Part shown: one piece after another, positions 1 through 64,000 of the stretch
Numbering within the stretch: the first letter of the stretch is position 1
Layout of the letters: each line of letters opens with the position of its first letter
Assembly: GCA_965649765.1 (NCBI GenBank)
Contig: OZ287759.1
Span: 1,860,001-1,924,000, forward strand
DNA from: Bispira polyomma
Lineage: Eukaryota
Length of the DNA: 64,000 bases
Direction: 5' to 3'
Program-made: the position numbers and the translations under genes
Notes under the pieces: generated by a model
The model's input: the letters and a program-made list of their open reading frames with translations, nothing else
What the model was told of the DNA's origin: nothing
Database searches by the model: none

Positions 1-2249
1 GTTTCCACCCACACTGTCTGTTGTCAGCTTTATGGCCTTCTAGCCACAGATTGGTGCTTCTGTAACAAGTAACAGCCACACTACTACAAGTGCTGCAATG
101 TGCAATCATAATTGTGGGTTTAAAACATCTCATCAGCTCAGATATTCATTTCCTGATTTGAAACTCTTTGGGTTTTTTTTTCCTCCAGGAAGTAAGCTTT
201 TTGTATATATAAATGTTATTAAGTGCAGCAAATGCTGGGGTGTATGTTCAAGACAAAGCAATTGGCTGGGTAGCTTTGATATTATTGGACATTAGCTTGA
301 TCCATGTTTCTAACATTGATATATTATTACTAAATATAATACTATTAGTGGATATTATCTGCAAGGCATTTTGTGGAAGTTTCAACATTTATACTGCAAA
401 TGAACCAAGATGACATTAGGTTACTGATCTTGATCCAACACATTTATTTTCTTTGACAATTGACGGCCCGCGAGGGGGCCAAAATATTGCTCTTATTGTG
501 AATCAATGGATCAAATCATGGTCCACAGAGTCATCTGTCAGGTACTCGATGGTTTAGTGGTAACAAACTTATCTCCCACCTCTGCACAGGTTCAAATCTC
601 AAACCTGAAGTGCATGTGAAACAAGCTTGCAAAGCATTAAACTTTGACCAACTAAACAGCTTAATCTCCTTTAACATTAAACTTCCCAACGTAATATAAG
701 ACGTGTTGAAAATCAATATTAAACCCAAATTTATCTAATTCATGTCTTAGGTTTTTCACGATGGTGCAAATGTTCTCACACTTTAGGTCACTTGATTATA
801 CTGTGAAAATTCAAAACACAGAGATATTTCTCACATATTATCAATTTTCTCACAATGTGAAATTTTAACTTAAAGCCTTTCAGAATTCACCACAATGTGT
901 GACACAAATGTAACAAACTAACTGTTTCATGTTTTTATTGGATTTGGCTTTGAATGTATTTTCAGTGTTTACTTGTACTTGTTTGTACTTGTTTGTACTT
1001 TGCTGTACTGCTGTACTTTTTATAAAAACAAATAACTCTTTAAATGCAAACAAATAATGTTCTGATGACCACGATGTGCTTGGCTGACTGGATACAATTA
1101 GACTGTGGAGGAAAGAGTCACACAATAGGCATAGTACTTGTGACACACTTTATGACAGTTTATTTGGCAGGTGCAATAAAATAGTACTTTGATCCGACAA
1201 AATATTTGTTATAACAAATAAGCTTTCAAGCTTTTCAATCTCCTTATTTGATTACTTTAGGAAGTGGATATAAAACTCTAACCAGGCATAACTCAATACA
1301 ATTGAAACAAGAATACCAGTTATCTAGCTTCCATTTCATCGGAATATCTGGAACAAAGCAAACAATTCTATGACTAATAGAATATGTATTGTACCGGTTT
1401 TGCTAAAACATATTTTCACTTTGGTTTTAACATATTTAAGTAATCACAACCTTGATAACAAAAGACGATTATTGGTCATATTATAGGTGAGGCCAGGGTT
1501 TAGTCTGGGTGGTCAGGACCCTTCATTTTAAACATTTTTTCAACTACAGCGATCATCATCCTAGCAACCAAAGTCAAACATTGATGCATTCATGTTGACA
1601 ATATATTTTTACAATGCAATTCAAAGCCATAATGTTACATGGCATTTGAAAACAATGAAACAAAAAACACATCCTTTAAAAATGTGAGAGACCCCCCCCC
1701 CCGTCCATCTTAGAGTACCTTGGAACAATTATTCAATGCCTGTATCTTTGACAAATGTCTCGGAGGATGTCAAAAAACGTTCTTTTTGTTTTTAACAAAA
1801 TCAAATTATTTTTGGTTATTGATACAGCACAGTGCATATTATTTCCTGTTTGCAAGGACAAACGAAACAACAATAAAAAATAGAACAATAAACTGTTTTA
1901 AATTCCTGCAAAATATTTTTGGCCATTTTTTTGTCAGATATCATCGCTTTACAACTTCATCACATAAATTACTGTATTAGTATTGCTTTTCAAGCAACAA
2001 AAAATGCCACAAAAAATGTTTTCTATTCCTACCAAAATATTTCAGCCATTTTTTTGGCTCAGTACCTGATAAAAGAAAATACTGTCTTCCTACTTTTCAA
2101 AAAACACTTTTGAAGGAAAAATATCCCTGCAAAACTGATGATATTGCCTGACAATTGGACTGTGAGAATTAGATGCTGTTATGTGACAAAAGTGACATTT
2201 AATAGACAGCTGTAGATGGCATAATGCAATTCTCTGCTATAATGTCACA

Positions 2250-4897
2250 TCACGATGAAATGAAAATGAAACAAAAACACCGCCCTAAACTACCACTCTG
2301 ACTGCACCTGGTATTATAAGAACTACTGTAAAAGGAAAGATACGGGGCAAAATACTTGGAAAAACCAGTGTGAAGAAACTTGTAAACAAGTGCAGCTGTT
2401 TTAAACACTGAGCGATGTTCAACATGGAGCCAATGCAATATTTTTAGAACAGGAGTTATACTGCTGTATCGACTGGTATTTAACACAATTCTAGCTGCAC
2501 TATTTTGAATTTTCTCCCTCTATCGTTTTGAGCCAAAAATTATAAACTCAGTCTTGTCGGGATTAAGTTTAAGCTTACCAGTTGACATCCAGTAGACATC
2601 CAGGCAGTAGATGTAATCTTATGGGAAAATTACACATAAATTTGGGTATCATCTGCACAAAAATTAAACTTAGTACCTTTATATTTGCCAATCACCAATC
2701 TGAGAGGGGCAGCGTATAATGAAAACAACAGAGGACCAAAAACAGAACCTTGGGAAACACCAAACAAGAGTTTACAAAGATCGGACAAAGTAGAACCAAT
2801 TTTTATCGATTGATAACGATCAGTTAAGTAGGAAGTGAACCATTTAAGAACCGAGCCCCCAACTCCGAACCAAGTCTGAAGACAACTAAGACGAGATAAA
2901 TGATTAATGGTATCAAAGGCAGCAGAGAGATTGAGCAACACTAGGGAAGTAGGTTTGCCTCTTGACAAGGATAGGTGAACTATATTTTTATGGACAGAAG
3001 AGCTGTCTCAGTCGAATGAGCTGTTTTATATGCAGACTGGTATAGGTGTCGTGAACAAGGATATGATCTAACAGTTGCTTAGCAACCACACGTTCCACCA
3101 GTTTTGATAGAAAACTAAGACTAGATACAGGGACGATAGTTCTTTAGGTCATCCACCGGAAGAGAAGCCTTCTTAATAAGAGGAGTAACCACAGCTGCTT
3201 TAAAACTATCACGTACATGTCCCTCAATAACAGAGCAGTTTACAAGCTTCATAATGGATGGGAGTAGTGTATCACTACAATCTTTGATGAGCCATGTTGG
3301 CCATGGATCCAACATGCAGGATTTTGTAGGCAAGTTACTAATTTTGTTATTAACAGCATCTTCAGAGAATCTGGTAAAGGCAGTAATTTCTGGAGGATCA
3401 GAAAGAGGAGGAATATCATTTTAGTTCAAGAAAGGGAAAAGGTATCTCTAATTTTCTGAATTTTGTCTGAAAAAAGGAAGCAAGCTTGTCAACTAGTGAC
3501 TTATCAGATTCATCGGATGGGAGTGCTACATTGGAAACCATATTCAGGGTCTTGTGCAGCTCGTGCCACAGCTTCCTGGAGTTGTGACTGTTGTCTGAGA
3601 TAAGTTTGCTATAGTACTCCGACTTATCATCGTTAACAAGTACATTGCACCGAGCAATCTGGCGACGAAGTCGACTTCTATTCAGTCTTGGCCCTTCGCC
3701 AAGTTCTTTCATATTGGCGCCTGAGAAACTTTGCCTATCAGTATGAATCAGAAAGCCAATGCACAGAATCTTTCTTTGACATTATGGAAGTAGGTTTGCC
3801 TCTTGACAAGGATAGGTGAACTATATTTTTATGGACAGAAGAGCTGTCTCAGTCGAATCATCACCCAAGTCATGTACGTATTGTTTATAATGTTTGCCTA
3901 CAGAATTGGCTGGTGACTTAATAAAGGAAGTATTATTGAGATCAGTGCGGAGGTCAGACATGTTTATATGGTGGTATCTCCTATACTGCACTACATTTGG
4001 AATATGAGCCACCTGCTGAGGAGAGGCAATTGAGCATTTGACTAATGCATGATCAGATATATAATCACAGACTTTGACATCCACAATAGTATCCTGATCA
4101 CTAGGAGATAGAATGAGGTCCAGAATGTGACCATGCAGATGGGTGGGCTGTGTAATTTACTGTTTTAGATCACACGAATCAAGAAAGGTCATAAATTTAT
4201 GACCGTCACGAACTGGTGCATCAACATGGATGTTAAAGTTACCACAGATATGATACAAACTGTTAATATATGACAGGAAACCAACAAAAAACATGAATTC
4301 TTCTAAAAACTTACAGGTACATGATCCTGGGGGACAATAGACACAGGCAAGCAACAGTGAGCGGCCATGAAGCCCAATTGACACCACCATGTTTTCAAAG
4401 GAGTGATAGACAGGAGACTCTATTTTATGTGGTCTGAAGGAGGATCTAATGAAGAAACCGACGCCGCCACCAATACATGAGGGACAAGGTGTTTGAGAAA
4501 ACACAAAATCAGGAGGAGTAACTGACTGTAGAAAGCTATCCGTTTCAGATAGACGGACATGGGTCTCAGTAACACAGAGGAAGTCGAGGTCATGCAATGT
4601 CATAATATTAGCAAGAAATGGACCTTTGCTTCTTACAGATCTAGCATTTAGCACACCGAGCGTGTCAGGACCAGGGTTAAGGGATACATCACCGCCCAGT
4701 AATAGTAATGATACAAGACCTCTTCCATTAACGGTGGTTGGAAATTTGTGACATGAACAAGTGTATGAAAAATTGTTGGCAACTTTAGACAATGAGGCAG
4801 CAGATATGTGAGCTACTCTAGGGTGCAACCTCTCATATCTATGAGCAATAGCCACTGCAAACAGTGCCGAAAAAAGGACAACCCATAGGAAAAACAT
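2250..4897 (-). mobile_element. Decayed L2/CR1-group LINE (APE endonuclease + reverse transcriptase), 3' truncated
   Basis: APE motifs LNARS, LCVTET, GGGVG, GNFN and SDH; RT motifs NYRP, LNLSAAFDTINH, GVSQGSVFGP and CADD; C-terminal ITPVL..LHWL. Many stops and frameshifts. Confidence 0.93.
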
Positions 4898-7029
4898 GAC
4901 TAGTGAGGTTATAGAAAAGATGAAGCCCTTAAACTGAACTCAACAGTGGGGGGCCTCAAAAATATGTCCCTACAACGCACCATACAATTCTTCATCTCGT
5001 GAGTGACACACGCGCACCTTAGAACCCCACACTATAGCCTCACCTTAATCTAAGTACAACCACACCAACATATAGCAACATAAAAATCAGACTAATTTAA
5101 AAAAGAAGTGATTGGATACACAATAAAAATAGATACAAAGATATGGCAAAACCGAGTGCCAAATAGGCGGACACAAGTCCTTGATACTGTTTAGCTAAAT
5201 GCGATACGGCCCACTCCGCCAAACAGAGTGGCCGATAATAGGGTATACATGGTATCTGGCTCAATTTACAATATAGAACATCAAAATAAGACAACATCAA
5301 TGTAAAAGGGGTAGAAAAATCATAAATGGTGATAAATAAATGTACAGACGTAACCAAACCGACGATCTTTTACAAAATTTTGTGGTATTTTTTCCGTAGC
5401 GGTCTTCCTCCGGTGCATGCTAAAATGGTATATTGCAGTGTAAGTTTATGTAATATCAAAAAATAACATTAGAATAAATTTAATAGGTTGGGTGACTCTA
5501 TTTTGTAGAAATCTTTGTAACAATGAATACTAATATTCCAAGGAATTTAATAGATCAAGTGATCATGTTTTTAGAGGTCCCTGTGTAATAGTAAATTATA
5601 AGTAATTAACTAGGTTGAGTGATTTTGTTTTGCATGGATTTAAACTTCAGTTATAAGATAACATGAATTACTCCGAACATGCATTTATTTTTTATTCACT
5701 ATACAATATACTGATATTTATTCAACAGACCCAAGAGGAATTTCTGAAAATAAGTATGACATGCTAAAGTGTAATAAAAGTGTAATAAGTGTTATTGCCT
5801 TTTTACCACCTCAAGTTAAGTAATCTCCTGATATGGCACCCCTAATTCCATGCTAGTAAGGCCAATTCGATTAACATCGGTCAGTTGATGGTCGGCATTT
5901 ATTAGTTATATTTGCTGTATTTGCCGTGTCTCACCAATATGGGTTCGAATGCCACTCGTTCTTTCATTTATGAAAGATTGGCAGATGTCATAGGACATTA
6001 GATTACTGTGCTTCAGCACTGGCCTATAGTTTCTATAGTGACATGACCTAAGTTAGTTTTAAAACCTACAGATTTGATCAAGATAGGAAGTTTACTGTTT
6101 ACTGTACAGCATAGTTGGTCAAGATTTATGTGACTTAAATCACCCACTTTGAATGAAGTCTACTGCACACTTTCCCTTATATATACCATGCCCGAGAAGA
6201 TAATATATTTAGACACTATTATACATTTAAACATTCTTTATATATTGTATTATACCTGTTTCTGTTGGGGTTTTTTCCACATGTTTATACAGCCATATTA
6301 TTGAACAGTTTTACCAAAGTATAAATGATATATATCTATAATATACATAGAAATAATGTATATACCCTAAAATAATAGTTTGCTATAAAAATGAAGCAAT
6401 TTATTCACTTGTGTTTTCCGTCTATATGTACCAAACTGTCCAATGGTTTGAATAATTAAGCCCCCCATGGCACTAACACAACTTTAAATTAATTTATGAG
6501 TTTCCAAGAGAAATGCCAAAGCTCTAGCTGTGAGCGGCCAGCACCCATAAAATTAACCAATCGGAAAATACAGACAAGGGGAAAATGTTCCTTGTGGAAG
6601 GAAGTAGTCAAATATCTGCCCCCGCACACAGAGAATGTACTTTCTTGGGGTGTGTGATAATCATTGTTAACTGCCCTAACATTCATGAAGAAAAGGTCAA
6701 CTAATAAATACACAGTGAGTTATTGCAATGGTTACCCAGTAGTCATGACCCTGGATAAATTATCTTGTCCAAGAAGGAATATATTTTCAAAAAATATAGA
6801 CTAAATATCTATTAAGATTAACAAATTAGTTTTGTTCTTGGAAAGACAAACAAGCTTTAGATTGATAGATGTTCTAAATGGATTAAAATATTAAAATGTT
6901 GTGGAATTCGAATGGCATCATTCCAATAAAACTAAGAAGGTTGATTCCTTTTACAGCAGGGGTTTACTTAGGCTGGTGAATTAGTGGGATTACCTCCAAT
7001 CTTATTATTTTCATACTAGCGAAAAAGAC

Positions 7030-8225
7030 CTAAAAAGTCTTAATGCTAAGATTTGCATATTAAGAAGTAACAATTAGTAACAACAATAGTATTTCTTATT
7101 TTAATTAGTAACAACAATTATATAACCTATATAACCATATTTATTTTTTAACTCTTTTGGGTAATCACAACTACCCTGTCAAGTCACCAGCTCACACTAA
7201 GGTCACCTTGATGCACCAGTACAGAATCCGATTAGGATGACAAATGAGGCCTTTTTGGACTTGACAGACCGGATTTGCTTTATATTACAAGATTTGTTGA
7301 CTAAGCTAAAGACACTTGTCATATCTGGGCCTTATGGGAGGCTTATAGGCACAAATAAAAGTGCTACTTTTATGTGTTAGCTACAAGTGATTGATAAGCT
7401 ATTATATGTTGTTTTTCGAGCCGGCATCCAGACAAGTGTGTTTGCAGCGGCTGCCTAAGTTTGTTCACGATAGGTTTTAGAAGCTGAGGAAGTAAGTAAT
7501 TGGCCCACAGATTGCTTAACATGATTCGGATGCAATGACATAATCCAATTTCACTTGAAAGCTGTAGGTTTGTTGATACACCTGTACTGGGGTTATATTA
7601 TCCTATGAAATTTTTCGTATCAGATTTATAGATTATAAAATATTTGATGTTTTCTTGTAAAAACTGTTTTCACTTCCACTGTTTATTTTTTTGTTATTCA
7701 CACCTCTTTATTCCGAGCAAGTATTAATTACCAACAAAATTAAATATTCCAATTCATATATCCAAATAATAACTTTTACTGATGATTACCTTTTGATTCA
7801 TTTTTTATCTTATGAGTTTATATAATGTATTTATTATCTCTGCATGGGAGGTTATATTTTGCCTAATGACCATTGGGTTGTTTCTCACCTGGATTACTAC
7901 TGAACTAATATTAGTTTAAAATATGTAATTTGATTCAAGAAAGAACTTTGGAGTCAATCCGAGTATAAAATCGGGTGATGAGTATAATTTTATTGGACTT
8001 TGAACTTTCGTCTAATAGTCTGGAATTCCCACACAAAGGCACTTTGTTTTATATGACAAGATTTGTTTGCTAAGCTAAAGACTCTCATCATATATGAGAC
8101 CAATAGAAGGCTTGTCTCTTTGAAAGGCACTGATAAAGATGTTACTTTTATGTGTCAGCTGCAATTTGATAAGATTCTACACAGCATGTCTACATGTCTT
8201 AAAGTCGCTCAGGGACTAGATAAAT
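7030..8225 (+). repeat. Old local repeat unit, similar to about 10990-12150 and to counterparts in duplication copy B
   Basis: The block gatgacaaa..ttggacttgacag.ccggatttgc..caagatttgtt.actaag.taaagacacttgtcatatc occurs at ~7237, ~11118, ~60540 and ~62923, and partially at ~8055. Confidence 0.7.
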
Positions 8226-8639
8226 CATCAGTTTCCTGTTGTTGTCTAATTTTTTATAAGTATTTAATTCATTGTCTATATTAGTAAAATCGTAATGCAT
8301 GCTATAGTCATTTGTAAATTGGCTTATAGCCAAATCACTTAACTTTAACTTAAAATGCTTATAGTTATGTTGATGCACAATGAGTGCATCATATGTAAAC
8401 CTCAACTAGTACGAAAATAATATGTTATAGTGTTCAATCAAAACTTGTATATAATCTAGTGTTAGATGTTAATTTTAGTGTATATGTGTAGAACTAATAA
8501 AGCCCAAAAAGTGCCTTTATGTGACTTGGTGTTTCTGTCCTTGTTTCTCTGACTTACATCATAAAAACCAATGAATGCTTACAGATATTCATACTTCAAT
8601 GGAATGACTTGGACTGTGGTCTGCAGCAATTCCACACAA

Positions 8640-9300
8640 ACAGGTGGCTCAGTTTGTGAGCACTTAAATATATATTTTGGCTATAAGATATATTATATTA
8701 AAGAAATGATAGAGTCAAGTGTGTGGTACCCAAAAAGTATATCACATTCTCTATGCTTATTTTGATACATTTTTTAATAATAAATAGTTGTATTTTATTC
8801 CACCAATAATTGCTTTTAACACAGTAAAACATTAGGTGTGTTTCATCTTCTAAATTATTTACAAGCCCACAATGGAGACTATCTTTAAAGCCCAATAACA
8901 CATTAAGAATCCTATATTAGAACCAGATAATGGTATTATCTGGAATGCAATCAAAACCTATGTCAAAAACCAATTTTCAGCCTGATGAATCTGCTCTACA
9001 CCCTAAGATTTTATCCCATTTTTGCTTGAGTAATAGCCACGATGGTGCAACATTAGGAAAATAGCCTTAAAATTTCTCTCAATCTGGGGCCTTAATTATC
9101 AAAGGTTTAAACTTAAAATAAATCTCAAACGCCACATACAAAGATTTCCTTATTAATGCAAATCACTTTAACATGTTTAGAGCTTTGAGTAAGAAACTAA
9201 AATATTTAGTCAGATTAGAGATATATTACTTGTACACAAAGATACAGTATGACAGATGGTGATATTGCAAGTCTCCTTAGCCTCAGAGACATCAGAGTAC
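8640..9300 (-). mobile_element. Tx1/L1-like LINE ORF2 C-terminal remnant (absent from duplication copy B)
   Basis: WF*YRIL...HCGLVNNLEDETHLMFYC...WNKIQ resembles the C-terminal zinc-knuckle region of L1/Tx1 ORF2. Boundaries are approximate. Confidence 0.6.
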
Positions 9301-10249
9301 TTCTGTCAGAAGATGAAATTATTTTTATGCTGGAATATTTTTGTGTAAAATAGTCTCTTTATTGTTATACCGCACAATTATTTATAATTGCACATCTGTC
9401 ATTTAGTTGACCCAATTTATATGTATATATTGTAACTGTACTTTGAGTACGAATGTATAATAAAACAAATAAATAATTTGAGTTACAGTTTAACAGATTT
9501 GATAAATACACTCACAGTGACATTTGGGATACAATGTCACAGGGAACATGATACAACATTTTTCTATATTAATAAAACTTTGGTATGGTCAGGATGGTAA
9601 AATACTCCCAGGAACAGACAAAAACATTCCATGTCAGTTATCAATTCTCATCCCACTGATTTAAAATGTAATAACTCAATGAAGCAGAATAAAAACAAGA
9701 GCCAATTATTGATACTTGTTTTGACAACACATGAACAGAAACTATTATCAAGGCCACGGACATTGAGAAAGTTTACACAAATCAGGTTATAAGATGACCT
9801 CAAACTAACTGAAGTAAGCTTTAACTGTAGACTTGTTAACAATTAGTTTTGTTCTTCGAAAAGGGAACGTAATACAGAATGACACAAATCTAAATTGAAA
9901 AAAAAAATTAAACTGACATTCAAGTATGAAACAAAAATAAAAGATGTCCCTGAACATTGTTAAATACCAAATATTCAATAATGTATCTCTCTAGAGAGTC
10001 AGATGCCTAATGCTTACAGACAGAGGAATTATCTCAGCCACTGATGTGGTAATATTTTGACGTGTAATTTGAGAGCTATTGTTATAATCTGGGGACGGTT
10101 TGTATAATCTTTATAAAAAGGACTCTTAAGATGGTAATGTTACGTGAAGGGATCAAAGATGCAGGCATTGGAAGATTTTTTATTACCCGCACCAAGGATA
10201 TTATTTCTTCACCAATTTCACTTGGTTGTTTTGTTTGTATTATACAAAA

Positions 10250-10372
10250 CTTTCACTGGCCTCTCACCAATGTGGGACAGTTTGTCGGGTACTTGGCAGG
10301 ACACTGGTTTATTCCACCATTAAATTTGGCCGTCTTCAAATGACTGAAGCTGTTGAAAGGGACGTAAAACCT
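10250..10372 (+). mobile_element. SINE remnant (3' part); second copy at about 62170-62290
   Basis: 3' end gctgttgaaagggacgtaaaacc matches the tail of the SINE at 19049-19208. Confidence 0.55.
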
Positions 10373-13300
10373 GACTATTTTCAAATTCACATAAATACAC
10401 AAACATAATAAGTAGACATGATCTAATGAAGAATCCATTGAAGTCTGGCAGATCTAGAAATTTGTTATCCAGTTTCCAGCTAAATCTCTTTTAACGGAAT
10501 TTTTTACATTGTGATTTTTTTTTCTCAAGCATGTTAACAAGTTAAAATAGTGTAAAACAGTGTAAATATTGTTTATATCACTTTAGTTCTTCTATGATTT
10601 GAGCATGATTTTTACATTCCTTTGGGGTTAGCTATTTTCTTGTGTTTCAGTTTAAATTGAAGATTGAAAACCATTACAGAGTTGTGTTCCGATGCCAAGG
10701 CGCAACAAAAAAGTGAGACAAATATAAAGTTTGATCCCTGAGATAACAAACAAACAAACAAACAAAAACATAACCTCTTTGGCAGAGAGGTAATAATAAA
10801 GACCGGAAAAGGGGTAACCATGTTTGTTAGATTTGAATAATTTGGTCAATTAAAGACATCTTTGTAATAAAACAAAAATAGCTTGGTTCCCTTTGCAGCA
10901 GTTATGCCAAAACAGTACAAACCCATAACAAAAGGTTTACTGAGTACAGCTTGTGAAGTAATGTTTTTATCACCAATCTTATTACTTGAAAAAAGAAGAT
11001 ACACGTAGCCTTATAACTAAGAAATATATATTAAGAACTACACAACTAGCAACAACAATTAACCTTTATAAACATAGATTTATATTTTCATCTATTTATC
11101 ATGTCTTTTTAAATTAGGATGACAAACGAGCCCTATTTGGACTTGACAGGCCGGATTTGCTTCTTATTGCAAGATTTGTTCACTAAGTTAAAGACACTTG
11201 TCATATCTTGGTCCTATGAGAGGCATATCTTTTTGATAGGCACAAATAAAAGTGCTACTTTTATGTGTCAGCTGCCATTTGATAAGATTCTACGTAACAT
11301 GTCTTAAAGTCACTCAGGGGCTAGATAAATCAAATTTTTGTTGAATATTATTGTTTTTATTATTATGGTATATTTGGTAAGGGTCTCATGTTTGCGCAAA
11401 GAGACCTATTGAAATTTTAATGAAACAGAACAAATTTTGGGCACACAAATGGATAGGGATACTCAACTGTATTCGTTTTTCCAACAGCCTATAATATAAG
11501 CTATGGGATGTTGTTTTTGGGTAAGCATACAGAAAAGTGTATTTGCAGGGGATGCTAAAGTTTGTTCATGATAGGTTTCAGAAGCTAAAGAAGTTAGTAT
11601 TTGGCCCACAGATTGTGTAGTGTGATTAGGTTGCAATAACATGATCTGATTTCACTTGAAAGCTGGATGTTTGTTGATGGACTATAGATGTTATATTCTC
11701 TGATAACATTTTTACATCACTTATACAGATTTTTAAAGATTTAATGCATGTTTTTTCACTTCCACTGTTTTTAAAAATATTGTTTTCACACTTTGTATTG
11801 CGACCAGAAAGGTCAACTGGGCTGGTGTCTATTTTATATGGCATTTAAGTATAAATTACCAACAAAATTAAATATTCCAATTCATATAGTCACCATCAAA
11901 AGCTTACTGCTGATTACCTTTTAATTCATTTTTTTCATCTGATGAGTTTATATAGTGCATTTATTGCATCAGGGGGTTTGTCCTGCCAATTGGGTTGTTT
12001 GTCACCAGGACAACAACTGAACCAATTTTCCAATTCCATTTTAGTTTAAAATATGTAATATGGTTTAAGAAAGAACTTTGGAGCAAGTACGAGTAGAAAA
12101 TGGAATGCAATTATTTAGTATCATTTTATTTTACATTAAACTTTCGTCTCATCCCAATCTGAGATTGAGACTTAGATGACCGTTTCTGATTAGAGGTCTT
12201 CTTATCTCATTAGGTCCCCAGTGTTACAGGCTAATGAACCATTGGGAAGAGTTGACAAAAAGGTGTTGACAAAAGTGTCAAACTTTTTTTCTGATTTATA
12301 AAATTGCTATTTTATCATAGTCTCTAAAGACAGGTGACATATCTGGGCTACTGATGTAAAAAGTCTGCTGTTGTGTAGATGGGGCAACAGTCAAAGTTCT
12401 GTGGACTAAATAAATTGTATTTTAAGTGTAGTTTCAACTAATAATCTATTTTTTTTAATTCATTTATAATTCAGTTTGAATAAACCCTTGTTAGGTCAAT
12501 CTCGTGATCTAATTAATAAGTCATAATGAATGATATATTTGTTGTACCTTACCACAGTTTTATGTACATAGTAGTAAAATGTTCACTCAGTATATAGCTT
12601 GGTTTTGTTCCCTCCCCTTAGTTACCTCCCCTTAGCTCCCTCCTTGTATACCCCCACATCCTTCCTTATGACCATGCTTTGTTTGTGGATTTCTCTATTG
12701 GTTATCTGGGTCTGTTTTTGCAGTTTAGAAGATCATTATGGTTCATTCAAAATCCATAACACAATACAATATCGGCAAGTCTGATCTTGAAACAAATATG
12801 TATTGTCAGCAATTATGTATTGTTTGTAAAAAATAATATAATTAACATTAAATAAATATTTCTCTTTAATGCATCTTGGAATATACAACGAAAACTTTAT
12901 TATTGTAAACAACAATTTATTAGCAACGAAAGTAATATTTAGTGGCTACAAAATAGTGCAAACGGGAAATATATCTGTTGTCATACAACAAAAATATGTA
13001 AGAGGCCAGTGACTGCGACGCAGGTGCTTCTCACCACTAGATTAACCCCTCATGGGTTAGAAGAAGGTGTGCAACGCTATCTCAAGTGAGAAATTTAGGG
13101 GTAAAATATTAATACCTTTAAGGACCTTGTCAGTCAGCAGTCGACGTCTATGTCATGAAACCCGCCATGAAACGTTGTGACGTCATGAAAGTGGGTCAAA
13201 GTATTCTCCCTAGGCATAGGAAAATGACTCTCCATGGGAGGCGAAAGTGGTGATGAGGTCAGTTTCTTCGTCTTGGTAGAGTGAATACTATCATTTGCAC

Positions 13301-14227
13301 TGTAATCACTCTAGACTGACTAGTGGCCAGAACATGTGCAGAACAACTTAACTAAAGACAGAGACAAATATATCTTGGTACACATAAGAGACCAGTGGTA
13401 CTTCTAGGAACATAATAGACAGACTTAGCTACTAACTTGGCCAGCATTCCAATGAACAGAAGGAATTCAACGCCAGGTGAAATGAAAGTCAAGTACTTTC
13501 ATTAGTTAGAGCTTCAGCTAGAATAGTTTGATGTCATTTGCAGGGGCAAAAAATTGTTAGAAAGCATTGTGTGGGAACCAAAGAAGATGCGATAGGTTAA
13601 ATGTCCACAGGATGCATTATATGATTACATTATGATTTATACTGGTTTTGTCTGTCTAAAAATTTGACAGTTTTATTGTTTAGAAGCTTTACTAACGTGT
13701 ATTTGTACTGATCAACTTTTAACTGTAATTATTATTATAGTTTAAATTTTCATCAATCAAACAAAAAAATCTTCATTAATGTGGTAAGTGACAATTTACA
13801 TTTATACAATATTTTCAAAGGTATGACACCGAATATATTTGCAAAATTTAATGACGGTTTGTTTATTTTTTAAATAAAACAATTTGGTGTGTCATAATTT
13901 TTAAAGAGAAAAAAGTAACTTAATGCATTGATTTCTAGTAATATGTCATTGATTTCCAGTTATTATATGTCAAACAGCAGCTCACTTGGGTAAACCCACT
14001 GACACAGAGTATAATCAATGGCATGTCACCCATTATAGCAGGACTTAATAAATAGTAAAAGTAAAATTTTACAACTTCTATTTTCGGTAAATGTAAAGTA
14101 TTCTGTATGTGGTTGAATGGTTGTTCCTCAAGTACAGTAGCTGACATATTTTTATAACATTCTGCAACAGTGCACTGTGAAAAATAACAGTTCCATGATC
14201 AGTCTAAGTATTGGCAGGTTGTAATAC

Positions 14228-14400
14228 CCGTGGCCTAGTTGTTCGGGAGTGGCCTGGTGATCAGAAGGTCTCCGGTTCAACTTCTACCGGGGTAGATGGT
14301 CTGGTGATAGGAGGTTCTCCGGTTTGACTCCTCCTAACTAATGCTGATAAATTCAACCTTGGGCAAGATGTGAACACATCATTGCCTACTGATGATTACC
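14228..14400 (+). mobile_element. tRNA-derived SINE head, degenerate
   Basis: A-box-like gtggcctagttg, B-box-like ggttcaactt/ggtttgactcc, followed by ccttgggcaag. Confidence 0.5.
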
Positions 14401-14554
14401 TACTACTTTGTTGTAGGACACATGATTAGTTGATTGATTCGTTTTCTGTGTTCTAGAAGATGTCTTACATCAATAAAGCATGTTAAAAATACATAATACA
14501 GTACCATTTTAATTTATAATACTTACAGCAGTTGTTGAACACGTCCAGATTGCG

Positions 14555-14555
<1 letters not shown>

Positions 14556-14646
<91 letters not shown>
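14556..14646. repeat. (TA)n microsatellite
   Basis: About 45 TA units with one CA interruption. Confidence 0.99.
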
Positions 14647-15252
14647 GAGTACAGTTGTAAATGGGAAACTCTAACTATGGTTGAATATACAGGCGGTACT
14701 GATAAACTATAAAGTGGTTAGAATGGCCTCCCTATGTTAAATAAAGTTTGATAGAATAATTGTGAATATAATTATAGGAAATCAACAACTGGGGGAAGAA
14801 ATGTGAGACAGCATATGCAAACCATTTAGGAGGGCATTATGACAACAATGTAACTCAGTATTGAACAAGAAAAAAGTGGTGAAATTTTTTACCACATATC
14901 TAGCTGAAGACGTCGAAAAGTACGAAAATAGTGGAAGAAAAGATGGAGTTGTATTGCCCAACTAGTTTGTACAAAACATTTTATATTTTGACTCACCCTA
15001 ATTGAACAGTACAAACGCCATTTTACTTCAATATTTTGGTCACAATTATGGCAAAAGTTCAATAGAAATCTCACCCTTTAACAACAAATTAAATATTTTT
15101 ACAAAGAATAAATACTTTGTCAAAATGTGAGGCCATTACATAGATTAATAACTGTGACACAACATATTTTATATCTTTTGGTATCTCACAGAAGTTGCTT
15201 TGTTTACCTACAACTCCATCCTGGTTGTTGACGGTCAATGTCTGTTTGTATG

Positions 15253-15311
15253 AAGCGATTTCATTGGTTACTGTATGAGCGATTCTGATTGGTTGTTCAC
15301 AGTCACGTGAC
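15253..15311. promoter_or_regulatory. Pol II promoter-like cluster: two inverted CCAAT boxes plus palindromic E-box GTCACGTGAC
   Basis: ATTGG at 15263 and 15288 within a duplicated gcgatt...attggtt unit; GTCACGTGAC at 15302-15311. Confidence 0.45.
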
Positions 15312-16298
15312 GCTTTATAACAATAAATATTGTGCAGTAGAGAAGACACATGGATATAAAGTAGCTGGGATTAAGCAAATTGAATGAATTAATACGTTTA
15401 AGTCATATAACTGTAACAAAAACTGTGTAAGAAAATGGTAAAATATATAAAAGATCATCTTGTTGAGTTTTAGTTTCGAATTCTGAGAAATGGAGATAAG
15501 ACAGGCCTAATATAGAAGGTAAATATTATGTACGTTTTAAGTAAACCGCATTGAATTGTGATACAGCTGATTATTGTGTGGGAGTATATATAATGATATG
15601 TTTGAAGCACATGGCCTACGAAAGTAAACTATTTCGCTAGGATTTGAAGTAAAATATTGTTTCTTACTTCTTTTAAGATTTTCATCCATTTCCTTTCATT
15701 TTATTTTGATATATATATTTTTATTTGTCAGAATGGAATCCCATGTACTGTATATGAAACGTCATAATGACATCACCAGAACTACACCGCCATTAGCATT
15801 GTCCAGTAAATAACACGTCTATATCTATCTGTGTACTTCTTTTTTCATTAATGGATATGTATATACTTGGGGTTTAAAAAAATGGCGAATATTAAACAGT
15901 GTATTATAAAATGAAGGGGATATCAAGTAAGGATTTACCTGTATATTTATTCCTTTAATTTTCGTTTTAAACGAAAACGTGTAGAAATTGTATGCAACGA
16001 CACGTGTTGTTTACTATTCTGCAATGACCTTCACCCCAAGTATACTTTCATATCCATCTGTGTACTTCACAGAAGTATGTCGAGAAAACAAAATATATTT
16101 GAATGACGATGCTGTCTGCATATTGCCCCTGATATGTTCTTCTATTTTCGTTTTATTTGTAGTTTTATACAGATATAGTTTGTGGACATCTTGCTTTCCT
16201 ACTAATAATTACCAACATATATTACCTTCGGATTCGTATTACCTTGATACATAGAAATAGTGTATTATGCCAAGGTCTATATTAGAAGGAAGCAATTA

Positions 16299-16727
16299 CA
16301 CAGCCGTCGGCAATTCTGAACGATTTTTCATTAATTTTGCAAAATTCGGAACAAAATACATTAAAAAGGCACCAAATAAATTAATAAAAATACAGAACAA
16401 TATTTATTTAATACAGTTACCTGTTTCAGAAACTTTATATCCTTGTTTTGTAATAGAAAAGAAGGAAATTCTGAACAGACACTGATGACGTCATTTTGTT
16501 TGTTGACACGAGCTGGTCCACCTTAAATTAAAATATGATTTAAAGTAAAATTCAGTGCTATTTTTATGAATAATATTTTTTAAAATGACAGAAAATGGAG
16601 AACTTGGTCGTAAATAACATTATAGCAGGCATATTTGCTTGGGTTTAAGTTTGTTTTCATAATTAAGTAGATTTTATTTGCATTTTCGTTCAGAATTGCC
16701 GACCGTTCAGAATTGCTGACAGCCGTG
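16299..16727. mobile_element. MITE with ~25-bp TIRs and TA target duplication (Tc1/mariner-type)
   Basis: Left TA|cacagccgtcggcaattctgaacg; right cgttcagaattgctgacagccgtg|TA. The inner part of the right TIR is duplicated. Confidence 0.8.
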
Positions 16728-17689
16728 TAACGAAACTTCCTGAATGAGGCTTTGATCTTTGAATTCGGAACATATATTGGTGTATGATATTTGAAGGAAG
16801 CTTCTCCATTAGCATTGTCCAGTAAACAACACGTGTATATCTGTGTACGTCTTTTTTATTAATAGCTTTTTATATTATGCCTTTTTATATTATGCTATAA
16901 TTTTTTTTTAAACCCCGAGTTTGACTGGGCAAGAATGGCCAACATATATTACCTTACATATATACCTTGCAATGAAGATAGATGAAGACAACAGCTGATT
17001 ATTGTTTACAAAAAAGAAACATGGACTTATATACGTAGCGAACGCTTTAACATAAAATAAATACTTACTTGCAAATAGACCCTTAAATGATAAAATATAT
17101 AATATCTTACCTGGTACTGTATAATAGTTGAAGGAATACAGACACCCAATGTTCTCATGTAATTTTCAAACCCAAACTTTATTTTTAATATTATCTGTGT
17201 ATATGTCAGTGGCCCATTTGTAGGTGTACACAGTTGAATTTTCCTTTTATGGAAGTTGGTGCTTGGTACTTTTGTTAACGCTTCAATTAACCCGTCTGAG
17301 AGGTCTGACCTTTGACTCGATATGCTAGAGTTAATGCGCACGTGCATTGAAAACACCCCAGATTTTCAGCCAATCACCTTCTCCCATGATATAACGAGGT
17401 CGGTGGCCATTTTTTATTGTTGTTTATATATTATTTAATGCCATAAATGTATTGGTTTTGAAAGCTGTGGAGACCAAACGAGACCAAAGTACTAAACGCA
17501 TTTAACAAACAAATTTAAAAATAATAGATATATTATAGGATGGTCCTCATCCCTAGTACCAAACAGTATTAACTACGAAAAATGAAGTGAAAACAATATA
17601 AGGAAATAGTAAAAAGTGCTGTCTTAAACATTGGATTCTCTCTATAATATAATCTAGATGTAAACATCTAGATAATAAAACTATATAAG

Positions 17690-18486
17690 TTTCATCCTCT
17701 GATAGTTTATTATTAAACTTCCAATACCCTTTTCTTCTGCAATGTGTATTAATAAGGTGCAGAGTTAATCTAATAAGACTATGATCTGATTTGTATCCAG
17801 GTTTGATAAGGGTTTCTAGAATATTATATGTAAGGGAATTTGAGATTAAAAAATAATCTAATCTTGATTGCACAACACCAGATTTCGTATTTTCCCTTCT
17901 CGTAAATTTTAATTCCACTGGATTCCTTAATCTCCAAATATCGTTCAGATTAAACTCTTCTGTGAATCCTCTCAAGCTTGCTGCATATTTCGAATTACCC
18001 TCAGGTTTTCCACCCTTCTTATCTAACTTGTAATTTTAGCAGATGTTAAAACCATCTCCAATAATCATATTTTTCCCACTAAATTGTTCTAAGAGCTCTT
18101 GTAGTTTTGTTAAAAATTTCAATTGTAGGTCTGTATGGTCTTTTGTTGGTGCATATATATTGACCAATAATAAAGGATATCCATCAATTGTACAATCTAT
18201 GACAATGCTCCTACCTTCCTCATCAGAAATAACGTTGGATACCTTCACTTTTTCACTGATTTTATTTGGTATTAGAATGGCTACCCCTCTACTTTGGCTA
18301 GTGCCATGTGAAAAATATATATCTCCTTCCCACTCAGAAGCCCATTTATCTTCATCAGATGACAAAGAATGTGTCTCTTGTTTCTAGATATGAACCAATT
18401 GAACACGGTATGTCTTTTATTTGCATCCCTTAGCCCCCTGCAATTAAAGGAGTTGATAGATATTTTGTCATTATGTAAGCTCATTT
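17690..18486 (-). mobile_element. Tx1/L1-clade LINE ORF2 fragment (APE endonuclease only)
   Basis: SFNCRGL, ETHS, SRGVAILI, NIYAP, DIWR..NP, SRLDYFLIS, SDHS and YWKFNN; frameshifted and truncated before the RT. Confidence 0.9.
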
Positions 18487-19048
18487 TTAATAATATACGG
18501 TTCAGTGAATTTCAGTAGATAAAGTACAGGTTGTATCATCCGAACTATAATATTATAAACTAAACTTACTTTTACTGTAGTCTTATTATATGTAACCACA
18601 CAGTAAACACAAAACAAACACAAACATTTTAAGATACATTGACTCTTAAAATTGACATAAAAGACAGCTTTTCGTTTGACAAACATTCTGAAGAACAGTT
18701 ACTACCATGCATCCTCTGGCCTCTACAAATCAACATACATAGGTGTTCAAACTGTTTTAGGCTTTAACTAACAGCATAGTATTTAACAATGTATAGGTAT
18801 AAGACTTTTTGGCACCATGGACCACTTTTTTAATTTCAATTATTCTTATTTCCATCAGAACAATGGCATTTTTAGGTTTTTCTTTTTTTTTAAAGGTGAG
18901 AGCCATAGAATTTAGTATGACAATTTTAAATGTGCAAGTCTTTGAACTTAGTATCAATAACGTGTACTACTGCTTTGTAGTACAAAGCCGTAAAATTTAG
19001 CTATATGTCAATAATGTGTGGTACTGCTTTGTAGTAGAAAGTAGTAGA

Positions 19049-19208
19049 CAAAGTCAAAGTTGAGGGTTATACGTCCCGTTCAACATCCAGGGTCAAATTG
19101 GGACAGGCCCACAGCATTTTGTCACTTGTGGGAGGTGAACCCGCACAGAGGTGACAGCCTGTGATTAGGTGCCAAATTTGTTAACCACTCGGCCACTGAG
19201 GACATTAC
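19049..19208 (-). mobile_element. tRNA-derived SINE with 11-bp TSD
   Basis: Minus-strand A box TGGCCGAGTGG, B-box-like GGTTCACCTCC, tail gttgaacgggacgtataaccc; aaagtagtaga repeated at 19038-19048 and 19209-19219. Confidence 0.8.
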
Positions 19209-20033
19209 AAAGTAGTAGAAGTTTGCCAAAAATCGATAACGTGTAGCTGACTTACGAAATAGATACATAAACACTTGTAGTGTGGTTGTGCTGTTTATTA
19301 GGGAATCCAAGCACTTGACACACTTCAAATAGATCAAACGACTTGTTGACATTTCTACACTGTGTGAATAATAACCTGGGCAGATATCAAAGTTCAAATG
19401 TTCACAACTTTGTCACACACATGGTATGGAAAGTGTAACATCAAAACCATATTCTGTAGCCTCCTTATTGTTGTCAAGTACATTATAGACTATATATTGA
19501 GATGTTGCTATTTTTCTCTGAAACGGAATGTTCCTTTGGTCAGATAAGCATTCTTACCAATAAAAAAAACAGGCTTTGTGGAGGTCATAGAATAATAGAC
19601 TAACGTGTTCTTATCAAAAACAGAAATTCTGTGGAGGTTGTTTTGGCTAATCTAAAAGGGTGAGTTATAAGTTTATGTCTGAAACCCCTCACATTAGTTT
19701 GAGATCTCATATCAACTGGTTACCCGATATATTAAAAATAAAACAGCTGTGGTGAAAAGCATAATACAATAGGCCTATCTCACAACTGCCTACTACATAC
19801 GGGGAAGTTTACCAGGTATGTGTACTTGCTGCAGGTCAGTGGTTTTCAGTACAATATAGCATGGGTTTCACCAATAATTATGACTACAAATCTTAAAGGC
19901 AAAATCGGGATCTGCATCACATCTGTGGCACACTATAGCAGTTTAACATTAACAATATACACTGTCTCTCAATTGTCTGTTCTAGTGGACAGAAGAAAGA
20001 GACCGAACCTAAAAGCATTAATTACTGCAAGCA

Positions 20034-20231
20034 ATGGAGGCCAGGGATACCTCACCAGAAGTCGATTTGAGTCGGGTGGACTACAGACCGGCCAGTGCCG
20101 AGTATTACCAGGGGGTAATGGGTATTAGTGAGGGACTTTACAGTGACAGAGACACCCTGCCAGCCATGTTCCACACATTTCTGAAGGATCCCCTCATGGT
20201 GATGACTGTGGCTGTGTATGAAGGAAAAGTG
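20034..20231 (+). pseudogene. Host NAT16/histidine N-acetyltransferase-like GNAT, coding exon 1
   Basis: YQGVMGISEGLYSDRDTLPAMFHTFLKDP resembles the NAT16/HisAT V.AIS..IY.G.DYLP..YH.WL.DP motif; ends at a strong phase-0 donor GTG|GTAAGA. Confidence 0.7.
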
Positions 20232-22368
20232 GTAAGAGAAATAGACTGGCCATGATTGGGTAAATTGTTTGTCCATATCAACACAGTAACGTCAAGACAC
20301 AGTAGTTTTCCTTCAGCTTTCAGTCTACTTACCTTCATTTCACAAATCCTAAGCACATTTTGATCACAGTTTCTGCTACAATGCACCAGAACTATGGAAC
20401 ATTCTGCTGCAAAACATGTGTATTGCTCCTACCTTGTCATCGTTTAGAAGCAAACTTAAGATATACTTGTTGCCAAGGCTTTCCCTCCCTAGTTACATAT
20501 TCATTCTGGCATCTCCCAGAATACAACCACCTTCCAGAAAAGGATGTTACAATACCTGAAAAGGATGATGATATACATGCCTTAGAATCCACATTAATGG
20601 AGGTTAAGCGGAAACAAATTGTATTAGATTAGATCAGCAATATTTATCGTTTGGGTTTTTGGGTGCCGATGTTGTTATGTAACACAAACAATGCCGTAAA
20701 TGATACATATTTCACCTTAGATAATATCTATGCAAAAATTTTGATCATATTTTAAAATTAATACAGTTTAATTAATGAATATTAAACCATTTAAAGTCTA
20801 TTCTTACTTGTAAACAAGTTAGGTGTTTACATTTCCTGTTTTGTATGGGCATATTTTGTTTTTAAAAATCTTCTAGGTTCTTGCTAGATATCGACTTATG
20901 CCCTGGTCATACTCGGCATGTTCTGATTTATGTTTACTTTGTATGAGATTTAAGAAAAGAAAATGAAAAAAACAAAAGTAAAAGGGGCACGCAACAAAAA
21001 ATAATGTATGAGATGTTTTACACACATTTTGTACAGAAATTCAACACATTTTGGTAGCCATTTCAACTATGTTTGTTATGTTAGCCAAGTTTTATACACG
21101 TTTCATACAATTCACTTACACATTTCATTCCATTTCGATCTTGTTACCCACATTTTGTTTCAGCTTCGTTTTCATTCCATTTTACCTTCTGTTTGTTCAT
21201 TTTTTAGCGTAATCAAAACAGGAGCTGTGTGTTACCAAGGGTTAAGGCGGCTACGCAAGTTTGAAGTTTGAAGAGATTGGTTTAACTTTTTTTCTAAACT
21301 CAGAAAGTGTTTTAGTTAATCTTATCTTAACTATAAGACTATTCCAAAACATAGGAGCAACATTTCAGGAAACTCTAGATTCAGACATCTTAGTTGGTTT
21401 AAGGCTTTTGTAACGTAAACACATAAACGGGCCGGGAATAAAGTATGCTACTTTTACGAGAGCCATTTCTACTCTGTATATCAACTATGAGGACTTTAAA
21501 AGTACAATTTAGTAAGGTTTTCAGCCATTTTTATGTGTGCAGACAATTCAAAAGGATAATAATATGCTACAAAACTATAAAAACACCCATATAACCATCC
21601 TTGTGTTGTGACGTCACACAATTTGAAAATCTATGTAGAGCGTCATATTTGTAAACAAGTCTCTGAGAGAGTCCTTTCTATTGTGACATAATACGAGTAT
21701 TGATCCAGCATATATCAGCACAAGATATATGTTACACAACTTTATAAAAAATCTATATTATTTCTAATGATTTACATTTTTCAATATGTTTCCTTATTTT
21801 ATAAAAACAAAGAATATAAAACATCTTTCTGTTAAGAAGAGTGTAACTTTAATGTTTTTTCTAAAATAAGCCAGTTTTTGTGCTTTAATTGAAAAACGAA
21901 TTCATTCAAAATAATGCTGATGTTTTCCTTTTTCTAGTCATGTACAATACTTCAGTATTGATCCCTTCTTGGTATATGAATTGTGTCACGTTTGTGAAGC
22001 ATGTACTTTGAAAATATTACCCATCTTAGTTACAATTTTACACACTACTATATGCATTGTATGTCTCAAAATATGTATTAAAATGACACATAAAATATAT
22101 GAATTAGCATATAATTAAAATAGATGTCATGCATTATTATTTCTACCCATGAAAATGTAAATATGTTTTCCATAAATCGAGTTTAAGGCCACAAAGAAAA
22201 AGTGGTGCATTTTCTGAGAAGCTCAAGCACACAAAATGTGGTTATCCGCAATCGTCTTTTGTGTTTACATCACTAAAGCCTTAACACAATCTATATTTTC
22301 TGTCTTGAGGTTACAGAAATGAAATTATCTTCAAACCATGTCTGTTAGTTGAAATGTATTTTCATTAG

Positions 22369-22461
22369 GTAGTCTTTGCAATTGCCAGACTTGTTGACAA
22401 TGGACACACATTTGAAGAAGGGAAGGGGCTGGAAGATCTCACTAAACTGTGAGAGGGCAAG
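22369..22461 (+). pseudogene. NAT16/HisAT-like exon 2 (acetyl-CoA-binding motif A), disabled
   Basis: Acceptor ttttcattag and donor G|GTGAGT. Reads VVFAIARLVDNGHTFEEG then AGRSH*TVRGQG after removing a 5-bp aaggg duplication. Confidence 0.7.
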
Positions 22462-22513
22462 GTGAGTATGATATCTATATTATTACTTTTTATTACGCAC
22501 TACACTATGTAAG

Positions 22514-22646
22514 AGTAGTAGTAAGGGGAGTGATTCACGCTGATGATTAGTGCCCAATTTGTGCCCAATCCCATGTACTTGTGCACAAAATGAAAAAAGC
22601 CCGTGACCTTGAGTCTTTTTGCCCTCTTATAGATTTTTTACTTTGA
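22514..22646 (+). repeat. Left terminal inverted repeat (133 bp)
   Basis: Starts AGTAGTAGTAAGGGGAGTG; reverse complement of 44673-44805 with 2 mismatches. Confidence 0.98.
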
Positions 22647-22829
22647 ATGATTACATTATGAATTGTCCTTTCTAATTGTTCTGTCATACCCAACATTATG
22701 GTTTCAGATTTCAAATTACTCTCGCATTCACAACTCAAATTTTGGGAACATCATAAAATACTATTAAACTATGTACATATTTTATTTATTTTTATATATT
22801 ATTATTTTTTTTTTTTTTACTTGCATTTT

Positions 22830-23040
22830 TAAATACTAACATTGAACACTAAATTACAGTCAATTTTTTATTTCAAAATCTTTCCTTCCCCCTGCTTACA
22901 ATATTCTACATTTTTTAAATACAAACATTGAACACTTACATTATTCTACATTTTTTAAATTCCTAACATTGAACACTTACAATATTTTAATTTTTTTTAA
23001 ATTCTAACTTTGAACACTAACTTACAGTCATTTTTTTTAA
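22830..23040. repeat. Subterminal ~40-bp degenerate repeats
   Basis: The core aaat.ctaacattgaacact occurs 4 times. Confidence 0.75.
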
Positions 23041-23064
23041 ACTTGTTCATTCTTTCTACACATT

Positions 23065-23850
23065 CTAACAGATCCCTGTAGACATCATGGTGTCGTTCTC
23101 TGGTAAGCACTTTTCACACACCAACTTTTCTAACAGATCCACGTGATTTTTGCTGACAATACACGTCACCTCCTCTGCAGCCAGGGGCAGTACCTCATAG
23201 ATCTTCTTGTATACCCTCGTCAGCTCACAAAGATTTTTGTACTTCAGGGATATGCCTTTTCTGGTTGGAAACCATTCATTTTCTCCCAGCTCCTGGTTCT
23301 TGCTGTACCAAACTCTGATATTGGTAGTTTGGTAAGGAATGCAAACAGTAGCAAATATATGTTCACCTAAATGCTCTTTGAAATTTACCTGCAAATCTTG
23401 GAACATATCTCTCAGAAATTACTTTATTTTTTCTAAATTATGCACCAGTGCATTGAAGGTTGGCATAGACATATTCAGGTAATTTCCAATACCACCATCC
23501 TTATGAGTATACATTTGAATCCAGACTTTACCCTGTTGACAATGTACCTTTAGATTTCTACCCATTCCCAGATCAAATGGTTTTTCTAATCCCTCAATAA
23601 CACTCTGTTGTGAAATTTTCTCCTGTTTTTTTTCCTCTAGGCTCGACTCAGCTACTTTAACATCTTCTACTTTGTCTTTCTGCATATTGCCCTGAATTGA
23701 CCTTATTTTTTTTATCTCATCTTTTAAAAAATCTTCTGCTGTAGTCAATTTATTTTGATGTAGATTTATTTTAAGTTGAGTCAATTTTCTTTTTTTAATC
23801 TTTTTCTCACCACTCATCTTGCCCTTGTTTTTTATCACCTCCGAATTCAT
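23065..23850 (-). pseudogene. Tandem PC4-like ssDNA-binding/coactivator protein (one in-frame stop)
   Basis: ORFs 23419-23850 and 23065-23406 are in frame across a TAA (KIK*FLRDMFQ). Motifs FDLGMGRNLKV..QGKVWIQM and NIRVWY..PTRKGISL are PC4-like; basic N-terminus. Confidence 0.75.
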
Positions 23851-24542
23851 TTTTTATTGATTTGATTTGAACCAACTATTTCTCTCATTATTATAATCTC
23901 AGCTCATCTATAAATAACAATTACCTCATTTCTTATAACTATATTACATATTATTTATTCTAATTACTTATTTTACAACTAATTACCAATCTAATTAAAT
24001 ATTTATTCTATTAATCACCATCTCACTGAATCAATTATTTATTTTATTGGTCACTGTGGCCTTATTCTATCCATTACTCATTTATCAGTCATATATACCT
24101 TTTTTTCTCTTTCAAATAAATTCTCTCTTGGGAGATTCCCCCCCTCCCCACACACACCCCCATTTTTTCTCTTGATCTTTGTGTAAATATTCTCCCCACT
24201 TTCAACAAGTCTTCCAGTTTTTTGGCTAATATTGGCACACTGATGACACAGTTACATCTATCTGAATCACTCCATTACCATAAACCACTACTCTGACACA
24301 TTATTTAAATTTTGTCATTCTGACTCAACCCTGTTTAATAATTCTGAATATTTGGTCCTTTTTAAAATTTCACCTACTCGTCATTCTCATTACTCAATAT
24401 GTCTCAACTTCTATATTTGGAAACAATGACACATTGTTTGAAATTATGTCATCTATACTTTTTTGGCACTATATAATCCACTGTTAACCTAATTTGGTCA
24501 CTAATAACTAACTTTTTTTAAATTATACAGAAGAGTTTAGAA

Positions 24543-25055
24543 ATGTCTTCAAAATTTGAGAACACAGTAATCTCACCAGAATGTGTATATTGTGGTTTAA
24601 AAGACCCGCATATATGTGAGGCGCATATCAAGGGTAATCCTAGTGCACATTGCAAGACTTGTCATGGTCTCAAACCCCTGACAGAATTTTACTGCACAGA
24701 GATGGTGCATTTTAAATGTCTTTGGTGTAAAAAGTTCTACAAGTTTTCACCTAACCTTGTTATAGTTCATATTTTACTGTGTGAGAAAACTTTGGTCAAG
24801 ACCCTAGGAGAATACATGAAATGTGCCTGCCAGTGTCAACAGAGTGAATCTGGCTAGAATTTTGGAAAGAAAAAGACTGCAAATTCGTTCACTCTTACAG
24901 ATCCTGCACTTCCAGACGACTCCCCCTTTAGAAAAAGGACCTCTAAAGACACCACCTGCTCTCCTGCCAAAAAAACTAAGAGGACTCTACAAGTTTCTAG
25001 AGCAATACAAACTGACCTACCTCATAATGACTCTTTTTTATCTATGTACACCTAA
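24543..25055 (+). pseudogene. Cys/His-rich putative zinc-binding protein with basic, SP-motif tail (one in-frame stop)
   Basis: CxxC repeats (CVYC, CKTC, CLWC). The frame stays open 65 codons past the TAG at 24855, containing SPFRKR, SPAKKTKR and RAIQTD. Confidence 0.55.
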
Positions 25056-25836
25056 TATGTTTTGACTCTATTTTAGTTTTCTACTGATTTTGAAAATGTT
25101 TTTTTTAATTTATGTAAATATTCTTGCTTATATGTATAATTAATACCTAAATGTTTAAGGCTAATAAAATTTGTGAACTTACAAACAATTATTATATCAT
25201 TGCCTGATTTCAGTCTTGATCTTCTATTTACTTATCTCTGTGAGGACAGGTGACAAATTGTGGGAATCTTGCACAAACCAAACATAAAATCATTTACTGT
25301 AAACCATGAAACCTTTTTTTATTGGATATTTTCCTCTTTTTAAAACTTTGAAATAAGAATTTGATTAAAAATACAATAAATGAACACTCTGCATAACTTT
25401 ATTTTCTTTCCACATTTTAAATAAAATATCTCATCTCTTGAACATTTACAATTTTCCAATTTACCTCTTCACACAAAAAAAAAATATTACGGTAATTTGG
25501 CAGAATTAACCTGTTCCTACTTTTTAAGGGGGGGGGGAGGAATTTTTTCTACAAATTTCTACAAAAATGTTTTAGAAATTTATTCAATTACATCATCTGC
25601 TCTATTCTTGGGAAGCTAACAAAAAATCTAATTCATCTTTTCCCCTCTAAAAAATTATTTTCCCTCCAAAAATATCCACCTGAAATTATTTAAACCTAAT
25701 TAACATCTCATGCATAAATTTGAAGAACCTTCATATAAAAAAGACAATTTATTTAGGAAAAAAATTAATTCCAATTTTTTTTTTTCTATGACTTTACTGA
25801 AGCTATTTATTTTGTGAAAAAATACTAGGAAAAAAA

Positions 25837-25986
25837 ATGTCTTTGAAGTGTCAATGGTGTAACAAAGCCTTAGAGGCTTATGTTATGCTCTCTTGTACAC
25901 ACACAACATGTGTAAAATGTTTTGGTGAATGTGAAGCGTGTATATACTGTGGACTACCATTTAATTATGGATTTTTCATCTATCAG
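25837..25986 (+). CDS. RING-HC finger, exon 1 of a predicted spliced RING/Gln-rich gene
   Basis: C-x2-C-x11-C-x-H-x2-C-x2-C-x6-C-x2-C; phase-0 donor CAG|GTTAGT after 25986. Confidence 0.75.
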
Positions 25987-26670
25987 GTTAGTATTTTGGA
26001 AACTATATTCTTCAAAGTTATGCATGAGATTTAAATTAGCTTGAAATAATTTGAGTGTCAAAACATTGTCTTAGAACGCTTTAAATAAACTATATTTCAT
26101 GAACATAAAGCAAAGGGACCTATTTCATTATTCACACTACATAGAAAATTTTTGTATTATAATAAAAAGATTTTATTTTACTAAATTTCTTTGAACAGAA
26201 GCATGCATTATAGGTCTTTTTTCTATCCATCAATAAAAACTATTTTCTCCAAAACAATTCAACTTAAGAAGGCTTCTGTCAATCTCTGTGTTAATGAATT
26301 CACTACCCCAAAGTTATACATACTATCATCTTTAACCATACATTATAAAATAACTTTACTTGTAACTTACTCATAACACCACTGTCCTAAACATAATATA
26401 ATTTGAAATTCAAATAATAGAGGCTGTAGCTGGAGGTAAAAGAATAATATCATATATAAAGAAATTTGGAAACCCAGAACATTTTAATAAGGCATACTAA
26501 TTAAATTTAAAACTCATCTTCCTCTTGTCATATTCTTAATTTACCCAAATTAATTTAGAATTCATCCTCCTCTGTTTCTTTCCTAGATAAAGACCTGGTC
26601 ACCATCCTGTTTGCACCCTTACCTTTATCCCCTTCCTTGTCTACCTTAGGTTTAACCTGAGTTTCAGAAT

Positions 26671-27035
26671 TTACTGGGAGGGCCTTATAAACAATGTGGT
26701 TTCTTCCTCGTCATTTTGTTCAAGATCCCCCATATCAAATGCTGGTACCCTAAACCTAACACCCTGTCCCCTACACCTTTTACATCTAACCAAAATAAAT
26801 ATAATCACTGTGGGAATACCTCCAGCTACAGCCCCTATCGATAAACTTATTTCAATAATGTGTATTGTTTCTCTCTTGTTTTCCTCTGCTTCATCATCAC
26901 CCTCCTGTCCATTCCTCTCGTCTTCCTTCACTTCCACCCTCCCCTCTTCCTTCATTTCCCCCCTGTCCTCTTCCTTCACTTTCACCCTATCCTCCTCCTT
27001 CTCCTCCTCTTCCCCTTCATCCTCACCTGGTTCAT
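26671..27035 (-). CDS. Type I membrane protein A, last exon (acidic stalk, TM helix, cytoplasmic tail)
   Basis: Acceptor tattctatattgtag, phase 1. Glu-rich stalk, TM IIEISLSIGAVAGGIPTVIIFILV, stop-transfer RCKRCR. Confidence 0.65.
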
Positions 27036-27087
27036 CTACAATATAGAATACATATACCACCTATTAATATTTTTTGACTCTATTTAG

Positions 27088-27909
27088 CAACCAGCATGGG
27101 TGATCCCCATTACTGCCCAGCAACCGGAACAGCAGTCTCAGCGACACCTTCAACTCTTACTACCTCCTCGCCAGCAGCCACAACAACAGGCTGTTCACCC
27201 TCAACAGCAGCACCTAAAACAGGCTGATCAGTCTCAACAACCTCGTCAACCTCAACAGCCACACCTACAACAGGCTGATCAGCCTCAACAACAGGCTCTT
27301 CACCCTCAACAGCAGCACCTACAACAGGCTGATCAGTTTCAACAACCTCGTCAACCTCAACAGCAGCACCTACAACAGGCTGATCAGCCTCAACAACAGG
27401 CTCTTCACCCTCAACAGCAGCACCTACAACAGGCTGATCAGTCTCAACAACCTCGTCAACCTCAACAGCAGCACCTACAACAGGCTGATCAGCCTCAACA
27501 ACAGGCTCTTCACCCTCAACAGCAGCACCTACAACAGGCTATTAGGTCTCAACAGCTGCCACAACATCAGGCTGGACAGCCTCAACAGCAGCACCTACAA
27601 CAGGCTATTCGGTCTCAACAGCTGCCACAACATCAAGCTGATCAGTCTCAACAGTAGCTCCTACAACAGGCTCTTTGGCCTCAACAGCTGCCACAACATC
27701 AGGCTGATCAGCCTCAACAGCAGCTCCTACAACAGGCTCAGCATCCTCAACTACATGACCTACAACAGGCTGAGTACCAATTTCAAGAGTTACCTCTACT
27801 CAGTCTTCAAGATTTAGATGATTTTGAAGATTTTCTGAGAGGGGAGACAATGAATTCCTCTATGGAGGTTAATGTTGACTCCTCTAGTGAGGATGAAGTT
27901 TACTACTGA
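27088..27909 (+). pseudogene. Gln-rich repeat + acidic tail, exon 2 of the RING gene (one CAG>TAG stop)
   Basis: Phase-0 acceptor tttttgactctatttag. Frame-preserving 105-nt and 66-nt tandem units; continues past the TAG at 27655 to LSLQDLDDFEDFL...DSSSEDEVYY*. Confidence 0.7.
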
Positions 27910-28320
27910 TGTAGATTTTGAAGAAGTATCTTATTATCACTCAGTAGTAGATTTTGTAGACGTATCTTAATATCATCTTTTTTATTTCTTTTATTAACTC
28001 AGTAGTAGATTTTGTAGAAGTATCTTACTATCACCTTTTTTATTTCTTTTTTTAATTAAATCTTTTAAAAACTTCTCTTCCAAAGTCTCTTATTTCTATC
28101 AACACAGAACAATAATCATTTATCACAAATTTGTTATTGAAGTGTATTACTGAATCCTTTTTTATACAACTATGTAGATTTTCTAGAACTATCTTAATAA
28201 TACCTTTTTATTTATTTTTTAAAATGAATATTAAATGTATATTAAATGTTTTGATAACTTCACCTTCAAAGTCTATTTTTTCTAACAATAAAGAACAATA
28301 ATCATTTCACACAACTGTGA
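27910..28320. repeat. Local degenerate repeats (gtagattttgtagaagtatctta x4, plus a ~190-bp-period duplication)
   Basis: The motif recurs at ~27912, 27947, 28005 and 28173; caaagtct..gaacaataatcattt at ~28081 and ~28267. Confidence 0.7.
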
Positions 28321-28425
28321 TATTTTTATTTGATTTGTTTTCACAATAACTACACCACCTCCTCAAACAAATAATTCTACCACCACCACCTTAAAGATTT
28401 CTACATCTTAACTAGCTTATAATAC

Positions 28426-28727
28426 CATTTGTCAATTCAGTACATCCTTTGTCAGCTCAGGTATGGGATAATAGGTACAGTCAACTTGGCTACGGACAGT
28501 CTGGAGCACCATTTTAGGAATATTTTCCTTTAAAAGGAAAGTGTCTATCTGAGTGATCTTTCTCTCGTATATAATCAAAATACTGATTTATCATCCGAGA
28601 TTTTGTAAATGTTTGCATTTGTCACAAGCCTGCAATACAGCTTTCCCCCCCTCAGAAAACAACATTCCTGTGCTTCCCCCAACCCCATCCAACAAACTAA
28701 AATAGTGCTCAAAATTAAACACCTCAT
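28426..28727 (-). pseudogene. Type I membrane protein A, signal peptide + Cys-capped ectodomain exon (frameshifted; not in the ORF track)
   Basis: MRCLILSTILVCWMGLGEA|QECCFLRGGKLYCRLV..., then after a frameshift LIIYERKITQIDTFLLKENIPKMVLQTVRSQVDCTYYPIPELTKDVLN. A strong acceptor tttttttgtttgtag lies just upstream of the ATG. Confidence 0.6.
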
Positions 28728-29260
28728 ATTTATCACCTACAAACAAAAAAGATATCTATCAGATATGGATATAGTCATTTGAGAGACAAAACAAATAATC
28801 TCTCATCCCGTTTTACAACGAGGTCATGAATAAAAAGAATAAGCTAACTACTTGATTTGCTCGGGGCTAAACTTCACCCGTCTGCTGAGAAATGTTTCCT
28901 AGAAATACCCATAAGATGCAACAACATTCAAAATTAAACCACCATTTAATTCTAAAAACCATAGAAATGCAAGAAATAGACTAATTTTACAGTAGAATTT
29001 CGTTTATAGTAACTGGACGAATTGTCTGTCCCTGATCGAATAAGGTGTCCGTGCAAGTTGCCTGTTCCGTTTTTCCGAATTAGGTGCCCGCCCGAATCTT
29101 GTGGACTGTCTTACCACCTCCGAGTCATATGGCCCCTCCGAATTGTATAATTTAAACAATAATTGTCCTTCCTTGAATATTACTCTTGTTACTGTTTTAC
29201 CTGAATCGAATATCCTCAAATCTTATGAACCATTTCATATCACAATTGTCAATAATTACT

Positions 29261-29487
29261 GCTTGTGTTTATAATTCGATTGCCTGACATAAATTGGACA
29301 CCATATAATAAATGTGTCATAACTTCAAATTAAATAACTTTATTGACCTAACAATACTGTACTTCCTTGAATATTGGTACTGTAATTGTTTTATATGAAA
29401 CTCGTGGTCCATTTTCTACCTAGATTATTATTTAAAATTTGACAGTCGATTTACAACTGGCGGACGAATTATAACCAGAGGCAGTAC
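29261..29487. repeat. ~220-bp direct repeat, copy 1 (copy 2 at 31835-32045)
   Basis: Shared blocks cataacttcaaattaa, tattgacctaacaata.tgtacttccttgaatatt and cgaattataaccagaggcagtac. Confidence 0.9.
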
Positions 29488-29880
29488 ATTAAACTGTCAG
29501 GTGACATTAATAACACCCTCCACCAATTAAGATCAGCCACCAATATACATCGGTCTGTCAGTCCTGTGTCAGTCAAATCCGAGCAGTTACAAACTGTATA
29601 TATGATCGGATGATTTACAACTAGCGGGCGAATTTTAAACACAGGCAGTATAACCACATAACGCTGTGTAACCCTTTAATGCATATTTTATATTTTTCTC
29701 ACCTCAAATCTTTCTCAAAACTGAAATAATCAGAGATTCCAAGATATTATATTTTCCAAAAGTCGCTTTCAAGGTGACCTTTCACTCTCTACCCTTTACC
29801 GAAATTTCAGTTTGTACTAAATATCATTCTAAAACTTATTCGAATAAGATATTTTTTAATACAATGGTAACATACCGTGA

Positions 29881-30980
29881 TTATTGAAGGGACAGACTAT
29901 CAAATGATCCGAAGGTTGTATCTAAATCTACTTCTATATCTATGTCTCCTCCATTCACATTATCATAACTTTTATAGATATTTTCTTCAACTTCCTCTTG
30001 GTGGTTGTGTAAATGTTGACATTGAGGTTTTTCATACCTATTACAAGAAAGAAATTATTAAAACTATTTTTCTGAAATATTTCTGTGATTAAAAAATTGG
30101 TTTTATATTTTAAATATTAAAAAAATAATTAATTAATATAACTAATATACCAATCACTGTCATTTTCGAAGAATTCAATCTCTCTGGAAGCTGTATATAT
30201 GGGATTAGGTTCCATTTCAAAATCTTCCAATATTAGGTTGTTTGGTGGACTGTTGGAGCTTGCATGTTGTTTTTTACAGTTGCAAATAACTACTGTTATT
30301 CCAAAAATAAAACTCAGTAGAGTACCGATTACAGCTATAATGATAGCTATATCATTAGATATTCCAGTATTACCCTTTGGAGTGATGACAACATCGACTG
30401 TAAAGTCACTGACTGAGCTTATTTCATTTTCTACATCTGCTATGGTAGGGGAGGTAATTTCTGATACATAATTGGAAGTAGTCAGTTCTGGTACTGTATA
30501 TTTAACTGTGTGCACTAGTACTTTTGATGCTCGAAATCTCAGCGGTACTTGAGTAGAAATCTCAGTACTTAACTCAATTTTTGTAACCTCGATAATGGAG
30601 TTGGTGGTCAAGGATGAGGTGGTGCTTTTCAATCCAACAGTGGTCAAAGATGAGGTAGTGGTTTTCAATGCGACACACATGTTGGTGATAATTTCAATAT
30701 CTTTAGGAATCTGATTAAGAATATCACAATCAAATTCTCTCATGGAAATAAATGAAATCCAATATATCTTCGGAAAACTATGAAGAATAACTTGGATATC
30801 CATAAGTTTAACATCCTCAAAATATACCCTTTCAACTAGAGTATTTCTCCCTTCAAATTTCGGGTTATTCACACTCCTACAATTCACTAAAGTTAACCGA
30901 CAAGTACACCTGTAATCACACATTTCTATTGACAGGAATGATATTATACTCAAAAGCAATAGAATCTTGAAGTGAGTCAT
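29881..30980 (-). CDS. Type I membrane glycoprotein B, two exons (30980-30151 + 30037-29881, 328 aa), apparently intact
   Basis: Signal peptide, LRRNT-like CDYRCTCRLTLVNC, Ser/Thr-rich stalk, TM IAIIIAVIGTLLSFIFGITVVI. A 113-nt phase-2 GT-AG intron restores W-YEKPQ...ENIYKSYDNV...SLSLQ*. Confidence 0.8.
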
Positions 30981-31695
30981 TTTAATAGAAATTATTTTAA
31001 AATTTGTTAATTCAATGTCCTATTATATACCACTAGTTCACAGAAATTTATATGTAACTGTTCTCTCCAGTACCCACAATCAAAACTGATTCATTTCTAC
31101 AAACTCTCTATTTCTCAAGTTCTGGATCTTCTATCTCTTGCATAAATAAACATAGCCGCCAAACATAATATCATTAATCTCCTTATAATTGTCACTTTTA
31201 TTGCTCTCTCTGTTTTGGATACAATCTTAACTGTTTTATTACCTAAACAATTCAGTTGAAGTAGATGAATATATAGAAACTGACTTTTCAGTTTGGAACT
31301 AAGAGTATGTTTCCATACAGACGATTGTTTTTTATATTATTTTTTTAGGAGATTTGTAATGGCTAGTTTTTTTTGTTTTTGTTTTTTTTTTTTTTTTAAC
31401 TAGACCGAATAATGAATCCCTATTTAGTGAGATTCCTTGCTGTTATTTTGAAGGCTGAATCATGAAAAGGGACAGAACGGCTTCCATAAGGAAAATGTTG
31501 TAAATCAAAATTGGCATATATAGAGGTAGAATCTGCTAAAAATAAATACACCCCCTCATTCCTTATATATGATATAGTTGCCGATTTTGACTTATTCCAT
31601 GCCAACGAGGTACAGATCAATTAATATAAAATAAAAACGAAATCACAATCACTGAAACAACACTGTCGGGCATGTTATGACAATTTAAATTCTTT

Positions 31696-31832
31696 TAATT
31701 ATTTCCTCAACAATTATTTTCTCGTCATTTGTTTCTACGACAATTATTTTCCTCGACATTTGTTTCTACGTCAATTATTTCCTCGACAATTTATTTCATC
31801 GACATTTATTTCTGCGTCAATTATTTTTTCTA
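31696..31832. repeat. 15-bp minisatellite, about 9 copies
   Basis: Alternating caattatttcctcga and catttgtttctacga units. Confidence 0.9.
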
Positions 31833-31834
31833 TT

Positions 31835-32045
31835 GCTTGTGGTCATAAATCGACCGCCTGTTATAAATCGGCCACCATACAATAAATGTTTCATAACTTC
31901 AAATTAATTTAATGTATTGACCTAACAATATTGTACTTCCTTGAATATTATTATTGTAATTGTTTTACTTTAATTCTATGGTCCATTTTGTACCAAGACT
32001 ATCAATAATTACAACTGGCGAGCGAATTATAACCAGAGGCAGTAC
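31835..32045. repeat. ~210-bp direct repeat, copy 2
   Basis: Matches 29261-29487. Confidence 0.9.
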
Positions 32046-32218
32046 CGTCTCGCTAGATATTTTCGTCATTGGTATTTTAAATGTCTTTAAATTATTTGTT
32101 TTGAATTGATTGATAAATCGAATCTGTTTTAATATTTAAAAAAATTGTATATTTTTAAAACTTTTTTCAATTTAGTTTGGAACGGGGAGTTTTGCATAAG
32201 CTCCATTATCGTTCACAT

Positions 32219-32420
32219 TGTGTTTATGTTATTCGTCATCTTATTTTGTTAGGCGATGACTAAAAGACAATATTGGTTTATTATGGACTTTTGTTTATTA
32301 TTCGTCATTCGTTATTTTGTTTGGTGATGACTAAAAGGCAATATTAGATTACTCAAAATGTGGATTTGTTTATTATTCGTCATCCGTTATTTTGATAGAG
32401 GATGACTAAAGCTAATATCT
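32219..32420. promoter_or_regulatory. Three ~70-bp repeats, each with an inverted GTCAT(C)..(G)ATGAC pair, upstream of pPolB
   Basis: tgtttat.attcgtcat..ttattttg....gatgactaaa at ~32221, 32292 and 32367. A regulatory role is inferred from position only. Confidence 0.55.
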
Positions 32421-32548
32421 TTAATCTTTGAGCAAATATCATCACCGAATGACATCACTCACTATCACATTATTTCTATAAATAAGTTAAATAAGTAGAA
32501 GACATTTGATATGCATATAATTGATTGAATTGATAGGAACAGGAGAAA

Positions 32549-35500
32549 ATGGAGTGTCCATATTGCCACAAGTTTCTGCAAAGGAAAATACATCTTCAAA
32601 GACATTTAACTATTAGTCGAATTTTGAGGAGTGTTAAAAAAATATTATGTCTATTTTGTCAAAGTCACTTTACTGATGTTAACACTTTAATAAGACATAT
32701 GAATACCTGCATTCCTTATCATTTGTCTCTTAATGTTATAGCCAAGTGTTCTTTTTGTAAGAAGTGTTTCAAAAATACAGATCAAAAAGAAAGCCATGAA
32801 AAAAGATGTTTAAAATGTTATAAATGTGGAAGTATTCTAAAAAGTCTTATAGAAAAGAACATTCATCTTAAAAATTGTAGAGTTGACAATTTGCAACAGA
32901 GGATGGAAAAGATTGTACTCATAAAATCAAACGTGTTAAAATGAATGAAAGGACTCGTGAATCTAGGTTTTGAGAATTTGAAAGATTATGATGATATAGA
33001 GAATTCGGGTAATAAACACCTAAATTTTCTTTGTAAAAAATGTAAAGTTTATTTTGATACAAACTGGGATTTGTATATTCATAATATCTCGTCCCACAAC
33101 CAAACAGGTAGGCAAAGAGTCTTACAAGAACCAGTTCTAGAACCAGATTATGAATTTGAATCTGATGATATGGCAAGAGCATACAATACCAATGTGCAGC
33201 ATATATTAGCTCAACACAACAGAGGGGCTTTAAGGTCAACCTATAATTTTCCAACTAACGATCTTTCTAGGGGAATGTGGGAAATTTCAGATCACTTGAA
33301 TGAAATTTACAATGACCAAAACTACGCCTTTAAAATTAACATATCACTAGGTCTGATTCTCAGAAATACTGGAAATGATGAGTACTGTTATTACGTACCC
33401 TTTTATAATAATCAAGTTTTTCCAGTACCTGTAACCATATCTCGCAGAGCTAATATCAGACATCTCTTTCTCAGAATTAGGCGATTAGATATCCCCGATT
33501 TCATTCGACAACAGAGACCAAACAGTAAATGGGTCCCCGCAATGATTACAAATATAAATTATGTTGTATTTCCTACCTCATATCCTTTAGGTAAATTAAT
33601 TGGTTCTCTCCCAGGTTACATAAAGAATTCTCGAGCAATTAGGGGTTGGATAACAATAGTGGAGGTAATTTTTATGAAGATAATTTATGTGCGTTTAGAG
33701 CTTAGGTGCTACATAAACAAGGAGAAGAAGAAGATTGTGAGAAATTGTTAAACTACCATTATCAATGGTGTGATTTTAATAATAAAGAAGAACATCATTC
33801 CAATTTTTCTGGATTAAATTTGAGTGAACTCGACCTTTTCGAAAATTGTTTTAAATTAAATATCAATGTTTATTCACTAAAACCACAGGGTGTGGTATAA
33901 ACGGTTTATAAATCTATGGAAAATTTTAAACAAACTATGAATCTAAATCTCTATAAAAATCATTTAAGGTATATTCAGGACATTTCTCTATATAGTAAAA
34001 CATATCAATGCATGGAATGTGAAAAAATCTTTAAAAATTAATTTAAACTGAAAACTCATCTTGATAAATGTTTTAACAGAACACGATACATATTCCCAGG
34101 GGGGTTTTACTCTTCACCCAGAAGCATTTTTGATAAGTTAGAGAGTTGTGGAATAATGGTTGATTCACAACGAAGGTTTTATCCTTACTTTGCTGTTTAT
34201 GATTTCGAATCTGTTTTATTGAAGGAACAAGACACCACCTTAGACTGCAAATTAAAATATACTGTTAAACATAAACCCATCAGTGTTTCAGTTTGTTCAA
34301 ATATAGTGCGTTATGAAACTGCCAAATGTTTTATTGAAACGGATGTAGATAAACTTCTCCATAAAATGATCAACTATTTGTGTGAAATAAGTGAGGTAGC
34401 TGCACGATTAGGACAAGAAAGAAGGGAAGATGTATTTGAACAAATTGTTTGTTTGAAAGAGAACAATTTGCAAGGACAATACACTCATAAACACATTGAA
34501 GGTCTAGAAAACGAATTTGAAAGATACATATCACAAATACCAGTTTTAGGATTTAATAGTGGAAAATATGATTTAAATTTGATTAAAGCAGAATTAGCTG
34601 GACACTTGTTTAAAGACGGAGAAAAAGGTAACTATACAATCAAGAGAAACAACAATTACTTATCTCTAAATTCGAGTAAATTTAAATTTTTGGACATTAC
34701 TAACTATATTGCACAAGGAGTTAGTTACTCTAAGTTTCTCAAGTGTTATGAAGTAGAAGAAACCAAAGGTGTTTTTCCTTACGAATGGTTTGATTCAGTA
34801 GAAAAACTTGAATGGACAGAATTACCACCTTATGAGTCATTTTATTCGACATTAAAACACTGTAATGTTCTGGAAACATATGAAAATTATACAATACTAC
34901 AAAAATCATGGAAAGAAAAGAAGATGATAAATTTTAGAGATTACTTACAATGGTACAATAATCTTGATGTAGAACCTTTCTGTACTGCTATAACAAACAT
35001 GCAGGAATATTACTTTAATAAAAGTATTGACATTTTCAAAAATTACATTTCAGTTCCAGGAATTGCTAGAAAAAGCTTTTTGATTCTACAGATGCTAAAT
35101 TTGCTCTATTTGATAAAAACAATAGGGATTTATATGATACCATGAAAAATGGAATTGTAGGGGACCATCTATTATTTTCAGACATTATCATGAGGTTGAC
35201 AAAACTTTTGTTAGAGAAAATAAATCCAAACCAGTCAAACATAGAAGGAAGGGATTCCAATGCATTATATCTCTGGAGAATTTCCCAACCTATGGCTACA
35301 GGAATATATGTACGAAGACATAAAGATAAGGCTTTCAAAGGTGAGGTACCAATGAAATATTTAGAACAATTCATCTGGATAGATTACGTCGCTGAACAAG
35401 AAAATGTTCAAATACAACACGGTTTAAATTCAAGAGGAGAATAACGAATTGGCCCCTACTTAGTAGATAGATATGATGCAAAGAATAAAAGAGTGCTGGA

Positions 35501-37411
35501 ATTTTTAGAATGTTTCCATCATCAACATAGAAACTGTCCCTTAATAGGAAAAAATCAAAATCCAAAATATCATAAAGACAGAGTCATTTCTAAAAAGGGA
35601 AATAGAACGAAAAGACTACATAAAATCTTTAGGATATGACATAGTTGAAATGAGGGAATGTGAGTATCAAGCAGATATTAAGCACAAAACAGAACATATC
35701 AGAGAAAAATATTTATCCAAATTTTATATCAAACACAAAGGTAAGGTTTCAAGCTCTAAACTCATTGAGGCTGTTAAAACAGAAGAAATATTTGGAGCAA
35801 TGGAGGTTGATATAGAAGTGCCTGATTCTTGGAAAGAAACTAACATCTTTTCGAATGGACTCTCCCCAAGTGATTACTTTAGTGAAATGTCCCCTTTCTT
35901 TGCAAGGACAGAGGTACCTTTTGAGGTTGTAGGAGCTCACATGCAGAGACATGCAGAGAATTTTGATTTATCTAAAAAACCTAGAAATTCATTGGTTGGA
36001 GGAATGAAAGCAGAAAGAATTTTTTTAGCCACACCCCTTTTAAAATGGTATTTAGAACATGGTATAGAAATCACTAATATATATCAGGTTGTAGAATATG
36101 TTCCGAAAAATTGTTTTAAAAATTTTAGTCAGAAAATATGTGATAGAAGGAGAGAAGGAGATTTAACCCCTGACAAGGCCCTAATAGCTGAGCTCTCGAA
36201 ACTTTTGGGAAACAGCGGCTTTGGGGGAACAATTATGTCCAAGGAGAGACACCTGGATATTAAATATGTGAAGGGAGAAAGAGAGGCAAGTTTATTAGTC
36301 AATGTCCCTACTTTTAAAAATTTAACTGAATTAGGAAACAGTATGTATGAGGTTGAAAAGTTTAAAAATAGAATTAAACTTGATTTACCAATTCAAATTG
36401 GTTATTTTATTTTACAATATGCCAAGTTAAAACTGTTGTCTTCTTATTATGATTGTCTAGACAGATATATTCCGAGATCAAACTTTGAAATGTTAGAAAC
36501 AGACGCAGATAGTGCCTACTATGCACTTAGTCAAAGTTCTTTTGAAAAAAAGTATTAGACCCTCCTTACTGTCTGAATATCGGAAAGATGTGTGTGGTTT
36601 TTGTTCAAATCTTATCACTCCGAAGTGGTTTCCTAGATTGTGTTGTTCAAAACATATAACTTTCGACAAAAGAACCTTGTCTTTATTTAAAATTGAAAGT
36701 CTTGCTACTAAAGCTATATGCCTGAATTCGAAGACATACATAATGAGAGAACTAAATGAGTCTGATAAAATTTTTTGTAAAGGCATATCAAAGTCAAGTC
36801 TCAATAATGCCATGGAGTTGTTTGAAAGTGTGCTTCATAACCAAATACCACTTTCTTCAACCAATATCGGTTTTAGAGCAAAAAACAATATAATTTTTAC
36901 TTACACACAGGATAGAGCAGGCTTCTCGTACTATTATATCAAAAGGGAGGTTTTGGATGACGGAATTCATACCAAACCATTAAACATGGTTTTGAAACCA
37001 TGGAAACAAAAAATTGTTATAGTTGAAAATGATCTTGACCTACTATCAAACGGTTTTTGCTTTGAGTTGAAAGTCGATGGAAAGACGTATTCAAGTGTTG
37101 AAGAATACTTTCAAGAAAGGGAACATGATTTCAATCCAAATGCAAACACTAGTTTGGAGGAGAATTGGGAGTGGTTTCAAGAAAGAGACAAGATTATGCA
37201 AGAAATTTTAAAATTAAAAGTAAAACAGTGTTGTAATTTTGCTCAGATCTTAAAAAATACTGGGAATTCTTATATATGTTACAATGCTTCAGATAATTTG
37301 TATTGGAATGTGGGTTTACCGCAGAGACTAGTGAAGGTTATAAATAAAGATTCTCATCCAGGTCAAAATCAAATGGGAGAGATATTGATGAAAGTTAGAG
37401 AAACATTATAA
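32549..37411 (+). pseudogene. Protein-primed DNA polymerase B with N-terminal zinc fingers, internal nuclease-like insert and C-terminal NADAR-like domain
   Basis: ZnF CPYC..HLQRH; exonuclease motifs VYDFES, FNSGKYD and YNNLDV; KGVFPYEW; polymerase motifs DSNALY, KLLGNSGFG and ETDADS; end YIKREVLDDGIHTKPL. Multiple stops and frameshifts. Confidence 0.95.
37037..37411 (+). other. NADAR/YbiA-like domain in frame with the pPolB C-terminus
   Basis: LLSN..F..KVDGKTYSSVEEYFQ / W...RDKIM.EILKLKV.Q...F.QILKNTG / YW.VG / PGQNQMGEILMKVRETL follows the NADAR consensus LSNF..DG..Y.S.EHYFQ...KF.Q....L..TG...WG.G...G.N.LG..LM.VR..L. Confidence 0.85.
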
Positions 37412-37413
37412 AA

Positions 37414-38046
37414 ATGTCCATAAAATTTGAAGATCCAGCAAGTATACTTATTCCTGGTTGTAGTAATTCTGGTAAAACCACTTTTCTGTATCAGTTGTTA
37501 AAGTGTAAGGATGCAATGTTCCAGAAACCTGTATGTAAAATACTATACTGCTATTCTCTTTGGCAAAATATTTTTGATAAACTACAAGATGAAATAAATA
37601 TAAAGTTCATTAAGGGTCTGCCTGAGGAGATAGAGATAGATAGCATGAATGACGGGAATCATAATATTTGTATAATAGACGATTTGCAGGAAGAAGTGTC
37701 TGGAAATAAAGTTATTGAAAAATTATACACAACCCTCTGTCATCATTATCACCTCACAGTAATAACTATTTTACAAAATTTATTTTATCAAGGTAAAAGC
37801 TTAAGAACAATCAATTTAAATAGTCATTATTTGATATATATTTAAAAACCCCGAGATATAAATCAAATAATGTATTTAGGAAACCAAACTGGGTTAAAAA
37901 AGACTTTAGAAGAAGCATATAAAAATGCAACAGACGAAAGCTACAATTATCTCTTAGTTGATCTCTCTCTGCACTCATCTACCCAATATAAATTAATAAG
38001 TCATATTTTGCCGAAAGAAGATACTGTGGTATATCTTAGAAAGTAA
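37414..38046 (+). pseudogene. A32/FtsK-like genome packaging ATPase (frameshift near 37840)
   Basis: Walker A GCSNSGKTT, Walker B ICIIDDL, ILQNLF, RTINLNSHY, then FKNPRD and YLLVDL in another frame. Confidence 0.95.
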
Positions 38047-38057
38047 GTAATATAAAT

Positions 38058-38380
38058 ATGAAGGGTAGGCTTAAAATGAATGGAGATTTTGTAAGGTTTT
38101 TATTAAGCACACACATCAAACAAAGATATGCAATAATAAAAACTTTAAATGAAAGACAGACTGGAGTAATTTGGAAATAATTCTCAATATTCTGAGATTG
38201 GTTAATTTGAAAAAGTACAAAACATAAATCAGTAAAACTTTTAGACTTTGGAAGATAATAACCAATAAAAAATGAAAAAGAAAGGAAAAGATTAAACTCC
38301 TAAAAAATAATGACAAAAAAATAATAAGTCTCTTAGATTTGTTTAGGAATGATCTATTAAATTTAATAACAGAATGAATA
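38058..38380 (+). pseudogene. Small basic Polinton ORF downstream of the ATPase, frameshifted
   Basis: MKGRLKMNGDFVRFLLSTHIKQRYAIIKTL...; position typical of Polinton core clusters; broken frame. Confidence 0.45.
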
Positions 38381-38787
38381 AATTTGTGTTGATACCTTAT
38401 GATCGATACAGAATGTTATTAGAATCAAAGGATTAGAGTAGTGGAGATAATCCAAATCCTAAAAATATGATAACTGATACAATATCAAAAGAAACTGAAG
38501 AAAAGAAAACAAAGGAAAATGAAGAAATAGAAAAAAACAATTCTAACAATTTCATTGAAAGTAAAGAGGGAAAAAAAGAGGAATTGGTACAGCATATGAC
38601 AACAGATAAATTAGATGAGAACTTGAAAAACAAGAAAGAACTAAATGAAGAGGTAAACCAAAGGCGTTTGGGACTAAAAGAAATTAAAATACCCCCACCC
38701 GGATTACCACCAAATAAAGACAAAAAGAAAACAGAAAAGGAGAATAGTGCATACAAACACTGGGTAAAAAAATGGGATAAATATTAA
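38374..38787 (+). pseudogene. Conserved small Polinton ORF preceding the integrase (one in-frame stop)
   Basis: MNKFVLIPYDRY start is in frame with ORF 38467; contains PPPGLPP and terminal W..KW..Y. Confidence 0.6.
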
Positions 38788-38835
38788 TATAAAAAGAGAA
38801 AAAAAGCCACAATATGCTTGGATTTTAAATAGACA

Positions 38836-39959
38836 ATGGACGAAAATCAGGAAAAATATCTACACAACCTTTATTACAATCCAAAAAATGCAGTGTCTTA
38901 TAGTGGTTTCAATAAATTTTATAGTTTCATCTAAAAAAACAGTCAGCAAAATTTTTCCAAAAAGGATATTAGGGAATGGTTGGGAAAACAAGATGCTTTT
39001 GTCTTGCATCGACCTGTGATAAGACATTTTAAATGTCCAATTACCATTGCAGTGAGAAAAGATCAACAATGGAATTCAGATACAGCCAATATGAGAAAGT
39101 TTGAAAAAGTCAATAAAGGTTATGGTCATTTTTGTGTAGTGATAGATACTCTAACTAGATATCTGTGGACCTTTCCAATGCAGACACTGACAGGAATAGA
39201 AATGAAAAAAGGTTTTGAAAATTTAATGAAACAGATAAAACCAAAATTTCTATTCACTGACAAAGGCAATGAGTACATGCCTAATATTTAGATTGGTTAA
39301 AGGAAAAAGGAGTTCAACATTTCATGAGCACCAATGAAACAAAGGTGGCGATGGCTGAAAGAGTAATAAAAACAATCAAACTAAAACTGTACCGAAGGAT
39401 GACAGCAGAAAACAATTATAAATGGAATGATGCGCTTGCTAGTCTCACAGAGTCCTACAACAATTCCTTTCATAGAATGATTAAAACCACTCCTTCAAAG
39501 GCGAGGGAAATGGATGATTATGAGTTATGGAAAAATCAATATATTAAAGACTACGATGTGAAAAAACCAAAATTAAAGAAACACAAAAAACCAAGATCAG
39601 AAAAATTACCTTATAAATATAAAATAGGAGATATAGTAAAGGTTGCGTATCTATCCAGACCTTTCGAGAGAGAATATGATGAGAAATATTCTGGTGAAAA
39701 TTTCACCATTGCTGATAGAAATATAAATCAGGGTAAGGCTCAGTACAAATTGAAAGATCTAAATAACGAACTAATATTGGGAAATTTTTTTAATAAGGAA
39801 TTGCAAAAGGTTTATGTTTCTAAAGAGACCACATATCGAATAGAAAAAATTCTGAAAAGTAGAAAAAGAGGGGGTAAAAAGGAATATTTAGTAAGGTGGG
39901 AAAATTATTCCTCAAAATTCGATAGCTGGGTGAAGGAAGAAGACATTCAGGATATATAA
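38836..39959 (+). pseudogene. Retroviral-like (RVE) integrase with C-terminal chromodomain
   Basis: LYYNPKNAVSYSG; DDE triad WNSD, TDKGNEY and AERVIKT; YNNSFHRMIK; chromodomain YRIEKILK..EYLVRWENYSSKFDSWV. Stop and frameshift present. Confidence 0.96.
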
Positions 39960-39997
39960 GTTAAATGTAAAACTATGCAAGGTAAAAATGAACCAAA

Positions 39998-40366
39998 ATG
40001 AATCAATTATACCTACATATTCATTCCACCGATTCGATAAATCTTCACCCACAAAATGATGCATGGGAATTTATTGTAGAAATAGTAGAGGGTATAGAAC
40101 TTGAAGGGAGATGGAAATGTGGTCTAGCAGAAATTAGATATGATAAAGAGGTTGTAGAGGAAATATATGTATATTGTGACATTGTTGATGAAAGTCTGAT
40201 TGAAGATTTTTGTAGACCTATTTTAAGAGTGGTAGATAAAGCTGAACATTACAATCAAATCTACTATAAAAGGGTGAACAGAACAAATCTAGAGAGAATT
40301 AAGGTATATATAACTAGTAAAAACTTAAAAAAACTAAACATTTCAAATACCCCTACGTGGTTTTAA
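39998..40366 (+). CDS. Minor capsid protein (penton, single jelly roll), compact; C-terminus possibly frameshifted
   Basis: LYLHIHSTDS..HPQN..EF...IELEGRWKCGLAEI..IYVYCDIV..PILR..YYKRV..I.VYI. Confidence 0.85.
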   Translation: MNQLYLHIHSTDSINLHPQNDAWEFIVEIVEGIELEGRWKCGLAEIRYDKEVVEEIYVYCDIVDESLIEDFCRPILRVVDKAEHYNQIYYKRVNRTNLERIKVYITSKNLKKLNISNTPTWF

Positions 40367-40387
40367 GTCTTCAAAAAGACAATAACA

Positions 40388-40675
40388 ATGGTTAATTGGA
40401 ATAAGGTTTGTGAAAATATGAGGGAGGGGAAATTGAGAATGGATAGAAAACTATATATGATAGGAGAACAGGCAGGTGGTGGGGGAAATAATGAAAACGA
40501 ACTAGTTAGCATAATTTCTTCTACAGAGCAGCAGGTTGATATGGCTAGATCAGAACTAAAAAAGAAACACAAAAAGGGAAAAGTAGTTAAAAGAAAAATC
40601 AAGAAAGTTACAAAGAGGAAGAAAATAAAACATAGAAAGAAAAAACAAGTTAAAAAAACAAAGAAAAGAAAATAG
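40388..40675 (+). CDS. Basic virion core-like protein with adenain-type glycine site
   Basis: QAGGGG, ISSTEQQVDMARSEL, and a Lys/Arg-rich C-terminus; located between the penton and MCP genes. Confidence 0.65.
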   Translation: MVNWNKVCENMREGKLRMDRKLYMIGEQAGGGGNNENELVSIISSTEQQVDMARSELKKKHKKGKVVKRKIKKVTKRKKIKHRKKKQVKKTKKRK

Positions 40676-40771
40676 TGAATATACCTTAAAAAATATATAC
40701 ATATATAGTGTTAGAGTCAAATAATCTTTAGTTCAATTCTTGCTTTTGAGTGAATAAAAAACAAAATTAAA

Positions 40772-42075
40772 ATGAATGTCTTACAGGAAAAGGTGGCTCT
40801 ATTTCAAAAACTTTTGATAGATCCATCAGTCCATCATATTGATTGGGTTGAATACAGACCAACCGGTCAAATTAAAAGTGGAAATGTAATTGAATTTAAT
40901 GTAACAGGGGATGGGGCGGATTATATAGATTTGAAGAAAAGTAGATTGCATATTTCAATGAAAATTACAAATAGTAATGGAAGTGACTTAGCGTCGACTG
41001 CTATAGTTGGTCCCGTCAATTTAACATTACATTCTCTCTTTCGTCAGGCAGATCTAACTCTACAGCAAATCAATATTTCACCAGGTGTTGGAATTAACTA
41101 TCCATACAAAAGTTTGATAGATGTATGGTTACATAATAGTTTTGTGAGTCAGCAGGGACAGTTGGAAAATGAATTGTTTGCAAATGACACAGCTGATACT
41201 CATAATGATGTAACTGGAGATGACAATATAGGGTTTGCTACTAGGCAAGACAGATGTGCAGCAAGCACAGTAGTGGACTTATGCGGCCCCTTACATGTGG
41301 ATATTGCCGATCAAGATAGACTCATTGTAAACAGAGTGCAGATCAATCTAAAATTATATCCCAGCACTGATAGATTCAGATTAATGACAAAGGATGGAGA
41401 TAAGGAGTATAAGATAGAAATTATTAATGCTGCTTTAAAGATCTGTCAGGTAAAATTAAGTCCCGAGCTCGTACTAGCTCATGCAAAGGCTTTGAAGGTG
41501 GGACCAGCATTATACCCTTTCTGGCAAAGCAAATTTAAGACTTTTACCATACCAAAAGGTAATATGATGTGGAGTGATGATGGAACCTTTCATGGAGAGG
41601 TTCCTAGCAAATTAATTGTGGGTTTTGTTCCAGGAGAAGGTTATAGCGGTAGCTATACTGTAAATCCATTTAAATTTCATCACTACCATTTAAATTACTT
41701 GGAATTCAGTGTAGATGGTGTGCCCGTTCCATGCAGACCACTTCGATCAAATTATAAAGAAGGATATTTGACTAACAGACCTACTTTTACTGGAGGACAA
41801 TACGCAGAAGCATATAATAGCTTGTTTTCTTTGGAGATATGGTGAAAATGAGAACAATCTTATTAAATATACAGATTATCTGAATGGATATTGTCTTTAT
41901 GTGTTTAATATAGACAGTAAATGTGAGTGGTGAACTTAAATCAGAACGTAAAAAGGGTCACACAAGAATAACTGTAAATTTTGGAAAAGCTTTAGTAGAA
42001 AGTGTAACTGCAATATTATATGCTCGTTTCCCATCTATGTTAACTATTGATGAGGCAAGAGTTGTAGAACAATGA
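40772..42075 (+). pseudogene. Major capsid protein (double jelly roll), C-terminal frameshifts
   Basis: WVEYRPT, YIDLKKSRL, PVNLTLHSLF, NYPYKS, NPFKFHHY; ends KGHTRITVNF...TIDEARVVEQ* with the stop overlapping the protease ATG. Confidence 0.93.
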
Positions 42076-42518
42076 ATACTTCTGAAATAAAAGAAAAAAT
42101 GTTGAATGATAGATTCATCAGCAAATATTATGGCGGTGTATATGCAGCAAATGAATTACCAGTAAAATTTCAAAATTTACCTAAAATTCTGATTGTAAAC
42201 ACAAAACCTTACCCTCATGAAGGGGAACATTGGGTAGCAATGTATGTAAGTAAATAAGAGGCGGAATATTTTGATTCTTTAGGTGATTTAGCTCCGAAAA
42301 GTTATGAAAATTTTCTGTTGAGACATCAGGAGAGTTATAGCAAAAATAACGCAAGAGTACAAAGTTACAAGAGCATGTTATGTGGGGAATATTGTCTATA
42401 TTACGCTTACCATAAATTTAGGGGAAAGAGCTATACTGATATCTTAAAGACTTTCGATAAAGATTATAAAGTTAATGATGTGAATATAAAATCATTTTAT
42501 ATTTCGAAATTCATTTAA
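42072..42518 (+). pseudogene. Adenain-like cysteine maturation protease (one in-frame stop)
   Basis: NT...GEHWVA, EYFDSLG, VQ...CGEYC catalytic motifs; both ORF pieces are in the same frame. Confidence 0.95.
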
Positions 42519-42571
42519 AATGCCAATGGTTTAACCTTTTAATCAATAATCATCAAAGTAGATAAATCAAT

Positions 42572-42910
42572 GCTGTCAAAGTAAATATTGACACATTATT
42601 TGGTTAAATTAACAAAGTAAATAATGATGAGGTAATTGGATAAACAAAGCTGTCAAAGTAAATAGTGAGACATTATTTGGTCAAGTTGTCAATGTAAATA
42701 ATGATGAGGTTGTTGGTTAAACAAAGCTGTCAAAGTAAATAATGAGACATTATTTGGTCAAGTTGTCAATGTAAATAATGATGAGGTTGTTGGTTAAACA
42801 AAGCTGTCAAAGTAAATAATGACAGAGTATTTGGATAAATAGTCAAAGTAAATAATGATGAGGTAATTGGTTAAACAATGCTGTCAAGGTAAATAGTGAT
42901 GATGTAATTG
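42572..42910. repeat. 77-bp tandem array (about 4.4 units, each with two related subunits)
   Basis: gctgtcaa at 42572, 42649, 42726, 42803 and 42880. Confidence 0.95.
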
Positions 42911-43025
42911 ATGAATAAATTATGAATTGTGAGTAATGTTTTGGTGAAATAAAAGAAAATGACTCAATTTTAAAAAAGGATATAAATTGGGAAAGCAACC
43001 ACATTGCAGTCAGAAAGGAAACAAG

Positions 43026-43640
43026 ATGGCAGAGAATACAACTCAAAGGAGAACAAGGGAAGATGAGACTGACTGTGTTGTTGCAGCCTCTGCATCTAGT
43101 TATAGAAGAAGAATAGATATGCAAGACAGAATAAGTGAACTGACAAAAAAGTTCTGCAATTTCCAATGTGAAGAAGAATCACTGGCTATGACTAGGGATT
43201 GGGTAGATTACAAAATCTTCAAAAACAGATTAGAAAGTTTCAGAGGTTGGCCAAAAAGTACCGGAGTGAGTGGAGAGGATGCAGCCAGGGGGGGATTTCG
43301 ATACACTGGTTAAGGTGACAGTTGTGTATGTCCGTGGTGTTACATGCAGGTGAAGAACTGGAAACACTTTGATGAACCGTTGAAAATGCACTCCAAACTC
43401 AACCCAAATTGCGAATACGTGCAAACTGTATTCCCTAGTGAATTGTCAAAAATTGAAAGAGGTAATTATAAGTTGTATCAAAATCGTCTGGAAAGCTACA
43501 GAGGGTGGAGCGATGGCAAGATAGTAAAACCAGAAAAGTTAGCCAGAGCTGGATTGATGTACACTGGTTTAGGGGACAGATGTCAGTGCCTCTGGTGTTC
43601 TATAATTTTCCATTCCTAGGAGTACCTGGACGAACCCTAA
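43026..43640 (+). pseudogene. Inhibitor of apoptosis-like protein with two BIR domains (stops; second BIR truncated)
   Basis: RLESFRGWP..AARGGFRYTG*GD..CPWC-x16-H-x6-C; RLESYRGW..LARAGLMYTGLGDRCQCLWC. Intronless. Confidence 0.93.
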
Positions 43641-43751
43641 CTTTCATGTAAATAATATTGAAAATAAAGGTAGTTTAGAAAAAATAGTTGTTCTCATTTC
43701 ACCTTTAAAGAAAAGGGAAAAAAACAACAACACAAAAACAGTAACTTTAAC

Positions 43752-44083
43752 ATGTCACATCTATTGTCAATAAACAATCCAGATTGTGATTCAAAAGCCA
43801 TTATGAGTTGGAAGAAAGAAGGTGAAGGGTTTCAAAATGCTTTAGAACTAAGAGATTTAACAGAGTTCTATAAGAACCAAATCTTTTACAAGAGTATATG
43901 TCAAAGAACTACACATTTGGTTTTGTTACATAAAATAAATATAAGTGAAAGAATTCATTTATGTTTTGAAATAAAAGAATTAACAATGAAAGAACTATTC
44001 ATTAAATGATATGACACAGACAGCAGCTACCACTTTAGCATAAAAAGAATAAAAGGTTTGAATGCGGTGAGATTAAAATTTTA
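43752..44083 (+). pseudogene. Hypothetical protein (frame continues past the TGA at 44007)
   Basis: 85-aa ORF plus 24 further open codons; no family recognised. Confidence 0.35.
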
Positions 44084-44167
44084 AAAAAGGGTTACTTGGC
44101 TATACAAATAAAGTAATAAGGTATAAGAGGGAGGTAGACTTCATAAAAATTTCATTCATTTGTAAAA

Positions 44168-44626
44168 ATGGCTCAAATAAAGACTGAGGTAGATATTGGA
44201 AAAGATATATTGGGAAGAATATTGAATATTAAAAGAAAATCTTTCAGTGAAAGAAATAAATATTTTGGTTTCAACAACATAACAATAAGAGATGAAAGCT
44301 ACAAAAAATTATTCAGAAGTATACCCACTATCAACAAGGCGATAAGGAGAGAAAATACAAAGATGTCTATTAGTGAATCTGAAAAAATTAGAATAACGAA
44401 AGAACTCTCCTATAATAAAATGGGCAAATTCAGAAAGTTTCCGAGGGATATATTATACCTTTCAATATTCAGTGGAGGGAGAGAATTCTCTCTCACTGTA
44501 AGTGATTGGCGACAAATAGTTAAAATGTGGAAGAGAGTAGAAAGGACAGAAAGCTTCTGTTACAAGAATGCTGTACTAAAAGTAGCACCTAAATTAGAAC
44601 CCATGTTCCAACTTGGAGGTTTTTAG
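44168..44626 (+). CDS. Hypothetical protein, possibly divergent tandem PC4-like fold
   Basis: Intact 152-aa ORF with upstream TATAAG. ITIRDESYKKLFRSIPTINKAI and FSLTVSDWRQIVKMW resemble the PC4 ISL..EQW..L...I..I..AI helix motif. Confidence 0.55.
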   Translation: MAQIKTEVDIGKDILGRILNIKRKSFSERNKYFGFNNITIRDESYKKLFRSIPTINKAIRRENTKMSISESEKIRITKELSYNKMGKFRKFPRDILYLSIFSGGREFSLTVSDWRQIVKMWKRVERTESFCYKNAVLKVAPKLEPMFQLGGF

Positions 44627-44672
44627 AAGAAGGTGGTAGTATGTGGAGGTAGCAAAATCCTAATGGATTCAA

Positions 44673-44805
44673 TCAAAGTAAAAAATCTATAAGAGGGCAA
44701 AAAGACTCAAGGTCACAGGCTTTTTTCATTTTGTACACAAGTACATGGGATTGGGCACAAATTGGGCACTAATCATCAGCGTGAATCACTCCCCTTACTA
44801 CTACT
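44673..44805 (-). repeat. Right terminal inverted repeat (133 bp)
   Basis: Ends CACTCCCCTTACTACTACT, followed by TSD TGTAAG. Confidence 0.98.
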
Positions 44806-45205
44806 TGTAAGGTACTCTATTACGATGATATATCGACAAAAAATTGTTTTAAAGGGCGCCAATGAAAATTTATTACAAAAAGACATTTTCGTAACTTTCT
44901 AAAGTTTAAATGTGGAATTTAATCATTTTTGAAACCAGTTATTGAGCTAAATTTACAAATTGATAAAATAGATATCTTAAACAATATTTTAGTACATACA
45001 AGTCAATTTTACACCATTTTAAACATGATTTTGAAGCGATTGTTTTGGGTACCAACTTTATACTTTTATCGTTCTTTCGTTTCAAACTTGCATTGTGACA
45101 TCATGATAGAGAGAAGGTTTTCAAATGTCAACAATGTTTACTATTTTAGGTCAGTTTTTCTTATATTTTGTTTGATTTATAACATGATAATAAAATTACT
45201 GTTCA

Positions 45206-45357
45206 GTATATACAAAGCCAATCTTCAAAAGCTCCAGACGGTTGAAATTTTTCCCTGTCACGTTTTTGGTGTCTAAAGCTATATCACTTCTCTTCAAAAT
45301 TTAAAAAGGCATCATGTTCAAGCTGAAAAGACCTATTTCACTGTTTTCGGTCACCCA
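45206..45357 (+). pseudogene. Possible NAT16/HisAT-like exon 3
   Basis: IYKANLQKLQ would continue RGQG; needs a 1-nt repair at the acceptor and contains a stop. Confidence 0.3.
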
Positions 45358-46699
45358 GTGTATTTAGCATCACTCATCAGGGCTAGTAAACTTGACTAAT
45401 GAGTATAGACCCTATCCCAACAGAAGGTTGGTTGTTTCACTCATGTAGCTCAATGTGAATCAAACAAGCTTTCTACTGATATCCATAATCAACCAAAGAT
45501 ATTCTCCTAAAAACATCACCGACACTCTCCCACCTCTACTTATGAGCTCAACTATGTATCTAAACTATTCCAATTCTTTAGCGCCATGGATTGTACGCCT
45601 TATGCCCCAGTTCCACCGGATTGACATTAGCCTATGTTAACCATGCAGGGCTCTCGCAAATATTTGTATCAAAAGTCCACATTGTAACTTGAAAACCCCA
45701 CATGGAAGTCAATTTATTTACGCCAAAGGCATTAAGCTACTTAGAGATCCACGTATTTGTACCTCATTACCTGTAAAGACACGCAGATGATGCAACGATT
45801 CACAAGGGGGCCGCGGTGGCCTACTTGTTAGCAAGCATTGCGATGCACAATCACTGGTCTCAAACGGTTATGTATGTTTATGTATATTACGTCAACTCAC
45901 TCAAATACCATGCAAACCCTACCCACATTGATATTTGTAATGACTGCTGATCTGACCGAATCTACGTGTATTTACATTAATCATGCAAGGGTCTCACAGA
46001 TATTTGATGCAAAACTATATGCAAAAGATAAATAATCTTTTGTAAGCTACGCAAAAGATGTAAACCTACACAAAAATTCACATCAATGTACATGAAAACA
46101 TACACAAATCCCTGTGGACAGTCGTGAGGATACGCATTACTGCATATCACTTTAACCTATGCTAGTCACACATAGTTTACTAGTTTACAGACATAATTAT
46201 ACACTTATTTCTATGCTACAGTGTTTGTATAATGCTGACAGTCGCTTGAGGTTGCTAGGCTACTAAAAATTTATGTTGAACCACGCTTTATTCTTACATC
46301 ATGCGTTTCAAACAGTTTGAAATTGAAAAAATTTGTTGTCCATGCAAAATTTATGCAAATTTATTTTTAAACAATATCCAGTCGATGGGACAAGTGCATT
46401 AAATGATTGGCCCTATAGAAATTTTACCTTACATTACTAGTGACATTAATCAAATATGTTACTTCATTCTCTCTATCTCATACTATTTTTGATATTCACT
46501 GGGGCCTTGTTTAGTGGAAATGCACTCGCCTCTTTGTAGTATAGTTGACGGTAGACTTGCCTCAGGCTGTGTTGGTATACCGAGCAGGAAACTTTGACCA
46601 ACTGAATGTCCTGAATTCCTCCACCAGTAAAAACTGTCAATCATGATATGACACAAGCGTTTTGGAAGTGACTTTACAAACTCAAACTAATCTAAAGGC

Positions 46700-46890
46700 T
46701 GGAGTGTCCTCGTGGTTATAAGTGTCTGCTCCACTGGTCCCTCGCCAATTCGGGTTTGAATGCCATTTGTTTCGCTGTGTAGGAAAGATTGTCAACTACT
46801 TTTAGATTGTTAGATTCAGTGCTAGTTTTCTTCCACCCATATTATCGCCATTTTAATATGATCAAAGTTGTTATAAGCAACATCATACCA
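46700..46890 (+). mobile_element. Degenerate tRNA-derived SINE
   Basis: cgtggtta..., B-box-like gggtttgaatgcc; similar to remnants at ~5930 and ~59260. Confidence 0.45.
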
Positions 46891-48203
46891 AATAACTATT
46901 CCAATATTTTTGATTTTCATAGGTGTCTTTCGTTATCTCTGACTTGTGCAAACTGTTTGGTATGTCCTGCCGAAGTTTTACGACATTACTAAGTTCCGTG
47001 GTGTGACTGTCAACATAGAGGCTTTGTTCAAGAGTAAAGGGGTGGCTCTTGTCCCCAGAACACTTCAGGTCAGTCTTTTGTTTCAAACAAAGTATTTATA
47101 AGTATACCCAACTGGTATAGCAAGTTTTTTGATAATAATGATGTCCATGTTTTCACTAAAGCCTATTGACAATATCTATTGAAGCATGGAAAAGAAAGTA
47201 AATATCAAGCATGTTACCAGCTTTCATTTTAAATTGGTGTTTTAATGTTTAGTAGAGCTGAATATACCTTTTTGGAATATCAGCGACTCAGAGGATGTTG
47301 TCATCAATGTGACCTGAGTAATTGCAAGCATTTTAAATCCAGGTATCCGTGAATTTAGTATGCAACAATCTCAGAAACTAGTCTAGCAATATGAAGGCAG
47401 AATTAAGGCAAATGTTTGAGGGAATATTGCAAATTAAGACAAAAAAGTATATTACATACAGCAATTAGACCTAAAAATTATTGTTTTGATGAAGTGATTT
47501 ATGACTACAGGCGATAATATAATAGTTTTAACTTCCTTTTTTGGATATTAGTGCCATAAGGATGTTCTTATCAATTTGGTGTTTTTTAGATGATTATTAT
47601 TATCATTATTGTGTACATTCATGTGATATCGGTTTCATAAAATAAATATATTTATCTATATGTGGCTTTGATAAAACTGTAACAGAATCACAGACACATT
47701 AATTGTGCTTCTTTTGATAGAACATATTTTGTTCAAATGTCTGGAAGTATGTTTTGTAGCATGTATACTGTTCCAACCATATGAATAGTCTATTTCAATA
47801 TGACAATATTGCAAACCAACATATTTTTGATGACAGACATTTCAAAATACCAAAGGGTGTTGCAAGAAATATGCAGCACATGGTTATAAAATACTGGATC
47901 CACCTTCTACTTTGACTTTGATATGCCACTTTGTGATTCATGCAAACGTGAACATTTGCTGATTTTAGGCAAAACATAATGGATAAACTCTAGTGCCACT
48001 AGAGAAATAATTATACATGACCACCTCTATAATCGTGTGGATGTACAGTCAGACCTGCTCGAGAAACAATCCATATAGTGAGATCACCTCTGTATAAGGA
48101 CCACATTTTCATTTTTCACGACCAATGTTCCCACCTGGCAATGAGGATAAATTTTGATGGTTTCTTTGGATGGTCTTTACATACACATTTCACTGTATTT
48201 TAG

Positions 48204-48760
48204 TCTTCTCTTCATTTCGCTTGGACAGTTCCAACAGAGGGCATAATAAGGGCCTTCCAAATCTTCGAGAACATGTTCGAAGCAACACTTCAGAAAGAAG
48301 ACCCAGTAGCAAAGGCCAGTACACTCGACCTTACCAAGCTTTTTATAAATGAAAACTTTATAGAGAAGTACATCCATAGTTGAATTGTATTGAGAGACAG
48401 TCAGACATTTGACCTGAACTACCAAGAGAATATTTCACTCTTACTGGGCGACAGGTGTGAGAATGTCTTCCTTTCACAAGGTGATAGCGGCAAAATGACC
48501 TGCGTCTTATGGGGACAGGCATTGAAATGGACATTGCTATGGATACGTACAGATACACCATTGATTACTATGGAGAGTCGGTACAGGATTCTCTGAAAGG
48601 ACATATCGCAAAGCACTTGCAAGAGATACCCAGGTTGTTTCGCAACAGCCAAATGGCGAAGGATATTTACGTCAATGTGTTTGTGTTGGCCAAAGGTTTA
48701 CATCACATGACTTACAACTCTGTTGTGGGAGTGACAAAATACCTGCAGCCAAACAAATAG
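48204..48760 (+). pseudogene. NAT16/HisAT-like terminal exon (stop + frameshift)
   Basis: Acceptor gtattttag; reads ..KYIHS*IVLRDSQTFDLNYQENISLLL.. then YRYTIDYYGESVQDSLKGHIAKHLQ, similar to the NAT16/HisAT C-terminal ID.(F/Y)G.....L..HL motif. Confidence 0.6.
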
Positions 48761-48944
48761 TAGTGAAGTCTTAGGGGCCTTTAAACTTAAAGCGTCAAGC
48801 CAAACTATAAATCTATGTTGGAAAGATAATTGAAAATTGTACACTATTGGGTTGAGTTATGATTCAAACAGTAACTTGTAAATTTAGCTTCTGTTTATTT
48901 TTATTTAATTGCTTATTTTATCTTATATGATTGGTGTAGCGCAA

Positions 48945-63011: not shown

Positions 63012-64000
63012 AAATACTAAAAGTTCTTCTATAGCGCAAAATCTACACAAAGTAATCAATGCGCTTAACAGCATAAATTATAAATTAATGCTCAAAAGCA
63101 CAACTGAAAAAATGAGTTTTTAGTTTCTTTTTAAAAACACTGACTGCTGTACAGGTTTTCAGATGCTTTGGTAGAGTGTTCCATAGCTTAGGTCCACAAA
63201 CAGAAAATGCCCGATCTCCAAAGGTTTTTAACTTTGCCTTAGGAACTGTTAGCAAGTGTTCACTTGATGACCGCAGTAGTCGTGTGCTTTTGTGTGGAAG
63301 CAGCAGATCTTGGATATAGGGAGGTTCCAATCCTCTGATTGATTTAAACACCAAGAGAACAATTTTGTATTGAATCCGGTATTTGACAGGTAACCAATGC
63401 AGTGTTCTCAAGCATTCAAATGAACTTCTGTGCTCCATATTTGAATCTAACACAAGTCTAGCTGCACAATTTTGAACTCTTGCCGAGTAGTATAAATTCA
63501 GTTTTACCCTGGTTTAATTTCAACTTGTTGTTGCTCATCCACTTGTTAATAGCATCAATACAGTTTTCAAGATTACATACTATATCGGCTTGATTGTCTA
63601 TTTTGGGACTGAGGGATGTATAGAGTTGTGAGTCATCAGCATAAAGGTGATACTGAATGAGATGATGTCCTATAATCCCAGCCACTGGCTTGGTATACTT
63701 GCAGTAGAGGTCAGGTCCCATGACTGACCCTTGAGGTACACTATACTTCAAAGTATGTGGTTCAGATTTAGCACCATCTATCACTACACTTTGACTTCTC
63801 TTATCCAGGTATGAGTGAAACCACCGGTGAGCTGTGCCTTGTATACCATACATGTCATTCAATCTATTTAAGAGGATTTTATGATCAACCGTGTCGAAGG
63901 CTGCTGAGAGATCAAGAAGTGTTAACAGAACAACCTTCTTGTTATCCAGTTCAAGCAGAATATCATTTACCACCTTCAATACTGCTGTTTCAGTGGAGTG
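63012..64000 (-). mobile_element. Distinct L2/CR1-group LINE RT 3' end, running off the window and interrupting duplication copy B
   Basis: LDLSAAFDTVDH, VPQGSVMGP, YADD, LHWLP, GDRAFS..GPKLWN.LP and FKKKLKTHFF. Confidence 0.93.

Follow-up and report, generated by a model that had tools for sequence, protein, structure and literature searches.

The window, a stretch of 64,000 nt of Bispira polyomma DNA, holds a complete but mutationally dead copy of a Maverick/Polinton, a genomic fossil whose DNA polymerase, a protein-primed member of family B (pPolB), carries a NADAR/YbiA domain at its C-terminus. We put at roughly three in four the probability of the explanation as a whole, namely that a Maverick inserted intact and has since decayed, that its accessory arms were borne by the element, and that it belongs to a lineage of NADAR-tailed polymerases in which the NADAR domain is mostly non-catalytic. 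A full-length Maverick with a core and an accessory arm is textbook material; the polymerase-NADAR fusion is the feature that may matter.

The element spans positions 22514-44805 (22,292 bp), starts with AGTAGTAGT at its 5′ end, ends with ACTACTACT at its 3′ end, and has (AGT)3 as its terminal motif. Its boundaries comprise a target-site duplication (TSD) and terminal inverted repeats (TIRs):

22508..22513, unstranded: left TSD, TGTAAG, 6 bp, read from the sequence
22514..22664, plus strand: left TIR, terminus (AGT)3, matching over 133 bp with 2 mismatches or 151 bp with 7
44655..44805, minus strand: right TIR, inverted match to the left TIR
44806..44811, unstranded: right TSD, TGTAAG, a perfect copy of the left TSD

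The exact ends and perfect duplication described in the sequence-only reading are borne out by these two TGTAAG copies. A match of one given 6-mer pair would arise by chance with a probability of about 5e-4 in a 64-kb window, and the TIR pair is the sole long, non-microsatellite inverted repeat in the 64 kb. The copy thus has both a 6-bp TSD and a TIR end motif of the (AGT)2 or (AG)3 type, the latter given as a criterion for Mavericks in the part of PMC8097293 used here. The 2 mismatches in 133 bp claimed earlier hold for the first 133 bases, but the inverted match extends to 151 bp with 7 mismatches, five of them within the last 18 bases, so the lower count represents the most favourable cut. 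We take the copy to be a genuine Maverick/Polinton (endogenous polintovirus), which an rve integrase would have inserted whole, leaving the 6-bp duplication.

Between positions 32549 and 42518 lies a core block that is about 98% covered by genes, every one of them on the plus strand:

32549..37411, plus strand: pPolB, C2H2 fingers at the N-terminus, intronless, 5 in-frame stops and 4 frame changes
37004..37408, plus strand: NADAR/YbiA domain, in frame at the pPolB C-terminus (Pfam E 1e-13)
37414..38046, plus strand: packaging ATPase, A32/FtsK-type (Pox_A32 E 2e-3; 44% to the ATPase of relative L014), 1 stop
38058..38787, plus strand: two small genes in the ATPase-integrase interval, both disrupted, in the same place as small ORFs of relatives L014, L009 and L066
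38836..39959, plus strand: rve integrase with C-terminal chromodomain, 1 stop and 1 frame change
39998..40390, plus strand: putative penton-type minor capsid gene, short and without central insertion (as in L014), probable frame change near the end
40388..40675, plus strand: open gene for a small basic protein, putatively a core protein, that has a GGGG motif; L014 has a similar ORF at the equivalent position, by eye
40772..42075, plus strand: major capsid protein (MCP), double jelly-roll (DJR), 29-37% to three relatives, 2 frame changes
42072..42518, plus strand: maturation protease, Ulp1/adenain-type, 31-38% to L014 and L009, 1 stop

The order pPolB, ATPase, two small genes, integrase, penton, basic protein, MCP and protease, together with the strand, is the same in the metagenomic relatives L014, L009 and L066. 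The gene-dense, co-directional and intronless block proposed for the right arm is confirmed, as are its abutting genes (a stop at 37409-37411 followed by an ATG at 37414, and an ATGA overlap at 42072-42075). All six core genes are present and lack introns, and in that sense the complete virion and replication set was correctly seen; the reading was silent, however, on the fact that the core genes are broken. Maverick identity, with a conserved core beside a variable accessory arm, is supported.

The individual assignments draw on several kinds of evidence. Over about 1,500 aa the pPolB is colinear with full-length relatives, and some of these match PF03175/PF00136; the colinearity identifies it as a protein-primed family B polymerase. 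Fragments of the window pPolB gave no direct match to a Pfam polymerase family, PF03175 included, and 2 of 31 long relatives match PF03175. Near 35445-35520 the polymerase also contains a nuclease-like motif, which may be VSR-type. The integrase has Pfam matches to rve (E 3e-3, below cut-off) and to a chromodomain, and is 33-35% to that of L014. A packaging ATPase and a maturation protease are both found, as in other Mavericks/Polintons, and the L014 protease matches Peptidase_C48/C5 weakly. The penton gene aligns at the sequence level with same-position genes of three relatives (E 3e-8), while the two small genes have weak sequence matches to relatives (E 0.1 and 1e-3). The MCP model is of low confidence (pLDDT 51); all of its listed fold matches are DJR capsid or scaffold proteins, among them capsid proteins of iridovirus, PBCV-1 and mavirus as well as D13, the best at E 7e-5. 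The MCP profile had no match among PDB sequences, nor did searches of viral contigs with the MCP and with the pPolB alignment yield any.

Vertebrate Mavericks, as portrayed in the sections of Barreat and Katzourakis 2021 (PMC8097293) drawn on here, resemble this copy in their (AGT)n termini, 6-bp TSD, TIR length and overall size, in their intronless core genes flanked by accessory regions, and in that most copies are degraded. They differ in having two convergent modules instead of a single co-directional block, same-strand modules being reported there only for Xenopus tropicalis. The window copy is further set apart by its lack of a visible PZ-sized gene, its short penton, its NADAR-tailed pPolB and its class as a genomic fossil. 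The relatives L014, L009 and L066 have open genes from ATPase to protease, in contrast to the broken core of the window. L014 resembles the window copy further in its short penton and in a minus-strand gene for a membrane protein that lies upstream.

The NADAR domain was missed by the sequence-only reading. Its structural model matches PDB 8bau and 2b3w in both YbiA fold and profile, with pLDDT mostly 81-97 and two ten-residue blocks at 67 and 77. With the NADAR/YbiA guanine-ADP-ribose hydrolases (8bau, 2b3w), as presented in the portions of PMC11543638 and PMC11125620 used here, it shares the fold, the sequence profile and equivalents of E43, W89, R93 and W133, all of which are present. Unlike those enzymes it is fused to a protein-primed DNA polymerase, has Tyr in place of E125 and Glu in place of K50, and is about 20 residues shorter in the helical insert. 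At the catalytic positions, defined as equivalents of E43/K50/E125 in the same part of PMC11543638, the window thus reads E, E, Y against E, K, E in active enzymes, and the combination of Glu, Lys and a last-strand Glu, Asp or His is not found. The K-to-E change may be post-insertion decay.

Among relatives of at least 1,000 aa, 15 of 31 have a Pfam NADAR match (10 above the curated cut-off), a proportion biased by a query that itself contained the domain. With a palm-only query, which is unbiased in this respect, NADAR occurred in 3 of 35 loci and was absent from 32; the pPolB of L014, L009 and L066 likewise ends without it. On a quick pPolB tree, poorly resolved with 24 of 55 inner branches open, the NADAR label changes six times, although rows labelled as lacking it may include truncated proteins. 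The full catalytic triad (E+K+E/D) occurs in only 2 of 68 rows, which suggests that most fused NADAR copies are probably non-catalytic; P0002 and P0016 keep all three residues. The E125-equivalent column holds Tyr in 29, His in 4 and Glu in 2 of 75 rows. Trp is found at the W89 equivalent in 62 of 68 rows and at the W133 equivalent in 40, and 56-63 of 68 rows retain the core W/G/N/F/L residues, even though the polymerases are only 30-50% identical.

Taken together, these patterns point to a lineage whose polymerase would often terminate in a NADAR/YbiA domain and in which, for most copies including this one, the catalytic glutamate has been replaced, although the fold appears to persist, as does part of the phosphate-binding pocket. 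Most likely, the domain would be an appendage that binds ADP-ribose or DNA without being catalytic and that helps the polymerase cope where templates or ends are ADP-ribosylated. It is unlikely that the fused NADAR is instead an active guanine de-ADP-ribosylase, which at the replication fork would clear viral DNA of host-added ADP-ribose as a counter-defence. NADARs, including eukaryotic ones, do hydrolyse guanine-ADP-ribose according to parts of PMC11543638 and PMC11125620, invertebrate RNA viruses embed NADAR in replicase polyproteins as told in part of PMC9503650, and P0002 and P0016 have the residues to do so, but the full triad is missing from 66 of 68 rows, and most of the unbiased loci lack the domain altogether. 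Nor does the opposite notion, that the tail does nothing and has been drifting ever since a fusion long ago, seem probable to us: the catalytic columns are indeed highly variable and the domain is patchy across the tree, but a conserved structural core at such polymerase divergence and a confident domain model both speak against drift, and retention of the fusion across polymerases only 30-50% identical suggests selection.

A broader reading, offered tentatively, is that animal Mavericks include a widespread and so far undescribed group in which NADAR is tethered to the replicative polymerase against host DNA ADP-ribosylation, as an eraser in a few members and a reader or decoy in most. Were this the case, hosts would ADP-ribosylate Maverick DNA, Mavericks would be in active antiviral conflict, and orphan animal NADAR biology, where the role of the domain is stated to be unknown in part of PMC11125620, would gain a testable context. 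Binding or removal of ADP-ribose by the domain would likewise point to Maverick DNA being the target of a host defence and would support a real infectious cycle.

The NADAR tail, common to many relatives, is apparently undescribed. The literature searched held no NADAR-Polinton link, though subscription papers, Repbase reports and supplements could hold one. Term look-up found none in the portions covered of PMC11071308, PMC10748475 (text and supplement), PMC11131425, PMC13215967 and PMC9503650; Polintons have no occurrence in the covered part of the last, a survey of viral NAD/ADP-ribose systems. NADAR/YbiA is likewise absent from the supplement text of PMC8502044 as far as it was available, and "ADP" was not found in PMC12721341. 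A parallel is found in the pPolB2 Polintons with a VSR insertion that Jeong et al. 2023 (PMC10748475, in part) describe from molluscs and one marine nematode, which also have extra domains in pPolB; the covered text of that paper mentions neither NADAR nor C2H2 fingers, and its supplement neither NADAR nor zinc finger, whereas the window pPolB carries both.

The core is flanked by accessory regions on both sides:

23065..23850, minus strand: PC4-like gene, probably two PC4-type domains, single frame, 1 internal stop (Pfam PC4 E 4e-4)
24543..25055, plus strand: Cys/His-rich ORF, putative zinc-binding, no family, 1 internal stop (ORF call)
25837..26034, plus strand: RING finger ORF (Pfam zf-C3HC4_3 E 1e-4, below cut-off)
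26671..27046, minus strand: acidic ORF with one TM helix and a short tail (ORF call)
27088..27909, plus strand: Gln-rich tandem-repeat ORF, acidic C-terminus, 1 internal stop, no in-frame ATG before the repeats
29257..32045, unstranded: spacer with putative regulatory repeats; internal duplication 29257-29487 / 31831-32045, 77%
30129..30980, minus strand: type I membrane protein by layout, 283 aa, open, no sequence homolog
42563..42899, plus strand: 77-bp tandem array, 4.4 copies (repeat scan)
43026..43640, plus strand: inhibitor-of-apoptosis (IAP) gene, two BIR domains, two stops (Pfam BIR E 3e-17)
43752..44626, plus strand: two open ORFs, 85 and 152 aa, neither assigned to a family; the second PC4-like by eye only

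The Pfam PC4 match, below its curated cut-off, covers only the second half of that gene, and the first PC4 domain was recognized by eye. The 283-aa membrane protein has a hydrophobic N-terminus, a Cys cap, a Ser/Thr/Pro stalk, a TM helix and an NPxY tail; weak LRR-type leads scored at most 0.86, atlas leads were below 0.9 or absent, and homolog searches with this protein and with the PC4-like ORF were both empty. A 35-nt motif recurs in the spacer at 29453, 29617 and 32011. A minus-strand reading of the repeat at 27.1-27.8 kb was dismissed because stops recur within the repeat unit. With several tandem arrays and ORFs on both strands, the left arm is repeat-rich and mixed-strand, as had been proposed. 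The further description of it as intron-containing found no confirmation: near-consensus splice donors number 2 (plus) and 4 (minus) in the left arm (9.9 kb) and are about as frequent in the intronless core (10 kb; 6 plus, 1 minus). One splice is possible, from a donor at 25987 to an acceptor before 27088, in frame with both in phase 0, and would make the RING ORF (to 25986) the first exon of a RING and Q-rich gene.

Adintoviruses (Starrett et al. 2021, PMC8502044, in the parts used) are similar in having PolB, an integrase with chromodomain, an FtsK ATPase, hexon, penton and adenain, as well as an accessory "Oncoid" region upstream of PolB and homologs of IAP, with IAP labels beside the Mytilus and Pinctada maps of Suppl. 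Fig. S2. The same paper describes its Oncoid genes as E1A-like and also reports homologs of Bcl2. Adintoviruses differ from the window, where the Rb-binding motif LxCxE is absent from the called left-arm ORFs (a single six-frame hit lies outside them) and Pfam gave no PLA2X or gasdermin match. For Mavericks/adintoviruses, both an IAP gene and an arm of accessory genes upstream of PolB are already in the literature, as are accessory regions flanking the core for Mavericks (relevant parts of PMC8097293 and PMC8502044). Of the earlier comparison to a conserved core with an arm like adenoviral early regions, the layout is supported, but the comparison itself had appeared in print (PMC8502044, in part) and the expected LxCxE motif is missing from the arm's genes.

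The left arm is probably the element's own DNA, judging by its composition and its counterparts in relatives. GC skew is -0.22 in the arm (-0.23 in its non-ORF DNA) against about zero in the flanks, and three of its five two-kb tiles fall below all 20 flank tiles; the inversion of skew is absent from L014 and L038. The flanks are LINE-rich and CpG-poor, a character that suggests an animal host, perhaps a marine invertebrate, and BLAST of the arm against them gave no match of at least 60 nt and placed no flank repeats inside the element. L038 has a minus-strand PC4 gene upstream of pPolB, and L014 has at the equivalent place a similarly built minus-strand membrane-protein gene, without BLAST similarity (E 3.9) and with a weak TM signal (1.68). 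That the arm is largely host DNA or debris acquired after insertion is improbable, although just 35% of it is ORF-covered, it is rich in repeats, and its GC content and CpG depletion are like those of the flanks. Its genes also have no sequence homologs in 74 related loci (only 8 of which exceed 10 kb) or in two protein searches; six-frame tiles of both accessory regions found no match in the same loci, and aligning six PC4-like candidates did not show them to be homologous. Against host debris stand the skew, the missing flank families, the equivalently placed genes of relatives, and a total length of 22,292 bp within the 12.7-24.6 kb given for intact elements in the part of PMC8097293 used. 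The lineage would have a single-strand core between fast-evolving accessory regions (PC4-like, RING, membrane proteins, IAP) brought in with the element.

The core genes are not uninterrupted, as those of an intact Maverick would be, but contain 8 in-frame stops and 7 frame changes, with an eighth frame change probable. By gene, stops and frame changes number 5 and 4 in pPolB, 1 and 0 in the ATPase, 1 and 1 in the integrase, 0 and 2 in the MCP, and 1 and 0 in the protease; the probable one is in the penton. Introns were ruled out as the cause of the pPolB breaks: at each frame change the length difference is at most 14 nt (-14 to +7 nt against four relatives), and matches to relatives contain no insertion above 7 aa. 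Some frame changes could be assembly errors, an origin hard to reconcile with the in-frame stops. It is very improbable that the element is young and essentially intact, its breaks being assembly errors or introns, since, for all that the TSD is perfect, the first 133 TIR bases have only 2 mismatches and frame changes are a typical long-read error, there are in-frame stops in the core and more in the PC4, Cys-rich, Q-rich and BIR genes, no added DNA at the pPolB breaks, and TIR counts that agree with the level of decay. Decay of some 1-2% per site after insertion would have left the polymerase, integrase, ATPase, capsid and protease no longer makeable. The earlier label "fairly young" stands only loosely, and for a dead copy. 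From eight stops in 2,801 core codons, substitutions per site come to 1.6-2.3% (0.7-4.6% as the outer 95% range), an estimate that fits either TIR mismatch count.

The exact ends and perfect TSD claimed for this Maverick/Polinton were borne out, with copies of TGTAAG at 22508-22513 and 44806-44811; the element between them is 22,292 bp long, starting with AGTAGTAGT and ending with ACTACTACT. The count of 2 mismatches over 133 TIR bases was also correct, but the inverted match in fact runs to 151 bases, with 7 mismatches.

A palm-region alignment recovered 74 related metagenomic loci, and in three long ones (L014, L009 and L066) the co-directional core order is identical to that of the window: family B DNA polymerase of the protein-primed kind (pPolB), ATPase, two small genes, integrase, penton, small basic protein, major capsid protein with a double jelly-roll (MCP) and protease. 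Two gene junctions noted earlier from the sequence, a stop/start pair (37411/37414) and an ATGA overlap (42072-42075), are real.

Lesions in core genes, called by comparison with L014, L009, L066 and six full-length pPolBs
32549-37411, pPolB: 5 in-frame stops, 4 frame changes
ATPase: 1 stop
Integrase: 1 stop, 1 frame change
MCP: 2 frame changes
Protease: 1 stop
Penton: 1 frame change, probable

Introns were ruled out as the cause of the pPolB frame changes, since the length of the window sequence there departs by just -14 to +7 nt from that of four relatives. In L066 (4923-5417 and 5860-10159) and another related locus, L063 (6546-10932), pPolB consists of several ORFs split at similar places, and these splits may be introns; L066 also carries a dUTPase upstream of pPolB. 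The window pPolB contains a nuclease-like insert, putatively of VSR type. The MCP is 29-37% identical to its relatives, and its predicted model (low confidence) matches double jelly-roll proteins exclusively. The window penton, like that of L014, is without the central insertion of ~125 aa seen in L009 and L066; the two are minimal penton-type genes of 122-138 aa (window 39998-40390, L014 13696-14112).

If decay was neutral and assembly error absent, 8 stops per 2,801 codons correspond to 1.6-2.3% substitutions per site, a spread that reflects the choice of transition bias (outer 95% range 0.7-4.6%). This figure is compatible with both TIR counts, which give a divergence per arm of 0.75% (133 bp) or 2.3% (151 bp). 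The ends and lesions are observed; most likely a complete polintovirus genome integrated and decayed afterwards, with a timing that we infer. The element is dead, and as a representative of its known family it is ordinary.

Its two-part layout, a core plus an accessory arm, is likewise already known. Accessory regions beside the Maverick core, and E1A-like genes upstream of PolB together with IAP homologs, are described in PMC8097293 and PMC8502044, respectively. ORFs cover 35% of the left arm (22665-32548) versus 98% of the core, and the arm encodes a PC4-like protein, a Cys-rich ORF, a RING finger, an acidic TM protein, a Gln-rich ORF and a type I membrane protein. The last of these genes is open (283 aa), and the PC4 and RING matches are both under Pfam cut-offs. 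At the right end lie an IAP gene, which encodes two BIR domains and is interrupted by two stops, and a pair of orphan ORFs. Judging by domain type, the PC4 and RING/Q-rich genes would probably have served transcription, the membrane proteins cell-surface modulation, and the IAP gene a block of apoptosis. A 77-bp tandem array (42563-42899; 4.4 copies, 90% matches) separates the protease and IAP genes.

The sequence-only reading had called the arm intron-containing and likened it to adenoviral early regions. The introns were not confirmed: the claim comes down to one possible in-frame junction, which would link a RING exon at 25837-25986 with the Q-rich frame at 27088 and place the antisense TM gene inside a 1.1-kb intron. 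Donors close to the consensus are equally common in the intronless core. No LxCxE motif occurs in any left-arm gene.

The arm probably came with the element, with observations on both sides. In favor, the arm has a GC skew of -0.22, compared with +0.16 for the core and values near 0 on either flank, and no flank repeats enter the element. Moreover, in the related locus L038 a PC4 gene (E 1e-8) lies on the minus strand upstream of pPolB, and L014 has, in the same place and strand as the window, a membrane-protein-like gene whose product shows a hydrophobic N-terminus, Cys cap, Ser/Thr/Pro stalk, weak TM segment and NPxY. Against this, BLAST found no similarity between the window and L014 membrane proteins (E 3.9), left-arm genes had 0 matches among the 74 related loci and no homologs in the protein collection, and negative GC skew like that of the arm is absent from L014 and L038.

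Three to four copies of a 35-nt motif (29453, 29617 and 32011 on the plus strand, 31864 on the minus strand) flank the membrane-protein gene, partly inside a 230-nt duplication, and are candidate promoter or enhancer repeats. A protein-like frame riddled with stops at 28420-28900 (minus strand), unmatched among the 74 loci, may be a further decayed accessory gene.

A feature unmentioned in the sequence-only reading is the fusion of an ADP-ribose-handling NADAR/YbiA domain to the C-terminus of pPolB (37004-37408). The final pPolB frame runs stop-free into this domain (Pfam E 1.2e-13, above cut-off), and its predicted model matches two structures at E below 1e-3, the NADAR of Phytophthora (8bau) and the YbiA of E. 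coli (2b3w), and no others. No report of such a fusion was found in the literature searched, which covered few subscription papers and partial supplements, and term look-ups were empty in the accessible text of PMC11071308, PMC10748475, PMC8502044, PMC9503650, PMC11131425, PMC13215967 and PMC12721341.

A profile search whose query contained the NADAR domain gave 1,316 protein matches, and the best 150 of these were considered. Two counts, both enriched by this query, describe the spread of the domain: C-terminal Pfam NADAR in 15 of 31 proteins of 1,000 aa or more (10 above cut-off; 30 from the best 150 of 1,316 matches, plus the related pPolB P0001), and 86 of 152 sequences marked by an in-house profile, partial matches included, with the 17 sequences used to build it matching by construction. 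Among palm-query loci, NADAR occurred in 3 of the 35 with sufficient downstream DNA, the other 39 of 74 being dropped because the polymerase end, or 450 nt beyond it, was missing. The NADAR label clusters on a quick pPolB tree of poor resolution (6 changes versus 19.5 when shuffled) but does not form one clade. One 1,626-aa relative, P0055, ends in two tandem NADAR-like domains.

The catalytic residues of NADAR are E43, K50 and E125 (PMC11543638). By alignment mapping, 2 of 68 rows retain equivalents of all three; at the E125 position 29 of 75 have Tyr, and the residues of the window are E/E/Y. Most rows conserve the pocket tryptophans and a terminal G-N-G motif. The tail would most likely serve most lineages as an appendage that binds ADP-ribose or DNA without catalysis, and a minority as an active eraser; possibly, it is a passenger.

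Outside the element, a roughly 10-kb block occurs twice in the same orientation (573-11273 and 53833-63012; about 79-93% identity). It holds decayed LINE sequence (endonuclease/reverse transcriptase) and is possibly a segmental duplication or composite repeat. A second decayed LINE-type endonuclease fragment was recognized by eye at 17553-18383 (minus strand), where Pfam gave no match at E 0.01, and a (TA)45 microsatellite at 14556-14646 is the source of many trivial inverted repeats.

Follow-up and report, generated by a model that had tools for sequence, protein, structure and literature searches.

How would a mobile element come to carry two spliced genes on opposite strands, each with its last exon inside the intron of the other, and what could keep such an arrangement in place? 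The question is raised by a stretch of 64,000 nucleotides from the 1.03 Gb genome of Bispira polyomma (contig OZ287759.1, positions 1,860,001 to 1,924,000; hereafter the window). We analysed the locus, the element that hosts it and related loci elsewhere in the same genome.

Layout of the interlocked locus

The locus is situated in the left arm of a Maverick/Polinton element that has decayed (Table 1). Its exons follow one another in the order RING (+), transmembrane (TM, -), acidic (+) and signal peptide/mini leucine-rich repeat (LRR, -). The two plus-strand exons are assigned to gene R and the two minus-strand exons to gene M; the genes are convergent, and the last exon of each sits within the predicted intron of its partner.

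A first, sequence-only reading had joined the RING exon (25837-25986) in phase 0 to position 27088, with the donor CAG/GTTAGT (the slash marks the exon boundary). These coordinates are borne out, with the acceptor TTTAG/CAA between 27087 and 27088. The minus-strand join, which had been thought to need a one-nucleotide repair and to be less certain than the plus-strand one, is already in phase: the donor AATG/GTATTA after 28426 and the acceptor TGTAG/AT before 27035 are both of phase 1, and the two joins are equally well supported by conservation. The acceptors do stand back to back as described, with the exons 52 nt apart here and 52-85 nt apart across families.

The window copy of the locus is a pseudogene, with three of its exons broken. 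Gene R exon 2 has an in-frame stop at 27655-27657 that had been missed. Gene M exon 1, whose ends (28727 to ~28426) had been placed correctly, has two frame changes, near 28586 and 28450; among the 17 close sister stretches listed, 6 have it open over ~106 codons. Gene M exon 2 begins at 27035 as first read, but its proposed end at 26671 does not stand: the frame changes near 26677 and the end of sister copies maps to about 26555.

Boxes resembling the TATA-like box were noted by eye in most other families. A 48-nt inverted repeat flanks the RING exon of the window and was not found around the RING exon in 7 other loci scanned. Sequencing reads of three runs, their kind unstated, cover introns and repeats evenly and include no splice joint among the rows listed; the three runs thus behave as DNA.

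Table 1. Features of the interlocked locus and of its host element, in window coordinates
Feature	Position	Strand	Details or basis
Left terminal inverted repeat	22514..22664	+	starts AGTAGT; target duplication 22508-22513
TATA-like box, predicted promoter	25734..25740	+	~100 nt 5' of RING ATG
Gene R exon 1, C3HC4 RING	25837..25986	+	150 nt, 50 aa; ATG 25837; phase-0 donor; open in window
Gene R predicted intron	25987..27087	+	1101 nt; opposite strand carries gene M exon 2 with its predicted 3' UTR
Gene M predicted poly(A) signal	26172..26177	-	191 nt before gene R donor; less well conserved
Gene M exon 2	26555..27035	-	acidic stalk, hydrophobic TM segment, tail with TRS motif
Spacer with both acceptors	27036..27087	.	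52 nt; back to back, one per strand
Gene M predicted intron	27036..28425	-	1390 nt; opposite strand carries gene R exon 2 with predicted 3' UTR
Gene R exon 2	27088..27909	+	[QAH][PV]xW start, Gln repeat, acidic end
Gene R predicted poly(A) signal	28287..28292	+	139 nt before gene M donor
Gene M exon 1	28426..28727	-	signal peptide and predicted mini-LRR ectodomain; ATG 28727; phase-1 donor
Single-frame membrane gene next to locus	30129..30980	-	signal peptide, Cys-rich domain, S/T stalk, TM
Protein-primed DNA polymerase B-like region	32945..37411	+	frameshifted; NADAR domain at end; motifs and position
A32-like packaging ATPase fragment	37414..37845	+	PF04665 (Pox_A32) E 0.0024, below cut-off; Walker A motif
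Retroviral-like integrase with chromodomain	38935..39959	+	frameshifted; PF00665 E 0.0032; PF00385 E 7e-11
Likely major capsid protein and adenovirus-like protease	40754..42518	+	both broken; motifs, gene order
Right terminal inverted repeat	44655..44805	-	151 nt, 95%; target duplication 44806-44811

The host element

The element spans 22.3 kb (22514-44805), within the 13-25 kb of Mavericks, and is bounded by inverted repeats of 151 nt (95% identical, against a range of 100-1500 bp) and by a target duplication of 6 bp on both sides (range 5-8 bp). With the Mavericks/Polintons (adintoviruses) it shares these termini, a packaging ATPase and an integrase, and probably also the putative protein-primed polymerase B-like region and the candidate capsid and protease. 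The polymerase-like frames show family-B-like motifs by eye, and Pfam gave them weak Pox_F12L and PPL4 matches only. At least 150 matches to the ATPase are listed in the genome. The rve match of the integrase falls under the curated cut-off, its gene is split, and the chromodomain then follows. Pfam gave no match for the frames at 40754 and ~42100-42518, which we take to be the likely major capsid protein and protease from motifs and gene order, as we do for the polymerase. Further broken frames encode a BIR protein and a PC4-like protein. The features of the element fall within the Maverick ranges given in the excerpted text of PMC10748475. What sets it apart from known Mavericks is a pair of accessory genes predicted to have two exons of spliceosomal type and to be interlocked on opposite strands.

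The single-frame membrane gene beside the locus is a possible distant paralogue of gene M (hhalign probability 8.7%), and its counterpart in the outgroup described below is divided into two exons. Membrane genes of two and three exons are also present in other Maverick groups of the same genome.

Conservation of exons, phases and splice sites

Protein searches of the genome returned 63 matches to the signal-peptide exon and 53 to the RING exon, many of them convergent, ~3 kb apart and of 29-59% identity. The window, 17 close sisters and 40 fetched stretches make up a set of 58 loci, which we sorted by protein similarity, without a tree, into families A to F (our own labels; the window belongs to A). 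All six, at 29-60% protein identity, keep the order RING (+), TM (-), acidic (+), signal peptide (-), with matched phases of 0 on the plus and 1 on the minus strand. The proposal of two interleaved genes of opposite strand is supported well beyond a single copy. For the copies checked in families B to E, a Maverick ATPase of 62-94% identity is found 7-11 kb away; none is listed for F. An invertible central cassette that swaps exon partners is ruled out, as the phases of the two genes differ.

Conservation of the splice sites across the family had been put forward as a check on the proposal. All four sites occur in order at 21 of the 58 loci: 19 were found by motif scan (5 in family A, 13 in B and 1 in D) and two by hand (L056 in family C and L064 in F), while in family E two damaged copies show the sites between them. 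At least one landmark is missing from each of the remaining 37 loci, presumably through decay or truncation, because the fetched stretch ended or because the motif missed it. Where the plus acceptor was located, its AG is present in 33 of 34 loci and lost in L043 (one family B copy is noted without the plus AG). At the minus donor, all 35 loci in which the glycine codon was located have GGT, compared with 39% GGT among the Gly codons of these exons; the 35 fall in four families, and loci within a family are not independent, so that the independent count is small. This donor (G/GTATTA or G/GTATAT) matches the 5' splice consensus poorly past +3.

Counts for the minus acceptor, and the scan counts for the plus donor, are partly circular, since the patterns demand those letters. 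In a motif-free test that used the ends of tblastn matches, GT follows 42 of 46 RING matches (1 GC, 3 other). Every one of these 42 ends has AG at +4/+5 and a variable +3 (T, C, A or G), as a 5' splice site would; GT by itself does not single out this position, being common at +4 and at a Cys codon too, but coding conservation stops at the donor.

In close pairs, pN/pS on the stated strand was 0.07-0.09 for the RING exon, 0.25-0.26 for the signal-peptide exon, 0.22-0.35 for plus exon 2 and 0.54-0.61 for the TM exon, against ~0.9-1.8 for the same codons read antisense, in protein-guided alignments that favour the sense frame. By this measure all four exons are under purifying selection on the stated strand. 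Between families pS is ~0.6-1.0; the layout has outlasted the saturation of synonymous sites. No start codon is conserved in the second exon of either gene. Two loci, L066 and L076, keep both sites of the RING gene with the TM exon gone (a remnant of it persists in L066), as would be expected if the two plus exons form a single unit. No processed copy bearing the junction was found among the fetched RING loci. We consider it very probable that there are two spliced genes with the structure described, splicing being deduced from conservation.

Predicted products of the two genes

Seven Cys and one His are invariant in 8 of 8 aligned RING exons, in a C3HC4 pattern, and the match to Pfam PF13920 (E 3.7e-5) is below the curated cut-off. 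The second exon of gene R had been characterised as Gln-rich (27088-27909); this is right for the subfamily of the window, the Gln repeat being confined to family A, but not as a general trait, for in the other families the exon is acidic, with 41-106 aa, and it is the acidic part that is conserved. None of the copies listed has a minus-strand frame that runs unbroken through the Gln repeat. Viral RING regulators are known, and on that basis the combination of a RING and an acidic tail makes a nuclear E3 ligase or transcription activator a likely prediction for the gene R protein. The RING alignment has no homologues outside the genome at E 0.001 among longer proteins.

Gene M would encode a type I membrane protein with an LRR-like ectodomain, an acidic stalk, a TM segment and a basic tail. 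A signal peptide and a domain of ~85 residues are followed by the stalk, the TM segment and a tail in which TRS is invariant; in the families checked, hydropathy windows give 1.5-2.5 at the N terminus and 1.9-2.6 at the TM segment, as expected of a signal peptide and one TM segment. The ectodomain model reached a pLDDT of 86.2 once rows of the outgroup were added (54.5 before, from six sequences). Its best structural alignment to LRR N-terminal caps has a Z of 7.3 (rmsd 2.5 over 82) and another a Z of 6.5 (rmsd 2.7 over 75); nearly all the top rows are LRR proteins, the scores being middling, none with Z >=8. The caps in question belong to small extracellular LRR proteins (LRIM1, TLR N-termini, GPIb-beta). 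The ectodomain has no Pfam or Foldseek match that passes (Foldseek gave none at E 0.001 in PDB or viral libraries, and Pfam was blank), and likeness of fold gives no function. Blank searches do not show absence of outside homologues; the signal-peptide exon found none at E 0.001 among longer proteins, and its profile had none at that threshold among 1.84 billion representatives or in viral contigs.

Polyadenylation signals

In 12 of 13 loci examined the minus donor is preceded, at a distance of 93-146 nt, by a plus-strand AATAAA, and in L064 at ~100 nt (five families); the chance of such a placement is ~0.1 per family, and AATAAA occurs ~2 times per kb anyway. On the minus strand the signal is weak: an AATAAA precedes the plus donor in 12 of 15 loci, within a wide window of 64-196 nt, and is absent in family C. 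Both introns hold additional hexamers, and so do some 3' UTRs at earlier positions. Family B is not tightly packed, with 1.1-1.5 kb containing a repeated motif between the TM stop and the RING donor. Because the poly(A) signals fall short of the partner's exon 1, the mature mRNAs are predicted not to overlap. If these signals are used, each intron would consist largely of the last exon and 3' UTR of its partner, and ~84% of the 2439-nt shared zone in the window would end up in the mRNA of either gene.

An outgroup without the inner exon

In the outgroup, G, the Maverick ATPase has 40-46% identity to that of the window, compared with 62-100% for families A to E. Its membrane gene is split at the same point after the GC motif, with a clearer donor (G/GTAA) and a phase-1 acceptor, and its ectodomain aligns with that of gene M over 94 columns (hhalign E 1e-4, probability 57%). 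An acidic plus-strand frame inside the intron was absent in 5 of 5 loci examined. The convergent neighbour is a different, double-RING gene, which stops before the TM exon and gives no RING-profile match at E 0.01. No comparable locus turned up in six stretches adjacent to ATPases of ~50% identity, and these are uninformative.

Since the distant group G has the intron with no exon inside it, the gene M intron appears to be the older. The RING gene likely gained its last exon later, within this older minus-strand intron, a polarity that rests on ATPase identity and not on a rooted tree.

Origin and maintenance of the interlock

The explanation of this conserved Maverick accessory locus that we favour, and regard as moderately probable, combines gain of the inner exon, packing and lock-in. 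The gene M intron would have come first. A convergent RING transcript that ran past gene M exon 2 could then have recruited a last exon inside the intron, with the AT-rich spacer thereafter serving as acceptor on both strands. Each transcript would have come to end just before the first exon of its partner, and the pair, once formed, would be locked, as moving or losing either gene whole would cut the other. The interlock would be kept as two spliced genes packed in one stretch with mature mRNAs that do not overlap, and polymerases colliding on the single template would be a side effect that need not amount to a switch. Packing alone does not explain why the introns were retained, since intronless genes side by side would be shorter still.

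A benefit of introns has been shown for human HUSH silencing (PMC8770142, excerpted text), and by analogy having an intron might be of benefit in this host. One might speculate that the genes form a reciprocal pair with borrowed introns, in which the last exon of the partner supplies an intron for expression in the host nucleus (for example by escaping surveillance that targets foreign genes without introns), the poly(A) signals are placed against double-stranded mRNA, and an early RING activator is switched against a late surface LRR protein. We put this forward tentatively. If it is true, the genome would also preserve the state before, an empty intron, and with it a dated natural series for interleaving.

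A timing switch, by which transcription of an early RING/acidic regulator blocks the late membrane gene through polymerase collision, and the reverse, we judge unlikely. The primary transcripts must share ~2.1 kb in opposite directions, synonymous sites saturated while the layout persisted, and a regulator and a surface protein would fit early and late expression; against this, opposite nested genes are often co-expressed, as the excerpts of PMC12274878 and PMC11694760 have it, and the outgroup has convergent RING and membrane genes without an interlock.

Less likely again is a switch of isoforms, with unspliced transcripts giving a bare RING and a secreted mini-LRR protein, spliced ones supplying the acidic tail or the membrane anchor as well, and the choice being biased by antisense transcription across each acceptor. 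Both first exons hold a complete domain and, if unspliced, meet a stop a few codons beyond the donor, the minus donor is weak, and sense AATAAA hexamers lie within both introns. However, the read-through peptides are conserved neither in length (2-24 codons for the RING frame) nor in sequence, and the intronic hexamers vary in position by family at a frequency expected anyway.

That the exons are four independent units, or that the second exons are trans-spliced to an outside leader, with their order due to descent alone, is very improbable. The back-to-back second exons do resemble a divergent gene pair, but they have no conserved start codon, the phases match in every family, the units would comprise a TM exon without a signal peptide and a signal-peptide exon without an anchor, and the outgroup shares the minus intron.

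Production of double-stranded RNA that feeds or decoys small-RNA silencing, a possibility raised by the sequence-only reading, is scarcely credible as the purpose, for nascent transcripts alone could pair across the shared zone, whereas the exons stay 52-85 nt apart and the predicted poly(A) signals stop before the partner's exon 1, which would leave no complementary mature mRNA; packing with lock-in is thereby favoured.

Relation to known systems and significance

Interleaved genes are quite frequent in the genomes of metazoans according to the excerpts of PMC2291194 and PMC11694760, and are also named in the seen part of 10.1101/068627. Animal nested and interleaved genes likewise place exons inside the intron of an opposite-strand gene; the Maverick pair differs in being reciprocal, minimal (two exons each), borne by a mobile element and conserved, with its acceptors in one short spacer. 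In herpesviruses the UL15 intron is filled by opposite-strand UL16/UL17 coding sequence (PMC3079670, in excerpt), a one-way nesting of whole genes, whereas each Maverick gene is both host and guest. In adenovirus, a Polinton-related virus, the spliced E2 and UXP units cross the late genes on the opposite strand, the UXP promoter lying within L5 coding sequence (PMC7851563, likewise in excerpt); there exons overlap exons, whereas the Maverick exons never overlap and their mature mRNAs are predicted to be non-complementary. Interleaved animal genes and nested herpesvirus genes are already known.

We found no interlocked layout of spliced genes reported for Polintons in the literature searched (subscription papers, supplements and repeat databases including Repbase were outside its scope). 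The study of eri-6/7 reportedly links that locus to Polintons. The strings 'splic' and 'RING' do not occur in the excerpted text of PMC8502044 on Polintons, and in that of PMC12220804 the only introns described for Polinton-like viruses are self-splicing ones of group I.

Annotation of Polintons consists almost entirely of single open frames, so that spliced accessory genes like these go unnoticed or are called fragments. The presence of spliced regulators and surface proteins kept by purifying selection suggests that they are expressed through the host spliceosome during an active phase. The locus offers a compact natural model of reciprocal interleaving in many copies, and the outgroup that is without the inner exon makes both its origin and its regulatory effect testable.

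Introns of the membrane genes

The membrane gene next to the interlocked pair forms a single frame in the window's own group of Mavericks, but in group G, a more distant Maverick group of the same genome, it apparently consists of two exons (L106, L107 and L119 were compared with the window). An intron appears to have been gained or lost here. Yet another Maverick group, represented by L117 and L118, carries on the minus strand (~2390 to 1170 in the orientation of the analysis) an apparent three-exon membrane gene with phase-1 introns, made up of a signal-peptide domain, a Thr-rich stalk and a TM segment. Within the interlocked pair itself, an acceptor-like sequence lies directly 5' of the membrane gene's ATG in family A, the family of the window, and suggests a 5' UTR intron; no such sequence was seen ahead of this ATG in family B.

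We also found a motif, CTATTATCC[GA]AA, present in both orientations at intervals of ~100-170 nt in two introns, that of the RING gene in family B and that of the membrane gene in group G (L041-L059, L068 and L075-L077; L107, L113 and L119), with no occurrence in the window. This may be an enhancer or origin array.

Surroundings of the gene pair and insertions

A 48-nt inverted repeat (88%) encloses the TATA-like box and the RING exon; family A sisters have copies of it, and none was present around the RING exon in the 7 other loci scanned. In the Cys/His-rich gene, ~117 nt of the sister copies are missing from the window at 24844; in the sisters the frame is longer. The short repeats inserted in the Maverick (direct repeat D20) reach a summed contig depth of >20,000, and the element is flanked on both sides by long, directly duplicated sequence (88-97%) with a spacing of 52-54 kb.

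Positions of features in the window
Feature	Position	Location
Long direct duplication	585-11800 and 53850-63000	both sides of Maverick
Cys/His-rich gene	24543-25050	upstream of RING gene
Inverted repeat	25680-25727 and 26008-26055	around RING exon
Acceptor-like sequence	28728-28760, minus strand	
Very high-copy short repeats	29257-29490 and 31400-32000	inserted in Maverick
Neighbouring membrane gene	30129-30980	
NADAR domain	36497-37411	after polymerase region
Broken BIR (inhibitor of apoptosis) gene	42963-43619	near right end of Maverick

Mavericks elsewhere in the genome

The Maverick ATPase also occurs in a tandem array at 44.91-45.03 Mb of contig C5 of the same genome (G000), where >50 decayed fragments of it repeat with a unit of ~1.15 kb; this array is a Maverick piece turned satellite. 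A divergent pair of histone H2B/H2A-like genes was observed at 5473-6490 of L127, ~2-3 kb beyond the stretch expected for the Maverick ATPase at C1:103334001.

The family C locus L056 has a LINE fragment within its minus-strand intron. Its ATPase is 94% identical to that of the window, but its accessory exons just 35-55%, and this disparity in sequence identity hints at module exchange or at fast evolution of the accessory genes.

Follow-up and report, generated by a model that had tools for sequence, protein, structure and literature searches.

What kind of protein is encoded by a gene that joins an N-terminal RING domain to a long Gln-rich repeat and an acidic tail, and what might it do for the element that carries it? 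The gene lies in a 64,000-nucleotide stretch (the window) of the AT-rich, 1.04 Gb animal genome of Bispira polyomma. The initial annotation took its product for an immediate-early transactivator resembling ICP0 and IE2, with the Gln tract as functional core. From that interpretation, a Maverick RING protein with an acidic tail and a Gln tract of variable length survives comparison between copies; the Gln tract as functional core does not. The accessory gene is real and conserved. On balance we lean towards a small RING protein acting as a ubiquitin ligase or as an adaptor for one, its acidic tail serving for docking and its Gln tract as a spacer.

The gene lies inside a Maverick/Polinton element, as had been supposed (Table 1). 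The terminal inverted repeats occupy 22514-22664 and 44655-44805; such repeats with (AGT)n ends, together with a 6-bp target duplication, are the features by which Mavericks/Polintons are recognised (PMC8097293), and the element possesses them. Pfam finds matches to rve, a chromodomain and Pox_A32 among the core genes (rve and A32 below the cut-off). Two genes that Pfam does not name we take, from their motifs and the gene order, to be the polymerase (PolB) and the capsid. With PolB and capsid putative, the Maverick core set of protein-primed PolB, rve integrase, packaging ATPase and capsid is present; in the window copy the core genes are interrupted. The gene order runs from PC4-like genes through a Cys-rich gene, the RING locus, a second membrane gene and zinc-finger ORFs to the polymerase, followed by the ATPase, the integrase with its chromodomain, capsid-region genes and a BIR gene. 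Flanks of nine divergent loci were examined, and the seven long enough to show gene order have this same Maverick order.

Table 1. Features of the RING locus and its element (window coordinates).
Feature	Position	Strand	Description
Maverick/Polinton element	22514..44805		151-nt terminal inverted repeats; 6-bp target duplication
Imperfect inverted repeat around RING exon	25680..26055		48 nt (25680-25727 / 26008-26055); only in the window's subfamily group
RING gene, exon 1	25837..25986	+	150 nt; ATG at 25837; 50-aa C3HC4 RING, spacing 11/2/6; phase-0 GT donor at 25987
RING gene, predicted intron	25987..27087	+	1101 nt; holds the last exon of the opposite-strand gene
RING gene, exon 2	27088..27909	+	822 nt including the stop, 273 codons; Trp-bearing head, Gln repeat, acidic tail
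Gln/Pro/His tandem repeat	27172..27772	+	105-nt and 66-nt periods; confined to the window's subfamily
Acidic Ser-rich tail	27778..27909	+	43 aa; CK2-type sites; ends acidic-[LV]-Tyr; conserved part of exon 2
Opposite-strand gene, exon B	26671..27035	-	Phase-1 acceptor, Glu-rich stalk, predicted transmembrane helix and cytoplasmic tail; ends early in window copy
Opposite-strand gene, exon A	28426..28727	-	Phase-1 GT donor at 28425; predicted signal peptide and small LRR-like ectodomain with disulfide cap; window copy frameshifted

Other features of the element can be summarised briefly. Two adjoining small ORFs lie near the left terminal repeat (23065-23853, minus strand), one with a weak PC4 match (E 4e-4). 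The Cys/His-rich gene directly upstream of the RING gene (24543-25100, plus strand) has no Pfam match and is kept in distant subfamilies; its window copy has a deletion near 24844, and other copies contain a P-x-W-I-I-P-T-T string that resembles the head of RING exon 2. A NADAR domain (E 1e-13) is found at 36497-37411 (plus strand), at the C-terminal end of the polymerase region. The element's IAP gene (42963-43619) has two BIR domains and no RING, and a further BIR-like ORF lies downstream of the BIR gene in two of five other elements. Non-coding tandem repeats occur at 42563-42910, 31697-31826, 32215-32410 and 27939-28055, with periods of 77, 15/31/46, 75 and 58 nt. Outside the element, degraded fragments at 2630-4939, 56134-58503, 17553-18383 and 63085-63513 presumably derive from reverse transcriptase and endonuclease of LINE type, and Maverick copy L056 carries an insertion of a similar LINE.

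The two-exon anatomy first proposed for the RING gene is borne out in its details. An AG acceptor stands directly before 27088, the stop codon ends at 27909, and the exons together make 50+273 = 323 codons with one in-frame TAG (27655-27657); as it stands, the window copy would give a 239-aa product without the acidic tail. The Gln units described as 35 and 22 aa long resolve into 17+18 aa and 22 aa, and both tail motifs that had been quoted, SSSEDEVYY included, are present. The joining of 25986 to 27088 is predicted from sequence conservation. Three available read runs on a related copy cover the introns evenly and contain no joint at the predicted splice sites; they therefore behave as DNA and are uninformative on expression. 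The inverted repeat around the RING exon scores 72 in the window, where shuffled sequence reaches at most 40, but in none of 36 divergent loci does it surpass the shuffle maximum, and it was rejected as a general feature.

DNA searches found the RING locus at about 16 other places in the genome, and 17 stretches of close copies were retrieved for comparison; 12 contain the RING exon, which is an open 150-nt exon in six. A protein search of the genome gave 59 matches, down to about 35% identity. From the divergent loci 38 were retrieved and 36 examined for the splice donor, and 34 of these have a phase-0 GT after the RING exon. The same RING gene is thus present in several Maverick subfamilies of B. 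polyomma, which keep the RING, the phase-0 donor, an exon 2 that begins directly after a pyrimidine-rich AG, a Trp at its position 4 and an acidic Ser-rich end. Both ends of the protein are under purifying selection. Against the window copy, dN/dS of the RING is 0.24 (p 3e-4), 0.29 (p 0.0015) and 0.23 (p 0.017) in the three significant pairs of five, with 0.45 and 0.70 non-significant; for the tail it is 0.12 (p 3e-6) and 0.20 (p 0.011) in two of three pairs, with 0.38 non-significant. The values of 0.24 and 0.12 belong to the pair with the most distant close copy.

The zinc ligands of the window RING follow the pattern C-x2-C-x11-C-x-H-x2-C-x2-C-x6-C-x2-C, in agreement with the C3HC4 domain originally called. 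Its best Pfam match is zf-C3HC4_3 (PF13920; E 3.7e-5, 23.9 bits, under the 27-bit cut-off), the family matched also by all 14 aligned relatives (35-70% identity), which keep seven or eight of the ligands at identical 11/2/6 spacing. A RING fold is predicted with high confidence (AlphaFold2, pLDDT 85), with BIRC7 (TM 0.73), IDOL and XIAP among the top PDB matches. The best E values are 0.02-0.06 and the VIA Z scores of 6.4-6.7 are tied among CTLH, BIRC7, GID, MIB1 and RNF4, so that no fold match reaches E 0.001 and every Z is below 8. The ligand set, cross-brace spacing and modelled fold are together those expected of a C3HC4 RING domain. A shared fold by itself shows no function. Ubiquitin ligase activity is likely.

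Several points count against a ligase. RINGs of the IAP and IDOL type are C-terminal and dimerise through their free end, unlike the N-terminal RING of the Maverick gene. The residue after the last Cys is Gly, Ser or Thr in all 14 RINGs and Arg or Lys in none, and the Pro of the usual C-P-x-C loop is likewise absent from all 14. Two of five RING pairs and one of three tail pairs lack significant selection. A cationic linchpin is common in RING ligases and not universal: Arg is the commonest residue, and XIAP works with Tyr instead (PMC12326332). The missing linchpin and loop Pro would suit a catalytically weak or dead RING, a decoy or scaffold that heterodimerises or competes with a RING ligase of the host, for example an IAP. 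Since the element's own IAP is BIR-only, such a RING might supply or block RING function in trans. The BIRC7 RING aligns to the window RING without gaps (E 0.29 and, in a second search, E 0.058), and no RING-like pattern lies within 1.5 kb downstream of the BIR gene in the window or in any of the five other elements examined. However, the likeness to BIRC7 is statistically weak and tied with other RINGs, XIAP is active without the cationic residue, and the RING and BIR genes, 17 kb apart, are tied by co-residence alone. We regard a decoy as possible but unlikely.

The variable part of the protein is its Gln tract. As the initial annotation proposed, its length differs between copies: exon 2 measures 516-1100 nt in the 11 copies, window included, that have both acceptor and tail. 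The Gln frame stays in register from the acceptor and head to the tail motif in nine of them (binomial p 0.0014, inflated since the units are multiples of three). Three of the nine are free of stops from head to tail and the other six have 1-5, a scatter attributable to decay, as Gln codons are one transition from stop. In the RING-exon tree (25 rows, each subfamily represented by at least one and the remaining rows omitted) the Gln-bearing copies form one clade (support 98/96), whose sister is a short Gln-poor form; one row inside the Gln clade has lost exon 2. The Gln content is 33-41% in three copies of this clade versus 3-10% in 14 second exons of other subfamilies, which are 45-106 aa long with 19-35% Asp/Glu. 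Confined to one clade, the tract would be a derived, dispensable expansion. Between head and tail the spacer measures anything from 45 to more than 300 aa, and most forms of the RING protein in this genome are only about 95-155 aa long.

This distribution bears directly on the proposal that the protein is an immediate-early transactivator or anti-silencing factor of the ICP0/IE2 kind, whose Gln-rich and acidic tracts would activate transcription. The evidence for it can be summarised as (i) CK2-type sites in every one of the 17 second exons and, in the window copy, a tail that is acidic-hydrophobic and contains a Phi-x-x-Phi-Phi motif; (ii) a position upstream of the polymerase, where the 'Oncoid' regulators of adintoviruses sit (PMC8502044); (iii) one adintovirus Oncoid among the viral fold matches of the RING (rank 36, E 0.046). 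Against this, the Gln tract is missing from all other subfamilies, which makes the Gln-activator reading weak, and the protein has no DNA-binding domain. A basic NLS pattern was found in none of the 17 second exons, LxCxE and CR1 were absent from these and from the window protein, and SIM-like matches share no position, with three rows having none; the conserved SIM-like motifs and NLS expected of the ICP0 family are accordingly missing from these exons, as judged by pattern. An LxCxE-like string does overlap the last zinc ligand in three of 14 RINGs. In the viral model search the window RING matches many RINGs, and ICP0 rows (ranks 21-50, rmsd 4.1-6.6) fit worse than many others; no ICP0 chain appears among the 14 and 9 PDB sequence matches. 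The likeness to ICP0 and IE2 looks generic, spacing and fold being nearer to short RINGs of the BIRC7/IDOL/XIAP type, and we consider a transactivator unlikely. The viral RING proteins IE2, PE38 and ICP0 are themselves E3 ligases (PMC4376880, PMC3174244), which speaks for the ligase reading.

The tail ends in acidic-[LV]-Tyr in 15 of 17 second exons, against 0.8-3.2% of shuffled tails (the pattern was chosen post hoc and the rows are kin); in one subfamily (L063, L069) the tail is less acidic and lacks the final Tyr. The PUB-binding motifs of p97 and OTULIN, DDLYG and EDMYR, have the form acidic-acidic-[LM]-Tyr (PMC13434393). The 15 tails resemble them, often with nothing after the Tyr, which we treat as a lead only; a predicted complex of the tail with the PUB domain of a host UBXN6-like protein scored 0.02, with controls not folded, and counts neither for nor against it. 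A host UBXN6-like gene with PUB and UBX domains occupies a single 395-codon open frame in L096 (931-2115, minus strand). Readings of the exon-2 head as a calcineurin PxIxIT-like motif, and of the tail as a CAP-Gly or proteasome HbYX motif, fit some subfamilies only and were rejected.

The initial annotation overlooked a second gene, one coding exon of which lies inside the RING intron. Exon B has a phase-1 acceptor in place of a start codon, and exon A, beyond the RING gene, encodes a predicted signal peptide and an 84-aa domain before its phase-1 GT. All 14 close copies in which this donor could be mapped have it, as do nine of 11 distant loci tested, in phase 1 throughout, and the acceptor of exon B is clear in eight of 14 distant loci. 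Splicing of the opposite-strand gene is predicted from this conservation. Selection is significant in four of four pairs for exon A (dN/dS 0.16-0.55) and in two of five for exon B (0.27-1.34). The domain of exon A, modelled at pLDDT 93, looks like the capped N-terminal part of extracellular LRR proteins (LRIM1, Z 7.3; TLR5, 6.8; GPIb, 6.5; all below 8; best Foldseek E 0.23), and the product is predicted to be a type-I membrane protein with a mini-LRR ectodomain. A second predicted type-I membrane gene, intronless, lies at 30129-31019 (minus strand) and encodes a signal peptide, a Cys-capped ectodomain, a Thr-rich stalk and a membrane helix; it has homologues in other subfamilies and is possibly a paralogue of the interleaved one.

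Each gene of the pair has one exon within the predicted intron of the other, and in the window the two acceptors stand back to back, 52 nt apart. Of 37 distant loci tallied, 23 have all four parts, and every one of these shows the order RING (plus), exon B (minus), exon 2 (plus), exon A (minus). The exon-A and RING trees contain the same main clades. Both genes are broken in the window copy. The interlocked pair is the more unusual feature of the locus. A bolder model would make it a two-gene switch, the genes of the RING regulator and the mini-LRR surface protein being read through one another so that one silences the other, with the RING-gene tail mimicking the p97/VCP C-terminus and capturing host PUB-domain cofactors; we think this quite improbable. 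In L030 the minus repeat frame runs into exon B through a join that looks precise but is best read as a microhomology deletion.

That the repeat is instead coded in another frame, whether an open Asn/Leu/Ser frame or a stalk exon (Val/Ala/Glu/Pro) belonging to the opposite-strand gene, is hardly credible. In its favour, two older copies have the minus Val/Ala frame open across the repeat and the +1 frame shows 0-3 stops, as against the stops in six of nine in-register Gln frames. But the latter are explained by decay, and wobble is free in the Gln frame only (CAG 50, CAA 45). The +1 frame has frozen third positions (74 C:5 T versus 27:68 for core genes, p 1e-19) and the minus frame skewed ones (p 2e-6), both figures being inflated by the ancestry of the repeat units. 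The Gln frame also joins the acceptor to the selected tail, and no strong phase-compatible donor for a minus middle exon was seen. The repeat is therefore read in the Gln frame, as originally assigned.

We propose that the RING of the putative ligase or adaptor would bind a host E2 or a partner RING and the acidic tail would serve as the docking site for a host target or cofactor, with the Gln repeat likely a dispensable spacer between the two. The interlock could couple or oppose transcription of both genes. Subfamily comparison reduces the protein to two short modules, the RING and the tail, and shows that an eye-catching Gln repeat can be a lineage-specific spacer. The locus would add a RING member of the ubiquitin system and a mini-LRR surface protein to the Maverick toolkit, as in host-manipulating DNA viruses, in a mutually interleaved gene pair maintained over deep divergence. 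ORF finders miss short spliced exons, and Maverick accessory genes would consequently be mostly unannotated.

Searches beyond this genome gave generic similarity. Word searches, which are weak evidence, returned no homologue, whether the query was the RING exon, the tail or the alignment of RINGs, and a full HMMER scan gave three matches (E up to 0.001), all to generic multi-RING proteins. Viral contigs gave two matches to the window RING but no locus, and none to the RING of a second subfamily; a single metagenome match was a chance Cys match. In the ESM Atlas the RING leads to generic RING clusters only and exon A to LRR leads below 0.9. These sequence searches thus found no orthologue of the RING gene outside this genome. 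In a word search of the open-access literature neither the gene nor an interleaved Maverick pair is described; the supplementary maps of PMC8502044, outside its scope, may show RING-type Oncoids.

Accessory genes of adintoviruses and Polintons include 'Oncoid', IAP and Bcl2 homologues (Starrett et al. 2021, PMC8502044). Like the Oncoids, the RING gene lies upstream of PolB, encodes paired CXXC zinc ligands and CK2-type acidic sites, and has a RING-like fold match to one Oncoid model. Unlike them, it lacks LxCxE and CR1 and is a two-exon gene interlocked with an antisense gene; the words 'RING' and 'splic' occur nowhere in the main text of PMC8502044. With the short RING-HC ligases BIRC7, XIAP and IDOL it shares BIRC7's spacing without gaps, PF13920 as best family and the top PDB folds. 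It differs from them in its N-terminal RING, below the Pfam cut-off in the window, and in having no BIR or FERM domain, linchpin Arg or loop Pro; with no BIR in the same chain and a RING that is not C-terminal, it is not an IAP of the BIR-RING type. ICP0 and IE2/PE38 likewise have a C3HC4 RING near the N-terminus and a disordered Ser-rich, acidic remainder (PMC3174244, PMC4376880), but no sequence kinship with them was found, the longer RING loops of ICP0 fit worse, and conserved SIM and NLS are lacking.

The genomic arrangement also has partial precedents. Intact vertebrate Mavericks are reported to be intronless (PMC8097293). Nematode Mavericks, like the present element, carry intron-containing cargo within a variable region close to the left terminal repeat (bioRxiv 10.1101/2022.07.12.499685); that cargo comprises krma kinases and wasp proteases interpreted as captured from hosts, whereas the RING pair is mutually interleaved and remains fixed throughout deep subfamilies. 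Animals also have nested gene pairs in which exons lie within an intron of the opposite-strand gene, and transcriptional interference has been proposed as a constraint on them in flies (PMC3814207). By analogy, such interference may operate between the interlocked Maverick genes. Unlike the nested animal pairs, the Maverick arrangement is reciprocal, each gene having an exon in the other's intron, within a compact, virus-like genome.

Follow-up and report, generated by a model that had tools for sequence, protein, structure and literature searches.

A probably spliced Polinton gene of Bispira polyomma predicted to encode an LRR-like surface protein with conserved tyrosine motifs in its tail

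The gene at 29881-30980 (minus strand) of the window, i.e. the whole stretch of 64,000 nucleotides of Bispira polyomma DNA that was analysed, is read here as an accessory gene of a Polinton, and its product is considered likely (probability around 0.55), from comparison of the copies in the genome, to be a spliced type I surface receptor mimic whose phosphorylated acidic tail would recruit host SH2 adaptors. The preliminary description had proposed a cell-surface signalling adaptor or immune modulator: the Polinton-borne type I layout, the second exon and the conserved tyrosine sites favoured this proposal, and the intactness of the window copy, which had also been brought forward, had to be given up.

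Results and Discussion

Gene structure and predicted protein

The minus-strand open reading frame (30980-30129, 283 aa) ran, in the ORF listing, into a GT..AG interval (30150-30038; 113 nt, 12% GC, stops in all three frames) and closed at its own stop 7 codons into this putative intron. Joining 30151^30037 gave a 328-aa product ending at 29881, with 51 aa beyond W277; exon 1 measures 830 nt, which places the intron in phase 2. The coordinates and counts first given for this 113-nt phase-2 intron adding 51 aa were correct, and the junction recurred in subfamilies A-E. Exon 2 of the window gene started one codon short with respect to every other copy examined.

The signal peptide, Cys cap, stalk, transmembrane (TM) helix and juxtamembrane Cys noticed at the outset were borne out by hydropathy and the family alignment, on which the signal peptide and TM calls are based. 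The hydrophobic N-terminus, with a signal cleavage site that was atypical in the subfamily of the window gene and textbook-like in other subfamilies, was followed by the Cys cap (C21, C25, C27 and C34), the further Cys C85 and C102, a stalk with S/T blocks of 40-45%, a single predicted TM helix (approximately residues 210-232, KD 2.7) and the juxtamembrane C233 and C235; N-glycosylation sequons were absent from the ectodomain. Tyrosines of the spliced tail were located at positions 262 (NPIY), 278 (YEKP), 298 (ENIY) and 301 (YDNV). The features of the gene and its element are summarized in Table 1.

Table 1. Features of the membrane protein gene, its neighbours and the host element (positions in the window).
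Feature	Position	Strand	Basis
Left TIR, AGTAGTAG terminus; TSD TGTAAG at 22508-22513	22514..22664	+	
Third cassette gene: membrane protein, acidic ectodomain, basic tail; frame interrupted near 26671	26560..27060	-	
Second cassette gene: small secreted LRR-like protein, broken by frameshifts and stops	28410..28727	-	
Exon 2, 157 nt including stop, 51 aa	29881..30037	-	
Conserved C-terminal [ST][ST]Fx[SN][FY] motif	29902..29919	-	
Third Tyr site (ENIY) and non-conserved YDNV	29956..29985	-	
Y-E-K-P-x-C, best conserved Tyr site	30019..30036	-	
Phase-2 GT-AG intron, 113 nt, position kept in five subfamilies	30038..30150	-	
Exon 1, 830 nt: signal peptide, mini-LRR, stalk, TM helix, proximal tail (predicted)	30151..30980	-	
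NPIY motif (Y262)	30195..30206	-	
Predicted TM helix, approximately residues 210-232, then juxtamembrane Cys and basic residues	30285..30353	-	
S/T-rich mucin-like stalk, length differing among copies	30354..30662	-	composition, family alignment
Out-of-frame stalk stretch flanked by private compensating deletions (1 and 8 nt)	30511..30548	-	
Cys-capped mini-LRR ectodomain (predicted), 88 aa, six conserved Cys, three repeat-like strands	30663..30926	-	
Predicted signal peptide, residues 1-18	30927..30980	-	hydropathy, family alignment
Broken core genes: polymerase fragments with C-terminal NADAR, A32-like ATPase, rve-chromo integrase, capsid-/protease-like frames	32945..42550	+	
Right TIR, 95% complementary; TSD TGTAAG at 44806-44811	44655..44805	-	

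Host element

The gene was located in a Polinton of 22.3 kb, with TIRs of 151 nt at 95% complementarity and the TSD TGTAAG on both sides, in agreement with the TIRs with AGT-repeat ends, 6-bp TSD and 13-25 kb given for Mavericks in the accessible text of PMC8097293. Integrase and ATPase were recognized on broken fragments (rve, E 0.003; chromo, E 7e-11; Pox_A32, E 0.002), the rve and Pox_A32 scores falling below the curated Pfam cut-offs. The frames which we take to be polymerase, capsid and protease, from motifs and gene order, had the expected size and order and recurred in related loci, with weak or no Pfam matches.

Other frames of the element were a NADAR domain at the end of the last polymerase frame (36497-37411, plus strand, Pfam E 1e-13), a PC4-like pair (23065-23853, minus), a RING finger (25801-26034, plus), a Gln-rich tandem-repeat frame (27088-27909, plus) and a BIR/IAP gene (42963-43619, plus, E 3e-17). 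High-copy repeats flanked the membrane protein gene (29257-29486 and 31417-32002; depth of 10^4-10^5 in DNA runs vs. approximately 10^2). They constitute a degenerate direct repeat (172 nt, 82%) that was largely common to the close copies, which places them in the element while it was active. A segment of about 200 nt (29061-29259) was missing from the five close copies spanning the region. A duplication spaced by about 53 kb (585-10476 and 53849-62394, 88-97% identity) bracketed the element. Outside it, the fragments at 17553-18383 (minus) and 20022-20632 (plus) resemble a LINE endonuclease and N-acetyltransferase exons, respectively.

Conservation of the second exon and its intron

The genome search with exon 1 was run on the 1.035-Gb assembly, and the 137 candidates scored (of 233) gave at least 113 matches. 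The second exon was present after exon 1 in 24 of 24 distinct loci, with the acceptor AG at the same place in all 24 distinct copies and a phase-2 GT donor in 23, the intron measuring 108-254 nt among these 24 copies. The same junction was found in subfamily C (4/4, introns of 184-224 nt), in subfamily D (5/5, introns of 201-223 nt, after the same DSDW and together with two more predicted introns) and in subfamily E (2 of the 4 copies in which the donor was looked up). Among the 30 matches listed in the search with the last exon, none had internal stops and 28 adjoined an exon-1 match.

Substitution patterns indicated that the last exon is under purifying selection: pN was 0.117 vs. a pS of 0.220 (dN/dS 0.49, Fisher p=5e-4, six pairs with no copy shared), and in one of the six pairs, L024/L028, pN equalled pS. 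The dN/dS values were 0.19-0.35 for the TM segment and tail (nine between-group pairs) and 0.08-0.18 for the LRR domain (three subfamily-B pairs). In two of seven pairs, divergence was no higher in the intron than in the last exon (0.83 vs. 0.83 and 0.91 vs. 0.92).

From these genomic comparisons we strongly infer that the second exon is real and that the tail is spliced in vivo; the two pairs in which intron and exon were equally conserved speak against this. Three DNA read runs covered the intron as expected of DNA, without the 30151^30037 joint, and are uninformative on expression. The search for a conserved polyA signal was negative, with ATTAAA/AATAAA in 4 of 7 copies and in none of subfamily B. 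It is very improbable that the second exon is unused and that the protein stops 7 codons into the “intron” (283 aa), carrying NPIY only: the unspliced frame does close at its own stop and junction reads were not seen, but splice signals, phase and the coding capacity of the last exon were kept over five subfamilies, the last exon is apparently selected, and the read-through (unspliced) tails varied from copy to copy.

LRR-like head domain

Six Cys, P-x-F and F-P were invariant over 21 aligned head domains, in which the LRRNT Cys cap C-x3/4-C-x-C-x6-C was present with its four Cys invariant (21/21). AlphaFold and Foldseek had been suggested as a check of the ectodomain. AlphaFold2 gave a confident best model (pLDDT 88.6, pTM 0.79; three of five models above 80, two at pLDDT 50-56) consisting of a beta-hairpin cap and three strand/helix turns, but Foldseek returned no matches at E<=0.001, GPIb and TrkC being on top with a best E of only 0.15. 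VIA-align retrieved mostly LRR proteins with Z under 8 (Z up to 7.1, rmsd 2.5 over 88 residues), and the PDB profile search an LRR-containing NADase chain (E 7e-4) and VLRs (E 0.036-2.2). Pfam LRRNT was below the cut-off (E 0.062) and LRR_4 was detected in 7 of 33 members (best E 0.005). The Pfam search with the two exon products of the window gave no result, and there were no matches in the viral fold library at E<=0.001.

A canonical LRRCT cap has four Cys; here the conserved Cys after the repeats were C85 and C102 only. The head is thus predicted to be a minimal Cys-capped LRR without the four-Cys C-terminal cap, the tests being individually weak and all concordant. It resembles GPIb-beta/GPIX, lamprey VLRs, the TrkC LRR and LRIM1 in its Cys-capped N-terminus and predicted short parallel-strand solenoid, and differs from them in its length of only 88 aa, its degenerate repeats and the two Cys in place of a four-Cys LRRCT; the matches to these proteins were below significance or of middling Z.

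Tyrosine motifs of the tail

Motifs were counted in 33 copies (14 of subfamily A, 10 of B, 4 of C and 5 of D), leaving aside L025, in which no donor was found, and L033, whose last exon is broken; the duplicates L012-L015, L017 and L018 were removed before all counts. The four motifs announced for the tail of the window gene (NPIY, YEKP, ENIY and YDNV) were all present, and two of them recurred in most copies, namely YxxPxC directly after the intron (32/33) and NPxY (21/33); YDNV was exclusive to the window copy (1/33). An acidic [FY]ExDS-type stretch ahead of the intron (31/33), an acidic third site [IVT]Y[EDQ][SD][FYV] (27/33) and a C-terminal [ST][ST]Fx[SN][FY] (27/33, all four subfamilies counted) were also conserved. 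NPxY belonged to subfamilies A and B (0/9 in C and D): its Tyr was found without the Asn in subfamily C, was absent from D, and 5 of 8 subfamily-E loci had the whole motif again in the corresponding position. The third site read, by subfamily, DNIYDSF, DCIYESV, EHVYDAV and NLYDEV. In subfamily E it was EHVYDAV, EDVYDAV or NLYDEV, and the post-intron site was YE[KQL]AQC, in which Ala replaces the Pro of YxxP. Conservation was best for YxxPxC and the acidic [IV]-Y-[DE] site, NPxY being present in subfamilies A, B and E and absent from C and D.

YxxP suits Crk, Abl and Nck, NPxY suits PTB domains and YxxPhi suits AP-2. The initial reading of YDNV as a Grb2 site was not sustained by its frequency (YxN in 11/33, YDNV in 1/33), and a Grb2-type YDNV was rejected as a family feature. 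Nor did the literal match of ENIY to Tarp hold, as ENIY was present in 13 of 33 copies and the window site was degraded beside the Tyr; in Tarp, ENIYE is a phosphorylation target of SFK, Abl and Syk, such motifs arising convergently (accessible part of PMC3593179). Nck SH2 sites are TEHI-pY-DSV in A36 and EEHI-pY-DEV in Tir (accessible part of PMC9333988). An A36/Tir-like pattern was present in representatives of subfamilies A, B, C and D and in one of two E copies, and absent from the window copy; it appeared in 0.2-1.1% of shuffled tails, a figure to be read with the pattern having been picked after the data were seen. Two loci of subfamily E (L083 and L088, approximately 5350-5530, minus strand) showed an apparent tandem duplication of the NPxY segment, comparable to bacterial EPIYA effectors.

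Predicted three-gene surface cassette

The secreted neighbour of the membrane protein gene had 102-113 aa in other copies and was present in subfamilies A-D: downstream of the membrane gene in A-C, and nested, with the same orientation, in the last predicted intron of the membrane gene in D (L036, 6448-6786). Its model (pLDDT 92.5) had nearly the strand/helix order of the head domain, and VIA-align gave weak LRR matches (Z up to 6.8 to LRIM1, TLR5 and GPIb). The profiles of head and secreted neighbour were not significantly related (prob 0.7-0.8%; HMM E 0.095); sequence profiles giving no link, paralogy of the two is suggested by similar models and fold lists only. For the secreted neighbour, searches for homologues and among PDB sequences were without result. 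The third gene recurred in related elements, completing the cassette. In another locus (L049), polymerase fragments were inverted-duplicated around the membrane gene, and there were two copies of the secreted gene.

Decay of the window copy and residence of the gene in Polintons

The preliminary description had stressed that the window gene, unlike most neighbours, shows no disabling lesion; as a sign of function this was not confirmed. With respect to six of six close copies (96-97% identical), it carried four private deletions: 3 nt at the start of exon 2, 8 and 1 nt lying 38 nt apart, and 36 nt. Between the 8- and 1-nt deletions about 13 stalk codons are out of frame before the frame is restored; the 3-, 8- and 1-nt differences were also seen in independent DNA runs from other samples. 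Private substitutions were as frequent as in the polymerase region (13 vs. 12 per kb), and the private changes (9 N : 3 S, vs. 21% synonymous sites) did not depart from neutrality (p=0.49); one private substitution degraded the third Tyr site. The core genes had 11 private frameshifts in 9,164 nt, a rate at which a 1-kb gene escapes by chance in about 30% of cases (0.31, stops uncounted). Intactness was therefore rejected as a mark of selection, the changes being neutral and the frameshifts compensating. To judge from these differences, the window copy is neutrally decaying since its insertion, with a frame open by luck, and selection worked on the replicating element lineages, not on the window insertion.

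Polinton genes were found within about 5 kb of 37 of 40 further loci, the other 3 being broken solo pieces, and at least five Polinton subfamilies retain the membrane gene, which occupies one or the other of two element positions. Head-domain identity followed core-gene identity (Spearman 0.78, n=24; the points are non-independent, many coming from one lineage), which argues for a long-term resident of the elements rather than recent cargo. In a second Polinton lineage (L036, L038-L046), the homologue was head-to-head with the ATPase and split into four predicted exons.

A domesticated or captured host gene, with the window copy intact for host service or taken up as recent cargo as in nematode Mavericks, is a most unlikely explanation. 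The introns and the LRRNT-like cap do hint at an ultimate host origin, and intron-bearing cargo is known from nematode Mavericks, with WASP/KRMA as examples of their cargo (accessible part of 10.1101/2022.07.12.499685). Against it, the window gene had the neutral proportions of private changes (9 N : 3 S), the substitution frequency of the polymerase region and four private deletions, the loci lay beside Polinton genes or were broken, and no host-type parent was present among the candidates scored in three genome searches. Domestication of the window copy was largely refuted by the neutral changes and the Polinton context.

Proposed function and alternative explanations

According to the mechanism proposed, an active element would express the protein at the surface of the host cell, where a partner outside the cell would be bound by the stalked LRR-like head. 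The acidic tail would be a substrate of Src/Abl-type host kinases, the YxxP and acidic Y[DE] sites would recruit SH2 adaptors, most likely of the Nck/Crk type, and NPxY, where present, would recycle the protein via endocytosis. As a result, actin or signalling would be remodelled in cells with an active element, and the function would belong to the element lineage while replicating. Against this adaptor reading, the Tyr sites also fit sorting signals working unphosphorylated, NPxY is absent in subfamilies C and D, Ala takes the place of the YxxP Pro in E, and the third site of the window copy is off-pattern.

Such sorting signals are central to the main rival reading, possible though somewhat unlikely, in which the protein is an immune modulator similar to those of adenovirus E3: the head would capture a host receptor or ligand, unphosphorylated Tyr signals (NPxY, YxxPhi, acidic cluster) would lead it to endosomes and the secreted neighbour would be a soluble decoy. 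This would agree with NPxY kept in three subfamilies, with F, V or Y at +3 of the third site (27/33), with the [FY]ExDS-type stretch (31/33) and with the secreted LRR-like neighbour of subfamilies A-D. However, the best site, YxxPxC, has Pro at +3, which does not fit a YxxPhi signal, and the acidic -3 and +1 residues of the third Tyr match kinase/SH2 sites. E3/49K, sorted via YxxPhi and LL by AP-1/AP-2 (accessible part of PMC13437282), has a tail of 19 residues, far exceeded by the 95-aa multi-Tyr tail. The adaptor and E3-like readings are compatible and not exclusive. It is improbable, in turn, that the protein serves superinfection exclusion or receptor interference, by binding or down-regulating the receptor through which related Polintons or other viruses enter, or by repelling virions, to the protection of the cell with the element; its predicted surface location and its retention by at least five subfamilies at two element positions would be expected, but the head is under strong purifying selection (dN/dS 0.08-0.18), not diversifying, and integrated copies decay neutrally, so the host is apparently not keeping them for protection.

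More speculatively, and with considerable doubt, fusogen-less animal Polintons may carry an old spliced three-gene cassette with which actin-driven contacts between cells are built, its products being an LRR adhesin with an A36-like Nck tail, a second membrane protein and a secreted paralogue of the LRR protein; in this way a non-enveloped integrating virus could pass from cell to cell and reach the germ line.

Comparison with known systems

Vaccinia A36, EPEC Tir and orthoreovirus p14 are pathogen membrane proteins with pTyr sites for Nck/Grb2 (accessible part of PMC9333988). The Polinton protein is similar to them in its membrane anchor, its acidic low-complexity tail with several spaced Tyr and its third site, close to EHI-pY-DSV or EHI-pY-DEV; it is non-homologous and differs in its signal peptide, LRR-like head, mucin stalk and spliced tail (all predicted), in the lack of a conserved Grb2-type YxN in the family and in an adaptor binding that is putative. 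A membrane-anchored tail with several conserved acidic Tyr motifs, as in pTyr adaptor mimics, is thus a feature of the family, partly degraded in the window.

The analogy drawn with adenovirus E3 proteins was retained for the cassette layout of membrane and secreted proteins and abandoned as homology, the tail being closer to A36/Tir. E3/49K (CR1-beta) is likewise a type I protein of an accessory cassette in a related, normally non-enveloped lineage, with a Tyr motif in the tail and membrane and soluble products, but has Ig-like CR1 domains and the 19-residue tail, where the Polinton protein has an LRR-like domain and, in its tail of about 95 residues, three conserved Tyr sites (accessible part of PMC13437282). 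Homology to E3 was rejected. The head model was alpha/beta, alternating between strands and helices, and not Ig-like, and no CR1 was found among the best 25 of 40 Pfam families; Adeno_E3_CR2 matched 2 of 33 members (E 0.042), amid generic single-TM matches. MFUS-1, the nematode Maverick fusogen, shares a signal peptide and one TM helix with the Polinton protein and is an 866-aa class III gB-like fusogen (accessible part of 10.1101/2022.07.12.499685). Homology to it was rejected; the Polinton protein (328 aa, 88-aa head) lacks the large gB-like ectodomain.

The adintovirus accessory genes described in the accessible part of PMC8502044 are PLA2X, GasderminX, Cupiennin, Oncoid, IAP and unnamed “Adintoc” groups. 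Described Polinton/adintovirus accessory genes likewise adjoin core modules, the IAP (BIR) gene being also present in the window element, and in the accessible parts of these sources there is no LRR receptor-like or pTyr adaptor gene among them. Nor is such a gene described in the accessible Polinton/Maverick/adintovirus literature (including PMC8502044, PMC8097293, 10.1101/2022.07.12.499685 and 10.64898/2026.10.13.758929); Adintoc supplements, Repbase and subscription papers may hold the family. Tyr-tailed viral receptor mimics are known, and the spliced mini-LRR version in Polintons appears to be new. Intact vertebrate Mavericks were reported as intronless, and animal Polinton particles were unobserved as of PMC8097293, in the accessible part of which their virus nature is argued from capsid genes and selection. 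A surface protein of this kind, conserved and spliced, equipped with phosphotyrosine-type motifs and selected in at least five subfamilies, would be evidence for a Polinton life stage at the cell surface, and the short natural peptides and the 88-aa domain offer a direct means of finding host partners.

Homologues outside the genome

Outside the genome, 35 unnamed matching proteins were found, and a profile search gave 21, partly overlapping. The ten outside clusters looked up and all 21 profile matches came from ENA assemblies, mostly from contigs of 0.1-4 Mb. The single-protein word-index search and the viral and metagenome contig searches gave no result; ESM Atlas scores (0.80-0.83) are leads only. 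The longer outside homologues had the same signal-head-stalk-TM layout. Polinton accessory genes can thus be multi-exon and may escape ORF-based annotation, as suggested by the 35 homologues being unnamed and by many of them ending approximately at intron positions of the family. Many outside homologues stopped just past the LRR domain, approximately where the second Polinton lineage (L036, L038-L046) has its first intron.

Follow-up and report, generated by a model that had tools for sequence, protein, structure and literature searches.

A NADAR-fold domain is fused to the C-terminus of the DNA polymerase (pPolB) of a Maverick/Polinton element in Bispira polyomma, and the pPolB-NADAR fusion is a trait of a Maverick lineage. 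The window analyzed here is a stretch of 64,000 nucleotides from contig OZ287759.1, and the genome that was searched comprises 1.035 Gb in 75 contigs. Judged from the sequences, the arrangement belongs to known kinds but has a new architecture, lineage-wide and apparently mostly a pseudo-enzyme, with rare members that look intact.

The element, a decayed Maverick/Polinton of 22.3 kb, occupies window positions 22514-44805 and carries the hallmarks of this group: AG-terminal inverted repeats, a 6-bp target-site duplication, and a pPolB gene together with a retroviral-type integrase. The left terminal inverted repeat (22514..22664, plus strand) starts with AGTAGT, spans 151 nt and is 95% complementary to the right one (44655..44805, minus strand), and identical TGTAAG hexamers flank the two ends (22508..22513 and 44806..44811). 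The gene content was assigned by comparison with sister copies, the nearest of which are 96-98% identical across the pPolB end and the ATPase gene. Two conserved element ORFs lie on the minus strand: one with a weak PC4-like match below the Pfam cut-off (23086..23736), and one with a hydrophobic N-terminus and no Pfam family (30150..31019). All other genes are on the plus strand. The pPolB gene (32549..37411, start approximate) is a broken copy, with four frame segments and four in-frame stops relative to a sister copy, and encodes zinc fingers, an exonuclease, a VSR-like insert recognized by eye, the polymerase, and NADAR. Only 2 nt past its stop begins a separate, here stop-interrupted gene for an A32-like packaging ATPase (37414..38046; Pox_A32 match below the cut-off). 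It is followed by an interrupted retroviral-type integrase with a chromodomain (38833..39956), in which the rve match is weak (E 0.003, below the Pfam cut-off) and the chromodomain scores above the cut-off. The remaining genes encode a putative minor capsid protein, a conserved ORF assigned by position only (39998..40360), a putative major capsid protein, assigned by size and position and having no Pfam match (40754..42072), what we take from its motifs to be a putative adenain-like protease (42054..42515), and a BIR/IAP-like protein (42969..43637; Pfam BIR, 72.5 bits in a sister copy). No ART family was found among the 22 window frames scanned.

In the window, KREVLDDGIHTKPL is encoded at 36941-36982, after which the same frame remains open for 142 codons up to a TAA stop at 37409-37411. 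The preliminary description was thus right that the polymerase frame continues into NADAR, while its estimate of the tail was adjusted from about 135 to 142 residues and the start of the domain from 37037 to near 37010 (domain, 37010..37408, plus strand, with a remodeled active site). The tail matches the Pfam NADAR family (PF08719) with 55.1 bits (E 1.4e-14, cut-off 35.1) and E. coli YbiA (2B3W) with E 1.3e-5, and the PF08719 cut-off is exceeded by eight of nine sister sequences, the remaining one, below it, being a truncated copy. An AlphaFold model of the domain, built on a 65-row alignment, reached pLDDT 92.7. The suggested Foldseek comparison with NADAR structures bore out the assignment, as only two matches had E <0.001: 8BAU (E 1.7e-6, TM 0.72) and 2B3W. 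Similarly, the top three VIA-align rows were all NADARs (8BAU with Z 13.7 and rmsd 3.1 over 135 residues, 2B3W with Z 11.3, 8BAT with Z 5.7), and the best non-NADAR row had Z 3.5.

In the window alone, only the final 289 residues are seen fused, within the last stop-free segment (36542..37408, plus strand), since pPolB is broken upstream. Each of three sister loci has one open frame (1256, 1659 and 1669 aa, respectively) that runs from the exonuclease and polymerase motifs through to NADAR; a stop separating the two in intact copies was looked for and none was found. Chance read-through or copy-specific decay is ruled out by these unbroken frames and by the tails across the sampled loci. A separate NADAR gene is likewise ruled out, as the unbroken copies have no stop and the Met preceding the domain is confined to one subfamily (A), and so is a fusion to the ATPase encoded downstream, because that gene starts independently. 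For one sister ORF, the final 790 residues were modeled with AlphaFold, and the model matches the polymerases of phi29 and adintovirus and, in separate hits, NADARs. In this single polymerase-plus-domain model (pTM 0.86) the linker is shorter than 10 residues, which weakly suggests that NADAR may be packed in a fixed fashion on the polymerase end; a complex prediction of the polymerase part with the NADAR part, in which the supplied alignments were not used by the predictor, gave a score of 0.00, which speaks neither for nor against such packing. A VSR-like motif was recognized by eye near residues 1005-1035 of the sister ORF, and a restriction-endonuclease-like match was present among the BFVD rows.

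A survey of Maverick pPolB C-termini, as had been proposed, showed how widely the fusion is distributed. A polymerase-only query of the same genome gave at least 150 matches from 364 first-look candidates, and 70 of the 150 listed matches were examined: the top 30 and 40 picked across more distant families. All 70 pPolB ends carried a NADAR-like tail according to a profile built in this analysis, although the weakest match was partial (20 bits) and frameshifts affected some tails; together they span at least five subfamily groups. A NADAR-containing query found the tail at 30 further loci, 12 of them repeats. In a HMMER scan of 1.84 billion proteins, pPolB-NADAR ends made up 7 of the best 150 representatives; with a profile of the polymerase tail plus domain, 120 of 200 proteins were listed and four metagenome loci were obtained. 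From these results we pooled 134 pPolB ends (5 from this genome and 129 from other samples), a pool biased towards NADAR, and found the tail in 73: all 5 of the former and 68 of the latter. Of the others, 56 finish within 45 residues, a mixture of true ends and truncations, and 5 have different tails. A related pPolB group of 39 rows (SH 81) has no such domain and includes the Pecten and Pinctada proteins, which are the nearest named polymerase relatives and lack a NADAR tail; the domain is therefore dispensable for this polymerase class in general. No match was obtained in word-index protein searches with the window domain or with the tail of the full-length sister ORF, and no relative in IMG/VR scans or in the first metagenome scan, which preceded the one that gave four loci; the ESM Atlas returned generic NADAR clusters only.

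The fusion was not found in the accessible main-text literature on polintons, Mavericks and adintoviruses, on NADAR/YbiA/DUF1768, and on ADP-ribosylation; supplements or Repbase may show it. Within this literature, the word NADAR occurs zero times in the main texts of PMC11161782 and its preprint, of PMC12721341, and of bioRxiv 10.64898/2026.10.13.758929, and zero times in PMC8502044 and PMC10748475. A survey of viral NAD and ADP-ribose proteins (PMC9503650) places NADAR in phages, giant viruses, and RNA viruses, and its accessible text names no polintons.

The active site was compared using the residue numbering of 8BAU as in PMC11543638. According to that work, the mechanistic residues of 8BAU are E43, K50, and E125; the pyrophosphates are contacted by K50, R79, W89, R93, W133, and D130 and shielded by K75 and R79; and K50 together with the K75-R79 lid holds the adenine and pyrophosphate. 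In the window domain, the Glu equivalent to E43 is kept (37100..37102, plus strand), as are the equivalents of W89 and R93 (37172..37186) and of W133 (37304..37306). The K50 position is Glu (37121..37123), D130 is replaced by Asn, and the catalytic E125 position is Tyr (TAC, 37280..37282). A deletion of about 18-22 residues follows the K50 position: the stretch from E43 to W89 has 24 residues in the window and 42 in intact relatives, a loss that takes away the K75-R79 lid. The preliminary description had noticed the retained Glu, the deletion after it, and the altered catalytic motif, but it understated the change, because this Glu is kept in the window's subfamily only and the catalytic position is Tyr.

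The loss of these residues extends well past the window element. In the close subfamilies of the same genome, the E43 position is E, K, N, I, or H and the K50 position E, V, K, or S; among subfamilies A-C, Lys at the K50 position occurs in B only, and Tyr occupies the E125 position in all three as well as in the window. More distant families of this genome have Phe or Tyr there, with a deletion at one locus, and Glu at E125 was absent from every own-genome tail read in frame. Counting full-length fused domains only (51; tails shorter than 140 residues, including 18 eroded relatives, were left out), the E43/K50/E125 triad is complete in 2, as compared with 79 of the 124 other NADARs from the same search. 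The E125 position is Tyr or Phe in 37 of the 51 and W89 is kept in 46, the best-kept positions being W89, W133, and the G-x-N-x-x-G motif. The 18 eroded relatives, of 106-134 aa, still aligned to free NADARs at 98% probability in hhalign. The suggestion that the domain is decayed in this particular copy therefore fails, the same loss being common to every own-genome subfamily read and to 49 of the 51 fused domains. All three catalytic residues are kept in two fused relatives from other samples, P0002 and P0071, and in the probable fragments P0053 and P0083, while P0015, P0153, and L071-L073 combine E43 and K50 with Tyr or Phe at E125.

In characterized enzymes, D171A and D171N (at the E125 position) and K95A (at the K50 position) abolish efficient hydrolysis (PMC11543638), and E167Q and E167D cause a complete loss of activity (PMC12945103). 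Since substitutions as mild as D171N, E167Q, and E167D, far milder than Glu to Tyr, abolish characterized NADARs, hydrolase activity is not expected, and the domain in the window element is likely to lack it.

The fold itself appears to be maintained. The dN/dS ratio, which had been recommended as a measure, was estimated pairwise between natural copies by the Nei-Gojobori method and points to purifying selection on the domain, with values of about 0.25-0.45. Comparisons of subfamily A with B gave 0.34-0.44 (0.41-0.52 when the array-bearing A' copy L014 was used), and those with C gave 0.24-0.40, at between-subfamily dS of about 0.8-2.1. Close pairs within subfamilies are noisy, with dN/dS up to 1.7. 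Constraint on the domain is weaker than on the polymerase tail, as dN between A and B is 0.34-0.44 for the former and 0.15-0.17 for the latter (dS saturated; 0.11-0.22 against C). Within the domain, the C-terminal 79 codons are significantly constrained in five of six pairs (p 1e-3 to 1e-6; B1-B2, p 0.054), and the first 35 codons less so. The domain is thus under purifying selection and is best read as a kept pseudo-enzyme.

In a FastTree phylogeny of 186 NADAR domains, one side of a single branch (SH 91) holds the 51 fused domains and 5 unattached fragments, and the other side holds 130 other NADARs, including the host LINE domains; this fits a single capture of NADAR by a Maverick lineage. 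The single-origin branch rests on the FastTree support of 91, and a quick polymerase tree was unresolved at depth. A recent capture from host LINE ORF1 NADARs was considered and is not supported, as the LINE domains lie elsewhere in the tree. An IQ-TREE phylogeny of 45 polymerase-plus-domain rows, from which the three catalytic columns had been removed, never groups the two Glu rows: P0002 (Glu) is sister to P0153 (Tyr) with 100/99 support, and the enclosing clade (98/95) also holds Tyr, Phe, and Asn. Glu at the E125 position would accordingly have been either repeatedly lost or regained.

The same host abounds in NADARs of another kind. A NADAR profile gave at least 150 genomic matches at 137-156 bits from 2147 candidates. 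Thirteen LINE-type NADAR loci were fetched and 11 read. At ten of the 11, the match falls in an ORF1-like frame with an endonuclease/reverse-transcriptase-like ORF2 downstream; at the eleventh (L068) the frame shown is broken. Pfam NADAR was confirmed in all three LINE-type frames tested, and the full triad was present in all six host LINE ORF1 NADARs examined; NADAR on an oyster Tx1 LINE ORF1 has already been published (PMC12477816). One sister pPolB has an intact NADAR some 7 kb upstream, which was considered as a Maverick gene and rejected, being a LINE ORF1. The host also has 26 PARP-domain matches, all of them candidates only. They include three tandem long frames on one contig (C1), two of which were scanned, and each of the two proved to be a ZNFX1-type helicase carrying a pair of PARP domains. 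A Scabin/pierisin-like profile gave no match in the host, in a search whose controls likewise came up empty and which may overlook exons.

Taken together, these observations make it probable, in our view, that the fused domain is an accessory module that no longer catalyzes; it is predicted to sit packed against the polymerase end and would have a structural or weak phosphate-gripping role. One Maverick lineage would have captured an active ADP-ribosyl-base hydrolase once; few descendants would have kept the complete catalytic set, most acquiring Tyr or Phe at the catalytic position; and in some lineages, including that of the window, the pocket would have eroded further with the fold kept. 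The retained Trp-Arg-Trp cradle might still touch phosphate. The non-catalytic part of this reading draws on the triad counts (2/51 fused domains, against 79/124 other NADARs and 6/6 LINE domains), and the accessory part is strengthened by purifying selection and by the presence of the tail at 70/70 pPolB ends. There is also a precedent, inactivated vOTU domains being retained on adenovirid and bidnavirid pPolBs (PMC11161782). Purifying selection and universal retention also speak against a neutral passenger, a once-useful domain slowly decaying at the end of an essential gene: any stop codon would remove a C-terminal passenger, yet the tail persists at all 70 sampled loci and in at least five subfamily groups, and dN/dS is well below 1 at dS of 0.9-2. 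The progressive erosion across lineages, the weaker constraint than on the polymerase, and the related pPolBs without the domain would suit such a passenger, which we nevertheless consider very unlikely. Some points count against a dead module. The residue at the E125 position of active NADARs is not fixed, being Glu in YbiA, Asp in DarT-linked enzymes, and His in phage enzymes (PMC11125620), so that other chemistry is conceivable. In addition, Tyr or Phe is strongly preferred (37 of 51 domains), in several cases together with a retained E43 and K50, a pattern more in keeping with a reader that binds a ligand than with a part that is structural only.

Such a reader or decoy, which is the main rival, would not cut but would still bind ADP-ribosylated bases or proteins, and would tether, shield, or help the polymerase past marks made by host ADP-ribosyltransferases. 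The frequent Tyr/Phe and the retention of W89 in 46/51 domains agree with it, as do the relatives with E43 and K50 next to Tyr or Phe (P0015, P0153, L071-L073) and a host with at least 150 LINE-type NADAR matches (triad in 6/6 examined) and PARP genes that include the tandem ZNFX1-helicase-PARP fusions; moreover, phages counter DNA ADP-ribosylation both at the polymerase and via NADAR (PMC11825919). However, the window element has lost K50 and the K75-R79 lid, the adenine and pyrophosphate holders of 8BAU, E43 varies across subfamilies, and N1-guanine marks made by human PARP10/15 were not hydrolyzed by the NADAR tested (bioRxiv 10.64898/2026.03.31.715305). We treat a reader as possible but rather unlikely overall; relatives that retain both E43 and K50 make a better case for it than the lineage of the window does. 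The domain had originally been proposed as a built-in eraser, stripping ADP-ribose off guanine in viral DNA during replication. The NADAR fold, the E43 kept in the window copy, the triads of P0002, P0071, and the probable fragments P0053 and P0083, and the conservation of guanine de-ADP-ribosylation across NADAR subfamilies (PMC11125620) are in its favor. Tyr at E125, Glu at K50, and the deleted lid oppose it, as does the lack of Glu at E125 in all own-genome tails read in frame, and milder substitutions kill known NADARs (PMC11543638, PMC12945103). With the catalytic residues lost here, and alike in 49/51 fused domains and all own-genome subfamilies, the eraser proposal was abandoned for the window element, where we judge it highly improbable; for the ancestor, or for the P0002 and P0071 lineages, an eraser on the replicase is plausible. 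In three subfamilies the domain has net charges of -4, +2, and +1, so the domain is not basic and strong DNA binding is disfavored. The C-terminal thumb of phi29 polymerase adjoins the product duplex, so the placement of the domain on the displaced single strand, which had been part of the same proposal, finds no support.

A broader scenario can be outlined, which we regard as doubtful. Animals of the host's group would restrict mobile DNA by base ADP-ribosylation, and two unrelated classes of element in one genome would have answered by taking up NADAR: LINEs with an active ORF1p eraser, Mavericks with a domain on the replicase. In the Mavericks, the Glu form would erase and the Tyr/Phe form would read, and relatives as close as P0002 and P0153 (71% identical) could differ in this way. 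That two fused relatives look intact, as the LINE ORF1 NADARs do, would favor an ADP-ribosylation conflict at the origin of the fusion. If the scenario were true, the Tyr form would provide the first case of a DNA polymerase whose NADAR reads ADP-ribose without catalysis. With NADAR on both a LINE ORF1p and a Maverick replicase of a single genome, a defense against mobile DNA by ADP-ribosylation becomes directly testable, although the window copy gives no evidence for an eraser, and the natural Glu/Tyr pair P0002/P0153 offers a way to probe the function of a NADAR that does not cut. The fusion also marks a sizeable lineage of animal Mavericks and adds NADAR to the known parts of Polinton polymerases: TP, vOTU, exonuclease, VSR or HNH inserts, and helicase fusions.

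Among known systems, the closest in fold are the YbiA-subfamily NADARs of Phytophthora nicotianae (8BAU) and E. coli (2B3W), with which the window domain shares Z scores of 13.7 and 11.3 and the conserved W89, R93, W133, and G-x-N-x-x-G; it differs from them in having Tyr for E125, Glu for K50, Asn for D130, and no K75-R79 lid, and in being fused to a DNA polymerase. In element anatomy, polymerase fold, and a possible VSR-like insert seen by eye, the system resembles the Polinton pPolB2 class with a VSR insert described from marine nematodes and molluscs (PMC10748475) and the TP-vOTU-Exo-Pol layout (PMC11161782), to which the window element adds a C-terminal NADAR; the named mollusc matches have no such tail. 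Capture of NADAR by a mobile-element protein has parallels in the ORF1 of the oyster Tx1 LINE, an arrangement abundant in the genome of the window, and in the Pol of an Ectocarpus Gypsy element (PMC12477816). These are retroelement proteins rather than the replicase of a DNA virus, and the host LINE copies, unlike the Maverick domains, keep the triad and are placed elsewhere among the NADARs of the tree. The T4 protein AdfN (gp30.3), an anti-DarTG1 NADAR, is also viral and gives the eraser idea a functional model, but it is stand-alone, has been shown to be active, and counters a known bacterial toxin (PMC11825919). The inactivated vOTU of adenovirid and bidnavirid pPolBs is an N-terminal protease fold unrelated to NADAR, and it is alike in being a dead enzyme domain that is kept on the polymerase, for which a structural role has been proposed (PMC11161782).

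A tandem array of about 100 units of 1.15 kb was observed elsewhere in the host genome (G000:C5:44912782-45031206; loci L014, L016-L030, L041 and L042), where it sits within a single decayed Maverick copy. Each unit corresponds to window positions 37060-38218, that is, most of the NADAR domain together with a broken ATPase gene, and a majority of the units retain an open NADAR frame. Despite these open frames, the array looks like a young satellite derived from a Maverick element, because the dN/dS of its NADAR sequences versus subfamily A is about 1.

At locus L048 (G000:C9:50139000-50148500), two pPolB-NADAR ends with identical translated C-termini face each other across one ATPase gene, an inverted duplication inside a Maverick. 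In one pPolB clade (SH 98; P0170, P0172-P0175, P0178-P0180, P0182-P0184, P0188, P0190, P0198, P0211, P0226, P0231 and P0266), erosion of the NADAR has gone further, leaving tails of 106-134 aa, and precomputed NADAR annotation is absent from the clade members listed by the polymerase-tail and domain profile search. The proteins P0001 and P0011 each consist of five NADAR-like domains in tandem, several with replaced catalytic residues.

The Maverick in the window also carries a BIR/IAP-like gene (42969-43637), conserved in the sister subfamilies and containing an internal repeat, a tandem repeat of 33-bp-based units in an ORF (27100-27790), and a 77-bp tandem repeat that lies between the putative protease gene and the BIR gene (42558-42942). 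A long repeat containing endonuclease- and reverse-transcriptase-like fragments occupies window positions 585-11813 and 53849-63012, its copies lying ~53 kb apart with matched blocks 88-97% identical.

Three long open frames in tandem at G000:C1:70.79-70.86 Mb (L125:1027-8004, L126:1864-7827 and L127:1861-6780) encode 2326, 1988 and 1640 aa, respectively. Both frames scanned contain a ZNFX1-type SF1 helicase followed by two PARP catalytic domains, with a cold-shock domain in one of them; these proteins are candidate nucleic-acid-sensing ADP-ribosyltransferases.

NADAR domains with the full catalytic triad terminate ORF1 of L1/Tx1-type LINEs of several diverged families (L051, L054, L055, L057-L059, L066-L070), and the NADAR profile search placed this type at 150 or more sites, at least, across the host genome. 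For oyster Tx1, NADAR on ORF1 has already been published (PMC12477816).
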